Positions 1 through 26,973 of a stretch of 26,973 nt of DNA are shown here, in pieces. The position numbers were made by a program, and so were the translations under genes. The notes beneath the pieces are model-generated. The model saw only the letters and a list, made by a program, of their open reading frames with translations. It had not been told where the DNA came from and ran no database searches. Within the stretch, counting starts at the first letter, position 1, and each line of letters starts with the position of its first letter. Source of the stretch: an uncultured Planctomycetia bacterium (lineage in GTDB: Bacteria; Omnitrophota; Gorgyraeia; 1-14-0-20-64-10); assembly GCA_964372575.1 (NCBI GenBank), contig CAYJSX010000002.1, positions 1-26,973 of the forward strand. The letters are read 5' to 3'.

Positions 1-698
<698 letters not shown>

Positions 699-704
<6 letters not shown>

Positions 705-764
705 TCCCGCTCGTCATTCCCGCGAAAGCGGGAATCAGATCCTCCGATCAAGTCGAAGGATGAC
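699..764. repeat. dRS3/REP-like composite palindrome (GTCATTCCCGCGAAAGCGGGAATC plus a second hairpin ending GGATGAC) with a 12-bp partial duplicate
   Basis: ATTCCC-N8-GGGAAT at 716-735; hairpin ATCCTCCGA-tcaag-TCGAAGGAT at 739-761; CGTCATTCCCGC at both 699-710 and 712-723. Confidence 0.8.
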
Positions 765-1237
765 GGCTTGGAAGCCGTCACCTCTCGAACCACCCTGTAA
801 ATGACATCTGAGGAGAATCCGCGCCGGCTTAAAAAACCAAAGAGGCGCCTTTTGGCCGCCTCTTTCTCCAATCCCTTCAAGGAAGGCAGGCGCTTGGCGG
901 CCACCGCCTTGGCCATCTCCAGCTCGCTTACGCCCTCTGCGGCCTCTTCCACCGCGGTCGCCGCCACTTCCGGCGCGATTCCCTTGGATTCCAGCTCGGC
1001 CAGAAGCCCCCTGCGCCCGGAGGGCTTGAGCGCTGTCTGCCGGGCGGCGAAGTAGCGGGCAAACTTGGCATCATCCACGAGGCCCTTGGCCTTGAAATCG
1101 GCGAGGAGCAACTCGGCCGTCTCCGCGGAGAAACCTTTCATAAGAAGGCGCTTGCGCAGCTCGGCCTCGGAGCGCGGCCTGAATTTAAGAAGGAGCAGCG
1201 CCTGGGCCCTGGCCCTGGCGAGCAACTCACTCTCCAT
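701..1237 (-). CDS. recX: Regulatory protein RecX
   Basis: [19 protein letters not shown]...GLVDDAKFA...LSRRGFS motifs. Start taken at ATG 1237, overlapping the htrA stop (track start 1285). C-terminus extended by the repeat. Confidence 0.9.
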
Positions 1238-2708
1238 TTTTCGCTCGGATGACCGCGAAGCCCCGGGGGGTTTTGACCAGGGCATCCCCTTCGATCTTCT
1301 TGATCAGCTTCGTGAAATCGTTGAGGGAGCTGATCGGCTGGCGGTTGATCTCCAGGATCACGTCTCCTACCCTCATGCCGGCCTCTTCCCCTGGGGAGGC
1401 CGGCTCCACCTGGGTGACCACCACCCCTTGGGTTTCCCTCACCCGATACCGCCGGGCCAGCTCTTCGGTGATTTCGCTCACCTCCAGCCCTCTCCAGGTT
1501 CCTTCCCCTCGGGCCTCCCAGGAGTCGAGACTCTGGGGGCGCTCTCCCACCTTGACCGAAAGCTCCACGGTTTTTCCGTTGCGGATCACGCCGAGTTTGA
1601 GCTTTTTACCGACCGGAGCCCTGGCCACCTTCTTCAAAAGCTCCCGAACGTCTTTGAGCGGCGCCCCGTCAAGGCGGACGATCACGTCCCCGTCCTGAAG
1701 CCCTCCCTCCTGGGCCGGAGAACCCGGCAGGACCCTGGCCACAATGATCCCTTCCTTGGCGCTTAGGCCAAAGTGCTGGGCCAGCTCTTCGGTCACATCC
1801 TGCACGTTCACACCCAGCCAGCCGTAGAGGATCTTCTTTCCCTCGATCAGGTCCCCCAGGATCGCCTTGGCCGTGTTGCTGGGGATCGCGAAGCCGATGC
1901 CCTGGTAGCCGCCGGTCGTCGAGAAGATCGCCACGTTGACCCCGATCACCTGCCCCTGGAGGTTCACCAGGGGCCCGCCGCTGTTGCCGGGGTTGATCGC
2001 GGCATCGGTCTGGATCAAGTTCGAGTAATCCCTCTCTCCGGAGCGGCCCAGTTGGATCGAGCGGTTCAACGCCGAGATCACCCCCACCGTCACGGTCGGC
2101 TCCGAGCCCCCCACGGCCCAGCCAAAGGGATTGCCCACGGCAACGGCCCAGTGTCCGATCTTGACAGAGTCCGAATCGCCCAGCTCGGCGTGAGGGAGGT
2201 TCTTGGCGTCGATCTTGATCACCGCCAGATCCGAGCGGATGTCAGAGCCCTTGATCTGGCCCTTGAGCTCCCGCCCATCCGGCAGGGTGACCGTCACCTT
2301 GTCGGCGCCGTGGACCACATGCTCGTTGGTCAGGATGTACCCTTCCTCATCGATGATCACCCCGGTGCCCAGGCCCCGCCGCTTGAACTCCCGGTCCATC
2401 GGCTCATCCCCGAAGAAATCCCGGAAGAAGCGCTCAAAGAGGTCCTCCTCAAAATCAGAGAAGGGGCTGTGTCTCCCAAAGGGATGGCGGCGAATCCGGA
2501 CCCGTTCGGTGACCTCCGTCGAGATCGAGACGACCGCCGGCCCCACCTTTTTTGCCACCTCCACAAACCGCCCCTGAAGCTGCTCGGCCGCATCCAGCGG
2601 CGCCGCCTCCGGCACGGCGGGCGTCTGGGCCGCCGCCGGAGAGCCGACGCCCAACCCGAAGGCCGCCGCAGCCACCATAATCAAAATAAGACCATTCTTC
2701 CGCACCAT
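1227..2708 (-). CDS. htrA: DegP/DegQ (HtrA-family) serine protease with two PDZ domains
   Basis: Signal peptide; GLGTGVII..LTNEHVV, SDLAVIKI and DAAINPGNSGGPL catalytic motifs; two PDZ-like segments. ATG 2708 is preceded by AAGGAG. Confidence 0.92.
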   Translation of the reverse strand: MVRKNGLILIMVAAAAFGLGVGSPAAAQTPAVPEAAPLDAAEQLQGRFVEVAKKVGPAVVSISTEVTERVRIRRHPFGRHSPFSDFEEDLFERFFRDFFGDEPMDREFKRRGLGTGVIIDEEGYILTNEHVVHGADKVTVTLPDGRELKGQIKGSDIRSDLAVIKIDAKNLPHAELGDSDSVKIGHWAVAVGNPFGWAVGGSEPTVTVGVISALNRSIQLGRSGERDYSNLIQTDAAINPGNSGGPLVNLQGQVIGVNVAIFSTTGGYQGIGFAIPSNTAKAILGDLIEGKKILYGWLGVNVQDVTEELAQHFGLSAKEGIIVARVLPGSPAQEGGLQDGDVIVRLDGAPLKDVRELLKKVARAPVGKKLKLGVIRNGKTVELSVKVGERPQSLDSWEARGEGTWRGLEVSEITEELARRYRVRETQGVVVTQVEPASPGEEAGMRVGDVILEINRQPISSLNDFTKLIKKIEGDALVKTPRGFAVIRAKNGE

Positions 2709-2814
2709 GTCGTTACGCTCCTTGGAGTGAAACAGCGCCCGGTCCGCCAAAGTTCTGTGGCGGACGGACGCTGTGAGGATAGCCAACCCGTTAAAATCTA
2801 AAGCTTAGGGTAAG

Positions 2815-3927
2815 CTACGAACCTGCCGCAGGATGAGCCATCACGGTCTCGCGCAGCTTCGATTCCAGCTCGGAAAAGAGTTTTGGATTTTCCTTCAAAA
2901 AAGCGCGGGCATTCTCCCGCCCCTGGCCCAGCTTCACCTCGCCGTAGGTGAGCCACGTCCCGGTCTTCTGCAAAGTACCGGTCTGGGTTCCCACATCAAT
3001 CAGGTCGCCCGATCGGGAGATCCCCTCGTCCCACATGATGTCGAACTCCGCCTGCCTGAAGGGGGGAGCCACCTTGTTCTTCACCACCCGAACCCGGACG
3101 TGAGAGCCGACCACCTCATCGCCCCGCTTGATGTGCTCAATCCGGCGGATGTCCAGCCGCACCGAGCAATAGAATTTGAGCGCCCTGCCCCCTGGCGTCG
3201 TCTCGGGGTTCCCGTAGAAAACCCCGATCTTTTCCCGAAGCTGATTGATGAAGACGAGCGACGTCTTCGACTTGGAGATCGCCCCGGTGAGCTTGCGCAT
3301 CGCCTGCGACATGAGCCGCGCCTGCAGCCCCACTTGGGCCTGCCCCATCTCCCCCTCGATCTCCGCCTTGGGGACGAGGGCGGCCACCGAGTCCACCACC
3401 ACCAGATCAATCGCATTGGAGCGGATGAGCATCTCGGCGATCTCCAAGGCCTGCTCGCCGGTGTCCGGCTGGCTGATCAGAAGCTCATCCAGATCCACCC
3501 CGATCTTCTTGGCGTAGCCCGGGTCAAAGGCGTGCTCGGCGTCAATGAAGGCGGCCACCCCGCCCCCCCGCTGGGTCTCGGCGATCACCGAAAGGGTGAG
3601 GGTCGTCTTGCCGGAAGACTCCGGCCCGAAGATCTCCACCACCCTGCCCCGCGGGATCCCCCCCACCCCCAGGGCCATATCGAGCGACAAGGAGCCGGTC
3701 GGCAGGGCCGGAACCGGCACCACCGCGTCGCCCCCCAGCTTCATGATCGAGCCCTTGCCGAACTGGCGCTCGATCTGCGCCAACGTCAACTCCAGGGTCT
3801 TCACCCGCCCCGCACGCCTCTCCTCAACCGATTTTGAGGCAGAGTCAGAGGCAACAGGCGCGTGTGTCTCTTTGGTTTCTGCCTTGGCTTTGGTTCGCGG
3901 CATGGCCTTTGTCTCTAAGGTGCCCAT
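2815..3927 (-). CDS. recA: Recombinase A
   Basis: [11 protein letters not shown], Walker [44 protein letters not shown] upstream of ATG 3927. Confidence 0.99.
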
Positions 3928-3962
3928 TATACCCCCTCCTTTTTAGGTTGGCAAGATCCCCC

Positions 3963-3991
3963 ATCTTACCCCAGGCAAGCATATTTGTCAA
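3963..3991 (-). promoter_or_regulatory. Sigma70-type recA promoter
   Basis: Minus strand TTGACA (3991-3986), 17 nt, TAAGAT (3968-3963), with an AT-rich tract upstream. Confidence 0.75.
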
Positions 3992-4041
3992 TAGATAAAA
4001 TAATTTATTATTAGATTAATACCGGAGCCAACCACAACTGC

Positions 4042-4716
4042 CTAGCTGGTAAGATCTTTAGAGAGTTCTTTTCTCCACCGATCAAAGAAGCCCGACAACT
4101 CCTGAAAGGGAACAGGCTGAAGAAGCATCAGCAATTCTGGTGCGTCCCTTTGGAAGGTTTTGATCCTTTCAAAAGCCACCCCCAGCCAATAGAGGTCAAA
4201 ACCAGGATCCTTCTTCTTTGCCCTCTCGATCAATTCCTCGGGCCGAAAGTGCCCCCCCTGAATCAGCGCGTAGATGTCGATGAAATCCCTAAGGGTGGCT
4301 CGACCGAATAAAGCCAGAAACTTACCGGCAGCCAGGTCCTCGAGATTCTCGACCCTTAAGTTGGGGTACCCTGGAAAGACAACGGTGGATTTAAATCGAA
4401 AAGGGGCATCTTGTGCCAAGTGGATCAGGGTGGTCTCTTTTCCCTTTTGGACCGTCAGTTCGACGAACGAACGAAATCCCCTTTGGCGCTGAACCTCCAT
4501 TCCATCATCGGTTCTCAGCCTCTCCTCTAACCGGCGAGAGAACGGGTCAATGAGTTCCTCCGCCGCCGTAAAGAAATCGAGGTCGTTGCTCCTGCGGTGC
4601 TTCAGATAGAACAGGGATAGGGCAGTTCCCCCTACCAGATAGAACTGTTCGCTCTCCGGCACCTTGGGAAACCTCCGGAGGACCGTCTCTTGGGCGTCAT
4701 TAATGATCTGCAACAA
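4042..4716 (-). CDS. AbiEii-like nucleotidyltransferase toxin (copy 1)
   Basis: FYLVGGTALSLFYLKHRRSNDLDFF (GGTA..R.S.D.D motif) and C-terminal K..A...R...RDFID. Confidence 0.85.
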   Translation of the reverse strand: MLQIINDAQETVLRRFPKVPESEQFYLVGGTALSLFYLKHRRSNDLDFFTAAEELIDPFSRRLEERLRTDDGMEVQRQRGFRSFVELTVQKGKETTLIHLAQDAPFRFKSTVVFPGYPNLRVENLEDLAAGKFLALFGRATLRDFIDIYALIQGGHFRPEELIERAKKKDPGFDLYWLGVAFERIKTFQRDAPELLMLLQPVPFQELSGFFDRWRKELSKDLTS

Positions 4717-4966
4717 AATCCTCCCAGAACCTTCTCACCTCGTCGGGAAGAAAGGGCTTCACCCTCTGGAGCGACCCCTCCAACTTTCTCCAGGGAACCG
4801 TTTTTAAGAGCTGTCTCACGTCTTCTGATCCGCCTCGGGTAGTCACCTGTTGAACGTACCCATCCAGCGTGGAGGGCTCCGACAAATCGAGCCGGAGGCC
4901 TTCCCTGAGGAACCAAAATAAGCGCCGATCGGGCGCGATCTTGCACTCTGACAGGGGCTTTTTCAT
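4700..4966 (-). CDS. Small putative antitoxin (DUF6922-like) upstream of toxin 1
   Basis: LFWF...YVQQVTTRGGSEDV...RRFWEDF pattern, similar to 5820..6050. Overlaps the toxin start. ATG 4966 preferred over track start 4984. Family name is from recall, not a search. Confidence 0.7.
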   Translation of the reverse strand: MKKPLSECKIAPDRRLFWFLREGLRLDLSEPSTLDGYVQQVTTRGGSEDVRQLLKTVPWRKLEGSLQRVKPFLPDEVRRFWEDFVADH

Positions 4967-5004
4967 CGATTTTAAGTCTACCACAAAGCTGTCCGCAAAA
5001 AGGA

Positions 5005-5029
5005 AGGCTTACCGCGGGTTACTGACGGC
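5005..5029. repeat. 25-bp direct repeat, copy A (AGGCTTACCGCGGG-N5-GACGGC)
   Basis: 20/25 identical to 5136-5160, including a 14-bp exact core. Confidence 0.75.
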
Positions 5030-5074
5030 GGATAAGGCGGTCTAACCGGCTGAAGCGGTGGATCGCGTTGGAAT

Positions 5075-5112
5075 TACGCGAGGATGAGGCTCTTTAAGGC
5101 CTCGTAGACCTG
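5075..5112 (-). pseudogene. Orphan 3'-end remnant (QVYEALKSLILA*) of the GLEE-linker gene
   Basis: 5078-5112 matches 6162-6196 at 34/35 nt. No start codon; in-frame stops just upstream. Confidence 0.75.
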
Positions 5113-5135
5113 GGGAACGTTCTGTTAGTCGTTTG

Positions 5136-5160
5136 AGGCTTACCGCGGGGTCTCGACGGC
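5136..5160. repeat. 25-bp direct repeat, copy B
   Basis: AGGCTTACCGCGGG-gtctc-GACGGC; matches 5005-5029. Confidence 0.75.
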
Positions 5161-5172
5161 CACGAGGCCTGT

Positions 5173-5817
5173 CTATCCCTGCATGAGCCAAGAAATCTGA
5201 CCTTCGAAGAACTCCACGAGCTGCTCGATGGCCACCGGTTTAATCATCCGAGGGAGTATTTTGACCTCGGTTATCCTCGAGAAGGCCTGAGCCAACCAAT
5301 AATTGTCCAGGCCCAGATGCTTTTCTTTCGCTCGAGGAAGAAGAACCGGTAGGGGATACAACTCCTGGTGAATAAAATACACGTCGACAAAATCCTTAGG
5401 GTCTGACCGGTCGTAAAGGGCAGACAGTTTGTTGCAGGCGATATCCAGGGCGCTGTCCATCCACAGCGCCCATTCCGGACGTTGAACCTTGGCCTCCAGA
5501 CGGTAGGGGCTGGCCAGCGCAAAGTCCATCTCAATCCTCTCTTCCTTTCGATTCACCAGGAAGCACTCCAAGAAGCTTCCCGTGGTTCGCGTGAAGGAAA
5601 CCGTGGCCTGCATCTGTTTGGCCAACTCCTGTACGACAGGCGGCACACGGGAAACGGCTTGAGGATCGTCGGTAAAGAAATCCAGATCATCCGAATACCT
5701 GTGGTGAAGGTAAAAGGCGGACAGGGCCGTGCCGCCCGTGAGATAAAAGTCGTCCCGAAGAGGAGTCTCAGCGAGTTGGGCAAGGAGTTGGCGCTGGAAA
5801 GGGGTGAGGATTTCGAT
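5173..5817 (-). CDS. AbiEii-like nucleotidyltransferase toxin (copy 2), canonical start codon absent (ATC)
   Basis: The frame of the track ORF 5173..5646 stays open upstream: (I)EILTPFQRQLLAQLAETPLRDDFYLTGGTALSAFYLHHRYSDDLDFF. No ATG/GTG/TTG lies between the in-frame TGA in the antitoxin gene and GTG 5646. Confidence 0.8.
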   Translation of the reverse strand: MEILTPFQRQLLAQLAETPLRDDFYLTGGTALSAFYLHHRYSDDLDFFTDDPQAVSRVPPVVQELAKQMQATVSFTRTTGSFLECFLVNRKEERIEMDFALASPYRLEAKVQRPEWALWMDSALDIACNKLSALYDRSDPKDFVDVYFIHQELYPLPVLLPRAKEKHLGLDNYWLAQAFSRITEVKILPRMIKPVAIEQLVEFFEGQISWLMQG

Positions 5818-5819
5818 GG

Positions 5820-6050
5820 CTAGGCGGCCCGGTCAAGCAGGGCGAAATAGGTATCCCAAAAAGAGCGTATTTTTTTCGGCAGGACAAGGGCAGGCAGGGC
5901 CTGCCGGATACTCTCTAGGCCGATGGCCTGTACATCCGAAAGGGTCCCTCGGGTAAGAACACGGCCCAGGTACCAGCGCTTGACCGCTTCCTCTTGCAAG
6001 TCGGCATCAGAGAGATCGTAATCCCACACCAACCGCCGGTTAATCTCCAC
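5820..6050 (-). CDS. Small putative antitoxin (DUF6922-like) upstream of toxin 2
   Basis: LVWDYDL...WYLGRVLTRGTLSDV...IRSFW; SD-like GGGGAGGGG before the GTG. Confidence 0.75.
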   Translation of the reverse strand: MEINRRLVWDYDLSDADLQEEAVKRWYLGRVLTRGTLSDVQAIGLESIRQALPALVLPKKIRSFWDTYFALLDRAA

Positions 6051-6067
6051 CGCCCCTCCCCGCCTTA

Positions 6068-6076
6068 ATTATACCA
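6068..6076 (-). promoter_or_regulatory. Extended -10 promoter of TA pair 2
   Basis: Minus strand TGG-TATAAT, 17 nt upstream of GTG 6050. Confidence 0.6.
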
Positions 6077-6095
6077 TCCAGAGCTGACCTCTGTA

Positions 6096-6159
6096 AGAGA
6101 ACGCTTCTTAAAAGGACACTTCTCTCCAGAGAGAAGTGTCCCAGAGAGAAGCGGTCTCT
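6096..6159. repeat. 64-bp nested palindromic element, copy 1
   Basis: Identical to 9805-9868. Inner 13-bp perfect stem at 6114-6141; outer 13-bp arms with 1 mismatch. Overlaps the TAG of the upstream gene. Confidence 0.92.
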
Positions 6160-6700
6160 AAGCGAAGATGAGGCTCTTTAAGGCCTCGTAGACCTGATCG
6201 AGAGGTTTCCCTTGAAGCCCCAGGTAGGGCGTGGGGATGACGGGGTAGGTTGAGGCCCCAGAGGCCACCGCCTGCACGATCACCACCGGCAGGGCTCCAA
6301 GAGGAAGGGACTCGTTTGGATTGCTCTCTGGGTGACGCTTGACTTCAACAACCCGAAAGTCCTGATAAAGCTGCCGCGTTACGTCTGAGATGAAATCGAC
6401 CTGCAGGTCAATCCCTTCGGGCAATCCCAGCCTCTCCCGAAGCGCCAGCCCCAGGCCCACAAACCCTGGGCCAAAGACCTCCCCGACTCGACCCAGATCA
6501 TCCGGGTCCAGCAGTTTCTCATCAATGAGAACGGCCAAGTTGGCGGCAGAGCCCTTCGCTAGCTCGCCGTAGAAATCCCTCAAAGCTTCCATTCGGTCAT
6601 CGCCACCAATGGCGTTGGCCACCAAGCTCTCCACCTCCTCCAGGCCGGCGGGCTTGGAGGGTGCTGGCCCCTCGGTACCCGGTACCGCTGTCGCCCGCAC
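6158..6700 (-). CDS. C-terminal part (AGLEE linker plus ~158-aa terminal domain) of the frameshifted modular protein
   Basis: Begins with a Pro-rich linker and AGLEE like those in 6580..8439. The frame is open upstream to about 6827. Confidence 0.65.
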   Translation of the reverse strand: MRATAVPGTEGPAPSKPAGLEEVESLVANAIGGDDRMEALRDFYGELAKGSAANLAVLIDEKLLDPDDLGRVGEVFGPGFVGLGLALRERLGLPEGIDLQVDFISDVTRQLYQDFRVVEVKRHPESNPNESLPLGALPVVIVQAVASGASTYPVIPTPYLGLQGKPLDQVYEALKSLIFA

Positions 6701-8439
6701 CTCGGAGCGGACCAGAGGAAGAGGTAAGTGAAATCCACGAGGTGTAGTCTGATAACGTCCAGTTCTTGCCGCATGCCACGCACTGAGTTGCCCGGCTGCT
6801 GCGATTCCAAGGCAGTAACCTTTGCCCTATTCTGATTAATCATCCACAGATTCTCGAAAACCAAATCTTCTAGAACATTAAATGTGAGAACTTGTTGAAA
6901 AGCCTTCTCGCTATCTACGAATGCCTGACCTCGTTTATAAACAATGCGGTCTTCAAACTCGATACCAGAGACAAAGTTTGAGCCAGGACTGTTTCTATTG
7001 AAAGTCTCGAACTCTTCCACGCCCTCATCAAATGCTTTGATCGCTGCCTCTGGTGTCAATGCGACATTAGCCTTATGAAGCTCGGGTTGTTCTCCCCTAG
7101 TCCTGATAACAGCCCATCGCAAGGTCTGATTAGAATCAATTTCTCCTACAAACTTTTTACGCTCCTCTCCTTGTAACTTCCCACGAAGGTATTTTTGAAT
7201 TTCATCTAACCTCTTTTCCTGAGTCTCGCGGATCGTTTCCTCCAGCCCGGAGGGCTTGGGCGGGGTAGGAGTAGAACCTTGAGGAAAATCTGTAGGGGTT
7301 GCTCTAGAAATGCTGCGAAGATAAATACCTATATCGAGCCCTTCAAGCCAGATGACGGGGAAGTGTGGGAGGTTGCTAATGTCGCGAATCTTTCCCGCAT
7401 TTGTACGCGCTTCTCCCGTTATTGGATCCTTCCACGTAATCTGAATTTCTACTCCTTGCTGCATCCAACTCCTATAGGGCTCTGCTGCGCCTTGACCTAA
7501 TTCTCTCAATCCAGCTAGGTTTTTCAACGTCGAAAGGGCTGAAAGTACTGCAAGCTTGTTGTAACCAAATCCCTTTCGAGCCTCACCCTCCTTTTCCCAG
7601 TGTTCCAAGCGTTCGATAATCGGTTTAATGAAACGGATGATGTCTTGCCTGAAACGAATGGTCCCCTTCTCAACTTGGAAAACGAAGGAAGCTCTGTCGT
7701 GGTACGAATAATACTCAGGTAAAGACGTATCCAACCGAACTAAGGTTAGGGCAACCTCATAGCGAAGATCCCTTAACCCACGATGCTCTTCGGAGACCCG
7801 ATCCAAATCAATCTCGGCTGGAGGTACGTACGAGGACAAGTAGCTCCCTTCGACCATTGGCTTACCAAGTAGCCCGAGGATCGTTCTATAGGTTTCTTCC
7901 TGTTGGCCAAAGAGGAGGTCGTAATAGAGCTGCCCTTCGTCCCTCTGCTCATCAGGACGCACCCTCTGTAAGATTTCGGTATCCAGTCGCCAAAGGACAT
8001 GGATCGCTCTAGCGCGGTTCCTTTCCCCAATCTTTTCCTGGCCCACCGAATCATCGGGTAGATTTGCCGTAATCAGGGCAGCGAGGGTACGATCGAATCC
8101 TCTATCGCGTTGACGTAGGATTTCATCGACCTGAGCTTTGAAGTCGTAGCCTACCAGAGCGGGGTCTGGGAACTTCTCCTCCAGGCCGGCCCCTCGACTG
8201 GGCTCAGGGCGAACGGGTGCCAAGGGGCCAGGGGGAACAGGGGGAACAACTTGTGCAAGGCGGCCGATGGCATCGATGGCCTCATCGGGATTGCCGGAGA
8301 GGAGGGCTTCTTCCAGACCGGAGCGTTGCTTCCCTGTTTCAAGCTGGTTCTGGCGCAAGGCAAGGGCGGGGCTGGGCGCGGCGAGGCTGACGCTTAGAAA
8401 AACAGCAAGTAATCGGGGGACGATCGGGTACAGTTTCAT
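6580..8439 (-). CDS. Putative secreted modular hypothetical protein with repeated [AS]GLEE linkers (N-terminal part; probable -1 frameshift near 6700-6740)
   Basis: Signal-peptide-like MKLYPIVPRLLAVFLSVSLAAPSPALA from ATG 8439. GLEE motifs at 8308-8322, 8176-8190 and 7237-7251. No recognised family. Confidence 0.7.
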   Translation of the reverse strand: MKLYPIVPRLLAVFLSVSLAAPSPALALRQNQLETGKQRSGLEEALLSGNPDEAIDAIGRLAQVVPPVPPGPLAPVRPEPSRGAGLEEKFPDPALVGYDFKAQVDEILRQRDRGFDRTLAALITANLPDDSVGQEKIGERNRARAIHVLWRLDTEILQRVRPDEQRDEGQLYYDLLFGQQEETYRTILGLLGKPMVEGSYLSSYVPPAEIDLDRVSEEHRGLRDLRYEVALTLVRLDTSLPEYYSYHDRASFVFQVEKGTIRFRQDIIRFIKPIIERLEHWEKEGEARKGFGYNKLAVLSALSTLKNLAGLRELGQGAAEPYRSWMQQGVEIQITWKDPITGEARTNAGKIRDISNLPHFPVIWLEGLDIGIYLRSISRATPTDFPQGSTPTPPKPSGLEETIRETQEKRLDEIQKYLRGKLQGEERKKFVGEIDSNQTLRWAVIRTRGEQPELHKANVALTPEAAIKAFDEGVEEFETFNRNSPGSNFVSGIEFEDRIVYKRGQAFVDSEKAFQQVLTFNVLEDLVFENLWMINQNRAKVTALESQQPGNSVRGMRQELDVIRLHLVDFTYLFLWSAPRCGRQRYRVPRGQHPPSPPAWRRWRAWWPTPLVAMTEWKL

Positions 8440-8567
8440 TTTCTCACTTGATACCCTAAATCTACCTGATCTTTTTAAAAAAGTCAATACCTAAAATAAA
8501 AAAGATTGTAACTCATTTAAATTTATAAGCTTATGTTGATAAAATCTCAATTACGTTTTACAGAAAT

Positions 8568-8954
8568 TCACGTGGGGTACAACGAAAGGTCTGGGTAAGG
8601 GTAGTCTCTTTGGTTGTAGGTGATAAGGGTCAATCGATGCTGGAGCGCGGTGGCAGCGATCACGGCGTCCACCCACTCTCGAGGGTTTTCTCGGCGGCTG
8701 GAGGCCCGAAGCAAATCTGCCGCCAGACGGGCAATGACCGAATCTACAGAGATCGTGTCCATGGCTTCAAGGAGTATCGCCGTTTTTCGGGTTTCGGAAG
8801 GCTTTGCCCCCGCCCAAACTTCCAGGAGAGATAAGCTTGAACAGGCAAGGGGTTCTGCCGTCTGCTCGGTCAGTCGATCGAGCAAAGAAACGGTATCTTG
8901 CCGATTCCTGAGGACCCAGATCAGGACGTCGGAATCAACCAGGTATCTAGCCAT
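8568..8954 (-). CDS. vapC: PIN-domain (VapC-family) toxin
   Basis: YLVDSDVLI...SLLEVWAG...DAVIAATALQHRLTLITYN..DY acidic PIN motifs. Confidence 0.9.
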   Translation of the reverse strand: MARYLVDSDVLIWVLRNRQDTVSLLDRLTEQTAEPLACSSLSLLEVWAGAKPSETRKTAILLEAMDTISVDSVIARLAADLLRASSRRENPREWVDAVIAATALQHRLTLITYNQRDYPYPDLSLYPT

Positions 8955-9192
8955 GGCGCCTAAGGCGCGCCCGGAAACGGGCGAGGTAGCGGTTCACATC
9001 GGCTTGGGTCTTTAGGTCGGGGTGGTTCTTGTCTGTCCACCCCCCGGCAGCCTCATGGAGCGCCCGCTGGAATTTAAGGGCATGCAACCTGGTCTGGACC
9101 GCCAGGGCAATGAAGTGACTGCGCTTGCGGCTGGGTACAACTTCTTTGAGCTCCCTGGCCAGGTCGTCTGGCAGAACGATTTGGGTCTTCAT
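8947..9192 (-). CDS. VapB-type antitoxin (ribbon-helix-helix-like N-terminus)
   Basis: 81 aa, overlaps the vapC start; MKTQIVLPDDLARELKE..RSHFIALAV; strong SD GGAGGAG. Confidence 0.75.
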   Translation of the reverse strand: MKTQIVLPDDLARELKEVVPSRKRSHFIALAVQTRLHALKFQRALHEAAGGWTDKNHPDLKTQADVNRYLARFRARLRRHG

Positions 9193-9210
9193 CTTTATCT
9201 CCTCCTATCA

Positions 9211-9244
9211 ATACAAGTATATCTACGCTTGTATGGCTTGTCAA
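9211..9244 (-). promoter_or_regulatory. vapBC sigma70 promoter with overlapping inverted-repeat operator
   Basis: TTGACA (9244-9239), 17 nt, TATACT (9221-9216). Inverted repeat ATACAAG (9211-9217) / CTTGTAT (9228-9234). Confidence 0.75.
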
Positions 9245-9266
9245 GTAGCAGATCTTCTGCTATAAA
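9238..9266 (+). promoter_or_regulatory. Candidate cinA-thpR promoter
   Basis: TTGTCA (9238-9243), 17 nt, TATAAA (9261-9266). Palindrome TAGCAGA-tct-TCTGCTA at 9246-9262. Confidence 0.6.
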
Positions 9267-9375
9267 AGTTCCATGACCCCGCCCCTCCCGACCAAGGCAA
9301 TCTCGACGTCAGCCTATCTGCAGAAGTTGAGCATTCGAATATGAGATTACGATGGCTAAGGGCAGGAGGGGCGGG

Positions 9376-10677
9376 GTGAACGCTGAGATTGTGGCGGTAG
9401 GGACTGAGCTGCTGCTGGGCTTCGTGACCAACAGCGACACGGTTTACCTGTCCCGGGTGCTGGCCGGGCTGGGGATTGATTGCTTCCACCATGTGACGGT
9501 TGGGGACAACCAGCAGCGGCTGGGCCAGGCGCTGAAAACAGCCCTGGGGCGGGCCGACCTCGTCATCACCTGCGGCGGCTTGGGCCCCACGGTGGATGAC
9601 ATCACCCTGGAGACGATCGCCTCGGTCACTGGCCGTCCCCTTGGGCTCAATCGCAAGCTCCTTCGGCAGGTCCAGGCCCGCTTCAGCCGCCAGGGAATCC
9701 GGATGCCCAGGTCCAACATCCGCCAGGCGACGATCCCCAAGGGAGCCGTCGTCTTCCCCAACTCGGTCGGCACCGCGCCGGGGTTCCTACTCACCCTTCA
9801 TAAGAGAGAACGCTTCTTAAAAGGACACTTCTCTCCAGAGAGAAGTGTCCCAGAGAGAAGCGGTCTCTTGGTTTGTCTGCCGGGGCCGCCGGCTGAGCTG
9901 ATCCCGATGGTGGAGCGGTACCTCATCCCCCGCTTGAGGCGCTGCGCTGGCAAGACGGTGATCAGCTCCAGGACTCTCAAGGTCACCGGCCTGACCGAAT
10001 CCGAGGTGGACGTTAAGGTCCTGGACATTCTGGCCTTAAAAGGGAAGGCCACCGTTGGCATCTACGCCCATCCAGGCCAGATTGACTTGAGGATCACGGC
10101 CAAGGCCCCTTCCCTGGCGTCCGCCCAACGGTTGATCGGTCGGGTGGAGGCCAAGATCCGGCAGCGGCTTAAGACGCTGATCTTTGGGGCCGATGGGGAG
10201 ACGCTGGAGGGGGTGGTGGGCCGCCTATTAAGGAAGAAGGGCCTGACGCTGGCGGCGGCTGAATCGTGCACAGGGGGGCTGATCCAGCACCGGATCACAG
10301 AGGTGCCGGGCTCTTCCGATTACTTTCGTGGAGGGGTGGTGGCCTACGCCAATGAGCTGAAAGCTCACGGCCTGGGGGTCTCGCCCGCCCTGCTGGCGCG
10401 ATTTGGGGCGGTGAGCGGCCCGGTGGCTCGGGCCATGGCCGAAGGCATTCGAAGGCTGGCGCAATCTGACCTGGGACTTTCGGTCACCGGCATCGCCGGA
10501 CCGACCGGCGGCACCAAGAAAAAGCCGGTGGGGTTGGTTTACATAGCGCTGGCTACGCCGAAGCAAACGAAGGGATATCGCTTTCGATTCACTGGAGACC
10601 GCTCCACCATCAAGTTCAAGGCCTCGCAGGCGGCGTTGGATCTGATGAGGAACTACCTTGAAGGGGTGCCAGGATAA
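9376..10677 (+). CDS. cinA: Competence/damage-inducible protein CinA (MoCF-biosynthesis-like plus PncC/NMN deamidase domains)
   Basis: AEIVAVGTELLLG, TVGDN, GGLGPTVDDIT, LPGPP, AAESCTGGLI, TGIAGPTGG. GTG 9376 follows AGGAGG. Confidence 0.93.
   Translation: MNAEIVAVGTELLLGFVTNSDTVYLSRVLAGLGIDCFHHVTVGDNQQRLGQALKTALGRADLVITCGGLGPTVDDITLETIASVTGRPLGLNRKLLRQVQARFSRQGIRMPRSNIRQATIPKGAVVFPNSVGTAPGFLLTLHKRERFLKGHFSPERSVPERSGLLVCLPGPPAELIPMVERYLIPRLRRCAGKTVISSRTLKVTGLTESEVDVKVLDILALKGKATVGIYAHPGQIDLRITAKAPSLASAQRLIGRVEAKIRQRLKTLIFGADGETLEGVVGRLLRKKGLTLAAAESCTGGLIQHRITEVPGSSDYFRGGVVAYANELKAHGLGVSPALLARFGAVSGPVARAMAEGIRRLAQSDLGLSVTGIAGPTGGTKKKPVGLVYIALATPKQTKGYRFRFTGDRSTIKFKASQAALDLMRNYLEGVPG
9805..9868. 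repeat. 64-bp nested palindromic element, copy 2, in frame inside cinA
   Basis: Identical to 6096-6159; encodes RERFLKGHFSPERSVPERSGL. Confidence 0.92.
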
Positions 10678-10713
10678 ATCCTGGCACCCATAGACGGATA
10701 AATCCTGGCACCC
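10660..10713. repeat. GGTGCCAGG-ataaat-CCTGGCACC palindrome plus an 18-bp half copy at the cinA/thpR junction
   Basis: 10660-10690 is identical (31 bp) to 16964-16994; 10696-10713 repeats 10672-10689; supplies the cinA TAA. Confidence 0.9.
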
Positions 10714-10723
10714 GGTAGGAGCT

Positions 10724-11332
10724 ATGCGCGCCTTCATTGCGGTTGAGTTACCCGAGGAGATCCGGCAAGAGGTGGCTTCTCTTCAAGCCGACCTGCGCGC
10801 TGCAGGGGCCGACGTGAAATGGGTCGAGCCGGTCAATCTCCACCTCACCCTCAAATTCTTGGGTGACATCGAGGAGGCGCAGGTCGGCTCCTTGAAAGAG
10901 GCCCTGCGATCTTCCACCCTTCACCTTCCACCCTTCACCGTTTCTCTAGAGGGCATCGGCGCCTTCCCAAAGACAACATTTCCACGGGTGATCTGGGTGG
11001 GGGTGAGCCAAGGCAAGGAGGAGCTGGAGCTACTGGCTCAGAAAGTAGAGGAAGCGACGAACTCGCTTGGTTTTCCTAAAGAGGAGCGGCCCTTCTCAGC
11101 GCACCTGACCATTGGTCGCGTGGCTGCGGCTAAAGGAGGCCGCACCACTAACCCCTCCTGGCGCGTCCGCTCCGCCAGTGGGTTGGCTGGCTTGATCAAG
11201 AAGCTCCAGGTGGCCGAGTTCTGTGGCAGCAGCCCTGCCCTGATCGATCGGCTGATCCTCTTCCAATCGACCCTCTCCCCCAAAGGCCCCACCTACACCC
11301 CCCAGGGGACGCTCCATTTGGGGACACTCTAG
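10724..11332 (+). CDS. thpR: RNA 2',3'-cyclic phosphodiesterase (2'-5' RNA ligase family)
   Basis: MRAFIAV, two HxT motifs (LHLTLKFLG, AHLTIGR), LFQSTLSPKGPTY; SD AGGAG. Confidence 0.92.
   Translation: MRAFIAVELPEEIRQEVASLQADLRAAGADVKWVEPVNLHLTLKFLGDIEEAQVGSLKEALRSSTLHLPPFTVSLEGIGAFPKTTFPRVIWVGVSQGKEELELLAQKVEEATNSLGFPKEERPFSAHLTIGRVAAAKGGRTTNPSWRVRSASGLAGLIKKLQVAEFCGSSPALIDRLILFQSTLSPKGPTYTPQGTLHLGTL
11120..11184. repeat. Double-hairpin in-frame segment within thpR
   Basis: GTGG-c-TGCGGC..GCCGCA-CCAC and AACCC..CTGGCG..CGCCAG..GGGTT; single copy in the window. Confidence 0.45.
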
Positions 11333-11379
11333 CGTGGTCAGCGAGGTCGTGAGTGAAGTAGTGTGAGCAAGAGTGTCCC
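11321..11379. repeat. GGGACACTCT..AGAGTGTCCC inverted repeat spanning the thpR stop and next start
   Basis: Perfect 10-bp arms at 11321-11330 and 11370-11379, same GGACAC/GTGTCC core as the 64-bp element, followed by T5. Confidence 0.65.
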
Positions 11380-13721
11380 TTTTTAGAGCGTCCCCATTTC
11401 TGGCAGTCGTTTCTCTGGAGCTTCTGCTGGCTGGGTTTCTGGCCGCGAGCCACCGGATGATCGCGGGCCACGACGGCTTTCATTACTTCGCCCTGCAGTA
11501 TTACTTCATGAACGGTGCGGCCGCATCCGGGGAAATCCCCCAGTGGATCCCCTTCATGGCGCAGGGGATGCCTGCCACCTGGTGGTACGCCATCCAAGCG
11601 GCCCCCTGGCAGGCAGCCCTGCTTCAGGCGGCCGGCCTCTTTAAAGGGCTCGACCTTCTTCCTCTTTTCTACGCTGGGATCTTCTGGGATACTCTGCTCC
11701 TTCTCACCGGAACCTGGCTGCTGGCGAGACTCCTCTTTTCCTCCCGGTGGACCGCCTTCTTCGTGACGGTCACCGTGGCAGGCTCCGCCATCTGGACGAG
11801 CCAGCCGTGGTTTAATTTCCATTCCACCTATGCCCTGCCCCTGGCCCTCTACCTGGGGCACCGCTTCTTGGAAACCGGCCGATGGAGGTACCTCCTGATC
11901 TCTGGCAACCTCCTTGCCCTGCAGACCCTGGGGAATCTTCCTTACTTCTTATCGGTCGCCAGTCTGGCCTTTTTCCTCTATTTCCTCTTCTACGCCCTCT
12001 TCAACCTGAAGGAGGTAGGACCTCAGCTTAAGAAGATCCGATGGGGCTGGCCATCAACGGCAACGTTCCTTTTGATCGGCGCCTCATTCCTCGCCGTTTT
12101 TCTTCTGTTGAGAACGGATGTCGATCAAACGCTCCAGTACAACATCGGAAGAAACCCGGATGGAACCACCCCCTTTGATCTCTTCTTGAGTTATGGCTCA
12201 AGCCAGCAAGCGGCCAAGTGGATCGAGCTTCTCCTTCGGGCACCGCTGGCCTTGGACTACACGCTGTACGTGGGCCTGCTGACACTTCCTCTTATCTTTC
12301 TGTTTCCCCTCTCTGCCTCACGGCGGAAGGCCCTGCCCCTGGCGGCTTGCGCCCTCTTCTTTCTCTTCTTCTCGCAGGGCAGCCTTGTCCTGGCCAGAAT
12401 CGGTTACGATCTTTGGCCCTTCATGAAGTTTTACCGCCATCTGGGCCTAACCGCCTGTTGGGCAAAGCTTTTCTTAGCTCTTTTGGCTGGGGCAGGATTT
12501 GAGGTCCTCTTTGTTGAGCGGACGAGAAGGGCCCTGCCGCTTGGGTTGGGGTTGGCGCTGGGGAGTCTGGCGCTTGCCCTCTTTATTCTTGCCCGGAATG
12601 AAGCCCTCTGGGCGGAGCTTATCCCAAGAATCTTTTCTGGGCAGGAGTGGCAAGCCTTCGCCCCCATCTTACAAGGAGATCGGCTCGCCAGCCTCATTCA
12701 AGGGTCTGGCTGGATCTCCCTCTTGGCCGCCCTGGTCGTGACCGGCGCCTGGCTTGGCCGGGGGACGCGATCTCTCTGGATCGCGTTGGCCCTGACCCTG
12801 CAGGTAGCCGATCTTTACGGCTACAAGCTTGCAGATGCCCTCTTAAAAACCGTCCCCTTGACCGGAACGGAGAGGCAGCTCACCCAACTCCAAGAGGTCC
12901 CTTTCGCCCAAAGGCGGCTTCCCCTCGAAGGAAACAAAACCCAAAGGGTTCAGGACTTCGTACGGCTGCCCCCTTTTAGGACGATCGTTGGGATCGTGAA
13001 CCTCTTTCTCTTTGCGGATGAGCCGGGCAGCAGCTTTCGGATCGACTACTGGCAGCGCCCGCTGGATCAGCTCATGCGGGCCTACTGGGGGCAACCGATC
13101 CACGACCGCTCCGTCAAGCCAGCGGGTCTCATCCCATGGCGGGGATTGGATTTCCCTTTAAGGCATCCGGCCGCCGCCAAGGTGGCCGGGGTGACGGAGG
13201 ACAAGATCCGGTTCTTTTCTGACGCCCACGGGATCGAGACCGAAGAGGAGATGGCCCGTCTCATGACCGACGGGGGCTACGCGGGCGACCTCCTCTTGAT
13301 TTTGCCAAGAGAAGGCAGGGTGCCAGGTTTAAAACCTGGCACCCCCCAGCCGTTATCAACCGACGAGCGCCTTGGGCTTGGCCTTGAGGTGACTCGCTTT
13401 GACTCCAACCACCTAGAGTTCTTCGTGACGGTGCCAGGCACCGAACCGGCCTGGGCCTTTTACAGCGATGTCTGGCATCCCAACTGGAGGGCAGCGGTGA
13501 ACGGTAAGCTGGTGCCAGTCTTCAGGGCCAACCTGGCCTACAAGGCCGTCCCGCTGGAAGCCGGCGAAAACAGGGTTCATTTCTTCTTTGAGTCGAAGCG
13601 GCTGACTTGGGCTTATCGGTTCTTTGGAGCCAACGCCCTTGTTTGGGTGGTGGGGGTACTTGGTTTGGCCGGCCGGCTTATCTGGGCAGGAAGCCCCGCC
13701 AATAAAGAAGCCAAAAGCTGA
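11373..13721 (+). CDS. Polytopic membrane protein, YfhO-like (putative GT-C glycosyltransferase)
   Basis: Many TM segments; C-terminal YSDVWHPNWRAAVNGK..VFRAN.AYKAVPLEAGENRVHF typical of YfhO-type proteins. Start uncertain. Confidence 0.65.
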   Translation: MSLFRASPFLAVVSLELLLAGFLAASHRMIAGHDGFHYFALQYYFMNGAAASGEIPQWIPFMAQGMPATWWYAIQAAPWQAALLQAAGLFKGLDLLPLFYAGIFWDTLLLLTGTWLLARLLFSSRWTAFFVTVTVAGSAIWTSQPWFNFHSTYALPLALYLGHRFLETGRWRYLLISGNLLALQTLGNLPYFLSVASLAFFLYFLFYALFNLKEVGPQLKKIRWGWPSTATFLLIGASFLAVFLLLRTDVDQTLQYNIGRNPDGTTPFDLFLSYGSSQQAAKWIELLLRAPLALDYTLYVGLLTLPLIFLFPLSASRRKALPLAACALFFLFFSQGSLVLARIGYDLWPFMKFYRHLGLTACWAKLFLALLAGAGFEVLFVERTRRALPLGLGLALGSLALALFILARNEALWAELIPRIFSGQEWQAFAPILQGDRLASLIQGSGWISLLAALVVTGAWLGRGTRSLWIALALTLQVADLYGYKLADALLKTVPLTGTERQLTQLQEVPFAQRRLPLEGNKTQRVQDFVRLPPFRTIVGIVNLFLFADEPGSSFRIDYWQRPLDQLMRAYWGQPIHDRSVKPAGLIPWRGLDFPLRHPAAAKVAGVTEDKIRFFSDAHGIETEEEMARLMTDGGYAGDLLLILPREGRVPGLKPGTPQPLSTDERLGLGLEVTRFDSNHLEFFVTVPGTEPAWAFYSDVWHPNWRAAVNGKLVPVFRANLAYKAVPLEAGENRVHFFFESKRLTWAYRFFGANALVWVVGVLGLAGRLIWAGSPANKEAKS
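13318..13344. repeat. GGGTGCCAGG-tttaaaa-CCTGGCACCC palindrome, in frame in the YfhO-like gene
   Basis: Perfect 10-bp arms; 27 bp; encodes RVPGLKPGTP. Confidence 0.85.
13429..13443. repeat. Short CGGTGCC-a-GGCACCG palindrome (VPGT)
   Basis: Same 13-bp core GGTGCCAGGCACC as 23349-23361. Confidence 0.55.
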
Positions 13722-14931
13722 CCGGATCGTAGAAGCGAAGCTCCAGGAACACCTCTCGAAAGGCCGCCAGGTCCAGAAAGGAAATGCCCAGCACGGCTAG
13801 AGCCATCGCCAGCCCTGCCCGCCGGCTCTGTGGCGGGCCTGCCCTTTTGGATCCCGTCCCATCCCCTACCAGCTTCTGTAAGAAAAGCACTGCCCCCAAC
13901 CGCACCGGCGCCTCGATCAAAAGCAGGTGCCGAATGTTCCTGGCCGGAAGAAACGAGGTGAAGGCCACAAAGAGGAGTGGAAGGAGGGCCAAAATCCAAA
14001 CCTGAAAGTCGCGCTCCCTCCCAGCCGCTAAGTGCGCTACCCAGCCTATATAGAGGAAGGCGACCCACGGCGAAAAGAGGATCAGGTCCACCAGGTACAA
14101 AAACCAGGGCCCCTGGTCAAACTGTTGTCCGTAGCGGCTGAATCGGGCCGAGGCGGCGAAAAGCTGCTCCACCTTCCAGGCCGTGGCAGGGCTGCCGGCG
14201 GCCCAAGCGGTTAAGGCAAACGCCAAAAGAAGCGGAATGACCGAAACCGCCAGCACAGGCAGGAGGGTTAATTCCCTCTCCTTGCGCAGGGACTGCCAGA
14301 GGAGATAGGAGAGGGAGACCGGGATCAGCAGCAGGGCCGATTCCTTGGTGAGAAAGGCGGCGGTGTAAAGGAGGGACAAGATCCACCAGCGTCTGGAAGT
14401 TCCACCGCTGGAAAGATTCCTAAAGAGCATCCAGAAGGAGGCGATGAAAAAGAACGCCGTCAGGGAATCGGAGAGGGCCCGCCTCGCCATGCCTAAGCCC
14501 AGGGGGGAAACAGCCAAAAGCAGGGTCGTCCAAAGGGCCGCCTTCTCGCCAAAGGAGCGGTTCACACCGACAAAGATGAGGCAGAGCAAACCGAGGAAGG
14601 CAGCCAGCGACAGCTCGGACAGACTCCGGTAGACAGCCCCTCTTAATTTCAAAGCCGCCGAGCCCAAGAGGATGGTCGTCAATCGGTTGGGCGGGGGGTA
14701 ATACTGGCTGCTGGAGCTGTCTTCAAGATAGTCCCTAAAAAGGGCAGGAAATTCCCCCAACCCCCCCTGGGCAATCCGTGTGGCGTAGCGCAGGTAATAT
14801 CCTTCATCCGCGGTGGCCTCATACTGAACCTGCTTGAAGGTCGAGCCGACCAATGAGCCAGCAAACAGGAGGATAACGGCCAGGCCAGCCCAACGCACAG
14901 CCCCTGGGCTTAAGGCAGGGGGGAGGTTCAC
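13678..14931 (-). CDS. GT-C fold glycosyltransferase (ArnT/PMT-like)
   Basis: N-terminal TM helix then ADEGYY acidic motif; multiple TM helices; LSDSL and AFLTKESALLL segments. Confidence 0.7.
   Translation of the reverse strand: MNLPPALSPGAVRWAGLAVILLFAGSLVGSTFKQVQYEATADEGYYLRYATRIAQGGLGEFPALFRDYLEDSSSSQYYPPPNRLTTILLGSAALKLRGAVYRSLSELSLAAFLGLLCLIFVGVNRSFGEKAALWTTLLLAVSPLGLGMARRALSDSLTAFFFIASFWMLFRNLSSGGTSRRWWILSLLYTAAFLTKESALLLIPVSLSYLLWQSLRKERELTLLPVLAVSVIPLLLAFALTAWAAGSPATAWKVEQLFAASARFSRYGQQFDQGPWFLYLVDLILFSPWVAFLYIGWVAHLAAGRERDFQVWILALLPLLFVAFTSFLPARNIRHLLLIEAPVRLGAVLFLQKLVGDGTGSKRAGPPQSRRAGLAMALAVLGISFLDLAAFREVFLELRFYDPVSFWLLYWRGFLPR
13814..13844. repeat. 24-bp hairpin unit bounded by a CCTGCCC direct repeat, in frame
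   Basis: GCCCGCC-ggctctgt-GGCGGGC at 13817-13838; CCTGCCC at 13814-13820 and 13838-13844. Confidence 0.55.
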
Positions 14932-15362
14932 GCGAGGAAGCGCAGCCCCAGCCTCAGCAAGGCCTGGGTCGCGACAGCGGCCGCCAGATCATCCAAGACA
15001 ATCCCCAGGCTTCCTGGAAGGCGCTCAAGCTGCCGGATGGGTGGAGGTTTGACCACGTCAAAAAACCGAAAGAGGAGGAGGGCCGCGAGGTAGATGGGAA
15101 CGGTCACAGGAAGGAGGGCCGCCGCCATCATCATGCCGGCGACCTCATCAATCACTACGGCAGAAGGGTCGCTCTTTCCCAGGGCGCGGGCCGTCGGGCC
15201 TGCCGACCAGAGGGCCAGCGCGATCGCAACAACGCATCCCGTCGCCTGGACCAAGGGATTGACACTCAAAATCCAGCAGACTACAAGCCCTGCCAAAGAA
15301 CCGGCTGTACCTGGGGCAAACGGCAGGTAGCCAAGGCCCCCGACCGTGGCGATGGTGCGCAT
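14928..15362 (-). CDS. pgpA: Phosphatidylglycerophosphatase A
   Basis: IATVGGLGYLPFAPGTAGSL, DPSAVVIDEVAG, LFRFFDVVKP, GIVLDDL. ATG 15362 chosen just after the pgsA stop. Confidence 0.92.
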   Translation of the reverse strand: MRTIATVGGLGYLPFAPGTAGSLAGLVVCWILSVNPLVQATGCVVAIALALWSAGPTARALGKSDPSAVVIDEVAGMMMAAALLPVTVPIYLAALLLFRFFDVVKPPPIRQLERLPGSLGIVLDDLAAAVATQALLRLGLRFLA

Positions 15363-15370
15363 GACTTTGG

Positions 15371-15940
15371 CTAGAGACTCAGGATGATCCGGCGGTGCTT
15401 CCACAAGAAGGAGATGCCGCTCGTGAGTGTGAGGATCACGGTAACCAAGAGAAGCCACCAGATCGCCAAGGCCCCCCCGTTTACCCAACCGGCCCCCTCG
15501 TTTCCGAACGCCTCACGGGCGGCCAGATAGAGGAGGGTGATGGAGATCGCCACCATCTGGGAGGCGGTCTTGTGCTTGCCGGCCGCTTCGGCGGGCAGAA
15601 CCTGCCCTTTTCCTAGAGCAAAGAGCCTTAAACCGGTCACCAAGAACTCCCGGGTCCCGATCAGGACTACCATCCAGGCCGGGGCCACCGACAGCGCCAC
15701 GAAGGAAACAAAGGCCGACAAAACCAGGATCTTATCGGCGATCGGGTCCATCAGGACCCCAAAATCAGACACCTCTCTCCTGGCCCGGGCCAGCCTGCCG
15801 TCCCAGAGATCGGTGAGGGCAGCCAGCGCGAAAACAAAGAGGGCCGCGATCTTCGCGGCCAATCCAGGCGCCCACAGCAGGGCGATGAGCAGGAAGCTTA
15901 GGGCAATTCTAAGGAGGGTGAGCCTATTCGGAAGAGTCAC
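15371..15940 (-). CDS. pgsA: CDP-diacylglycerol--glycerol-3-phosphate 3-phosphatidyltransferase
   Basis: MTLPNRLTLLR, TDLWDGRLAR...SDFGVLMDPIADK, GKHKT. Confidence 0.95.
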   Translation of the reverse strand: MTLPNRLTLLRIALSFLLIALLWAPGLAAKIAALFVFALAALTDLWDGRLARARREVSDFGVLMDPIADKILVLSAFVSFVALSVAPAWMVVLIGTREFLVTGLRLFALGKGQVLPAEAAGKHKTASQMVAISITLLYLAAREAFGNEGAGWVNGGALAIWWLLLVTVILTLTSGISFLWKHRRIILSL

Positions 15941-17337
15941 CGATAGGCGGCCTGCGCTGGAGCAACCGTCTCAGCGACCAGATCGTACTCGTACGTGTCC
16001 ACCACCTTGGCCTTGACGAGTTCTCCGGGCGAAAGGTCTCTGGCGGATTCGAGATGGACCTGGCCGTCCACCTCTGGGGCGTCGGCGTAGGTCCGGCCCA
16101 AATAAAGACGGTCAGGGGTAAAGGGTGAAGGGTGAGGGGGAGAATCTTCACATTCCTCCTCGATCAGCACCTCCACCTCACGGCCCAGCCACCGTTGGTT
16201 GATCTCGGTGGAGATCTCCTGTTGGAGCCGCATGAGGCGGTGAAAACGCTCCTCTTTGACCTTCTCCGGGACCTGGCCGGCCATCCGTTCGGCCGGGGTC
16301 TTGGGCTCAGGCGAGTAAGGGAAAATCCCTAAGCGTTCAAACCGACTCTCTTTGATGAATTGAGCCAGCTCCTTCAGGTGGGCCTCGGTCTCGCCTGGAA
16401 AGCCCACGATGAAGGTGGTTCGGATCGCCACCTCGGGGATCTCGGAGCGCAGCCGCTCCATGAGTCCTCGGATGTGGCGGCCGTCGGTTTCCCTGCGCAT
16501 GGCCGAAAGAAGATCGTCCGAGATGTGCTGAAGCGGAATGTCCAGGTATTTGACCACGTTGGGCAGATCCCGAATCGCCTGGATCAGCTCATCGGTCACG
16601 TGGGCAGGATGGGCATACAGGATCCGAATCCAGCGGATCCCCTCCACCCCAGAAAGGGCGTACAAGAGTCTAGGAAGCTGCGGCCTGCCGTAAAGGTCGG
16701 CCCCGTAGTAGGAGGTGTCCTGCCCGACGAGGTTGAGCTCCACCACGCCCTGGCCAGCAAGCTGCCTGGCATCCTCCAGAAGATCCTCCACGGTTCGGGA
16801 GCGATGGGCCCCGCGGAACTGGGGGATGGAGCAGAAGCTGCAGGCGTGGTCGCAGCCCTCGGAGATCTTGAGATACGCGAAGTGGCTGGGCGTCATCCGG
16901 AACCGGGGATCTTTGGATTCAAACAGAAGGGTCGGAACCGGCGAGGCAACGAAAAATCGCTCCGAAGGGGTGCCAGGATAAATCCTGGCACCCAAAAGTT
17001 CGGGAAGTTTGCGCAGGTCGCCAGGCCCTAAGAAGCCGTCCACCTCTGGCAGGAGCCGCAGGAGATCTTCCCTTTCGCCCCGGCGCTTCTGGGGCAGACA
17101 GCCAGCCACGTAGAGCTTCTTGAGTTTTCCGGAGCGCTTCAAATCGGCCACCTGAAGGATCGTTCCGATCGACTCCTCCTCCGCCTCCCGAATGAAGGCG
17201 CAGGTGTTCACCACCACACAGTCGGCCTGGTTGATCTCTTCGGTGAAGCGGTGGCCCGCAGAAATCAAAAGGCCGGCCAGGTGCTCTGAATCGACCAGGG
17301 TCCTGGCACACCCCAAACTCAAGACATATATTCGCAT
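15937..17337 (-). CDS. rimO: Ribosomal protein uS12 methylthiotransferase RimO
   Basis: LGCA..LVDSE, VNTCAFI, AYLKISEGCDHACSFCSIP, RTTFIVGFPGET, APEVDG TRAM domain. Confidence 0.95.
   Translation of the reverse strand: MRIYVLSLGCARTLVDSEHLAGLLISAGHRFTEEINQADCVVVNTCAFIREAEEESIGTILQVADLKRSGKLKKLYVAGCLPQKRRGEREDLLRLLPEVDGFLGPGDLRKLPELLGARIYPGTPSERFFVASPVPTLLFESKDPRFRMTPSHFAYLKISEGCDHACSFCSIPQFRGAHRSRTVEDLLEDARQLAGQGVVELNLVGQDTSYYGADLYGRPQLPRLLYALSGVEGIRWIRILYAHPAHVTDELIQAIRDLPNVVKYLDIPLQHISDDLLSAMRRETDGRHIRGLMERLRSEIPEVAIRTTFIVGFPGETEAHLKELAQFIKESRFERLGIFPYSPEPKTPAERMAGQVPEKVKEERFHRLMRLQQEISTEINQRWLGREVEVLIEEECEDSPPHPSPFTPDRLYLGRTYADAPEVDGQVHLESARDLSPGELVKAKVVDTYEYDLVAETVAPAQAAYR
16111..16138. 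repeat. 7-bp tandem array (4 units) in frame in rimO
   Basis: GTCAGGG GTAAAGG GTGAAGG GTGAGGG; encodes PHPSPFTPD. Confidence 0.7.
16964..16994. repeat. GGTGCCAGG-ataaat-CCTGGCACC palindrome in frame in rimO
   Basis: 31-bp identity to 10660-10690; encodes LGARIYPGTPS. Confidence 0.9.
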
Positions 17338-17344
17338 TTTCTTT

Positions 17345-17383
17345 AGCTTAAAGCTTACCGCTTACAGCTTATGGCTTACGGCT
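17345..17383. repeat. 7-bp tandem array filling the rodZ-rimO gap
   Basis: AGCTTAA AGCTTAC CGCTTAC AGCTTAT GGCTTAC GGCT; contains the rodZ TAA. Confidence 0.85.
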
Positions 17384-18110
17384 GCCCTTTTATCCCTTCG
17401 CGGGTCACCCTGATCCCCTTCTTGACCCCGGTACCCGGAGAGCCCAGCGAATGGCCGTTTAAGATAAGCTCTGTCGCGCCGGCGTTGCCGGTCCAAAGCT
17501 CCAGATCCTCCTGGGCCGTCCAGCTTTCACGGGATCCTTTGGTTAATACGTTCTGAAAAATCACCGCGCCGTCGGACTTGACCTGCATCCAAACATTCTC
17601 GCGGGCGAGGATGGTGAGCTTGAGCGGCTGGCCGCGCGGCACGAGGAGCTTTGGCTCAGAGGTTTTTGAAGCCCCCTTCATACCTTCACTCCTGGAAGTG
17701 GAGAGGCCTTTATCCTTAAGGGTGCCGTAAAGATCAAAGGCCAGATACCCCAGGAAGGCCAGCCCAATTCCAGCGGTCACCAAGGCAGCCGTTGGGAAAA
17801 GGTACCGCTGGAAGGACTCCCGCCTCTGGCTCTCCTGGGCTTCGGTCTTAAGGGCAATGGGCCGCTGCGGCAGCGGGCCCCGGTGGGCCAGATATTCTTC
17901 CACCAAGGCCGCGCCGTCGAGACCTAAGAAGCTCGCGTATTTCCTGAGGAAGATCTTCGCGTAGGCCGGATCCAGAAGCTCGTCAATTCGATTGGACTCG
18001 ATCCCCTCCAAGAGGTTGAGCTGCACCTTGGTGACCCTGTGGGTCTGCTCCAGGGTGAGCCCCTTGGCTTCACGCGCGGACTTGAGACGTTCCCCGATCG
18101 ATAAACTCAC
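17376..18110 (-). CDS. rodZ: RodZ-like cytoskeletal protein (HTH, one TM helix, DUF4115-like domain)
   Basis: IGERLKSAREAKGLTLE..YAKIFLRKYASFLGLD; TM helix; VWMQVKSDG..GNAGATELILNG. Confidence 0.8.
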   Translation of the reverse strand: MSLSIGERLKSAREAKGLTLEQTHRVTKVQLNLLEGIESNRIDELLDPAYAKIFLRKYASFLGLDGAALVEEYLAHRGPLPQRPIALKTEAQESQRRESFQRYLFPTAALVTAGIGLAFLGYLAFDLYGTLKDKGLSTSRSEGMKGASKTSEPKLLVPRGQPLKLTILARENVWMQVKSDGAVIFQNVLTKGSRESWTAQEDLELWTGNAGATELILNGHSLGSPGTGVKKGIRVTREGIKGQP

Positions 18111-20418
18111 TTGGAACTTCCTTGAGATAGACCTCGCGCGGCTTGGCCCCGCGGATCGGGCCCACGATTCCTTCCTCCTCCATCTGATCCAGGATCCGGG
18201 CGGCCCGGCCGTAGCCCAGCCGCATCCGGCGCTGCAGCAGCGAGACAGAGGCCTGGCCGGTCTCCACCACCACCCGGATGGCCTCTGGGTAAAGGGGGTC
18301 TTGGATCATCTCGCGGCCTTCAGGTCCCCTGGCGCTCTCAAATCTATCCTCCATCAGGGAGGCCTCATAGTCAGGGGCCTGCTGCTCCTTCCAGAAGGAG
18401 GTCACCCGATTGATCTCGCTGTCGGTGACCAGGGTCCCCTGCGCCCGGATCAGCTTGGAGGTGCCCGGCTGCATGAAGAGGAGGTCCCCTTTGCCCAGGA
18501 GCTTCTCCGCCCCGGAGGCATCCAGCACGGTTCTGGAATCAACCTTCGAGGCCACCTGAAAAGAGATCCGGGCCGGGAAGTTCGCCTTGACCACACCCGT
18601 CAGCACATCCACCGAGGGCCGCTGGGTGGCCAGCACCATGTGGATCCCCACCGACCGGGAAAGGTGCGCCAGCCGGGCAATGGCGTTTTCCATCTCGCTC
18701 TGCACCACGAGCATCAGGTCGGCCAGCTCGTCGATGATCACCACCAGGTACGGAAGACTCTCAGGGACTTCCTCCGCCGGAAGCTCCCCGGCTGCCTGCT
18801 TCTCGTGGTAGGCCTCGATGTTGCGCAGCCCCAGGCGGGCGAAGAGGCGATAGCGCGTCTCCATCTCCTGAACCACCCACTGCAGGGCCACTGGAACCTT
18901 CTTGGCCTGTGTGAGAACCGGCATCAGCAGGTGCGGCAGGCCGTTAAAGATCGCCAGCTCCACCATCTTGGGATCCACCATGAGGAAGCGGACCTTATCC
19001 GGTGTGGAGGTAAAGAGGATCGAGGTGATCAGGGCGTTCACACAGACCGTCTTGCCGGAGCCGGTCGTGCCGGCAATCAGGAGGTGGGGCATGTCCACCA
19101 GATCGGCCACCAGGGGATAGCCGGCGGTATCCTTGCCGATGGCGATCTTGAGCTTGGTGTCGGCCTCCTGAAACTCTTTGGACTCCAGCACCTCCCGCAG
19201 CGTGACGTTGGAGGTGGAAGGGTTGGGAACCTCCAGCCCCACCCGGGCCTTGCCCGGAATGGGGGCGATGATCCGAACCGATGGGGCCTTGAGAACGAGG
19301 GCCAGGTCGTCGCTCAACGTGGTGATCTTTTGAATCTTGACGCCAGGGGCCGGCTCCAACTCGTAGCGGGTGATGACCGGCCCGGTTTCCACCTCCGCGA
19401 CCTTGGCCTCAATCCCAAAGTCCCGAAGGGAATCCTCCAGGATCTTGGCGTTCCTCTCAAAGAATTCCTTTGACTCGACCCTCCCGGAGTCGGCAGAGGG
19501 CCGGTCGAGCAGGTCCAGCGGCGGCAGTTTAAACGACACCCGTTCGGCCTCTGGGCCGGCGGCGAGTCTGGCCGCTGGGACAGCGGCGCTTCGAATCACA
19601 GGTTCGCGGCGCGGCGGGGTCTGCGCCGCCGCTAATCGCTCTTCTTTCTCCTCCTTCTCCAGCACCGCTGCCTGGGGTGCGTGCTCCGCCGCTATCCTGG
19701 CAGGTTTGTCGGATTGGGCGCGGGAAGGGGAGGGCTTAGAGACATGGATGACCGGGCGGCTGCGGCGCAGCACGGGGGGCTTGAACCAGGGAGCGCCAGG
19801 AAGCTCTTTGGCCCAGGCCGCCAATTGGGAAGCCCCCTTTCCAGTCCAAGCCAGGCCGGTACGGAGGAAGCGGCCCGTCTGGGTGAAGAGGGGCAAGGCC
19901 GCCATCTCGGTCACCAGGAGAAAGGTCAAGAGAGTGACGGCAAGCAGGGCCACATAGGCCCCCCATCGGCCCAGGTAATGGACCGTGAAATCTCCGGTCA
20001 CGAGCCCCAGGGTGCCGCCCCGCCAAACGCGCGCCTCAGGCGCCTGGGAGAAGAGGAGGGACAAAAAGCCGCTTACCCCAAGACAAAACAGACCCAGGCC
20101 CACCCACTTGACCAGGGGACGAGGGTTGGGCTTGCCGGAGAAGCGGGCAACGGACCAGAGGATACCCAGGAAGGCCACCAGATAGCTCGTCAAGCCGATG
20201 GCCGAGCGGAAGATCCCTGCCACTGCGGCACCGGCCACCCCGCAGAGGTTGTTGACCGGCACGGAGGGGCGTGAGGTGAAGAAGCTTAAGTCCGAGGGGG
20301 TGTAAGAGATGAGACTCATGAAAAGGAGAAGGGAGCAAGCGGTGAAGAGAATCCCCCACAACTCGTTTCGCCGCTCAGGACTTAATGAGAAACGGGTTGG
20401 CTTTGCGCTTCGCGCCAT
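18070..20418 (-). CDS. ftsK: DNA translocase FtsK/SpoIIIE
   Basis: N-terminal TM segments; MPHLLIAGTTGSGKT, RFLMVDPKMVEL, IIDELADLM, HMVLATQRPSVDV; gamma domain SLLQRRMRLGYGRAARILDQME. Confidence 0.97.
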   Translation of the reverse strand: MARSAKPTRFSLSPERRNELWGILFTACSLLLFMSLISYTPSDLSFFTSRPSVPVNNLCGVAGAAVAGIFRSAIGLTSYLVAFLGILWSVARFSGKPNPRPLVKWVGLGLFCLGVSGFLSLLFSQAPEARVWRGGTLGLVTGDFTVHYLGRWGAYVALLAVTLLTFLLVTEMAALPLFTQTGRFLRTGLAWTGKGASQLAAWAKELPGAPWFKPPVLRRSRPVIHVSKPSPSRAQSDKPARIAAEHAPQAAVLEKEEKEERLAAAQTPPRREPVIRSAAVPAARLAAGPEAERVSFKLPPLDLLDRPSADSGRVESKEFFERNAKILEDSLRDFGIEAKVAEVETGPVITRYELEPAPGVKIQKITTLSDDLALVLKAPSVRIIAPIPGKARVGLEVPNPSTSNVTLREVLESKEFQEADTKLKIAIGKDTAGYPLVADLVDMPHLLIAGTTGSGKTVCVNALITSILFTSTPDKVRFLMVDPKMVELAIFNGLPHLLMPVLTQAKKVPVALQWVVQEMETRYRLFARLGLRNIEAYHEKQAAGELPAEEVPESLPYLVVIIDELADLMLVVQSEMENAIARLAHLSRSVGIHMVLATQRPSVDVLTGVVKANFPARISFQVASKVDSRTVLDASGAEKLLGKGDLLFMQPGTSKLIRAQGTLVTDSEINRVTSFWKEQQAPDYEASLMEDRFESARGPEGREMIQDPLYPEAIRVVVETGQASVSLLQRRMRLGYGRAARILDQMEEEGIVGPIRGAKPREVYLKEVPSEFIDRGTSQVRA

Positions 20419-20422
20419 CCTC

Positions 20423-22798
20423 TTAAGCGGGACGCTCCCACTGGCGTTCCCGGAATCCGCTGCGGCCGCTGGCCGAAGGGGATCGGCGAGGCGGGCCTGC
20501 CCGCCCTGCGCCTCCCAGGGCAGGCGGGCGGCGAGATTCCCCTCCAGGGTAGTGGCGCTCTCGCGGCCACCGGCCAGGGTCTGCGCCGCCAGTATGACGC
20601 CGGGGGTAATCGTCTCCTGCGCGGGGCGGCCGCTCCGGGCCTCTGCGTGGAGGCACCGGAGGTGTGCCCGGCGGCAAGAGGGCCTGCTTGTGGCTTAAGT
20701 TGATTCGGCCCATCGAGTCGATCTCCACCACCTTGACGGCCAAGGTGTCTCCCAACTTGACCACATCCTCCACCTTGGGTACAAACTGATCGGAGAGCTC
20801 TGAAACGTGGCAGAGCCCCTCTTTGCCGGGCGAGATCTCGCAGAAGGCGCCGAAGTTGGTGATCCTTTTCACCACCCCCTGGTAGACCTTCCCGATCTCG
20901 GCCTCCGCGGTCAACCCCTTGATCATGCCGACGGCCTTCTCCGAGGCATGCCGATCGGCCGAGGCCACGAGGACGGTTCCATCGTCCTCCACCTCAATGG
21001 TGGCCCCAGACTCCTTGGTGATCCTCCGGATCATCTTGCCGCCTGGGCCAATCAGCTCGCCGATCTTCTCCGGGTCAATCTTCAAGATGGTGATCCGCGG
21101 CGCGTAGGGAGAAAGCTCTGGCCGGGGGGCCGGAAGGGCGGCTCGGATCCGTTCCAAGACCTGCGCCCGGCCCGACTTCGACTGTTCAATCGCTTCTCTC
21201 AAGAGATCCACCTTCACCCCTGAAAGCTTCAGGTCGAGCTGCAGCGCGGTGATCCCCTTGGAGGTTCCGGTGATCTTGAAATCCATGTCGCCGAAGTGGT
21301 CTTCCATGCCGATGATGTCGGTCAGGATCGCGTAGCGATCCCCCTCCTTCACCAGGCCCATCGCGATTCCAACCACCGGCTCCTTGATGGGGACGCCGGC
21401 ATCCATCAAGGCCAGGGTACCGCCGCAAACCGTGGCCATCGAAGAGGAGCCGTTCGATTCCAAAATCTCGGAGACCACCCGAACGGTATAAGGAAAGGCC
21501 TCCTTGGAGGGCATCACCGCCTTCAGGGCCCGCTCGGCCAAGGCCCCGTGGCCGATCTCCCGCCGGCCAGGTCCCCGAACCGGACGGATCTCTCCCACCG
21601 AGAAGGGAGGAAAGCTGTAGTGCAGCATGAACGACTTGTACGTCTTTCCCGCAAGGGCGTCGATCATCTGCTCATCGGAAGAGGTGCCCAGCGTGGCGGC
21701 GGCCAGAGACTGCGTTTGGCCGCGGGTAAAGAGCCCGGAGCCGTGGGTTCTGGGCAGAATCCCCACGTCGCAGGTAATGGGGCGCACCGTCGTGAAATCC
21801 CGCCCATCGACGCGCCGGCGCTCTGTGAGGACCATCTCGCGCATCAGGCTTCGCTCCAGGGTCTCCAGCGCCTCCTCCACAGCCGCCTTGGTGATGGCCG
21901 GCTCGCCCGGCGCGGTCGCCGCCGCCTTAGGGGCCGCCGGAGAAAGCTCCTTCAAGATCTCCTCGGAGATCGCCCGCATCTCCTCGCCCCCCTGTTCCTT
22001 CTCCACCTGAGAGCGTATCAGCTCTTCCATCCTGTCCTTCGCCAGACGGCGGACCTCTTCCAGCAGTTTGGAATCCAAGGTGGCCTCAGGGAATTCCTGC
22101 CTTTGGAATCCGGCCTTGGCCAAGAGCTCTTCCTGAAGGCGAATCGAGGCCTGACCCTCCTGCTGGCCGAAGCGCATCGCCTCCACGACCACCTCTTCTG
22201 GAACCTCCTTGGCGATGGCTTCCACCATCACGATCCCTTCGGGGTTGGAAACCACCACGAGGTCCAAGTCTCCCTGTTCCAGCTCAGCATAGGTAGGGTT
22301 GAGCACGAAGGTGCCGTTTACCCAGCCCACCCGAGCCGCCCCCAGTCGGGGGGCGACCGGAGCCCCGGCCAGCCCCAGGGCGGTGGAGGCCCCCAGGATC
22401 GCCAGGATGTCGGGGTCGTTGGCCCCATCGTGAGAGAGAACCAGGGCCATCACCTGTACCTCGTTCCTGAAGCCCTTGGGAAAGAGGGGCCGAATCGGCC
22501 GGTCCACCAGGCGCGCGGTGAGGATCTCCTTCTCGGAGGGGCGCCCTTCCCTCTTGAAGAAGCCGCCCGGGATCTTGCCGGCGGCGTAGGTCTTCTCTTG
22601 ATACTCGACGGTAAGCGGCAGAAAGTTCTTCTCCGGCTTGGGCTCCTTGGCGATCACCACAGAAACCAGGACCACCGTACCGCCGTACTGAACCATGCAG
22701 GCCCCATCGGCCTGCTTGGCCAAGCGGCCAGTTTCTAAAACAAGTTCTTCCTTGCCGTAGGCGCACGAAACGCGCCGCACGTTCTCTTGAACGCTCAC
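20423..22798 (-). CDS. pnp: Polyribonucleotide nucleotidyltransferase
   Basis: ETGRLAKQADG, FFKREGRPSEKEILTARLVDRPIRPLF, RTHGSGLFTRGQTQ, GDMDFK, KH and S1 domains. Confidence 0.98.
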   Translation of the reverse strand: MSVQENVRRVSCAYGKEELVLETGRLAKQADGACMVQYGGTVVLVSVVIAKEPKPEKNFLPLTVEYQEKTYAAGKIPGGFFKREGRPSEKEILTARLVDRPIRPLFPKGFRNEVQVMALVLSHDGANDPDILAILGASTALGLAGAPVAPRLGAARVGWVNGTFVLNPTYAELEQGDLDLVVVSNPEGIVMVEAIAKEVPEEVVVEAMRFGQQEGQASIRLQEELLAKAGFQRQEFPEATLDSKLLEEVRRLAKDRMEELIRSQVEKEQGGEEMRAISEEILKELSPAAPKAAATAPGEPAITKAAVEEALETLERSLMREMVLTERRRVDGRDFTTVRPITCDVGILPRTHGSGLFTRGQTQSLAAATLGTSSDEQMIDALAGKTYKSFMLHYSFPPFSVGEIRPVRGPGRREIGHGALAERALKAVMPSKEAFPYTVRVVSEILESNGSSSMATVCGGTLALMDAGVPIKEPVVGIAMGLVKEGDRYAILTDIIGMEDHFGDMDFKITGTSKGITALQLDLKLSGVKVDLLREAIEQSKSGRAQVLERIRAALPAPRPELSPYAPRITILKIDPEKIGELIGPGGKMIRRITKESGATIEVEDDGTVLVASADRHASEKAVGMIKGLTAEAEIGKVYQGVVKRITNFGAFCEISPGKEGLCHVSELSDQFVPKVEDVVKLGDTLAVKVVEIDSMGRINLSHKQALLPPGTPPVPPRRGPERPPRAGDDYPRRHTGGADPGRWPRERHYPGGESRRPPALGGAGRAGPPRRSPSASGRSGFRERQWERPA

Positions 22799-22827
22799 AA
22801 CTTGCCTCCTTCCAGATGGGTAGAGCC

Positions 22828-22856
22828 TTAAGGATTCTCGGGGAGTGGAATCTTAA
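22828..22856. promoter_or_regulatory. Hairpin in the rpsO-pnp intergenic region
   Basis: TTAAG(G)ATTC..GAATCTTAA stem with a one-base bulge, directly after the rpsO stop. Confidence 0.45.
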
Positions 22857-23126
22857 CTATTTTCGGAGATTCAGACGTTCGATCAGCTTCTGGTATTTTC
22901 CCTTGTCGGAAAGCTTCAGGTATTCCAGAAGCTTTCGACGTTGGCTGACCAGCTTCAGCAACCCTCGGCGGGAATGGTGGTCCTTCCGATGCTCTTTGAA
23001 GTGATCGGTTAGAAGATTGATCCGGTCGGTCAAAAGGGCTATCTGAACAGGCGCCGACCCGGTATCCGTTGAGTGCATCTGAAAGTCTTGGATGCGTTTT
23101 TGCTTTTGAACCGTAACAACTTCCAT
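22857..23126 (-). CDS. rpsO: 30S ribosomal protein S15
   Basis: [50 protein letters not shown]; ATG 23126 gives 89 aa. Confidence 0.97.
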
Positions 23127-23151
23127 CGTCCTGCCTTCTATGGGAATAACT

Positions 23152-24129
23152 TTACCACGCTTTAGGCGGCGATGTCCACACCTTTGAGGCTCGGCGTGCA
23201 TCCTGCGCCAGCTGGCGGACCAGCGCCTGGGCCGAAGGGAACCGCCGCTCAGCCCTCAGCCGCCTCAGGAAGGTCACCACCATCTTCCGGCCGTAGAGGG
23301 AGCCCTTGGCGCCAAACAGATGCACCTCCAGCGAAGTTTTCAACAATTGGTGCCAGGCACCATCTGTTGATAACTTCTTTATCCTTTTGAAAGTGGGCCT
23401 TATCCCCACGTTCGCCATGCCAGCGTATGCTCGTCTGCCCATCCTGGCCAAAACCGCGTAGACCCCCCGCAGCGGCAAGACGCCGGCCTCCACCTTCAGG
23501 TTGGCAGTCGGAAATCCAAGCCCTTTACCCCTGCCTGAGCCGCGCACCACTTCTCCTTCCACCGTGACAGGCCTGCCCAGAAATAGACTCGCCCTGCGCA
23601 AATCGCCCTGGGCAATCAGGCCTCGGATCCGGTGGGAAGCGATCCGCTCCCCTCTCACCCGCACCGGAGGCACCACATGGATCTTGAAGCTAAATCGCCT
23701 TCCCAATTCGCGCAGGGTTTCAATTGTGCCGGAGCGTCCTACCCCGAACCCGAAGTCGTGCCCCACCACCACCTCCCGGACGCCAAGCCCCTTGCCGAGA
23801 TAGCACTCCACGAACGACTCGGGACTCAAACGGGAAAAGGCCCTGTTGAACGGGATCACGAGGGCCGCCCGGATTCCCAGGTTGGCAAAGGCCTCCAAGC
23901 GCCCACGGAGCGACAGAAGCATCTGCGGCAACAGCTGAGGCGCCAGCACCGCCAGCGGGTGCGGATAAAAGGTGACGGCAACCGGTGTGCCCCGAATGGC
24001 TCGAGCCCGCAGGAGTGCCCGCTTCAAGATCGCCTGGTGGCCCCGGTGAACGCCGTCAAAGATCCCGATGGCCGCCACCAGCTTGCGCCACCGTGGGGGA
24101 CGGCTGGGCAGCCGGCGAAGAATTTTCAT
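23152..24129 (-). CDS. ribF: Bifunctional riboflavin kinase/FAD synthetase
   Basis: [52 protein letters not shown]. Confidence 0.97.
23333..23377. repeat. 45-bp hairpin with GGTGCC-a-GGCACC core, in frame in ribF
   Basis: GAAGTT-t-TCAACA-at-TGGTGCC-a-GGCACCA-tc-TGTTGA-t-AACTTC; encodes [15 protein letters not shown]. Confidence 0.75.
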
Positions 24130-24782
24130 ATCCCCAAGAGATGGCTTGGGCCGGCCTCGTCCAGCTTGACCGCCTGATCGATCGTGTAGGGCCCGACTCG
24201 GATCCGCCTGAGCTTCGCCAGGTAAGCCCCGCAGCCCAGGGCCTTCCCAAGGGCCTGGGCCAGGGCCCGGATGTAGGTCCCTGAAGAACAGATAATCCTA
24301 AAATCCAGCTGAGGTAAATGAACGGCCAATAGCTTGAGCTCATGGATCGTGACCCGGCGGCTTCTGGGAGGAACGGCGACGCCGGCCCGGGCCAGCTCAT
24401 AGGAGCGCCGACCCTTGATCCTCACCGCCGAGTAGGCCGGAATCTCCTGCTCGATCTGGCCGCGAAAATTCGAACAGGCCGACTCGATCTCCTCAGTCCC
24501 CAACGGGCCCACCTCCTGCTCGGTCAGGATCTTGCCTTCGGCGTCCTGGGTATCGGTGGTGACGCCCAGGTGGAAGGTGGCCAGGTAGGCCTTGTCGAAC
24601 AGAAGGAACTGTTGAGCGTGCCGGGTCGCAGAGCCCACGAGCAAAACCAGCAGTCCGGTCGCCATCGGATCCAGGGTCCCCGCGTGTCCCACGCGCTTTA
24701 CCCCCAGTCGGAGGCGGATTTCAGCCACCGCGTCGTGCGAGGTGATGCCGGGGGGTTTATCGATGAGCAGCAGGCCGTCCAT
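24126..24782 (-). CDS. truB: tRNA pseudouridine(55) synthase
   Basis: IDKPPGITSHD, VGHAGTLDPMATGLL, CSSGTYIRAL, LRRIRVG. Confidence 0.97.
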   Translation of the reverse strand: MDGLLLIDKPPGITSHDAVAEIRLRLGVKRVGHAGTLDPMATGLLVLLVGSATRHAQQFLLFDKAYLATFHLGVTTDTQDAEGKILTEQEVGPLGTEEIESACSNFRGQIEQEIPAYSAVRIKGRRSYELARAGVAVPPRSRRVTIHELKLLAVHLPQLDFRIICSSGTYIRALAQALGKALGCGAYLAKLRRIRVGPYTIDQAVKLDEAGPSHLLGI

Positions 24783-24791
24783 ACTTTATGG

Positions 24792-24815
24792 GGTGCCAGG
24801 ATTAATCCTGGCACC
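24792..24815. repeat. Perfect 24-bp palindrome GGTGCCAGGATTAATCCTGGCACC
   Basis: Fully self-complementary; supplies the nrnA TAA at 24804-24802. Confidence 0.9.
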
Positions 24816-25803
24816 GAGGTTTTAGCACCTTGCGTATCTGGGTAAGCAGCTTGCCCCGCACCTGGGCCAGCGTCCCCGGGATGGTGCAGCCGCTGGCCGC
24901 CGGGTGGCCGCCACCTCCAAAATGGCGGGCGATCAGATCCACATTGACCCTTCCCTTGGATCTCAAGTTCACCCGGATCGTCCCGCTTTGATCGGTTTCC
25001 CTTAGGACCATCGCCACCTCGGCCGTCCGGACAGAACGGGGAAAGTTAACCAGCTCATCCAATACCTCTTCGCTCGGCTTGGCTCGCCGAAAGGTGGAGC
25101 GGGGAATCTCCAGCCAAACCACCTTTTCATCCAGCGTATGCTGGACGTCGTTTAAGACCTCTCCCAGAAACCGGATGTCCCCCAAGGAATGGGCCTCGTA
25201 GAGGGCCTGGGCCACCTTCAGGGGACTTACCCCTTTGGCGACGAGCCGGGCGGCGATCTGAAGCACCTCGGGAGTGGTGTTTATGTATCGGAAGGAGCCG
25301 GTATCGGTCACGATGGAGACGTACATGCACAGCGCCTCCCTTTGAGTCGGCTCGAGCCCAAAGGCCTCGTAGAGCCGGTAGATCATCTCCCCTACGGCCG
25401 CCGCCTTGGGATCCACCCAGTTGATGTGGCCAAAGCGCTGGTTGCTCACATGGTGATCGATGCAGATGACGAGAGGCATCCTGCAGACGAACGGCTCCAT
25501 GATCCCTAAGCGGCTTAAGACCGGGACATCCGTTGTGATGGCGCAATCGGCCTGGAAATCGCTTTTGGGCCGGACCAGGACCGGCGCCACCTTCGGGAAG
25601 AAGGAGAGGTTTTCCGGGATCCCCCCCTCCTGCCCCAGCGTCACCTGCTTGCCCAAGCGCGTGAGGAGCGAGGCCAACGCCAGCGCCGAACCCAGCGCGT
25701 CTCCCTCAGGGTTGACGTGGGAGGAGATCAGAAATCGCTGATTCCGGCGGATCGCCTCCACCACGGCCCGCATTCCAGAACGCTTTGAGCTTCTCCCCTT
25801 CAC
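24802..25803 (-). CDS. nrnA: DHH/DHHA1 bifunctional oligoribonuclease/pAp phosphatase
   Basis: SHVNPEGDALGS, IDHHVSN, TDTGSFRY, FGGGGHPAASG; between rbfA and truB. Start may be ATG 25773. Confidence 0.9.
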   Translation of the reverse strand: MKGRSSKRSGMRAVVEAIRRNQRFLISSHVNPEGDALGSALALASLLTRLGKQVTLGQEGGIPENLSFFPKVAPVLVRPKSDFQADCAITTDVPVLSRLGIMEPFVCRMPLVICIDHHVSNQRFGHINWVDPKAAAVGEMIYRLYEAFGLEPTQREALCMYVSIVTDTGSFRYINTTPEVLQIAARLVAKGVSPLKVAQALYEAHSLGDIRFLGEVLNDVQHTLDEKVVWLEIPRSTFRRAKPSEEVLDELVNFPRSVRTAEVAMVLRETDQSGTIRVNLRSKGRVNVDLIARHFGGGGHPAASGCTIPGTLAQVRGKLLTQIRKVLKPRCQD

Positions 25804-26162
25804 GCCTTGCCTTCCTCCTTCAGCCCCCCCAGCAGCTTGGAGATCCGGATGCCCTCGGCCACCGTGGGATCCAACCGAAAGCTGATCTCCGGCGTCACCC
25901 GGATGCGCAGTCTTTCACCGATTAGTTTCCGGATGAAACCAGCGGCGGACTTCAACCCCGCCTCGGTCGCTTGAGCCGAACCGCCGCGCCCACCGGCTTC
26001 TAAGAGGCTGAAGTAGACCGTCGCGTGCTCAAGGTCGGCCGTCAGATCCACCCGGGTCACCGTGACAAAGCCGATCCGAGGGTCCTTGAGCTCATGCTGA
26101 AGGATCCTCGCCACCTCCTCTTTGATCGCCTCGGCCACCCGGTTTAAACGTGGGGAAGCCAT
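25800..26162 (-). CDS. rbfA: Ribosome-binding factor A
   Basis: RLNRVAEAIKEEVARIL..KDPRIGFVTVTRVDLTADL..LRIRVTPEISFRLD; ATG 26162. Confidence 0.95.
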   Translation of the reverse strand: MASPRLNRVAEAIKEEVARILQHELKDPRIGFVTVTRVDLTADLEHATVYFSLLEAGGRGGSAQATEAGLKSAAGFIRKLIGERLRIRVTPEISFRLDPTVAEGIRISKLLGGLKEEGKA

Positions 26163-26190
26163 TTCATCCTCAAGATCAAACGCTCCTGTT

Positions 26191-26472
26191 TCAGAACAGT
26201 TCAATGGAATAATCGGTCAGTTCCAGATCCCGCTGCCGGCGGGAGGCCTCCACCATCCGGTTGAGGAGGCTGTCCACGCTGGCCCGGTCAACCGCCACAC
26301 AGGCGGCCGCCAGGGTGCTGACCTGCCACTTGTCATGCTCATCCGCCTCGCAGACAGAGACGTTGAACTTACTTCTCAATCTCGTTTTGAACCCCAGCAG
26401 GACCTGGCGCTTGGCCTTGAGCGATTGCGCCTCAGGGATGCGAAGCTTCAACTGAAGTAGCCCAATGGTCAT
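26191..26472 (-). CDS. DUF503 (YlxP-like) protein
   Basis: AQSLKAKRQVL..LRSKFNVSVCEADEHDKWQ; usual position just upstream of rbfA. Confidence 0.88.
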   Translation of the reverse strand: MTIGLLQLKLRIPEAQSLKAKRQVLLGFKTRLRSKFNVSVCEADEHDKWQVSTLAAACVAVDRASVDSLLNRMVEASRRQRDLELTDYSIELF

Positions 26473-26480
26473 AGAAAAAC

Positions 26481-26511
26481 AGTTAAGAGTTAAAAGTGGA
26501 GAGTGAAGAAT
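26481..26511. repeat. 7-bp tandem array downstream of the four-helix-bundle gene
   Basis: AGTTAAG AGTTAAA AGTGGAG AGTGAAG AAT. Confidence 0.85.
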
Positions 26512-26897
26512 TAATCTCCATCTTGTGCTATGCCCTTCTTGGAGCTAAGCAAAATGGAAGATAAGATCTTGATGAGCTGTTGAGTTTCATCAAACAGGTC
26601 ACCCAGCTTCTCCCCCTTTACAACCTCGGACGCCTCAATAAGACGAAGCCAGTAGAGAGTTTCAAGAACTTCTTTGTACGCGATCGTCATTCGAGCGATG
26701 AAATCCGCTCTACTCTGCGCCCCCTGAGCCTCATGGATGTTCGCTCCGATCGAAGTTCCCGAGCGGAGGACCTGCTGGCCTAGGACTCGACCGGCGCTGT
26801 CCTCTTCCAACTCCCTGTACAACTGGATGATACGAAGCGAATAGCTGATGCTTCGCTCGGCAATATCCGGTTTCTTGACTTCTGCCGGATTTTTCAT
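26511..26897 (-). CDS. Four helix bundle protein (23S rRNA intervening-sequence protein family)
   Basis: DIAERSISYSLRIIQLY..QQVLRSGTSIGANIHEAQGAQSRADFIARMTIAYKE..ETLYWLRLI. Confidence 0.92.
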   Translation of the reverse strand: MKNPAEVKKPDIAERSISYSLRIIQLYRELEEDSAGRVLGQQVLRSGTSIGANIHEAQGAQSRADFIARMTIAYKEVLETLYWLRLIEASEVVKGEKLGDLFDETQQLIKILSSILLSSKKGIAQDGD

Positions 26898-26973
26898 TCT
26901 TCACTCTTAACTCTTAACTTTTCACTCTTAACTCTTAACTTTTCACTCTTAACTCTTAACTTTTCACTCTTAA
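26896..26973. repeat. 7-bp tandem array (at least 10 units, 21-bp super-period) upstream of the four-helix-bundle gene, truncated by the window end
   Basis: CTTCACT CTTAACT CTTAACT, then (TTTCACT CTTAACT CTTAACT)x2, TTTCACT CTTAA; reverse complement of the 26481 array family. Confidence 0.95.

Follow-up and report, generated by a model that had tools for sequence, protein, structure and literature searches.

The window, that is the whole stretch of 26,973 nucleotides that was analysed, carries recX, alaS, cinA, thpR, a YfhO-like gene (yfhO), rimO, rodZ, ribF, nrnA, truB and a gene of the PF05635 family (23S rRNA IVS protein), together with the reading frames orf180 and orf635. Small palindromic or heptameric elements lie inside these genes or over their ends. 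An earlier note on this DNA had counted about 17 inserts of at least five types; the types stand, being at least six, and the number comes down to about 14 confirmed elements. The segments considered here are the following.

699-788: composite palindromic element at the recX tail and alaS start, made of a partial copy, a full CGTC-tagged REP and a second hairpin
6092-6162: family 4 element, a 64-nt nested palindrome of two inverted half-elements at the 3' end of orf180, overlapping its stop codon (6158-6160)
8173-8217: probable insert in orf635, a family-1-like hairpin CCCGTTCGCCCTGAGCCCAGTCGAGGGG encoding PVRPEPSRGAG, with k-mers counted up to 22 times in the genome
9802-9873: in-frame family 4 insert of cinA (RERFLKGHFSPERSVPERSG), recognised by repeat and ortholog alignment
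10657-10691: family 0 hairpin (GGGTGCCAGG-ATAAAT-CCTGGCACCC) with a TAA in its loop that ends cinA (..EGVPG*)
10692-10714: partial second family 0 copy within a new cinA-thpR spacer, recognised by a direct repeat (10684-10714, 68% identity) and its k-mer profile
11114-11168, plus strand: family 7, a 45-nt unit (hairpin TGGCTGCGGCT-AAAGGA-GGCCGCACCA and tail) in frame in thpR
11304-11395: RAYT-B-type doublet, an inverted repeat (GGGGACGCTCCATTTGGGGACACTC-spacer-GAGTGTCCCTTTTTAGAGCGTCCCC) over the thpR stop and yfhO start
13315-13347: family 0 hairpin with the loop TTTAAAA, encoding RVPGLKPGT in the frame of the YfhO-like gene
16099-16146, minus strand: 16-aa insert in rimO (DSPPHPSPFTPDRLYL) relative to the same-genus genome, of GGGTGAA/GGGTAAA heptamer character
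16963-16996: family 0 hairpin in frame in rimO, of which exactly 27 nt give GARIYPGTP
17345-17383: heptamer array (GCTTACC type) forming the rodZ-rimO spacer relative to the same-genus genome and including the rodZ stop
23330-23380: family 2 element (AAGTTTTCAACAATT-GGTGCCAGGCACC-ATCTGTTGATAACTT) in frame in ribF
24785-24817: nrnA/truB junction with a family 0 hairpin, the ATTAAT loop of which holds the nrnA stop codon TAA (..PRCQD*)
26473-26511: heptamer array (AGTTAAG type) on the stop-codon side of the PF05635 gene
26893-26973: heptamer array (TTAACTC/TTCACTC) on the start-codon side of the same gene, the contig ending inside it

The window-wide pattern is thus partly confirmed as an observation. 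The proposed host genes recX/alaS, cinA, thpR, the YfhO-like gene, rimO, rodZ, ribF and nrnA all hold, and the glycosyltransferase drops out, its segment being a 7-aa indel only and not a repeat. Two inserts each had been proposed for thpR and the YfhO-like gene, and one claimed insert in each proves to be native: thpR 10915-10941 encodes the native PFT, and yfhO 13430-13444 is native coding sequence reading VPGT here and VPGG or IPGP in relatives, with unchanged length. The affected genes are intact as claimed, all of those listed showing full-length Pfam domains and aligning end to end with orthologues.

Perfect hairpins (stem of at least 9, loop of at most 10) number 32 in the window, above the chance level given by 100 dinucleotide shuffles (mean 2.25, maximum 7). 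A self-BLAST of the genome yielded at least 10 repeat families with 10 or more copies each, and about 280 loci from nine families could be scored genome-wide. The window is typical of its genome, since repeats cover 1.48% of the former and on average 1.44% of the latter. Copies are dispersed by the dozen and share conserved ends. They had been described as unrelated, which does not hold for all families: families 0 and 2 have a common core, GGTGCCAGG, and the 64-nt family 4 element and the thpR/yfhO palindrome follow a single architecture. Unrelated genes hold identical copies, over 64 nt in orf180 and cinA (9805-9868) and over 31 nt in the rimO family 0 hairpin (16963-16996) and the cinA stop copy (10660-10690). 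Family 2 has 36 copies in the host genome (G000), 3 in the fully syntenic same-genus reference (G001) and 0 in 29 other relatives. By these identities and the high family 2 count, the copies are recent. The family 0 stem occurs 50 times here and 0 to 33 times in the other genomes of its family and order, where the loops are lineage-specific (family 0 has 9 copies in G001), and none was found in other families of the class. Neither a transposition event nor a polymorphic empty site was seen, and metagenome contigs contained no strain-level relative. An artefact of assembly or binning might be suspected in a fragmented metagenome-assembled genome of 225 contigs (about 1.5 Mb recovered, 80.7% estimated completeness) with many repeats at contig ends. 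Such an origin is extremely improbable, as the inserts lie within contigs and keep the frame, syntenic genes flank them, and independently assembled relatives show the same phenomenon.

The segments had been taken for insertions, and ortholog alignments with G001 and 19-30 other relatives do show the extra length; judged by these alignments, those in cinA, thpR, rimO, ribF and the YfhO-like gene are true insertions. The cinA copy, one of 21 family 4 loci genome-wide, occupies a loop of the MoCF domain between GTAPGFLL and LLVxLPGPP, is missing in G001 and brings a net gain of 18 aa. In thpR, (RV)AAAKGGRTTNPSW(RV) is added directly 3' of the second HxTxG motif, and these 15 aa are missing in all 17 aligned orthologues. 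The hairpin of the YfhO-like gene adds 9 aa relative to both paralogues of a further relative (G011), and in G001 this site is taken by another insert, of 14 aa. In rimO, the 16-aa insert is missing in G001 and replaced by others in two relatives. It matched no repeat family by BLAST; on both strands of the genome, GGGTGAAGGGTG has 7 exact matches and 38 with one mismatch, and the segment is probably a heptamer array. The second rimO insert gives a net 6 aa over G001, and the ribF element lies in a variable loop of the flavokinase domain. The orf635 segment is probably an insert as well, peptides related to it (family 1) being present in other ORFs; part of its k-mer count of 22 is due to the adjacent motif CTCCTCCAGGCCGGC (AGLEE).

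Other elements sit at gene junctions, where by the alignments they donate stop or start codons (cinA/thpR, nrnA/truB, rodZ/rimO, thpR/yfhO and recX/alaS). In G001, cinA and thpR overlap, as do rodZ and rimO, neither pair having a spacer, and nrnA and truB overlap as TGATG with no hairpin. Two junction elements are old, being common to the same-genus genome. The left half of the thpR/yfhO doublet codes the thpR C-terminus (QGTLHLGTL*) with its stop, its right half overlaps the yfhO start, and the left half is found at the same place in G001 in another frame (APGDDP*), from which its age is deduced. Similarly, the recX/alaS element, with its full REP CGTCATTCCCGCGAAAGCGGGAAT at 712-735 and its second hairpin at 761-780, codes the last 25 or so residues of RecX, whose Pfam domains end at residue 166 of 194, and overlaps the recX stop and alaS start (TCAT, 701-704). 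The same RecX tail is present in G001, hence the inferred age, and its 11-residue peptide recurs as a ribF insert in three relatives.

Net gains are below element length (a 64-nt element added 54 nt and a 27-nt element 18 nt), and therefore insertion was not a clean paste or was followed by deletions. The same discrepancy could speak for a local origin of the segments through slippage, template switching or gene conversion, with no mobile units involved, all the more as heptamer arrays and the frequently tandem 45-nt family 7 unit could expand by slippage and the CGCGT at each end of that unit provides microhomology at both ends of the thpR insert. We regard this as highly improbable given the identical 64-nt and 31-nt copies in unrelated genes, the dozens of dispersed copies with shared ends, and the orthologous sites devoid of elements in G001.

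The same loops are used repeatedly. The cinA loop is filled in 12 of 20 genomes by at least four element types, with different inserts in relatives, at least eight relatives have other inserts in the loop of the second rimO insert, and the ribF loop and the yfhO site are likewise reused. It may thus be asked whether inserts are adaptive, recruited to diversify or regulate protein surfaces, or whether the same loops are actively targeted across genera. This is very unlikely: a strong filter alone would lead to reuse of the few permissive loops, the peptides vary with frame and orientation, intragenic copies are depleted three-fold, and the inserts are predicted to be disordered. Indeed, the cinA and thpR inserts are the sole low-confidence internal segments of otherwise confident models, with AlphaFold2 pLDDT below 50 at CinA residues 156-167, between strands 144-149 and 171-176, and low confidence at ThpR residues 137-149 in a model of mean pLDDT 87.9.

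The earlier note's interpretation, a genome-wide insertion process filtered by selection, is supported by the placement of the loci. Using gene calls from our own hexamer caller, 75 loci lie inside ORFs against 228 expected under random placement, only 40 of these 75 having positive coding scores on both flanks, whereas 53 overlap a stop codon (9.3 expected, a 5.7-fold excess) and 118 are intergenic (26 expected). This distribution fits a selection filter. Intragenic copies occur in both orientations and several frames, and the family with the 45-nt unit, a length divisible by three, has 68% of its copies inside genes, compared with 23% in the remaining families; of 20 host ORFs tested outside the window, all encode conserved enzymes. 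The excess over stop codons could also be expected if the hairpins served chiefly as RNA or DNA signals (terminators, mRNA stabilisers, attenuators or protein-binding sites) positively selected at gene ends, with incidental intragenic copies. T runs follow many core dimers, giving them a terminator-like look, and REPs are reported chiefly downstream of ORFs and thought to be RNA elements (PMC3733652). However, signals of this kind leave unexplained the linkage of repeats to transposases, the lineage-specific bursts and the copies that sit in frame in the loops of over 20 enzymes, and copies at the co-directional cinA/thpR, nrnA/truB and rodZ/rimO junctions would terminate transcription within probable operons. 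Function and mobility are compatible with each other. As the main explanation, we consider signalling unlikely.

As the earlier note had stated, no transposase is found in the window. Two PF01797 genes lie elsewhere in the genome, with REP-associated tyrosine transposase (RAYT) as the best NCBIfam match, below the equivalog cut-off for both proteins. RAYT-A (contig C30) stands between elements of family 2, to which the ribF insert also belongs, with cores GGTGCCWGGCACC or GGGGTCWGACCCC, and palindromes of the same cores flank the RAYT-A orthologues of four genera. In nine relatives, inverted bipartite GGGACGCTYC-N4-GGGACAC halves bracket the orthologue of RAYT-B, and two such half-elements joined without the gene make up the 64-nt family 4 doublet, as in cinA. 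Here, RAYT-B (contig C223) has lost its left flank at a contig end, and the right end of the bracket is assembled. No transposase linked to family 1, family 7, the CGTC-type REP or the heptamers was found, nor any RAYT in G001 (93% complete), despite its family 0 and family 2 copies. RAYT-A may mobilise family 0.

We therefore read the window, with a probability of about three in four, as the local trace of several families of mobile repeats of the REP/REPIN type, all very small, non-autonomous and hairpin-forming; at least two superfamilies of them have a cognate RAYT-like HUH gene elsewhere in the genome. The transposase would cut and join the hairpins as single-stranded DNA, and copies would land more or less anywhere. 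Most landings would be lethal and purged, because coding sequence takes up about 89% of the genome and the genes abut or overlap. Survivors would be copies within short intergenic spacers, copies at junctions or 3' ends that replace a few terminal residues and supply a stop (occasionally a start) codon, and open-frame copies inside tolerant surface loops, presumably translated as 6-20 disordered residues.

Palindromic elements, among them RPE-1, reportedly lie in frame in housekeeping genes of Rickettsia (Ogata et al., 2000, as cited in PMC3733652). The likeness drawn in the earlier note holds, by features rather than sequence: palindromic repeats stand in frame in intact housekeeping genes, in surface-exposed segments. 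The elements here are much shorter (26-64 nt), belong to several families at once and come with candidate transposases, and many insertions are recent and lineage-specific, whereas those of Rickettsia are shared across the genus. The likeness extends to REP/REPIN-RAYT systems (REPtrons), including intragenic copies in REP-decorated proteins (Bertels and Rainey, 2011, PMC3116915; Di Nocera, De Gregorio and Rocco, 2013, PMC3733652). Common to both are short palindromic units or doublets in tens of copies, several families per genome, transposase genes that are specific to one repeat and enclosed by it, stop codons donated by element ends, and copies wholly inside ORFs of known proteins; the recX/alaS element even has the CGTC tag. 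Unlike in REPtrons, the main families (0, 2 and 4) have neither the GTAG nor the CGTC tag of classical REPs, the shares inside ORFs (about 27%) and over stop codons (about 19%) are high, and the host genome is small. RAYT-B resembles TIR-flanked tyrosine transposases (TIRYTs) with their TIR repeat families (PMC3733652) in that genes of its type are bracketed by long inverted bipartite ends, not simple REPs, and in the moderately abundant family 4 joining both ends, a likeness of bracket architecture for which the host genome supplies the right end alone. The system is thus a REP/REPIN-RAYT system with frequent intragenic copies, a kind already described for REPs (Di Nocera et al., 2013) and Rickettsia. 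A literature search found no paper on such repeats in Omnitrophota, the apparent host lineage. What is added here is the unusual density, the simultaneous presence of several families and the fact that different genera reuse the same protein loops.

The heptamer arrays form a system apart, associated with PF05635 four-helix-bundle genes, a link of which a literature search returned no earlier report. Cyanobacteria are said to carry very small dispersed repeats and heptanucleotide STRR repeats. Both cases share repeats of some 20-30 nt as well as tandem arrays of 7-nt units, scattered over the genome and sometimes inside genes; unlike STRR, each heptamer type here brackets a PF05635 gene in inverted orientation. 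Indeed, the arrays at 26473-26511 and 26893-26973 are mutually inverted, the genome's three PF05635 genes all show this arrangement, each with its own heptamer type, and the GCTTACC type of the rodZ-rimO spacer also flanks the PF05635 gene of contig C6.

Short palindromic repeats are present in the window far beyond chance: 32 perfect hairpins with a stem of at least 9 were found, versus a mean of 2.25 and a maximum of 7 in 100 dinucleotide shuffles. Self-BLAST of the source genome (G000) recovered at least 10 families with at least 10 copies each and, together with nhmmer, about 300 loci in nine families. Two identical copies of a 64-nt nested palindrome (family 4, in cinA and orf180) and likewise two identical copies of a 31-nt hairpin lie in the window, for which an Rfam scan gave zero family matches. 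Since repeats cover 1.48% of the window and 1.44% of the genome on average, the window is typical of G000 and no hotspot. The earlier note had counted about 17 inserts of at least five types; the multiplicity of types stands (at least six), but the count falls to about 14. The second inserts postulated in yfhO (13430-13444) and thpR (10915-10941) were ruled out by ortholog alignment as native coding sequence, and the one postulated in the glycosyltransferase gene contains no repeat, its sole change relative to the same-genus genome G001 being a non-repeat 7-aa indel.

G000 is a metagenome-assembled genome (MAG) of 1.50 Mb in 225 contigs, with 60% G+C and a completeness of 80.7%, and the window is its contig C2. 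Among named genomes, RecA is most similar to that of Omnitrophota MAGs (top match at 64% identity), and by this similarity G000 probably belongs to the Omnitrophota. According to Pfam, the window encodes in order alaS, recX, htrA, recA, two AbiEii toxin modules, the unassigned orf635/orf180 pair, PIN, cinA, thpR, a YfhO-like membrane protein (yfhO), a PMT_2 glycosyltransferase, pgpA, pgsA, rimO, rodZ, ftsK, pnp, rpsO, ribF, truB, nrnA, rbfA, DUF503 and a PF05635 (23S rRNA IVS protein) gene. The conserved genes are syntenic with G001, which has neither the toxin-antitoxin modules nor the PF05635 cassette. The recA-cinA interval (window 3928-9351) spans 5.4 kb versus about 3.3 kb in G001, the extra DNA consisting of two AbiEii-type toxin modules (one without a normal start), the PIN gene and orf635/orf180. 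These last two harbor repeated [AS]GLEE motifs and have 120 nt in common, read in different frames, so that they may form a single frameshifted gene. The Arg/Pro/Gly-rich C-terminal tail of pnp (window 20504-20557) exceeds its G001 counterpart by 18 aa and matches none of the repeat families.

Each window gene was aligned pairwise with its G001 counterpart. Gains in length coincide with the repeats in cinA, thpR, rimO and ribF, as well as in yfhO when compared with the paralogues of another relative, G011, which bears out the earlier reading of these segments as insertions. CinA is longer by 18 aa where the 64-nt element lies (insert-spanning peptide ...HKRERFLKGHFSPER...), ThpR by exactly 15 aa (45 nt) immediately past its second HxTxG motif, and RibF by 4 aa at a 44-nt element situated within an already variable loop. 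In RimO there are two gains, one of 6 aa at a hairpin with 27 nt encoding GARIYPGTP and one of 16 aa where the sequence is heptamer-like. Compared with the two G011 paralogues, YfhO is lengthened by 9 aa through its hairpin, and the same site in G001 is occupied by a different insert of 14 aa. Gene junctions are similarly affected: the pairs cinA/thpR, nrnA/truB and rodZ/rimO, which touch or overlap in G001, are parted in the window by hairpins or a heptamer array, the hairpin loops providing new stop codons to cinA (GGA TAA) and nrnA (GAT TAA).

Two elements are older, because they are common to G001. The first is a CGTC-tagged composite of REPs (short palindromic repeats) that codes for the RecX tail and contains the recX stop and the alaS start, which overlap; the second is a half-element at the 3' end of thpR, which G001 carries in another reading frame. 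Relative to G001, net gains in protein length are smaller than the elements themselves, which could reflect target loss, later deletion or the replacement of earlier inserts. Element ends are fuzzy in most families and DNA-level empty sites are lacking, which limits the comparison of lengths modulo 3 to family 7; when metagenome contigs were searched with cinA for strain-level relatives, the best match was 69% identical and no empty-site allele was found.

ThpR and CinA were modelled with AlphaFold2 from small alignments (mean pLDDT of 87.9 and 83.6, respectively). The sole internal segments modelled with low confidence are the inserts, at residues 137-149 of ThpR and 156-167 of CinA, the latter being flanked by strands 144-149 and 171-176. 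As with the Rickettsia palindromic elements (RPEs) to which the earlier note had likened them, the elements are inserted in frame, the protein-coding genes remain intact and the positions occupied are tolerated surface positions.

To place the repeats genome-wide, a hexamer-based gene caller made for this analysis was used (1,280 genes, 89% coding), which recovered the Pfam-supported genes of the window. The 280 scorable loci, obtained with nhmmer models of nine families, were compared with 300 random placements, giving counts that are approximate and probably low owing to our own gene calls, the fragmented assembly and the many repeats at contig ends.

Repeat loci relative to called genes, observed and expected under random placement
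At least 30 nt inside an ORF: observed 75, expected 228
Over a stop codon: observed 53, expected 9.3
Over a called start: observed 23, expected 6.2
Intergenic: observed 118, expected 26

This distribution is the pattern expected of near-random insertion followed by purifying selection. Positive coding scores were obtained on both flanks for 40 of the 75 internal copies, and the host ORFs examined were all conserved proteins (20/20), including triosephosphate isomerase, HemC, Der, CysRS, CarB, TrpE, PdxA, DinB, ATP synthase a and an EPSP synthase family protein (PF00275). One element can give different peptides, both orientations and several frames being in use. Family 7, a 45-nt unit that is often in tandem and is made of a bulged 10-11 bp hairpin and an 18-nt tail, is the sole family whose unit length is a multiple of three, and it is also the most intragenic one (13 of 19 loci, versus 61 of 261 in all other families; Fisher p = 8.6e-5). 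By our own gene calls, about 3-6% of G000 genes contain a predicted translated repeat and dozens owe their stop codon to one, which makes visible the reach of selfish hairpin repeats into a small, gene-dense genome.

Examples of family 7 loci in G000 and in the window
G000 C218:2147
G000 C14:11700
G000 C40:2746
G000 C37:3059-3100
G000 C160:901-994
Window 11114-11168

The same loops are reused in other genera. When cinA was aligned with its counterparts in 19 relatives, 12 of the 20 genomes proved to have an insert in the loop that separates GTAPGFLL from LLVALPGPP, and the peptides (e.g., LRQAQGER..) point to differing elements of at least four types. Similar reuse by differing inserts was seen in relatives' alignments of two rimO regions (the loop preceding RFFV and the TRAM linker) and two loops of ribF, and a relative of the thpR 45-nt unit was found in cinA and rodZ of the relative G015. 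Given this reuse, the phenomenon is a property of the whole genome family, not of G000 alone. The loops reused across genera naturally chart where conserved enzymes tolerate insertions. It seems rather improbable that the reuse in cinA, rimO, ribF and yfhO stems partly from targeting, beyond the selection filter alone. Elements would then insert into or replace earlier hairpins, or recognise the local DNA structure of the loops, and net gains shorter than the elements would fit such replacement. Were this true, core enzymes would possess a few "landing loops" in constant turnover, and these would be a lineage-wide source of protein-surface variation.

No mobilising enzyme is encoded in the window, as had been noted earlier, and the inventory of G000 revealed two PF01797 genes outside it. 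Both ORFs score above the Pfam cut-off and present HxH and Y motifs; their best NCBIfam match is NF047646, the REP-associated tyrosine transposase, with 63.9 and 56.5 bits, below the equivalog cut-off of 80 bits.

Candidate RAYT-like tyrosine transposase genes of G000
RAYT-A, C30:8908-9531: family 2 on both sides, at 8868-8910 and 9588-9630
RAYT-B, C223:131-724: right half of family 4 just past the stop codon, left flank lost to the contig end

The family bracketing RAYT-A is the one present in ribF. Orthologues of RAYT-A are accompanied by like palindromes on both sides in three relatives (G015, G006 and G020) and on one side in a fourth (G007), with the same two cores, GGTGCCWGGCACC and GGGGTCWGACCCC, in G015 and G006. 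Family 2 has 36 copies in G000 and three in G001, a genome in which the search for a RAYT found none; the other 29 relatives have no copy. As to the fixed-length target-site duplications of DDE-type MITEs, neither duplicated nor conserved bases were seen outside the arms in the flanks of family 2. The stem of family 0, which occurs at the cinA and nrnA stops and in rimO and yfhO, has GGTGCCAGG in common with the RAYT-A/family 2 core, and we infer that RAYT-A moves this family too. The family 0 stem reaches 50 copies in G000, against 0-33 in genomes from its family and order, each with its own dominant loop. Orthologues of RAYT-B in nine relatives are bracketed on both sides by inverted bipartite halves, GGGACGCTYC-N4-GGGACAC, an architecture shared with the 64-nt cinA insert and the thpR/yfhO junction palindrome. 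Particular in-gene inserts can be matched to particular transposase genes, as candidate enzyme-substrate pairs in an uncultured phylum.

Profile searches of G000 found neither TnpB (PF07282) nor reverse transcriptase (PF00078), and the single GIY-YIG match lies within a 474-aa ORF that is probably UvrC. No enzyme could be linked in G000 to family 1, family 7 or the CGTC-type REP, and the thpR copy of family 7 has CGCGT at each end as part of the tandem unit. Many G000 contigs also harbor pairs of 13-nt cores (GGGGTCTGACCCC-N4-8-GGGGTCAGACCCC, or a GGTGCC version) between A and T runs, as at C18:3245-3275, C68:2572-2605 and C140:3442-3475, which resemble bidirectional intrinsic terminators built from REP cores. 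Family 3, a repeat of about 90-230 nt (GCTGGGGCTGGCCGCGTACGGCGAACCCC...), is present in 38 segments, 24 of them at contig ends, and probably belongs to a longer repeat or mobile element that the assembly did not resolve.

These features recall REP/REPIN-RAYT systems, or REPtrons, in their short palindromic units dispersed in many copies (about 300 loci), in a transposase gene set between inverted cognate repeats (RAYT-A with family 2, RAYT-B orthologues with half-elements) and in doublets of inverted units (REPINs), family 4 consisting of two inverted half-elements and GGTGCCWGGCACC core dimers being common. By contrast, families 0, 2 and 4 lack the GTAG/CGTC tag, the arms of family 2 ending at (A)AGTT, and a CGTC tag occurs in the recX/alaS element alone. 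Genomes with several REP families, each with its own REPtron, as well as stop codons provided by REP ends and RAYT-like genes between long TIRs, were already reported (Di Nocera et al., PMC3733652). The same authors found REPs entirely within ORFs of known proteins, in highest numbers in Opitutus terrae and Rickettsia conorii, stated that the CGTC-type REPs of R. conorii equal RPE-4 and RPE-6, and described one case of orthologous recB genes with different REPs at roughly the same site; CGTC REPs without a linked enzyme also agree with this literature (PMC3733652). A literature search for palindromic repeats in Omnitrophota found nothing relevant. The present case adds to this its repeat density in a small genome, two pairs of enzyme and repeat followed from genus to genus, insertions at junctions by which overlapping genes become uncoupled, and the systematic return of different families to the same loops. 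For the annotation of Omnitrophota and similar MAGs, the repeats account for odd low-complexity peptides in otherwise conserved proteins, as well as for the assembly breaks at their positions.

The heptamers are a system separate from the hairpin families. All three PF05635 genes of G000, predicted to encode a four-helix bundle, are bracketed by inverted heptamer arrays, with one heptamer per gene (AGTTAAG, GCGAATA and GCTTACC); the literature was searched for publications connecting PF05635 genes with heptamer repeats, and nothing relevant was found.

PF05635 cassettes
Window 26473-26973
G000 C197:1100-1900
G000 C6:1-700

The orphan array in the rodZ-rimO spacer is made of the heptamer of the C6 gene, and orphan GCTTACC-type arrays are scattered through G000 (25 exact 13-mers, both strands). 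At the site of the window's PF05635 cassette, upstream of DUF503, G001 has a tRNA gene, read by eye, and a protein ending in ..GGLEEE.. (locus L147, G001:C5, about 22980-23060).

Follow-up and report, generated by a model that had tools for sequence, protein, structure and literature searches.

Within the 26,973-nucleotide stretch of DNA analysed here (the window), the same 64-nt palindrome occurs twice, once at the end of a gene and once inside the reading frame of cinA, which raises the question of what kind of sequence it is and how it came to lie in both places. The features that bear on this question are as follows.

6096..6159, plus strand: copy 1, a 64-nt doublet (left unit, 2-nt loop, right unit), exact repeat
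9805..9868, plus strand: copy 2, identical to copy 1, inside cinA and translated in frame
6158..6700, minus strand: gene without assigned function, 180 aa, its stop overlapping copy 1
5820..6050, minus strand: DUF6922 gene, lying 45 nt downstream of copy 1 when read on this strand
9352..10677, plus strand: cinA, host gene of copy 2, with Pfam domains CinA (CinA/PncC), MoCF_biosynth and CinA_KH
11305..11395, plus strand: subfamily B element, a more distant superfamily relative with GGGGACGCTCCATTTGGGGACAC arms and a 33-nt spacer

Positions 9805-9868 equal 6096-6159 exactly over 64 nt. Each copy is an inverted repeat whose 31-nt arms are 81% complementary and separated by 2 nt; all 13 bp of the inner stem (GGACACTTCTCTC/GAGAGAAGTGTCC) are paired, and a single A.G mismatch occurs in the outer arms (12/13 paired), all of which confirms the description in the earlier note. 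Predicted RNA folding energies are -38.9 kcal/mol for the plus strand and -39.6 kcal/mol for the minus strand, with z-scores of -6.5 and -5.8, respectively, and none of 200 shuffles matched this stability. Chance cannot be the source of a 64-nt exact repeat within 27 kb. Misassembly is also an unlikely source of the pair, because a read is longer than the repeat, the reading frame of cinA is unbroken and the sequence on either side aligns with orthologues.

Copy 1 is placed between two co-directional minus-strand genes in an accessory region that has no counterpart in G001, a genome of the same genus. The minus-strand ORF at 6158-6700 ends in TAG, read from CTA at 6158-6160, and the last two bases of copy 1 are two bases of this codon, in keeping with the overlap claimed at the outset. 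Pfam and NCBIfam profile searches with the product of this gene gave zero matches. The DUF6922 gene forms a toxin-antitoxin-like pair with an AbiEii gene (5173-5646), and a promoter-like site on the minus strand (6097-6068) abuts copy 1. The subfamily B element overlaps both the stop of a LigT-like gene and the start predicted for the gene that follows.

The repeat family and its insertion sites

The 1.5-Mb Omnitrophota MAG that holds the window (G000) is about 89% coding by our own gene calls and contains at least 16 full and about five partial copies of the 64-mer; a BLAST search with the 64-mer returned 44 matches at about 20 sites. The element is thus present in about 20 copies and not in just two. 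Copies are between 75% and 100% identical to the 64-mer, six of them at 98% or more, and the earlier suggestion of a recently active miniature mobile element is borne out by this combination. Each arm corresponds to a unit of roughly 30 nt, and a doublet consists of two inverted units with a spacer of 2-16 nt. The unit contains, in order, an outer box GAGA(A/C)CGC, a spacer, an inner box GGGGACAC and TTCTCTC; aligned copies share this architecture and vary in the loop. Most arms have GGGGACAC or GGGGACAG as the inner box, which is reduced to GGACAC in the young left arm. The units therefore comprise two tandem boxes, with no notable internal hairpin and no GTAG tag.

Because the stems of old copies contain mismatches without compensation, and because an Rfam search with the element gave zero matches, we conclude that the element is selfish rather than a functional hairpin. 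Covariation cannot separate these two readings, because a transposase recognising both ends would itself keep the arms alike.

The distribution of the element and of the transposase described below is patchy even inside one genus. Three other genomes of 40 relatives contain the element; G001, which is 93% complete, has neither the 64-mer subfamily nor a homologue of the transposase, and G008 has 12 element matches of up to 90% identity. The inner hairpin gave no match when public genomes were scanned for it. A looser half-unit pattern gave 37 matches in public genomes, among which the SBAZ01 MAG is the only true relative; most of the 37 are coding coincidences in ribosomal protein S4 genes (EKCPxEKR) and were rejected.

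Gene junctions are prominent among the insertion sites. In at least nine of 20 copies an end of the element overlaps or abuts a stop codon, and some copies supply start or stop codons at the junction. Empty sites in G001 place the insertion immediately before a TAG (C49) or immediately after a TGA (C80 and C84); at a DNA identity of 70-85% between G001 and G000 these three are the only clean junctions, and they define neither a target-site duplication nor a precise target. Five copies are translated right through, namely those in CinA, aconitase, RuvC, the MutY tail and the C40 tail, and the aconitase insert aligns to a gap in the IRP1 structure 3sn2. Four of the six reading frames are open in young copies. 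Across 817 orthologue pairs between G000 and G001, internal insertions of at least 10 aa number 55 in G000 and 11 in the reverse direction. In so compact a genome copies probably persist only at low-harm sites. Such sites are exact gene junctions, where a copy abuts, supplies or replaces stop and start codons, as well as in-frame surface turns and C-terminal tails, where the inserts would be carried as neutral passengers.

A linked Y1 transposase gene and related systems

The genome contains two Y1_Tnp genes, and one of them (C223:131-724) is adjacent to the repeat. Its 197-aa product has NHTHLLL (the HUH motif), WQGRF and YIERNP (class-2 Y---NP), with about 60 residues beyond the tyrosine motif that include a WSSY serine motif. 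It scores 50.3 bits against Pfam Y1_Tnp (cut-off 23), which is the only Pfam match at E<=1e-5, a C-terminal HTH domain giving none. The best and sole NCBIfam match is REP_Tyr_transpos (NF047646), at 63.9 bits and hence below the equivalog cut-off of 80; a PDB sequence search at E<=0.01 found no match. A right-arm unit begins 9 nt past the stop codon. The contig begins 130 nt upstream of the ATG, with a different repeat there, and only the 3' unit is seen. In this flank, 12-mers reach up to 28 genome occurrences, in a genome where 99% of 12-mers occur fewer than five times. The cognate RAYT/IS200-like gene for which the earlier note had suggested a search is present in G000, and it is of the RAYT/TIRYT type.

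The adjacency recurs, making four genomes in all. The nearest homologues of the C223 transposase (58% identity) are found in G014 and G018, both of which bear the element, and each has its own diverged version of the unit. In G014 a full doublet lies 5' of the gene and a half 3' of it; in G018 the gene has inverted halves to either side. On SBAZ01000125, a homologue with 46% identity is bracketed by both inverted units. The best homologue in G008 is just 40% identical; the cognate gene may simply be unassembled there, because three G008 contigs break inside the element.

Very likely, then, the 64-nt palindrome is a non-autonomous, REPIN/MITE-like doublet of TIRtron terminal inverted repeats (Y1 HUH, RAYT/TIRYT class). 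The doublet resembles a TIRtron minus its gene, and it would be copied in trans by a RAYT/TIRYT transposase along the ssDNA route of the IS200/IS605-RAYT superfamily; we infer that the C223 transposase in particular mobilises it in this way. TIRtrons encode TIR-associated tyrosine transposases, or TIRYT (Di Nocera et al. 2013, PMC3733652), which have been equated with TnpA_REP subclass 2.1 (Quentin et al. 2018, PMC6006769) and RAYT group 1 (Bertels et al. 2017, PMC5581495), and their repeats have the consensus GGGGWSAS (PMC3733652; PMC6006769). The present system shares with them a Y1 HUH transposase that has the class-2 motif Y---NP, a gene bracketed by terminal inverted repeats instead of self-folding REPs (in G014, G018 and SBAZ01000125), the GGGGWSAS box, and dispersed repeat families that are moderately abundant and often dimeric. 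The inner box fits GGGG[AT][CG]A[CG], whereas the outer box GAGA(A/C)CGC does not. Our case differs from TIRtrons in having two tandem boxes per repeat, a short protein and many in-frame copies. Pfam reports no domain in the C223 protein that would correspond to the C-terminal HTH extension of subclass 2.1 proteins. In the literature searched, we found no description of TIRtrons, of such a doublet or of a RAYT/TIRYT gene for the phylum Omnitrophota.

There are also clear parallels with REPIN-RAYT systems (Bertels and Rainey 2011, PMC3116915), including E. coli TnpA_REP/RayT: two inverted units form one long hairpin, the repeat is non-autonomous and present in tens of copies, and a low-copy Y1 transposase has the genome's most repeated short words in its flanks. 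Here, however, the units are not individually palindromic and have no GTAG (or CGTC) tag, the copy number is low (about 20), the protein falls under the NCBIfam RayT cut-off, and the distribution is patchy, unlike that of groups 2 and 3, for which vertical inheritance has been described.

The earlier note had likened the element to Rickettsia palindromic elements (RPEs; Ogata et al. 2000, as cited in PMC3733652), a comparison that holds for the in-frame reading of the copies in CinA, aconitase and RuvC. Like RPEs and intragenic REP dimers (Di Nocera et al. 2013, PMC3733652), the element forms in-frame palindromes that add some 20-30 residues at surface positions in genes that stay intact, and DNA-repair hosts are prominent, here CinA, RuvC and MutY. 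As they are described in PMC3733652, RPEs are longer and differ in architecture. They have no known transposase. The element studied here, by contrast, has a cognate transposase gene and, where genes meet, also forms stop and start codons. A further likeness is to the Correia elements, Neisseria MITEs that are short, TIR-bounded, gene-less transposon derivatives found at gene ends and able to alter the expression signals of their neighbours. Correia-type MITEs are derivatives of DDE-type insertion sequences and generate target duplications (TA for Correia), whereas the present element shows no duplication at the clean junctions.

This difference also bears on whether the palindrome might derive as a MITE from a different transposon, or have been spread as a repeat by recombination, with its position beside the Y1 gene representing one more chance insertion at a gene end. 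Many gene ends do carry copies, the G000 transposase gene has a unit on one side only, and the G008 assembly is rich in copies while containing no close transposase homologue. We nevertheless regard such an origin as improbable: in addition to the missing DDE-type duplication, the adjacency is found in four genomes with flanking units that have diverged along with the gene, units bracket the gene as inverted repeats in three of them, and the unit has the box typical of TIRYT repeats.

Orientation and the terminator question

The orientation of the two copies had suggested a filter whereby the element terminates transcription after genes but does not do so within them. The observation behind this idea stands. 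In cinA the non-coding strand carries the TTTT run, and for the gene upstream of copy 1 the run is found on the coding strand, so that copy 1 presents a hairpin and then UUUU on that gene's strand while CinA reads the other orientation. Four of the five translated copies (CinA, aconitase, the MutY tail and the C40 tail) are likewise read in the orientation without the U-run. This is the predicted direction, but the 4-to-1 split is not significant, and the fifth copy, in RuvC, is translated over its whole length in the T-run orientation. Downstream of stop codons, about seven copies have the T-run in the sense strand and six have it in the opposite one, a tally that gives the proposed filter no support.

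The structure of the element also speaks against the idea. The U-run has just four residues, and in the predicted fold the run UUUUAAGA lies in an internal loop closed by the outer stem; a consensus terminator scan of 5700-10200 (at least 5 U in 8) called neither copy, copy 1 having 4 T. The left arm of a single subfamily is the only place where the TTAAAA spacer is seen; at this position older copies carry TCAAAG, TCTTAG or TTCCAGG, and the spacer is not conserved in the G014 relatives either. The T-run is a derived trait of one arm. Moreover, copies C55, C80 and C8 are located between tightly coupled co-directional genes, where termination would be harmful. A model in which transcription termination is what keeps or filters the element, with the hairpin and U-run after genes and the opposite orientation inside them, consequently seems to us a poor prospect.

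The CinA turn

Copy 2 encodes residues R152-L172 of CinA (RERFLKGHFSPERSVPERSGL) plus one base, between GTAPGF and LPGPP. The earlier figure of 21-22 added residues is right for what the copy encodes; the net length gain relative to the nearest insert-free homologue is 18 aa. In a structure model of CinA, strands 144-149 and 171-176 flank the insert, and pLDDT is below 50 at residues 153-167. The model shows the insert at a turn between two beta-strands, in agreement with the loop location first proposed, and the copy is predicted to add about 18-21 residues to this beta-hairpin turn, which belongs to the N-terminal domain. The turn differs between G000 and G001, and neither a target duplication nor the exact insert length can be fixed there.

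In three sister genera, unrelated dispersed repeats occupy the same beta-turn of CinA. Four genera of one family thus have four different dispersed repeat families at this position, and in metagenomic CinA homologues the turn holds six or more additional types of peptide. The inserts of the sister genera are unrelated in sequence and length, with no particular peptide conserved.

One reading is that the turn (GTAPGFLLxL to LxALPGPP) is a preferred and repeatedly used landing site for unrelated mobile palindromes, and not merely a tolerated loop. We consider this rather unlikely. When native turns from 21 genera were assessed as hairpin attractors, the mean longest stem was 4.05, as against 3.74 +/- 0.21 for shuffles, 8% of which reach the observed mean; the difference is not significant, and G001 is the only genome with a perfect stem of 7 bp in its own turn (p about 0.006). 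If true, a preference would point to targeting by local DNA structure or replication context in a repair-linked gene, or to selection for a longer loop.

Copies would be maintained by selection, and more than tolerated, if they were useful to the host as mRNA-stabilising 3' hairpins, as sites for nucleoid proteins or as an adaptive CinA loop. Stabilisation of the mRNA upstream and binding of gyrase or IHF are within the abilities of known REPs (PMC3733652), the majority of copies here directly follow coding regions, and the CinA turn has inserts in many relatives. Host benefit is nonetheless very improbable in our judgement, given that the stems of old copies decay, that CinA inserts in the sister genera differ as noted above, and that G001, in the same genus, is entirely without this subfamily.

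Insertion of REP-type repeats at gene ends and within in-frame protein loops is already known, and the case described here is not new in kind. What it adds is a tie between a concrete non-autonomous doublet and a concrete RAYT/TIRYT gene at four independent loci, at which gene and repeats have diverged together, as well as an illustration of how far elements of this sort can spread into the coding sequence of an ultra-compact genome. The repeated insertions at the CinA turn offer a testable case of insertion preference versus tolerance. For annotation, the implication is that in these MAGs repeats are often the source of stop codons, start codons, C-terminal tails and "extra loops".

The element and its family

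Window positions 6096-6159 and 9805-9868 share 64 of 64 nucleotides in a repeat comparison within the window, and both copies form a nested palindrome with a perfect 13-bp inner stem and a single A.G mismatch in the outer arms. Read as RNA, either strand of the element gives a fold of about -39 kcal/mol (z-score about -6 against dinucleotide shuffles). Copy 1 supplies two bases of the TAG stop of a minus-strand ORF at 6158-6700, for which neither Pfam nor NCBIfam gave a match, and copy 2 lies in frame within cinA, where it codes for CinA residues R152-L172. The earlier note had described the copies accurately with respect to their identity, nested palindrome, stop overlap and in-frame position in CinA.

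Gene and repeat features of the window
9352-10677, cinA, with Pfam domains MoCF_biosynth, CinA_KH and CinA
11305-11395, subfamily-B element (sister group of the 64-nt element)
10664-10689, site of the GGGTGCCAGG/CCTGGCACCC palindrome family
13315-13345, site of the same palindrome family
16968-16993, site of the same palindrome family
24791-24815, site of the same palindrome family

The surroundings of copy 1 have features of their own. A 38-nt direct repeat (5075-5112 and 6159-6196, 95% identical), which codes for the C-terminus QVYEALKSLI(L/F)A followed by a stop, encloses an AbiEii/DUF6922 pair together with copy 1, and the right repeat starts on position 6159, the last base of copy 1. Window 4000-8350 is without counterpart in the same-genus comparison genome (G001). 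A promoter-like site lies upstream of the DUF6922 gene at 6068-6097 on the minus strand, starting at the outer edge of copy 1; it is a consensus match only (CTTACA, 18 nt, TATAAT, with TG ahead of the second hexamer).

The genome that holds the window (G000) is a MAG of 1.5 Mb in 225 contigs, with 60% G+C and 80.7% completeness, in which the window is contig C2. Its assignment to Omnitrophota follows from the names recorded for the nearest CinA homologues. BLAST of this genome placed the element at about 20 sites, that is, in a family rather than a pair. Sixteen copies are full-length, with identities of 100, 100, 100, 100, 98, 98, 94, 92, 89, 89, 88, 83, 79, 79, 78 and 75% (one of the four at 100% carries an internal 15-nt duplication), and about five more are halves or fragments. 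Uncompensated stem mismatches build up in the old copies, and Rfam gave no match for the element. All aligned copies follow a common plan. An outer box GAGA(A/C)CGC with TTCT is separated by 4-5 nt from an inner box (G)GGGACAC with TTCTCTC; a loop of 2-16 nt comes next, and the other half mirrors the first. Because the left spacer of the element's own group, subfamily A, is A-rich (TTAAAA, TCAAAG and similar) and its right arm reads CTCGGGG as complement, the palindrome is polar.

Regular-expression counts gave 27 half-units of subfamily A in G000 and about 8 of its sister, subfamily B, in the form GGGGACGCTCC-ATTT-GGGGACAC. The comparison genome G001, which is 93% complete, holds about 11 subfamily-B half-units, one of them orthologous in position to a G000 copy on contig C86, together with zero subfamily-A copies and no homologue of the transposase described below. 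Since G001 has subfamily B only, with one copy positionally orthologous, we conclude that the superfamily predates the genus and that the expansion of subfamily A belongs to the G000 lineage.

A transposase gene flanked by the same units

Two Y1_Tnp genes are present in G000, one of which is associated with the element.

Candidate cognate transposase
C223:131-724, Y1 transposase gene, 197 aa, 49% G+C against 60% for the genome

Its product carries an HUH motif (NHTHLLL), WQGRF and a class-2 tyrosine motif (YIERNP), and its sole NCBIfam match, REP_Tyr_transpos, scores 63.9 bits, under the 80-bit cut-off. A right-arm unit of the element lies 9 bases past the stop codon. Bertels et al. examined RAYTs with a flank-word test (PMC5581495). 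In the same test, 12-mers from the flank of this gene reach 28 genomic occurrences, against fewer than five for 99% of all 12-mers.

Of 40 relatives, just three (G008, G014 and G018) carry the element, and the closest homologues of the transposase, at 58% identity, are those of G014 and G018. In G014 the gene is preceded by a full doublet and followed by a half, the G018 gene sits between inverted 30-nt units, and both genomes have diverged units of their own at these flanks. A fourth case, on contig SBAZ01000125, emerged when public genomes were scanned with a pattern: a homologue 46% identical has inverted units on both sides there, and the source MAG, labelled Planctomycetales, holds free doublets on other contigs. 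In G008, three contigs start inside a half element (C13:1-51, C32:1-48 and C21:22-50), two of them sharing an identical 50-nt start. Because this assembly breaks at the element, its cognate gene may be unassembled. The second Y1 gene of G000 (C30:9088-9501, minus strand) lies in a region, C30:8875-9630, with a 32-nt direct repeat of core GGTGCCAGGCACC on either side.

The 64-mer is made up of the two terminal inverted repeats of a transposase gene, one per arm, joined by a 2-nt loop. Such an arrangement, with a TIRYT transposase, was named a TIRtron by Di Nocera et al., who describe repeats often bearing GGGGWSAS and dimer families of moderate abundance (PMC3733652); the inner box of the element, GGGGACAC, matches that consensus. 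According to Quentin et al., TIRYT corresponds to TnpA_REP subclass 2.1 and to group 1 of Bertels's RAYTs (PMC6006769). The element works in the same way as a REPIN (PMC3116915), whereas its units lack two defining features of canonical REPs, the self-palindrome and the GTAG tag. By analogy with the superfamily, the C223 protein would mobilise the element, and would probably do so by a single-strand mechanism.

Gene junctions and read-through copies

With genes called by a codon log-odds model trained on long ORFs, almost all copies touch a gene boundary, and at least 9 of 20 overlap or abut a stop codon. Alignment with G001 places the insertion immediately ahead of the native TAG on C49, where the TAA in the TTAAAG spacer, three codons inside the element, now terminates a response-regulator/GGDEF protein, and immediately past the native TGA on C80 and C84. 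On C80 the original ATGA stop/start overlap is gone, and a GTG within the element appears to serve as the start of the downstream phosphoglucomutase-like gene; on C47 both the C-terminus and the stop are new and come from the element. None of these junctions shows an evident target duplication.

Other copies are translated through: besides CinA, they lie in aconitase (C56), RuvC (C138), the tail of MutY (C91) and, on C40, the C-terminal tail of a gene upstream of acetyl-CoA synthetase.

Aconitase gene with an in-frame copy
C56:258-3179, aconitase, element insert ETASLRDSSFSREVSPREAVS near the C-terminus, opposite a gap in IRP1 structure 3sn2

About 110 residues upstream of this insert, aconitase carries a second in-frame insert of about 25 aa, including PFGKLRTGLVEG, from another repeat family. 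RuvC ends in HADRMRKPKEVTG in G001; in G000 it gains 25 element-encoded residues in frame and regains the native stop/start overlap. The sole stop in a young element is a TAA, which falls in a single frame on each strand; four of the six frames are thus open. Di Nocera et al. remarked that intragenic REPs are often found in repair genes (PMC3733652), and the hosts CinA, RuvC and MutY are likewise repair-linked.

A gene for a DUF4143/AAA_14 ATPase (C88:3552-4766, minus strand) lies between two element copies of the same orientation (C88:3474-4838); at the syntenic G001 site (C26:19790-19816) the ATPase gene is absent and the convergent neighbours abut. The pair of doublets may have moved a gene of the host as a composite unit.

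The earlier note had proposed that orientation is filtered so that the element, through the TTTT run in one strand, terminates transcription after genes and not within them. Downstream of stops, the T-run is on the sense strand in about 7 copies and on the opposite strand in 6, and the read-through copies divide 1 with the T-run versus 4 without, which is not significant; RuvC is a direct counter-example. The run is four bases long, lies inside an internal loop closed by the outer stem, and is a derived feature limited to one arm of one subfamily, and a terminator scan did not call its hairpin. By analogy with REPs, for which this role is known, the element may act as an mRNA-protecting 3' hairpin.

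The CinA turn and repeats across the genome

The CinA insert falls opposite a gap in the PDB homologues 6mr3 and 4ct8. An AlphaFold2 model (mean pLDDT 85.9) places it between strands 144-149 and 171-176, with residues 153-167 below 50. The stretch from GTAPG to LPGPP spans 12 aa in about 20 genera of the class; within the window's family it spans 31 aa in G000, 36 in G008, 33 in G014, 32 in G005 and 31 in G018, and is shorter in G009 (23), G017 (16) and G001 (13). In G008, G005 and G014 the inserts have no relationship with one another or with that of G000, and belong to dispersed repeats of their own genomes (14, 36 and 37 matches, respectively); that of G018 is single-copy. Insertion points lie one to three codons apart, further peptide types occur at the turn among metagenomic homologues, and in a 20-sequence alignment this is the only internal CinA site with insertions in several sequences. 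Because unrelated repeats have inserted there in sister genomes, the turn has undergone repeated, independent insertion, which may reflect either tolerance or targeting.

Native CinA turns are not significantly hairpin-like. The "empty" turn of G001 (C15, minus strand) contains a 7-bp perfect DNA palindrome, CATTCGG-AATAA-CCGAATG (shuffle p about 0.006), which may be the scar of a former element, or chance.

Across 817 G000-G001 orthologue pairs (at least 50% identity), internal insertions of at least 10 aa number 55 in G000 versus 11 in G001. About 30 of the 55 carry 11-mers repeated at least 12 times. They derive from dispersed repeats and show peptide signatures such as KPGT, KGSDP and GAASDSRSH. 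The genome has several other repeat families, the largest being a palindrome family with the core GGGTGCCAGG(A/T-rich)CCTGGCACCC, one 12-mer of which occurs 92 times.

The literature already describes REPINs, in-frame REP dimers of 20-30 aa and repeat dimers linked to TIRYT. What is added here is a TIR doublet with two boxes per unit and an identified transposase, and the recurrent landing site in CinA may be the sole feature of the system that is more than ordinary.

Follow-up and report, generated by a model that had tools for sequence, protein, structure and literature searches.

The question raised by this locus is why a single tetrapeptide, GLEE, should recur at the joints of an apparently secreted protein whose segments look otherwise unrelated, and what might read it. 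The gene lies within a window of 26,973 bases (the whole stretch of DNA that was analysed) belonging to a 1.5-Mb Omnitrophota MAG. The Omnitrophota, uncultured bacteria of very small size and wide distribution, are thought to attack other microbes by means of very long exported proteins, and GLEE is considered here as a candidate mark for the places where such proteins are recognised, docked or cut.

Four GLEE-coding sites had been reported by the first-pass annotation of the window, and all four are present on the minus strand (8308-8322, 8176-8190, 7237-7251 and 6635-6649, here motifs 1-4); translation of the 26,973 bases in six frames yields no other GLEE. It gave the 44- and 313-residue spacings correctly, the Pro-rich spacers that it described are found before motifs 2-4, and a signal-peptide-like N-terminus (MKLYPIVPRLLAVFLSVSLAAPSPALA/LRQ) is read from the ATG at 8439. 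The single secreted protein that it had drawn from 6158 to 8439, on the other hand, is distributed over two frames: ORF-A (619 aa, minus strand, 8439-6580, in a frame open from 8487) contains motifs 1-3, whereas motif 4 and the terminal domain are encoded by ORF-B (162 aa), in a minus-strand frame open over 6826-6161. Motifs 3 and 4 are 602 nt apart (7248-6646), a distance indivisible by 3, and the third segment of '~200 aa' thus crosses a frame break. Neither ORF was matched in Pfam or NCBIfam (E <= 0.1 to 1), in keeping with the earlier statement that no named family could be recognised. The features of the locus are as follows.

8359-8439, minus strand: signal peptide of ORF-A, MKLYPIVPRLLAVFLSVSLAAPSPALA (translation; family 'xPxPA[LFY]A-LR' leader; leader HMM)
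8176-8358, minus strand: conserved mature N-terminal module, LRQ-x10-SGLEE-ALLSGNPDEA..LAQ, then a Pro-rich spacer and AGLEE (homologues P0011, P0013, P0015, P0017, P0018)
7252-8175, minus strand: module 2, 308 aa, with a low GC3 of 0.51 (composition, homologues)
7303-7467, minus strand: beta-rich small domain ending module 2 (W..G..I.W...G.I....P.IWLEG..IYL), also in P0002, P0005 and P0019
7237-7251, minus strand: motif 3, (KP)SGLEE, preceded by the spacer TPTDFPQGSTPTPP (translation)
6784-7236, minus strand: module 3, a mobile domain of ~150 aa (..EERxxFVxEL..N..LR...PGSxYxxGIE...ENxW..N) beginning at motif 3, GC3 0.44 (homologues and HMM)
6700-6760, most likely 6700-6735, minus strand: frame-break zone, from the ORF-A to the ORF-B frame (codon-usage log-odds switch and Cys positions; the exact position depends on 12-codon statistics)
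6580-6699, minus strand: W/R-rich, out-of-frame tail of ORF-A (..PRCGRQRYRVPRGQHPPSPPAWRRWRAWW..), stop TGA at 6580-6582
6635-6649, minus strand: motif 4, (KP)AGLEE, ORF-B frame, behind the Pro-rich spacer ..AVPGTEGPAPSKP (six-frame translation)
6161-6634, minus strand: family C-terminal alpha/beta domain (..YRVVEVKRHPES..LP..ALPVVIVQAV..TYPV..PY.GL.G..L..V...LKSLIFA), ORF-B frame, stop at 6158-6160
6096-6159, no strand assigned: hairpin repeat with 31-nt arms, directly 3' of the stop codon, a multi-copy element

Joining the two frames takes a net -1 shift (equivalent, modulo 3, to a 1-nt deletion or a 2-nt insertion), and the break coincides with a jump in GC from low to high. Cys is absent from residues 1-580 of ORF-A and from the C-terminal domain, in line with a family that is Cys-poor; the first Cys of the ORF-A frame falls at about 6699, and the ORF-B frame has one at about 6814. 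The contigs of three runs from two studies are identical at the break and gap-free. Both the frame break and the compositionally foreign middle of the gene (see below) had been missed in the first reading. That the break is not a defect at all, either because a programmed -1 frameshift fuses ORF-A to ORF-B or because ORF-B is made separately from a GTG at 6700, is very unlikely. The 250-nt overlap is indeed open in both frames, the ORF-B domain is intact and matches its homologues over its full length, and the identity among independent runs would also suit a functional arrangement, but neither an X_XXY_YYZ slippery heptamer (searched over 6690-6845) nor a homopolymer of at least 4 was found in the overlap, the GTG at 6700 overlaps the sole Shine-Dalgarno-like GAGG with zero spacing, ORF-B is without a signal peptide of its own, and in 7/7 full-length relatives retrieved a single ORF joins the N-terminal signal peptide to the C-terminal end. 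Excision of a 14-nt palindrome, CGGTACCGGGTACC (6673-6687 region), was also tried; the hand-joined product would run from the ORF-A frame into ..EGPAPSKPAGLEE, and this candidate was disfavoured because codon usage prefers the ORF-B frame already upstream of the palindrome (6708-6690).

Along the gene, GC3 takes the successive values 0.64, 0.51, 0.44 and 0.66, against 0.70 +/- 0.10 for the genome. The mature N-terminal module, carrying motifs 1 and 2, is thus native-like (0.64), and modules 2-3 are compositionally foreign (0.44-0.51 vs 0.70). The 5' edge of this low-GC cassette lies directly after motif 2, and its 3' edge, together with the frame break, 50-100 nt upstream of motif 4. An HMM built from the homologues of module 3 fits the ORF-A frame (E 1e-41) down to nucleotide 6784, its extension into the ORF-B frame at about 6793 being not significant (E 1.9). 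These homologues (n=13) are proteins of 208-1,544 aa in which the domain takes varied positions, and their homology starts at query residues 390-414, motif 3 being at residue 398; small stand-alone versions also occur (P0006, 249 aa; P0009, 208 aa). Homologues therefore show the modules in differing architectures, and not the whole protein as one fixed single-family arrangement. P0002 has, after the same beta-rich domain and hence at the boundary occupied here by motif 3, 'KAT..[RK]KFD' instead, and a back-translated KATGGRKFD pattern found no match in 301 genomes of the phylum. The cassette (modules 2-3) would have come from a lower-GC donor and been inserted between a native leader and a native C-terminal domain, its joint with the native linker being out of frame; the gene as sequenced would then encode a 619-aa exported protein lacking the C-terminal domain, or be a young pseudogene. 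The locus suggests that foreign modules can sit between native GLEE linkers. Downstream of the gene lies an AbiEii cassette, flanked by a duplicate of the gene's end.

The motif itself is a property of the genome and not of this locus only. In the MAG, 182 GLEE were observed where composition predicts 20.5, and no other tetrapeptide is as numerous or as enriched. The excess is bound to the reading frame, the same genes giving 182 copies in frame and, in each of the five alternative frames, 5-20. The motif logo is [AST]GLEE with unconserved flanks, nothing beyond these five codons being conserved in this genome at either the nucleotide or the residue level; at position -1 Ala is commonest (78/173) and Pro never occurs. 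Pro makes up 10.9% of the residues upstream vs 6.1% downstream, where E, K and V are enriched. Pro-rich, probably flexible spacers such as those before the linker copies are what would be expected of a protease site. At the DNA level GLEE is spelled in 49 ways, with Gly and Glu codons near genome usage, whereas the Leu codon is CTG in 61% of motifs vs 33% genome-wide; two spellings account for 78/182 motifs, and GGAGG is contained in 117/182, about 34% being predicted from genome codon usage. Since the motif keeps to one frame and GGAGG is missing from 36% of its copies, an internal Shine-Dalgarno or pausing role of that string was rejected as the principal cause.

The first-pass annotation had proposed a scan of the proteome as a test; other proteins that are very long or bear a signal peptide proved strongly enriched in GLEE. 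As many as 155 of the 182 copies fall in 46 proteins, which hold 11% of the coded residues, and an all-against-all BLAST of these proteins gave 16 HSPs, with almost no other similarity and too few to map module edges. At least two GLEE are carried by 14/16 ORFs recognised by an HMM of the leader, in comparison with 32/1,260 other ORFs (p 8e-20), and Cys amounts to 0.17% of residues in the GLEE-family proteins vs 0.99% in the remaining ones.

These proteins constitute an undescribed family of exported modular proteins within one GTDB family of the Omnitrophota, a published description of which was not found in the literature. The plan of the family is a leader of the form 'xPxPAxA-LR', followed by unrelated modules, each preceded by a Pro-rich spacer and opening with [A/S/T]-G-L-E-E, and by an alpha/beta domain of ~150 aa at the extreme C-terminus. 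A strict five-residue mark contains the commonest tetrapeptide of the proteome and is concentrated in exported modular proteins that have their own leader and end domain. The gene of the window is almost certainly a member, as a frame-broken mosaic: residues 1-44 of ORF-A are the best match among the 16 ORFs found by the leader HMM, the leader shows the hydrophobic core and xPxPA[LFY]A-LR followed by x5-12 and [AST]GLEE, at least two [AST]GLEE stand at module starts behind Pro-rich spacers, and the mature chain is Cys-poor. The C-terminal domain, however, sits in a different frame from the leader ORF.

ORF-A matches its relatives at residues ~5-110 only, and the leader was found in 16/19 genomes of the same family and in 0/19 other families, counts that are not independent since the compared genomes are kin. 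A DNA pattern for the motif, set against its reversed control, gave 92 vs 2 matches in the genome of the window (G000) and 124 vs 7 in G001, and stayed at control level in some 19 further families of the class. Among the genomes searched, the C-terminal domain is confined to this GTDB family, and motif enrichment and leader are largely so. Relatives with a one-ORF architecture have 848-3,420 codons, a signal peptide (mostly the canonical leader) and 4-9 G[LM]EE, and the C-terminal domain is recognisable in 6/7 of the full-length ones. The alternative residue in G[LM]EE belongs to a sister genus, g6, which prefers GMEE over GLEE(CTG) genome-wide (52 vs 31 and 46 vs 28), in contrast to 7 vs 92 in G000. 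In another genome, G322, four giant leader-bearing ORFs carry a recurrent GAR[LM][AS] motif.

The terminal domain is indeed shared, as had been guessed: G000 and 13/19 of its family relatives have ORFs, 124-3,420 codons in length, whose extreme C-terminus it forms; it was detected in 4/4 family genomes and in 0/116 genomes of about 50 other families. The copy in the window matches the family model with E 2e-22, a homologue from another genus (G004) with 34% identity over its full length (E 7e-17), and the paralogue C23 with 35% identity. Three to four GLEE are the best-conserved columns of this domain across genera that are only 30-40% identical, although positions 2-4 of these internal motifs are degenerate in the window copy (GLGL, NPNE, GLQG). 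AF2, run on the family alignment, predicts an alpha/beta fold (pLDDT 92.6, pTM 0.82) in which the motifs would be placed at a helix N-terminus, a helix C-end, a strand-to-helix turn and mid-helix; run on the window's own domain with 10 sequences only, the prediction is weak (pLDDT 59.5). Foldseek against PDB and an ESM-Atlas shape search with the family model gave no match at E <= 1e-3 (TM <= 0.46) and returned generic flavodoxin- or SIS-like alpha/beta folds only, and Pfam searches with ten other C-terminal domains of the family gave chance-level matches only.

Considering that GLEE is conserved inside a folded C-terminal domain and that a sister genus has shifted to GMEE throughout its genome, a shared trans-acting reader is suggested, of which a genome-wide shift would be the signature. 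The preferred reading is that GLEE would be a short linear motif acting at the protein level and read in trans by a partner proper to the lineage, probably as a recognition or docking signal (for sorting, or for anchoring long exported proteins at several points) that may appear singly in the linkers and four times on the C-terminal domain. Further evidence for a trans reader comes from the recurrent motifs that other lineages carry after homologous modules (KAT..[RK]KFD, GAR[LM][AS]). The combination of such a reader with a docking mechanism is a candidate to which we give about an even chance, the partner being postulated; no reader, receptor or enzyme was identified. Docking is favoured over obligatory cleavage because motif 1 lies, family-wide, only ~13 residues past the predicted signal-peptidase site and because motifs are conserved in the folded C-terminal domain, though the linker copies may in addition be cleaved. 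A purely protein-level model leaves the bias at the DNA or RNA level (CTG, GGAGG) unexplained.

A broader and more tentative version of the preferred reading is a 'punctuation code' in which, for each lineage of these small-genome bacteria, a trans reader, whether docking receptor or protease, would recognise one mark of its own at the start of every module of the exported mosaic proteins and at several places on the end domain; modules taken over from other lineages would be re-punctuated with the mark of the host, the present gene being an example. If true, it would supply the first concrete sites for the sorting, anchoring or cutting of long Omnitrophota proteins. The marks, by lineage, are GLEE, GAR[LM][AS] and KAT..[RK]KFD.

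The best surviving alternative is the one put forward in the first-pass annotation, according to which the gene encodes a polyprotein: GLEE would be the cut site of a lineage-specific protease that releases effector or enzyme modules after export, motif and protease having co-evolved. The modular part of this proposal has held, in that modules recur in different architectures and even stand alone (P0006 and P0009), the motifs open modules behind Pro-rich spacers, and the homology of module 3 begins at or next to motif 3. Junction motifs proper to each lineage at equivalent places and the GMEE shift of g6 would fit co-evolution of a protease with its site, and the three motif types all start with a small residue and Gly ([AST]G-LEE, [SA]G-ARMA, ATGG-RKFD). 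G000, G001 and G322 have long ORFs with C39-like peptidase domains, and post-translational cleavage of long Omnitrophota proteins has been suspected by authors who state the cleavage points to be unknown (bioRxiv 10.1101/2023.11.21.568195). The cutting part fares worse: cleavage at motif 1 would free merely a ~13-residue peptide, and three to four motifs are predicted in helices or turns of a compact folded domain that cutting would destroy, so that GLEE built into this domain argues against a simple cut-site model. The C39-like domain, moreover, does not track the motif, since it was not found in GLEE-bearing G008 (96% complete) and is present in G022, whose family has no GLEE enrichment, and C39 was accordingly rejected as the reader. 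Obligatory cutting at GLEE is on balance doubtful.

An explanation at the DNA level, in which the GLEE 12-mer (GGSCTGGAGGAG) would serve as a microhomology junction for cassette swaps between genes or lineages and the peptide would be a tolerated by-product, is improbable. The dominance of two spellings and the preference for CTG would be expected from it, as would the shuffling of modules across architectures and a foreign cassette whose 5' edge lies right after motif 2. Against it stand the 49 spellings and the copies that lack GGAGG, the strict frame specificity, the end of conservation at five codons in this genome, and the choice of [AST] but never Pro at -1, though the codons for A, S(TCN), T and P share a second-base C; neither the frame break nor the cassette's 3' edge falls at motif 4, and the motifs of the C-terminal domain are kept across genera whose sequences have otherwise diverged. 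A further alternative, namely that [ST]-G-L-E-E is preferred for starting helices, as a capping box, or for forming a di-Glu turn that binds cations, and requires no trans reader, agrees with the predicted helix N-termini at domain motifs 1 and 3, with the enrichment of E, K and V downstream and with the capping-box rule (Ser or Thr at -1 with Glu at +3), but is most improbable in view of the same five residues being predicted at a helix C-end and mid-helix too, of Ala, a poor N-cap, being commonest at -1, of a nine-fold proteome-wide excess limited to one exported class of one bacterial family, and of the genome-wide L-to-M shift in one genus.

The setting of a motif that may be recognised in trans can be compared with known systems. 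Long or giant multi-enzyme exported proteins of the Omnitrophota ('Archaeovorins', dockerin-type giants) have been described (West-Roberts et al. 2023, bioRxiv 10.1101/2023.11.21.568195; bioRxiv 10.64898/2026.06.07.730766), and neither report names a junction motif, a leader or a shared C-terminal domain. These giants resemble the GLEE family in belonging to the same phylum and in having heterogeneous module chains, export signals and, in some long ORFs, C39-like domains, whereas the GLEE family is defined by [AST]GLEE punctuation, an ALALR leader and the alpha/beta C-terminal domain, and its member in the window has a broken frame and a small size (619 + 162 aa). In MARTX toxins, an internal cysteine protease domain releases effector modules from a chain that carries RTX repeats and leaves by type I secretion. 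The GLEE proteins are like them in stringing unrelated modules together in a single exported chain, with short sites that recur between the modules; here, however, neither a cysteine protease domain nor RTX repeats were found (Pfam, NCBIfam), the signal peptide is of the Sec type, and GLEE also occurs inside a folded domain and across 46 proteins instead of one toxin.

Polymorphic toxins use demarcation motifs (VENN in CdiA, PxxxxDPxGL in Rhs), with one motif before the C-terminal toxin and an adjacent immunity gene. There too a short conserved peptide marks cassette exchange, and the mosaic composition of the present gene fits cassette import; the GLEE proteins differ in having 2-9 motifs each, a conserved C-terminus and no evident immunity-like partner. 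The CdiA/Rhs arrangement of a single motif, a variable C-terminal toxin and an immunity gene is thus not the one seen in the window, where the gene is followed by an AbiEii cassette. The P97/P102 adhesins of Mycoplasma hyopneumoniae undergo endoproteolysis at S/T-X-F|X-D/E in disordered regions, as defined by proteomics. Both cases involve a reduced-genome bacterium, large surface proteins and a short common motif in flexible regions, which in the adhesins is read by a common protease; the adhesin motif is looser, whereas GLEE is much stricter and more frequent. The CTD of the T9SS, a beta-sandwich about 80 aa long, is, like the GLEE-family domain, a conserved extreme C-terminal domain on many unrelated signal-peptide proteins of one lineage; the latter is instead predicted to be a three-layer alpha/beta fold of ~150 aa with no Pfam, NCBIfam or significant structural match. 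In Pfam and NCBIfam, ORF-B matches none of the T9SS CTD, PEP-CTERM or LPXTG-type sorting signals.

Two features of the surroundings remain to be placed. An HtrA gene (1227-2786, Trypsin_2 and two PDZ) lies in the window, and the caution already expressed against taking it as evidence of processing is justified, as recA and two AbiEii cassettes intervene between it and the gene. Binding of hydrophobic C-terminal tails (..LFA, ..GAA) by PDZ domains is an idea only. The hairpin repeat next to the stop codon, finally, is not specific to this gene, there being 9 copies in the genome and a depth of 368 vs about 10.

The secreted protein that the first-pass annotation had described as the product of one continuous gene is instead encoded on the minus strand by two open reading frames, which are listed here together with their GLEE motifs.

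6580-8487, minus strand: ORF-A, 635 aa from a TTG start; with the ATG at 8439, which the first-pass annotation took as the start, 619 aa (ORF listing)
8308, 8176 and 7237, minus strand: GLEE motifs 1 to 3, in the frame of ORF-A (six-frame scan)
6158-6700, minus strand: ORF-B, 180 aa from a GTG start, in a frame that differs from that of ORF-A and is open back to 6826
6635, minus strand: GLEE motif 4, in the frame of ORF-B (six-frame scan)

The six-frame scan recovered the four motifs that had been claimed and found GLEE exactly four times in the whole window, all at this locus. Translation likewise confirmed the signal-peptide-like N-terminus and the Pro-rich spacers, and Pfam and NCBIfam searches of both ORFs agreed with the annotation that no named family is present. 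However, the distance between motifs 3 and 4 (602 nt) is not divisible by three, so that a description correct in its parts silently spans a frame break.

The window makes up contig 2 of a 1.5-Mb MAG (225 contigs, 60% GC, 80.7% completeness) whose RecA is nearest to those of Candidatus Omnitrophota MAGs. Among 1,276 crudely called ORFs from this genome, GLEE was observed 182 times against 20.5 expected, making it the top tetrapeptide both by count and by enrichment, while GLEK, GLED, GLDE and GLQE were all at expectation. GQEE showed no enrichment either (7 observed, 7.2 expected). The motif logo reads [A/S/T]-G-L-E-E with flanks devoid of conservation, and Pro makes up 10.9% of residues upstream of GLEE versus 6.1% downstream. 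As the annotation had anticipated, other proteins are enriched in the motif, with a higher density in long ones (1.3 copies per 1,000 aa at lengths of 1,000-2,000 aa versus 0.18 below 600 aa), and 46 proteins totalling 54,254 residues hold 155 of the 182 copies. Beyond the motif these 46 proteins have almost nothing in common, with only 16 HSPs in an all-against-all BLAST, and the motif is therefore not inherited together with paralogous flanks. GLEE acts as a protein motif, as indicated by its frame specificity (182 copies in frame versus 5-20 in the other frames), by the 49 ways in which the DNA spells it and by a choice of Gly and Glu codons that matches genome usage; the Leu codon is CTG in 61% of copies versus 33% genome-wide, a bias that a purely protein-level motif does not account for. 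Full-text literature searches for the GLEE motif returned nothing relevant, and no junction motif of any kind is mentioned in the two preprints on Omnitrophota giant proteins (bioRxiv 10.1101/2023.11.21.568195; bioRxiv 10.64898/2026.06.07.730766), one of which declares the cleavage points unknown.

Both ends of the gene belong to wider families. An HMM seeded with ORF-A residues 1-115 matches 16 ORFs in the genome, which share a leader consisting of a hydrophobic core, xPxPA[LFY]A-LR, 5-12 residues and [AST]GLEE-AL..G. The association of GLEE with signal-peptide proteins, put forward for testing at first pass, is reflected in the presence of at least two copies in 14 of these 16 ORFs versus 32 of 1,260 others; of the remaining multi-GLEE ORFs whose 5' end is complete, most begin with a different signal-like start. 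GLEE proteins are poor in Cys (0.17% versus 0.99% in the remainder of the proteins). The terminal domain, which ORF-B encodes and which was correctly suspected to be shared, is found again at the very C-terminal end of ORFs 124-3,420 codons long, both in the window's own genome and in 13 of 19 family relatives. In most of its subfamilies three or four G[LM]EE motifs occupy fixed columns, which are its best-conserved ones; in the subfamily of the window, motif positions 2-4 are often degenerate.

The frame break represents either an indel that has become fixed or a joint made out of frame. Positions 6613-7268 are spanned without gap or mismatch by contigs independently assembled from three public runs (two studies), one of which may itself be the source of the MAG. 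Neither an X_XXY_YYZ heptamer nor a homopolymer of at least four nucleotides occurs in the zone where both frames overlap. A module 3 HMM derived from 13 homologues follows the ORF-A frame down to nt 6784, codon-usage log-odds prefer that frame to about 6710-6735 and the ORF-B frame beyond, and, in this Cys-poor family, the first Cys of the ORF-A frame lies at about 6699 and the sole Cys of the ORF-B frame at about 6814, which together place the break near 6700-6735, where GC content rises abruptly. Seven full-length relatives were retrieved, and each has its N-terminal signal peptide and its C-terminal end within one ORF (848-3,420 codons). A palindrome, CGGTACC-G-GGTACCG, at 6673-6687 encodes ..AVPGT.. 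in the last linker; deletion of 14 nt of it, worked out by hand, would restore the register of ORF-A with motif 4, but codon usage lends no favour to this as the origin of the break.

Searched exhaustively against 1.84 billion representative proteins, the gene's protein gave only 21 matches. The domain of module 3 (residues ~400-555) is mobile: 13 proteins, 208-1,544 aa long, have it at varied positions rather than within a fixed single-family architecture. Its alignments begin at query residues 390-414, and motif 3 is at residue 398. Module 2 ends in a small beta domain that the homologues P0002, P0005 and P0019 also have. GC3 along the gene is 0.64 in the leader, 0.51 in module 2, 0.44 in module 3 and 0.66 in the last linker and C-terminal domain, against 0.70 +/- 0.10 for the genes of the genome, in which values under 0.45-0.50 are seen in just 0.2-1.3% of 300-codon windows. 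The low-GC block has its 5' edge just after motif 2 and its 3' edge at the frame break; a cassette from a lower-GC donor was thus probably imported between native ends, its 3' joint being out of frame.

Homologues from elsewhere carry different motifs at corresponding places. P0002 (L140:2549-7183), a signal-peptide-bearing protein of 1,544 aa on a metagenome contig of 41% GC, has two modules homologous to modules of the window's gene and six copies of 'KAT..[RK][RK]FD(x)D(x)GP' between its modules; twice, its beta domain is followed by 'KAT..[RK]KFD' where the window's gene has KPSGLEE. The DNA pattern of this motif found no match in 301 genomes of the phylum. P0005 holds eight 'G[AST]R[ML][AS]' motifs and is encoded by G322, an unrelated 2.2-Mb MAG (47% GC in the fetched 26.5-kb locus), in which the motif also punctuates three further giant ORFs (12, 4 and 3 copies), two of which share P0005's leader. 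The four ORFs span 5,195, 2,568, 1,930 and 1,426 codons with 12, 8, 4 and 3 copies of G[AST]R[LM][AS], the three with complete N-termini have one leader in common, and the motif DNA pattern occurs 17 times versus 0 for the control. Their loci are:

L142:10001-17707: G322 giant-ORF locus
L144 (G322:C2:366000-385000): G322 giant-ORF locus
L145 (G322:C2:86000-105000): G322 giant-ORF locus

The motifs of P0002 and G322 thus point to other lineages having punctuation of their own, parallel to GLEE.

GLEE itself is restricted in distribution. Its DNA pattern outnumbers the reversed control in the window's genome (G000, 92 versus 2) and a relative (G001, 124 versus 7), is enriched in most genomes of the GTDB family and in one of two of the sister family (23 versus 5), and is at control level in 19 other families of the class. 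The leader follows suit (16/19 family genomes, 1/2 sister-family genomes, 0/19 other families of the class), and the C-terminal domain was found in 4/4 family genomes searched and in 0/116 genomes from about 50 other families. GMEE is rare relative to GLEE(CTG) in G000 (7 versus 92) and G001 (3 versus 124), equal or nearly equal to it in G014 and G005, and above it in both species of genus g6 (G006, 52 versus 31; G018, 46 versus 28), bearing in mind that Leu has further codons beyond CTG and that the genomes are kin. Such a genome-wide shift in many unrelated proteins matches the prediction of co-evolution with a single trans-acting reader.

The C-terminal domain was modelled by AF2 from a 28-sequence alignment (pLDDT 92.6, pTM 0.82) as an alpha/beta domain between long N- and C-terminal helices, with a beta-alpha pattern in four of five short strands and no significant match among solved or predicted structures. 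Of its four hand-mapped motif sites, one is at the start of a helix, one at the end of a helix that precedes a strand, one in a turn leading from a strand into a helix, and one midway along the last helix. That the same five residues occur in four different predicted contexts suggests that the sequence as such is recognised, and speaks against a local structural role. Regarding the processing or sorting function suggested at first pass, the linker data fit cutting of the protein at the linker copies as well as docking that involves no cut. Considering that motif 1 lies family-wide about 13 residues from the mature N-terminus, and that the end domain bears its three to four conserved copies within a compact predicted fold, we lean towards GLEE being a recognition or docking signal. 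No reader protein was found. A Peptidase_C39-like domain (E 1e-9; G000:C81:4005-4271, L147) lies within a 1,658-codon ORF, and similar ones occur in long ORFs of G001, G022 (from a family in which GLEE is not enriched) and G322; the presence of such domains does not follow the motif across genomes.

The surroundings of the gene include the following:

8568-8954 and 8947-9192: PIN (VapC-like) ORF and its small upstream partner, immediately upstream of the gene
4042-4716 and 5173-5646: two AbiEii nucleotidyltransferase ORFs, downstream of the gene
6096-6159 and 9822-9866, and G000 contigs C14, C38, C49, C88 and C154: copies of a hairpin repeat

With toxin-antitoxin genes on both sides, the locus has the appearance of a mobile-cassette hot spot. 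A 38-nt direct repeat (5075-5112 and 6159-6196, 95% identical) copies the gene's last codons and stop and brackets about 1.05 kb containing an AbiEii-like toxin fragment (5173-5646), an arrangement that suggests insertion of a small cassette at the 3' end of the gene. A 782-aa ORF at 11373-13721 (plus strand) has no Pfam match at E <= 1e-5 and no GLEE. The hairpin repeat (45-nt core, AGGACACTTCTCTCCAGAGAGAAGTGTCCC..) has nine copies in the genome, one of which follows the gene's stop codon; public runs show a depth of 368 there versus about 10. The cinA ORF contains an identical copy, and its MoCF_biosynth match stretches over 185 residues although only 143 profile positions are aligned, as would be expected had the element been inserted in frame.

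Follow-up and report, generated by a model that had tools for sequence, protein, structure and literature searches.

The S23p/IVS protein family is very large and has solved structures, and to our knowledge it has been without a function for thirty years. Avd is a pentamer that binds RNA in the particle of diversity-generating retroelements (DGRs). As for repeats, the heptamer simple-sequence repeats of cyanobacteria (STRR) have no known partner, and the palindromic elements of Rickettsia are small repeats that are inserted in frame in housekeeping genes and translated. The closest described system is the intervening sequence (IVS) in helix 45 of the Coxiella burnetii 23S rRNA: a 28-bp stem cut by RNase III, with two to three copies of GACAGAT before the start codon of its S23p gene, a variable repeat number and a decaying ORF (PMC4990558). 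Full-text literature searches returned this paper alone as a published link between a gene and heptamers, i.e. only inside rRNA, and no partner gene is named in the heptamer-repeat papers found in this way.

Here we analyze a gene of the same family that stands outside rRNA. The window, a stretch of 26,973 nt, is one whole contig of an Omnitrophota metagenome-assembled genome (G000: 1.50 Mb, 225 contigs, 60% GC, 80.7% complete), and the gene lies at its end between two inverted heptamer arrays. RbfA homologues from related genomes bear the label Candidatus Omnitrophica. We consider the locus probably to be an IVS-type insertion cassette: a promoter-less S23p/PF05635 gene and two inverted heptamer arrays that travel with it, the heptamer being specific to that subfamily of proteins.

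Layout of the locus and the encoded protein

On the minus strand the order is an array (26973-26898), the gene for a 128-aa protein (26897-26511), a second array (26514-26478) and DUF503, after which follow rbfA, a DHH phosphoesterase-like gene, truB, ribF, rpsO and pnp. The upstream neighbour of the first array and the full size of that array lie past the end of the contig. The features discussed below are:

26898..26973, minus strand: upstream arm (TRF period 7, 10.9 copies), directly adjoining the ATG and cut off by the end of the contig
26896-26907, unstranded: inner 12-bp pairing partner ATTCTTCACTCT, pairing perfectly with 26500-26511 and taking in the A and U of the AUG
26511..26897, minus strand: four-helix-bundle gene (PF05635, TIGR02436; S23p / 23S_rRNA_IVP family), 128 aa, intact
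26500-26511, unstranded: inner 12-bp pairing partner AGAGTGAAGAAT, pairing perfectly with 26896-26907 and overlapping one stop-codon base
26478..26514, minus strand: downstream arm of about five heptamers, the reverse complement of the upstream units, overlapping the stop codon
26191..26472, minus strand: DUF503 gene (Pfam), the host gene directly downstream of the cassette
17344..17383, minus strand: gene-less array of the AGCNGTA family, filling the rodZ-rimO spacer, with the unit of the cassette on contig C6
16110..16141, minus strand: gene-less array of the GGGTGAA family, in frame in the TRAM domain of rimO, where it reads SPPHPSPFTP

Read on the gene strand, the upstream heptamers are AGAGTGA, AAAGTTA and AGAGTTA, arranged in a 21-nt super-period (26900-26973; 3.5 copies, 100% matches in TRF). 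The downstream array (TRF 26481-26514, period 7, 4.9 copies) fills the 38-nt gap between the stop codon of the gene (26511-26513) and the start of DUF503 (26472). An inverted-repeat search defines arms of 37 nt with 84% complementarity, or 81-85% over the hits I1-I6. The two arms are complementary at 30 of 37 positions; of 3978 random pairs of windows drawn from the same genome at a spacing of 410 nt, none exceeded 24. In the predicted minimum free energy structure of the RNA the ORF is closed by helices of 12+18+8+4 bp (z = -3.2 against shuffles). The original prediction had described this architecture in some detail, and it holds up well: TRF and the inverted-repeat search agree on reverse-complementary heptamer arrays enclosing the gene, the perfect inner 12 bp do reach the start and stop codons, a stem of about 30 bp is predicted to loop out the ORF, the upstream array has its ten or more units with the 21-nt super-period, and the downstream array fills the space up to DUF503.

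In metagenomes the upstream array has a word depth of 40-1900x against 5-13x on the flanking genes. No Rfam match was found in 26100-26973 and no defence-system model (PADLOC) matched. Elsewhere in the window, the polynucleotide phosphorylase ORF (20423-22798, minus strand) carries an Arg/Pro/Gly-rich tail of about 90 residues beyond its S1 domain.

Family membership of the 128-aa protein is clear from PF05635 (E 1e-21, 77.6 bits at a cut-off of 33.8) and TIGR02436 (92.5 bits at a cut-off of 24). It carries the motif RxxxSxxxNxxE (R45, S49, N53, E56); the family motif is GxxRxxxSxxxNxxE (PMC3936711). In 31 homologues N53 and E56 never vary, and both R45 and S49 reach a conservation of 90% or more. 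The AlphaFold model (pLDDT 88) has four helices and resembles most closely the solved fold of BT_0352 (2RLD; TM 0.78/0.92, 43% identity, phmmer E 4e-24), followed by Xcc0516 (2GSC; TM 0.72-0.78), both of them pentamers.

Avd of the Bordetella phage retroelement (4DWL, 8UB7) is a more distant relative with a TM of about 0.6-0.7. Given this fold resemblance, and the match of some homologues to a second Pfam model (PF22296), it might be argued that the gene encodes the Avd accessory protein of a DGR. However, sequence identity to Avd is just 11%, a template/variable repeat pair is absent, and no reverse transcriptase domain (RVT_1) was found in the 80.7%-complete genome or in the 26,973-nt stretch. 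This last result argues that the cassette is not a DGR, and we give the Avd reading next to no probability.

Cassette copies, armed relatives and empty sites

A Pfam search together with a seed HMM shows that the genome holds three PF05635 genes. A jackhmmer search started from the 128-aa protein recovered that protein alone, because the proteins of the other two copies, which the Pfam search and the seed HMM did recover, are too distant. Each of the three stands between inverted heptamer arrays that reach right up to its start and stop codons, and each cassette has a unit of its own: AGAGTGA/AGAGTTA at 26897..26511, AGCNGTA on contig C6 (between serA and purA) and AGCGAAT on contig C197 (between gltA and mdh). 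Two of the copies have decayed, C6 by a frameshift near the 3' end and C197 by an in-frame TAA, so that the copy at 26897..26511 is the only intact one. The genes have a GC content of 47-50% (50% for the intact copy) as compared to 60% for the genome. A REP-like repeat of the type found on contig C223 also adjoins the C6 cassette.

These copies do not behave like a classical IS or MITE, since no terminal inverted repeats are common to them: there are three copies and three arm units. No target-site duplication was seen at three filled/empty comparisons, all of them between diverged genomes, and no movement or catalytic protein was seen for the cassettes. The idea that five heptamers per arm would match a pentamer is unsupported as well; arms have 3.5-5.5 units, and the upstream arm at 26898..26973 has at least 11.

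The family occurs in 21 of 40 relative genomes. Here flank complementarity reaches at least 16 of 20 positions at no fewer than 15 of the 28 evaluable PF05635 loci, against 5 of 446 random genes. These are ungapped complementarity counts; RNAduplex flank energies proved uninformative as a control at 60% GC, with a control mean of -32 kcal/mol. Left and right units lie within one mismatch of each other at 19 of 23 loci, whereas this applies to 9% of the cases when arms of different loci are combined. Inverted period-7 flanks and left-right co-variation, both of which the original prediction had proposed as tests for four-helix-bundle genes in this and related genomes, are thus found: the flanks at 3 of 3 genes of the source genome and at 15 or more of 28 loci in relatives, and the co-variation when the unit changes.

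Filled and empty sites can be compared at all three loci. The gltA-mdh spacer holds a cassette of about 430 nt in the source genome, against 13 nt in the same-genus genome G001 and 4 nt in G004, without arrays and without the gene. In five relatives serA and purA, the neighbours of the C6 cassette, either overlap or leave a spacer of no more than 19 nt. For DUF503, G001 shows a tRNA gene, 23 nt and then DUF503, with the cassette absent. Because empty junctions exist at all three loci, arms and gene come and go together: the very short spacers between co-directional host genes contain either the complete unit or none of it. This agrees with the earlier suggestion of a compact cassette; the empty sites and the paired left and right units both speak for flanks that form part of it.

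The proposed infB-DUF503 setting, on the other hand, is not supported. In 12 same-family relatives DUF503 follows a tRNA-Arg-like gene or its remnant, and infB of the source genome is located on contig C82, which ends 26 nt past the infB stop and has no such array there. On this placement and the tRNA before DUF503 in relatives, infB was rejected as upstream neighbour. The tRNA gene expected before DUF503 is not in the 80.7%-complete source assembly. In a relative (L011) the gap upstream of DUF503 contains a gene-less heptamer hairpin of the AGTCGTG type.

Further variation is seen in public sequencing runs. Those with the cassette sequence are DNA metagenomes only. One study contributes three runs in which the gene occurs. 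In a second study, a run covers rbfA-DUF503 at 100% identity and 13x depth as far as base 26511, but the sampled words of the gene are absent, as judged from a word index and contigs that can both have holes. We regard it as a candidate for a presence/absence polymorphism with its boundary at the innermost base of the arm. Contigs from the same runs also show two AGAGTKA arms joined by loops of 12-30 nt. Two such loops open with the same eight bases as the ORF, ATGAAAAA (nine in the X3 loop), as internal-deletion derivatives would.

Eight of ten cassettes of the AGAGTKA subfamily are co-directional within operons (e.g. glyQ-glyS, moxR-DUF58 and panD-lgt), and promoter and terminator scans found no promoter-like or terminator-like sites at the cassette. 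It is therefore likely that the cassette would be transcribed by read-through from the host operon. At one locus in another organism (L191) two PF05635 genes occupy successive junctions of a single operon, one after moxR and one after DUF58. In such a transcript the arms would form a stem of at least 30 bp round the ORF, burying the AUG and the purine-rich leader. RNase III acts on stems of this kind in the homologous 23S rRNA elements. The source genome contains an rnc gene, and by analogy cleavage of the cassette stem appears plausible.

A stricter version of this idea holds that the cassette is an RNA intervening element, in which the stem would direct removal of the ORF from the operon transcript, followed by joining of the flanks. 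The predicted stem encloses exactly the ORF, and the homologous rRNA elements are indeed excised from their precursor (PMC4990558). Nonetheless, the rRNA fragments are not re-ligated, no ligation mechanism is encoded, and arrays within hisH, leuS and rimO keep the reading frame open, as if retained in the mRNA and translated. The chance that rejoining takes place seems to us very small.

Repeat units, protein subfamilies and gene-less arrays

The insertion cassette is characterized not only by its arms but by the unit of which these consist. Homologues of the 128-aa protein at 60-70% identity number in the hundreds and occur in many phyla. The 13 closest ones with DNA context (62-70% identical), which include Deltaproteobacteria, Dehalococcoidia, Desulfobacterales and Acidobacteriota, are all armed with ARARTKA-type units (AGAGTTA, AGAGTGA, AGAATGA, AAAATGA/AAAATGC and GGAGTGA), two of them with a one-sided array. 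Four-fold synonymous sites of the homologues are 17-48% identical to those of the 26897..26511 gene, where 25% is expected by composition; saturation is thus reached or nearly so. Homologues further away (38-56% identical; Bacteroidota, Clostridia) are mostly unarmed, with arms in only 8 of 76 cases and built from other units. For the C6-type protein, the closest homologue (70% identical) retains an AGCTNTA unit, whereas among 19 homologues at greater distance about 16 have arms, made of other units. For the C197-type protein no homologue above 56% identity was found.

Over 25 armed loci, among which related loci are not independent, the mean unit distance is 1.0 for pairs with at least 60% protein identity, as compared to 2.3-3.0 otherwise (Mantel permutation p about 0.0015). 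This conservation of the unit within a protein subfamily, which is new in the present analysis, rests mainly on one subfamily (13 loci) and one pair. Since the unit is kept across phyla despite near-saturated synonymous sites, it appears to be selected per cassette lineage. The constraint cannot come from a host factor common to all cassettes, given that those of one cell retain different units. As the sole product of the cassette, the protein would be, we infer, what naturally reads the repeat, and its recognition of the unit would be the likeliest reason for the selection.

In the genome as a whole, period-7 arrays number 85 against 4-12 for periods 5, 8, 10 and 11, making them roughly tenfold commoner. 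About 87 AT-containing arrays fall into six unit families. Many gene-less arrays are inverted pairs with loops of 4-30 nt, or modules of about 36 nt that are nearly identical at several loci. The modules consist of an A-rich spacer with a GCAG end followed by four heptamers, and stand in tandem at C5:5566-5712, C9:1260-1444 and C176:2700-2864 of the source genome. Every array family begins after GCAG, and the units end in AG. The two gene-less arrays of the window had been taken for remnants of the cassette, but with units GGGTGAA (16110) and AGCNGTA (17344) they belong to sister families.

Not every gene-less family has a cassette of its own, as the source genome has cassettes for three of about six families. 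No cognate cassette was detected for the top gene-less families of G008 (GGACAGA) and G004 (GTTCGTG). This, the few arrays in G001 (a genome lacking PF05635 genes) and the mostly unarmed distant homologues count against the cassette reading.

Figures for array position and orientation relative to genes are only indicative, given that the crude gene calls run ORFs through arrays. AGAGTKA arrays are found directly 5' of start codons on contigs C18, C184 and C93 (a 155-nt array before uvrC). Others lie in frame within hisH and leuS (C31:4369-4404 and C23:2033-2065 of the source genome). In related genera the same hisH and leuS loops contain heptamers with a different unit, palindromes of another kind or, in G004, a hairpin of heptamers. 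A second type of repeat between genes is the palindrome GGGGTCAGACCCC..GGGGTCTGACCCC (source genome C18:1830-1870, and L005), which is also present in frame within leuS of G008.

Three genomes that have PF05635 genes show array densities of 5.7, 5.5 and 3.6 per 100 kb; in four genomes that lack them the values are 1.4, 0.3, 0 and 0. For these seven kin genomes the link between array density and PF05635 genes is only suggestive.

How might gene and arrays be connected? By homology the protein would be a pentameric ring like Avd, and it may bind its own heptamer repeats as RNA or DNA. Such binding would keep the unit under selection and would connect the gene with how the gene-less arrays spread or are maintained, comparable to RAYT and REP. 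In this light PF05635 proteins might be sequence-specific binders of 7-nt repeats, with one word per subfamily, whose cassettes propagate or maintain cognate arrays; we put this forward tentatively, as a possibility that falls short of being probable. Equally tentative is the corollary of a REP/RAYT-like partnership that would operate with a non-enzymatic ring protein and host functions. By analogy, a parallel for a gene beside cognate repeats is offered by the same genome, which contains two RAYT-like Y1_Tnp genes (C223:164-499 and C30:9163-9498), each flanked by its own palindromic REP-like sequences.

The same observations have been weighed against a domesticated regulator, i.e. a host RNA- or DNA-binding protein for which the arrays serve as operators and in autoregulation, forming a regulon rather than a selfish element. 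The unit is conserved with the protein subfamily, many gene-less arrays are located at gene 5' ends or fill stop-start spacers, and arrays are rare in relatives without a PF05635 gene. There is a parallel in the TAACTGA repeats before start codons in Beggiatoaceae (PMC4679880). However, two of the three genes are broken and yet their array families persist, including the most abundant one. Gene presence varies between close relatives and between near-identical metagenome strains, the GC content of the gene is foreign to the host genome, arrays also occur inside coding sequences, and the set of host genes is different at each locus. Overall we find a regulator unlikely, albeit not far-fetched.

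It might also be argued that the repeats are independent, slippage-prone or REP-like arrays arising alone and the gene merely landing or surviving between them. Heptamers are over-represented in many bacteria, with inverted pairs lacking a named gene in Xanthomonas (PMC4692102). In the source genome gene-less arrays far outnumber the genes, G001 has a few arrays but no PF05635 gene, and the hisH and leuS loops bear different units or other palindromes across genera. Nonetheless, at three of three sites the arms are missing from the empty alleles along with the gene, and in each of the three copies they directly adjoin its start and stop codons. In addition, the unit tracks the protein subfamily across phyla at near-saturated synonymous sites, and flank complementarity separates PF05635 loci (15/28) from random genes (5/446). 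Mere coincidence of gene and repeats is for these reasons quite improbable, and the insertion cassette is retained as the preferred explanation.

Comparison with known systems

Summarizing what the locus may mean, it links a protein family without a function to the unexplained excess of heptamers in bacteria, and may yield a readable code from protein to repeat. It also suggests that intervening sequences in rRNA represent one of the insertion sites of a far more widespread element. If the proteins do bind their repeats, this would explain the origin of ORF-bearing rRNA IVSs and of in-frame heptamer inserts in housekeeping genes, and would also account for the long-noted excess of heptamer repeats. 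For annotation purposes, the arrays account for such genes being found on short contigs, where they break assemblies.

Several repeat systems resemble parts of the cassette. GGGAATC of Xanthomonas (PMC4692102) and TAACTGA of Beggiatoaceae (PMC4679880) are abundant intergenic 7-nt tandem units, often before start codons, and the Xanthomonas heptamers often form convergent pairs (PMC4692102). No protein family is named for either, whereas arrays in the source genome match the units of four-helix-bundle cassettes. Rickettsia palindromic elements differ in sequence type, and in the source genome only gene-less arrays, not the cassette, are inside ORFs. Classical IS and MITE ends are shared by all copies, whereas cassette arms differ between copies. 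Avd (4DWL, 8UB7) has the same fold and Pfam family, but the cassette comes without a reverse transcriptase or template/variable repeats.

The likeness to REP/REPIN sequences and their RAYT genes goes further. In both systems a gene is flanked by inverted cognate repeats, each gene lineage has a repeat family of its own, gene-less copies (often hairpin doublets) are scattered over the genome, and the distribution among relatives is patchy. Differences concern the protein and the repeat: RAYT is an HUH/Y1 transposase, whereas the cassette protein matches PF05635 only and is a four-helix bundle without HUH/Y1 motifs. REP is a single palindrome as opposed to tandem heptamers, and the Y1_Tnp genes of the source genome carry other, palindromic REPs.

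Closest of all is the 23S rRNA IVS, a resemblance that the original prediction had pointed out and that the Coxiella element, with its 28-bp stem and heptamers (PMC4990558), shows to be accurate. IVS and cassette share the protein family, a length of about 430 nt, a terminal stem of about 28-30 bp round the ORF, tandem heptamers right before the start codon, an AG-rich leader, variation in the number of heptamers and an ORF prone to decay. The IVSs of Coxiella and Leptospira lie in a 23S helix (25 or 45), whereas the cassettes lie between protein-coding genes, with three copies and three units in one genome and dozens of gene-less arrays that have those units. Cutting by RNase III belongs to the Coxiella IVS, while the present cassette is known from DNA alone. 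By analogy, then, the design of the cassette appears to be that of the ORF-bearing 23S rRNA intervening sequence, but placed in protein-coding operons.
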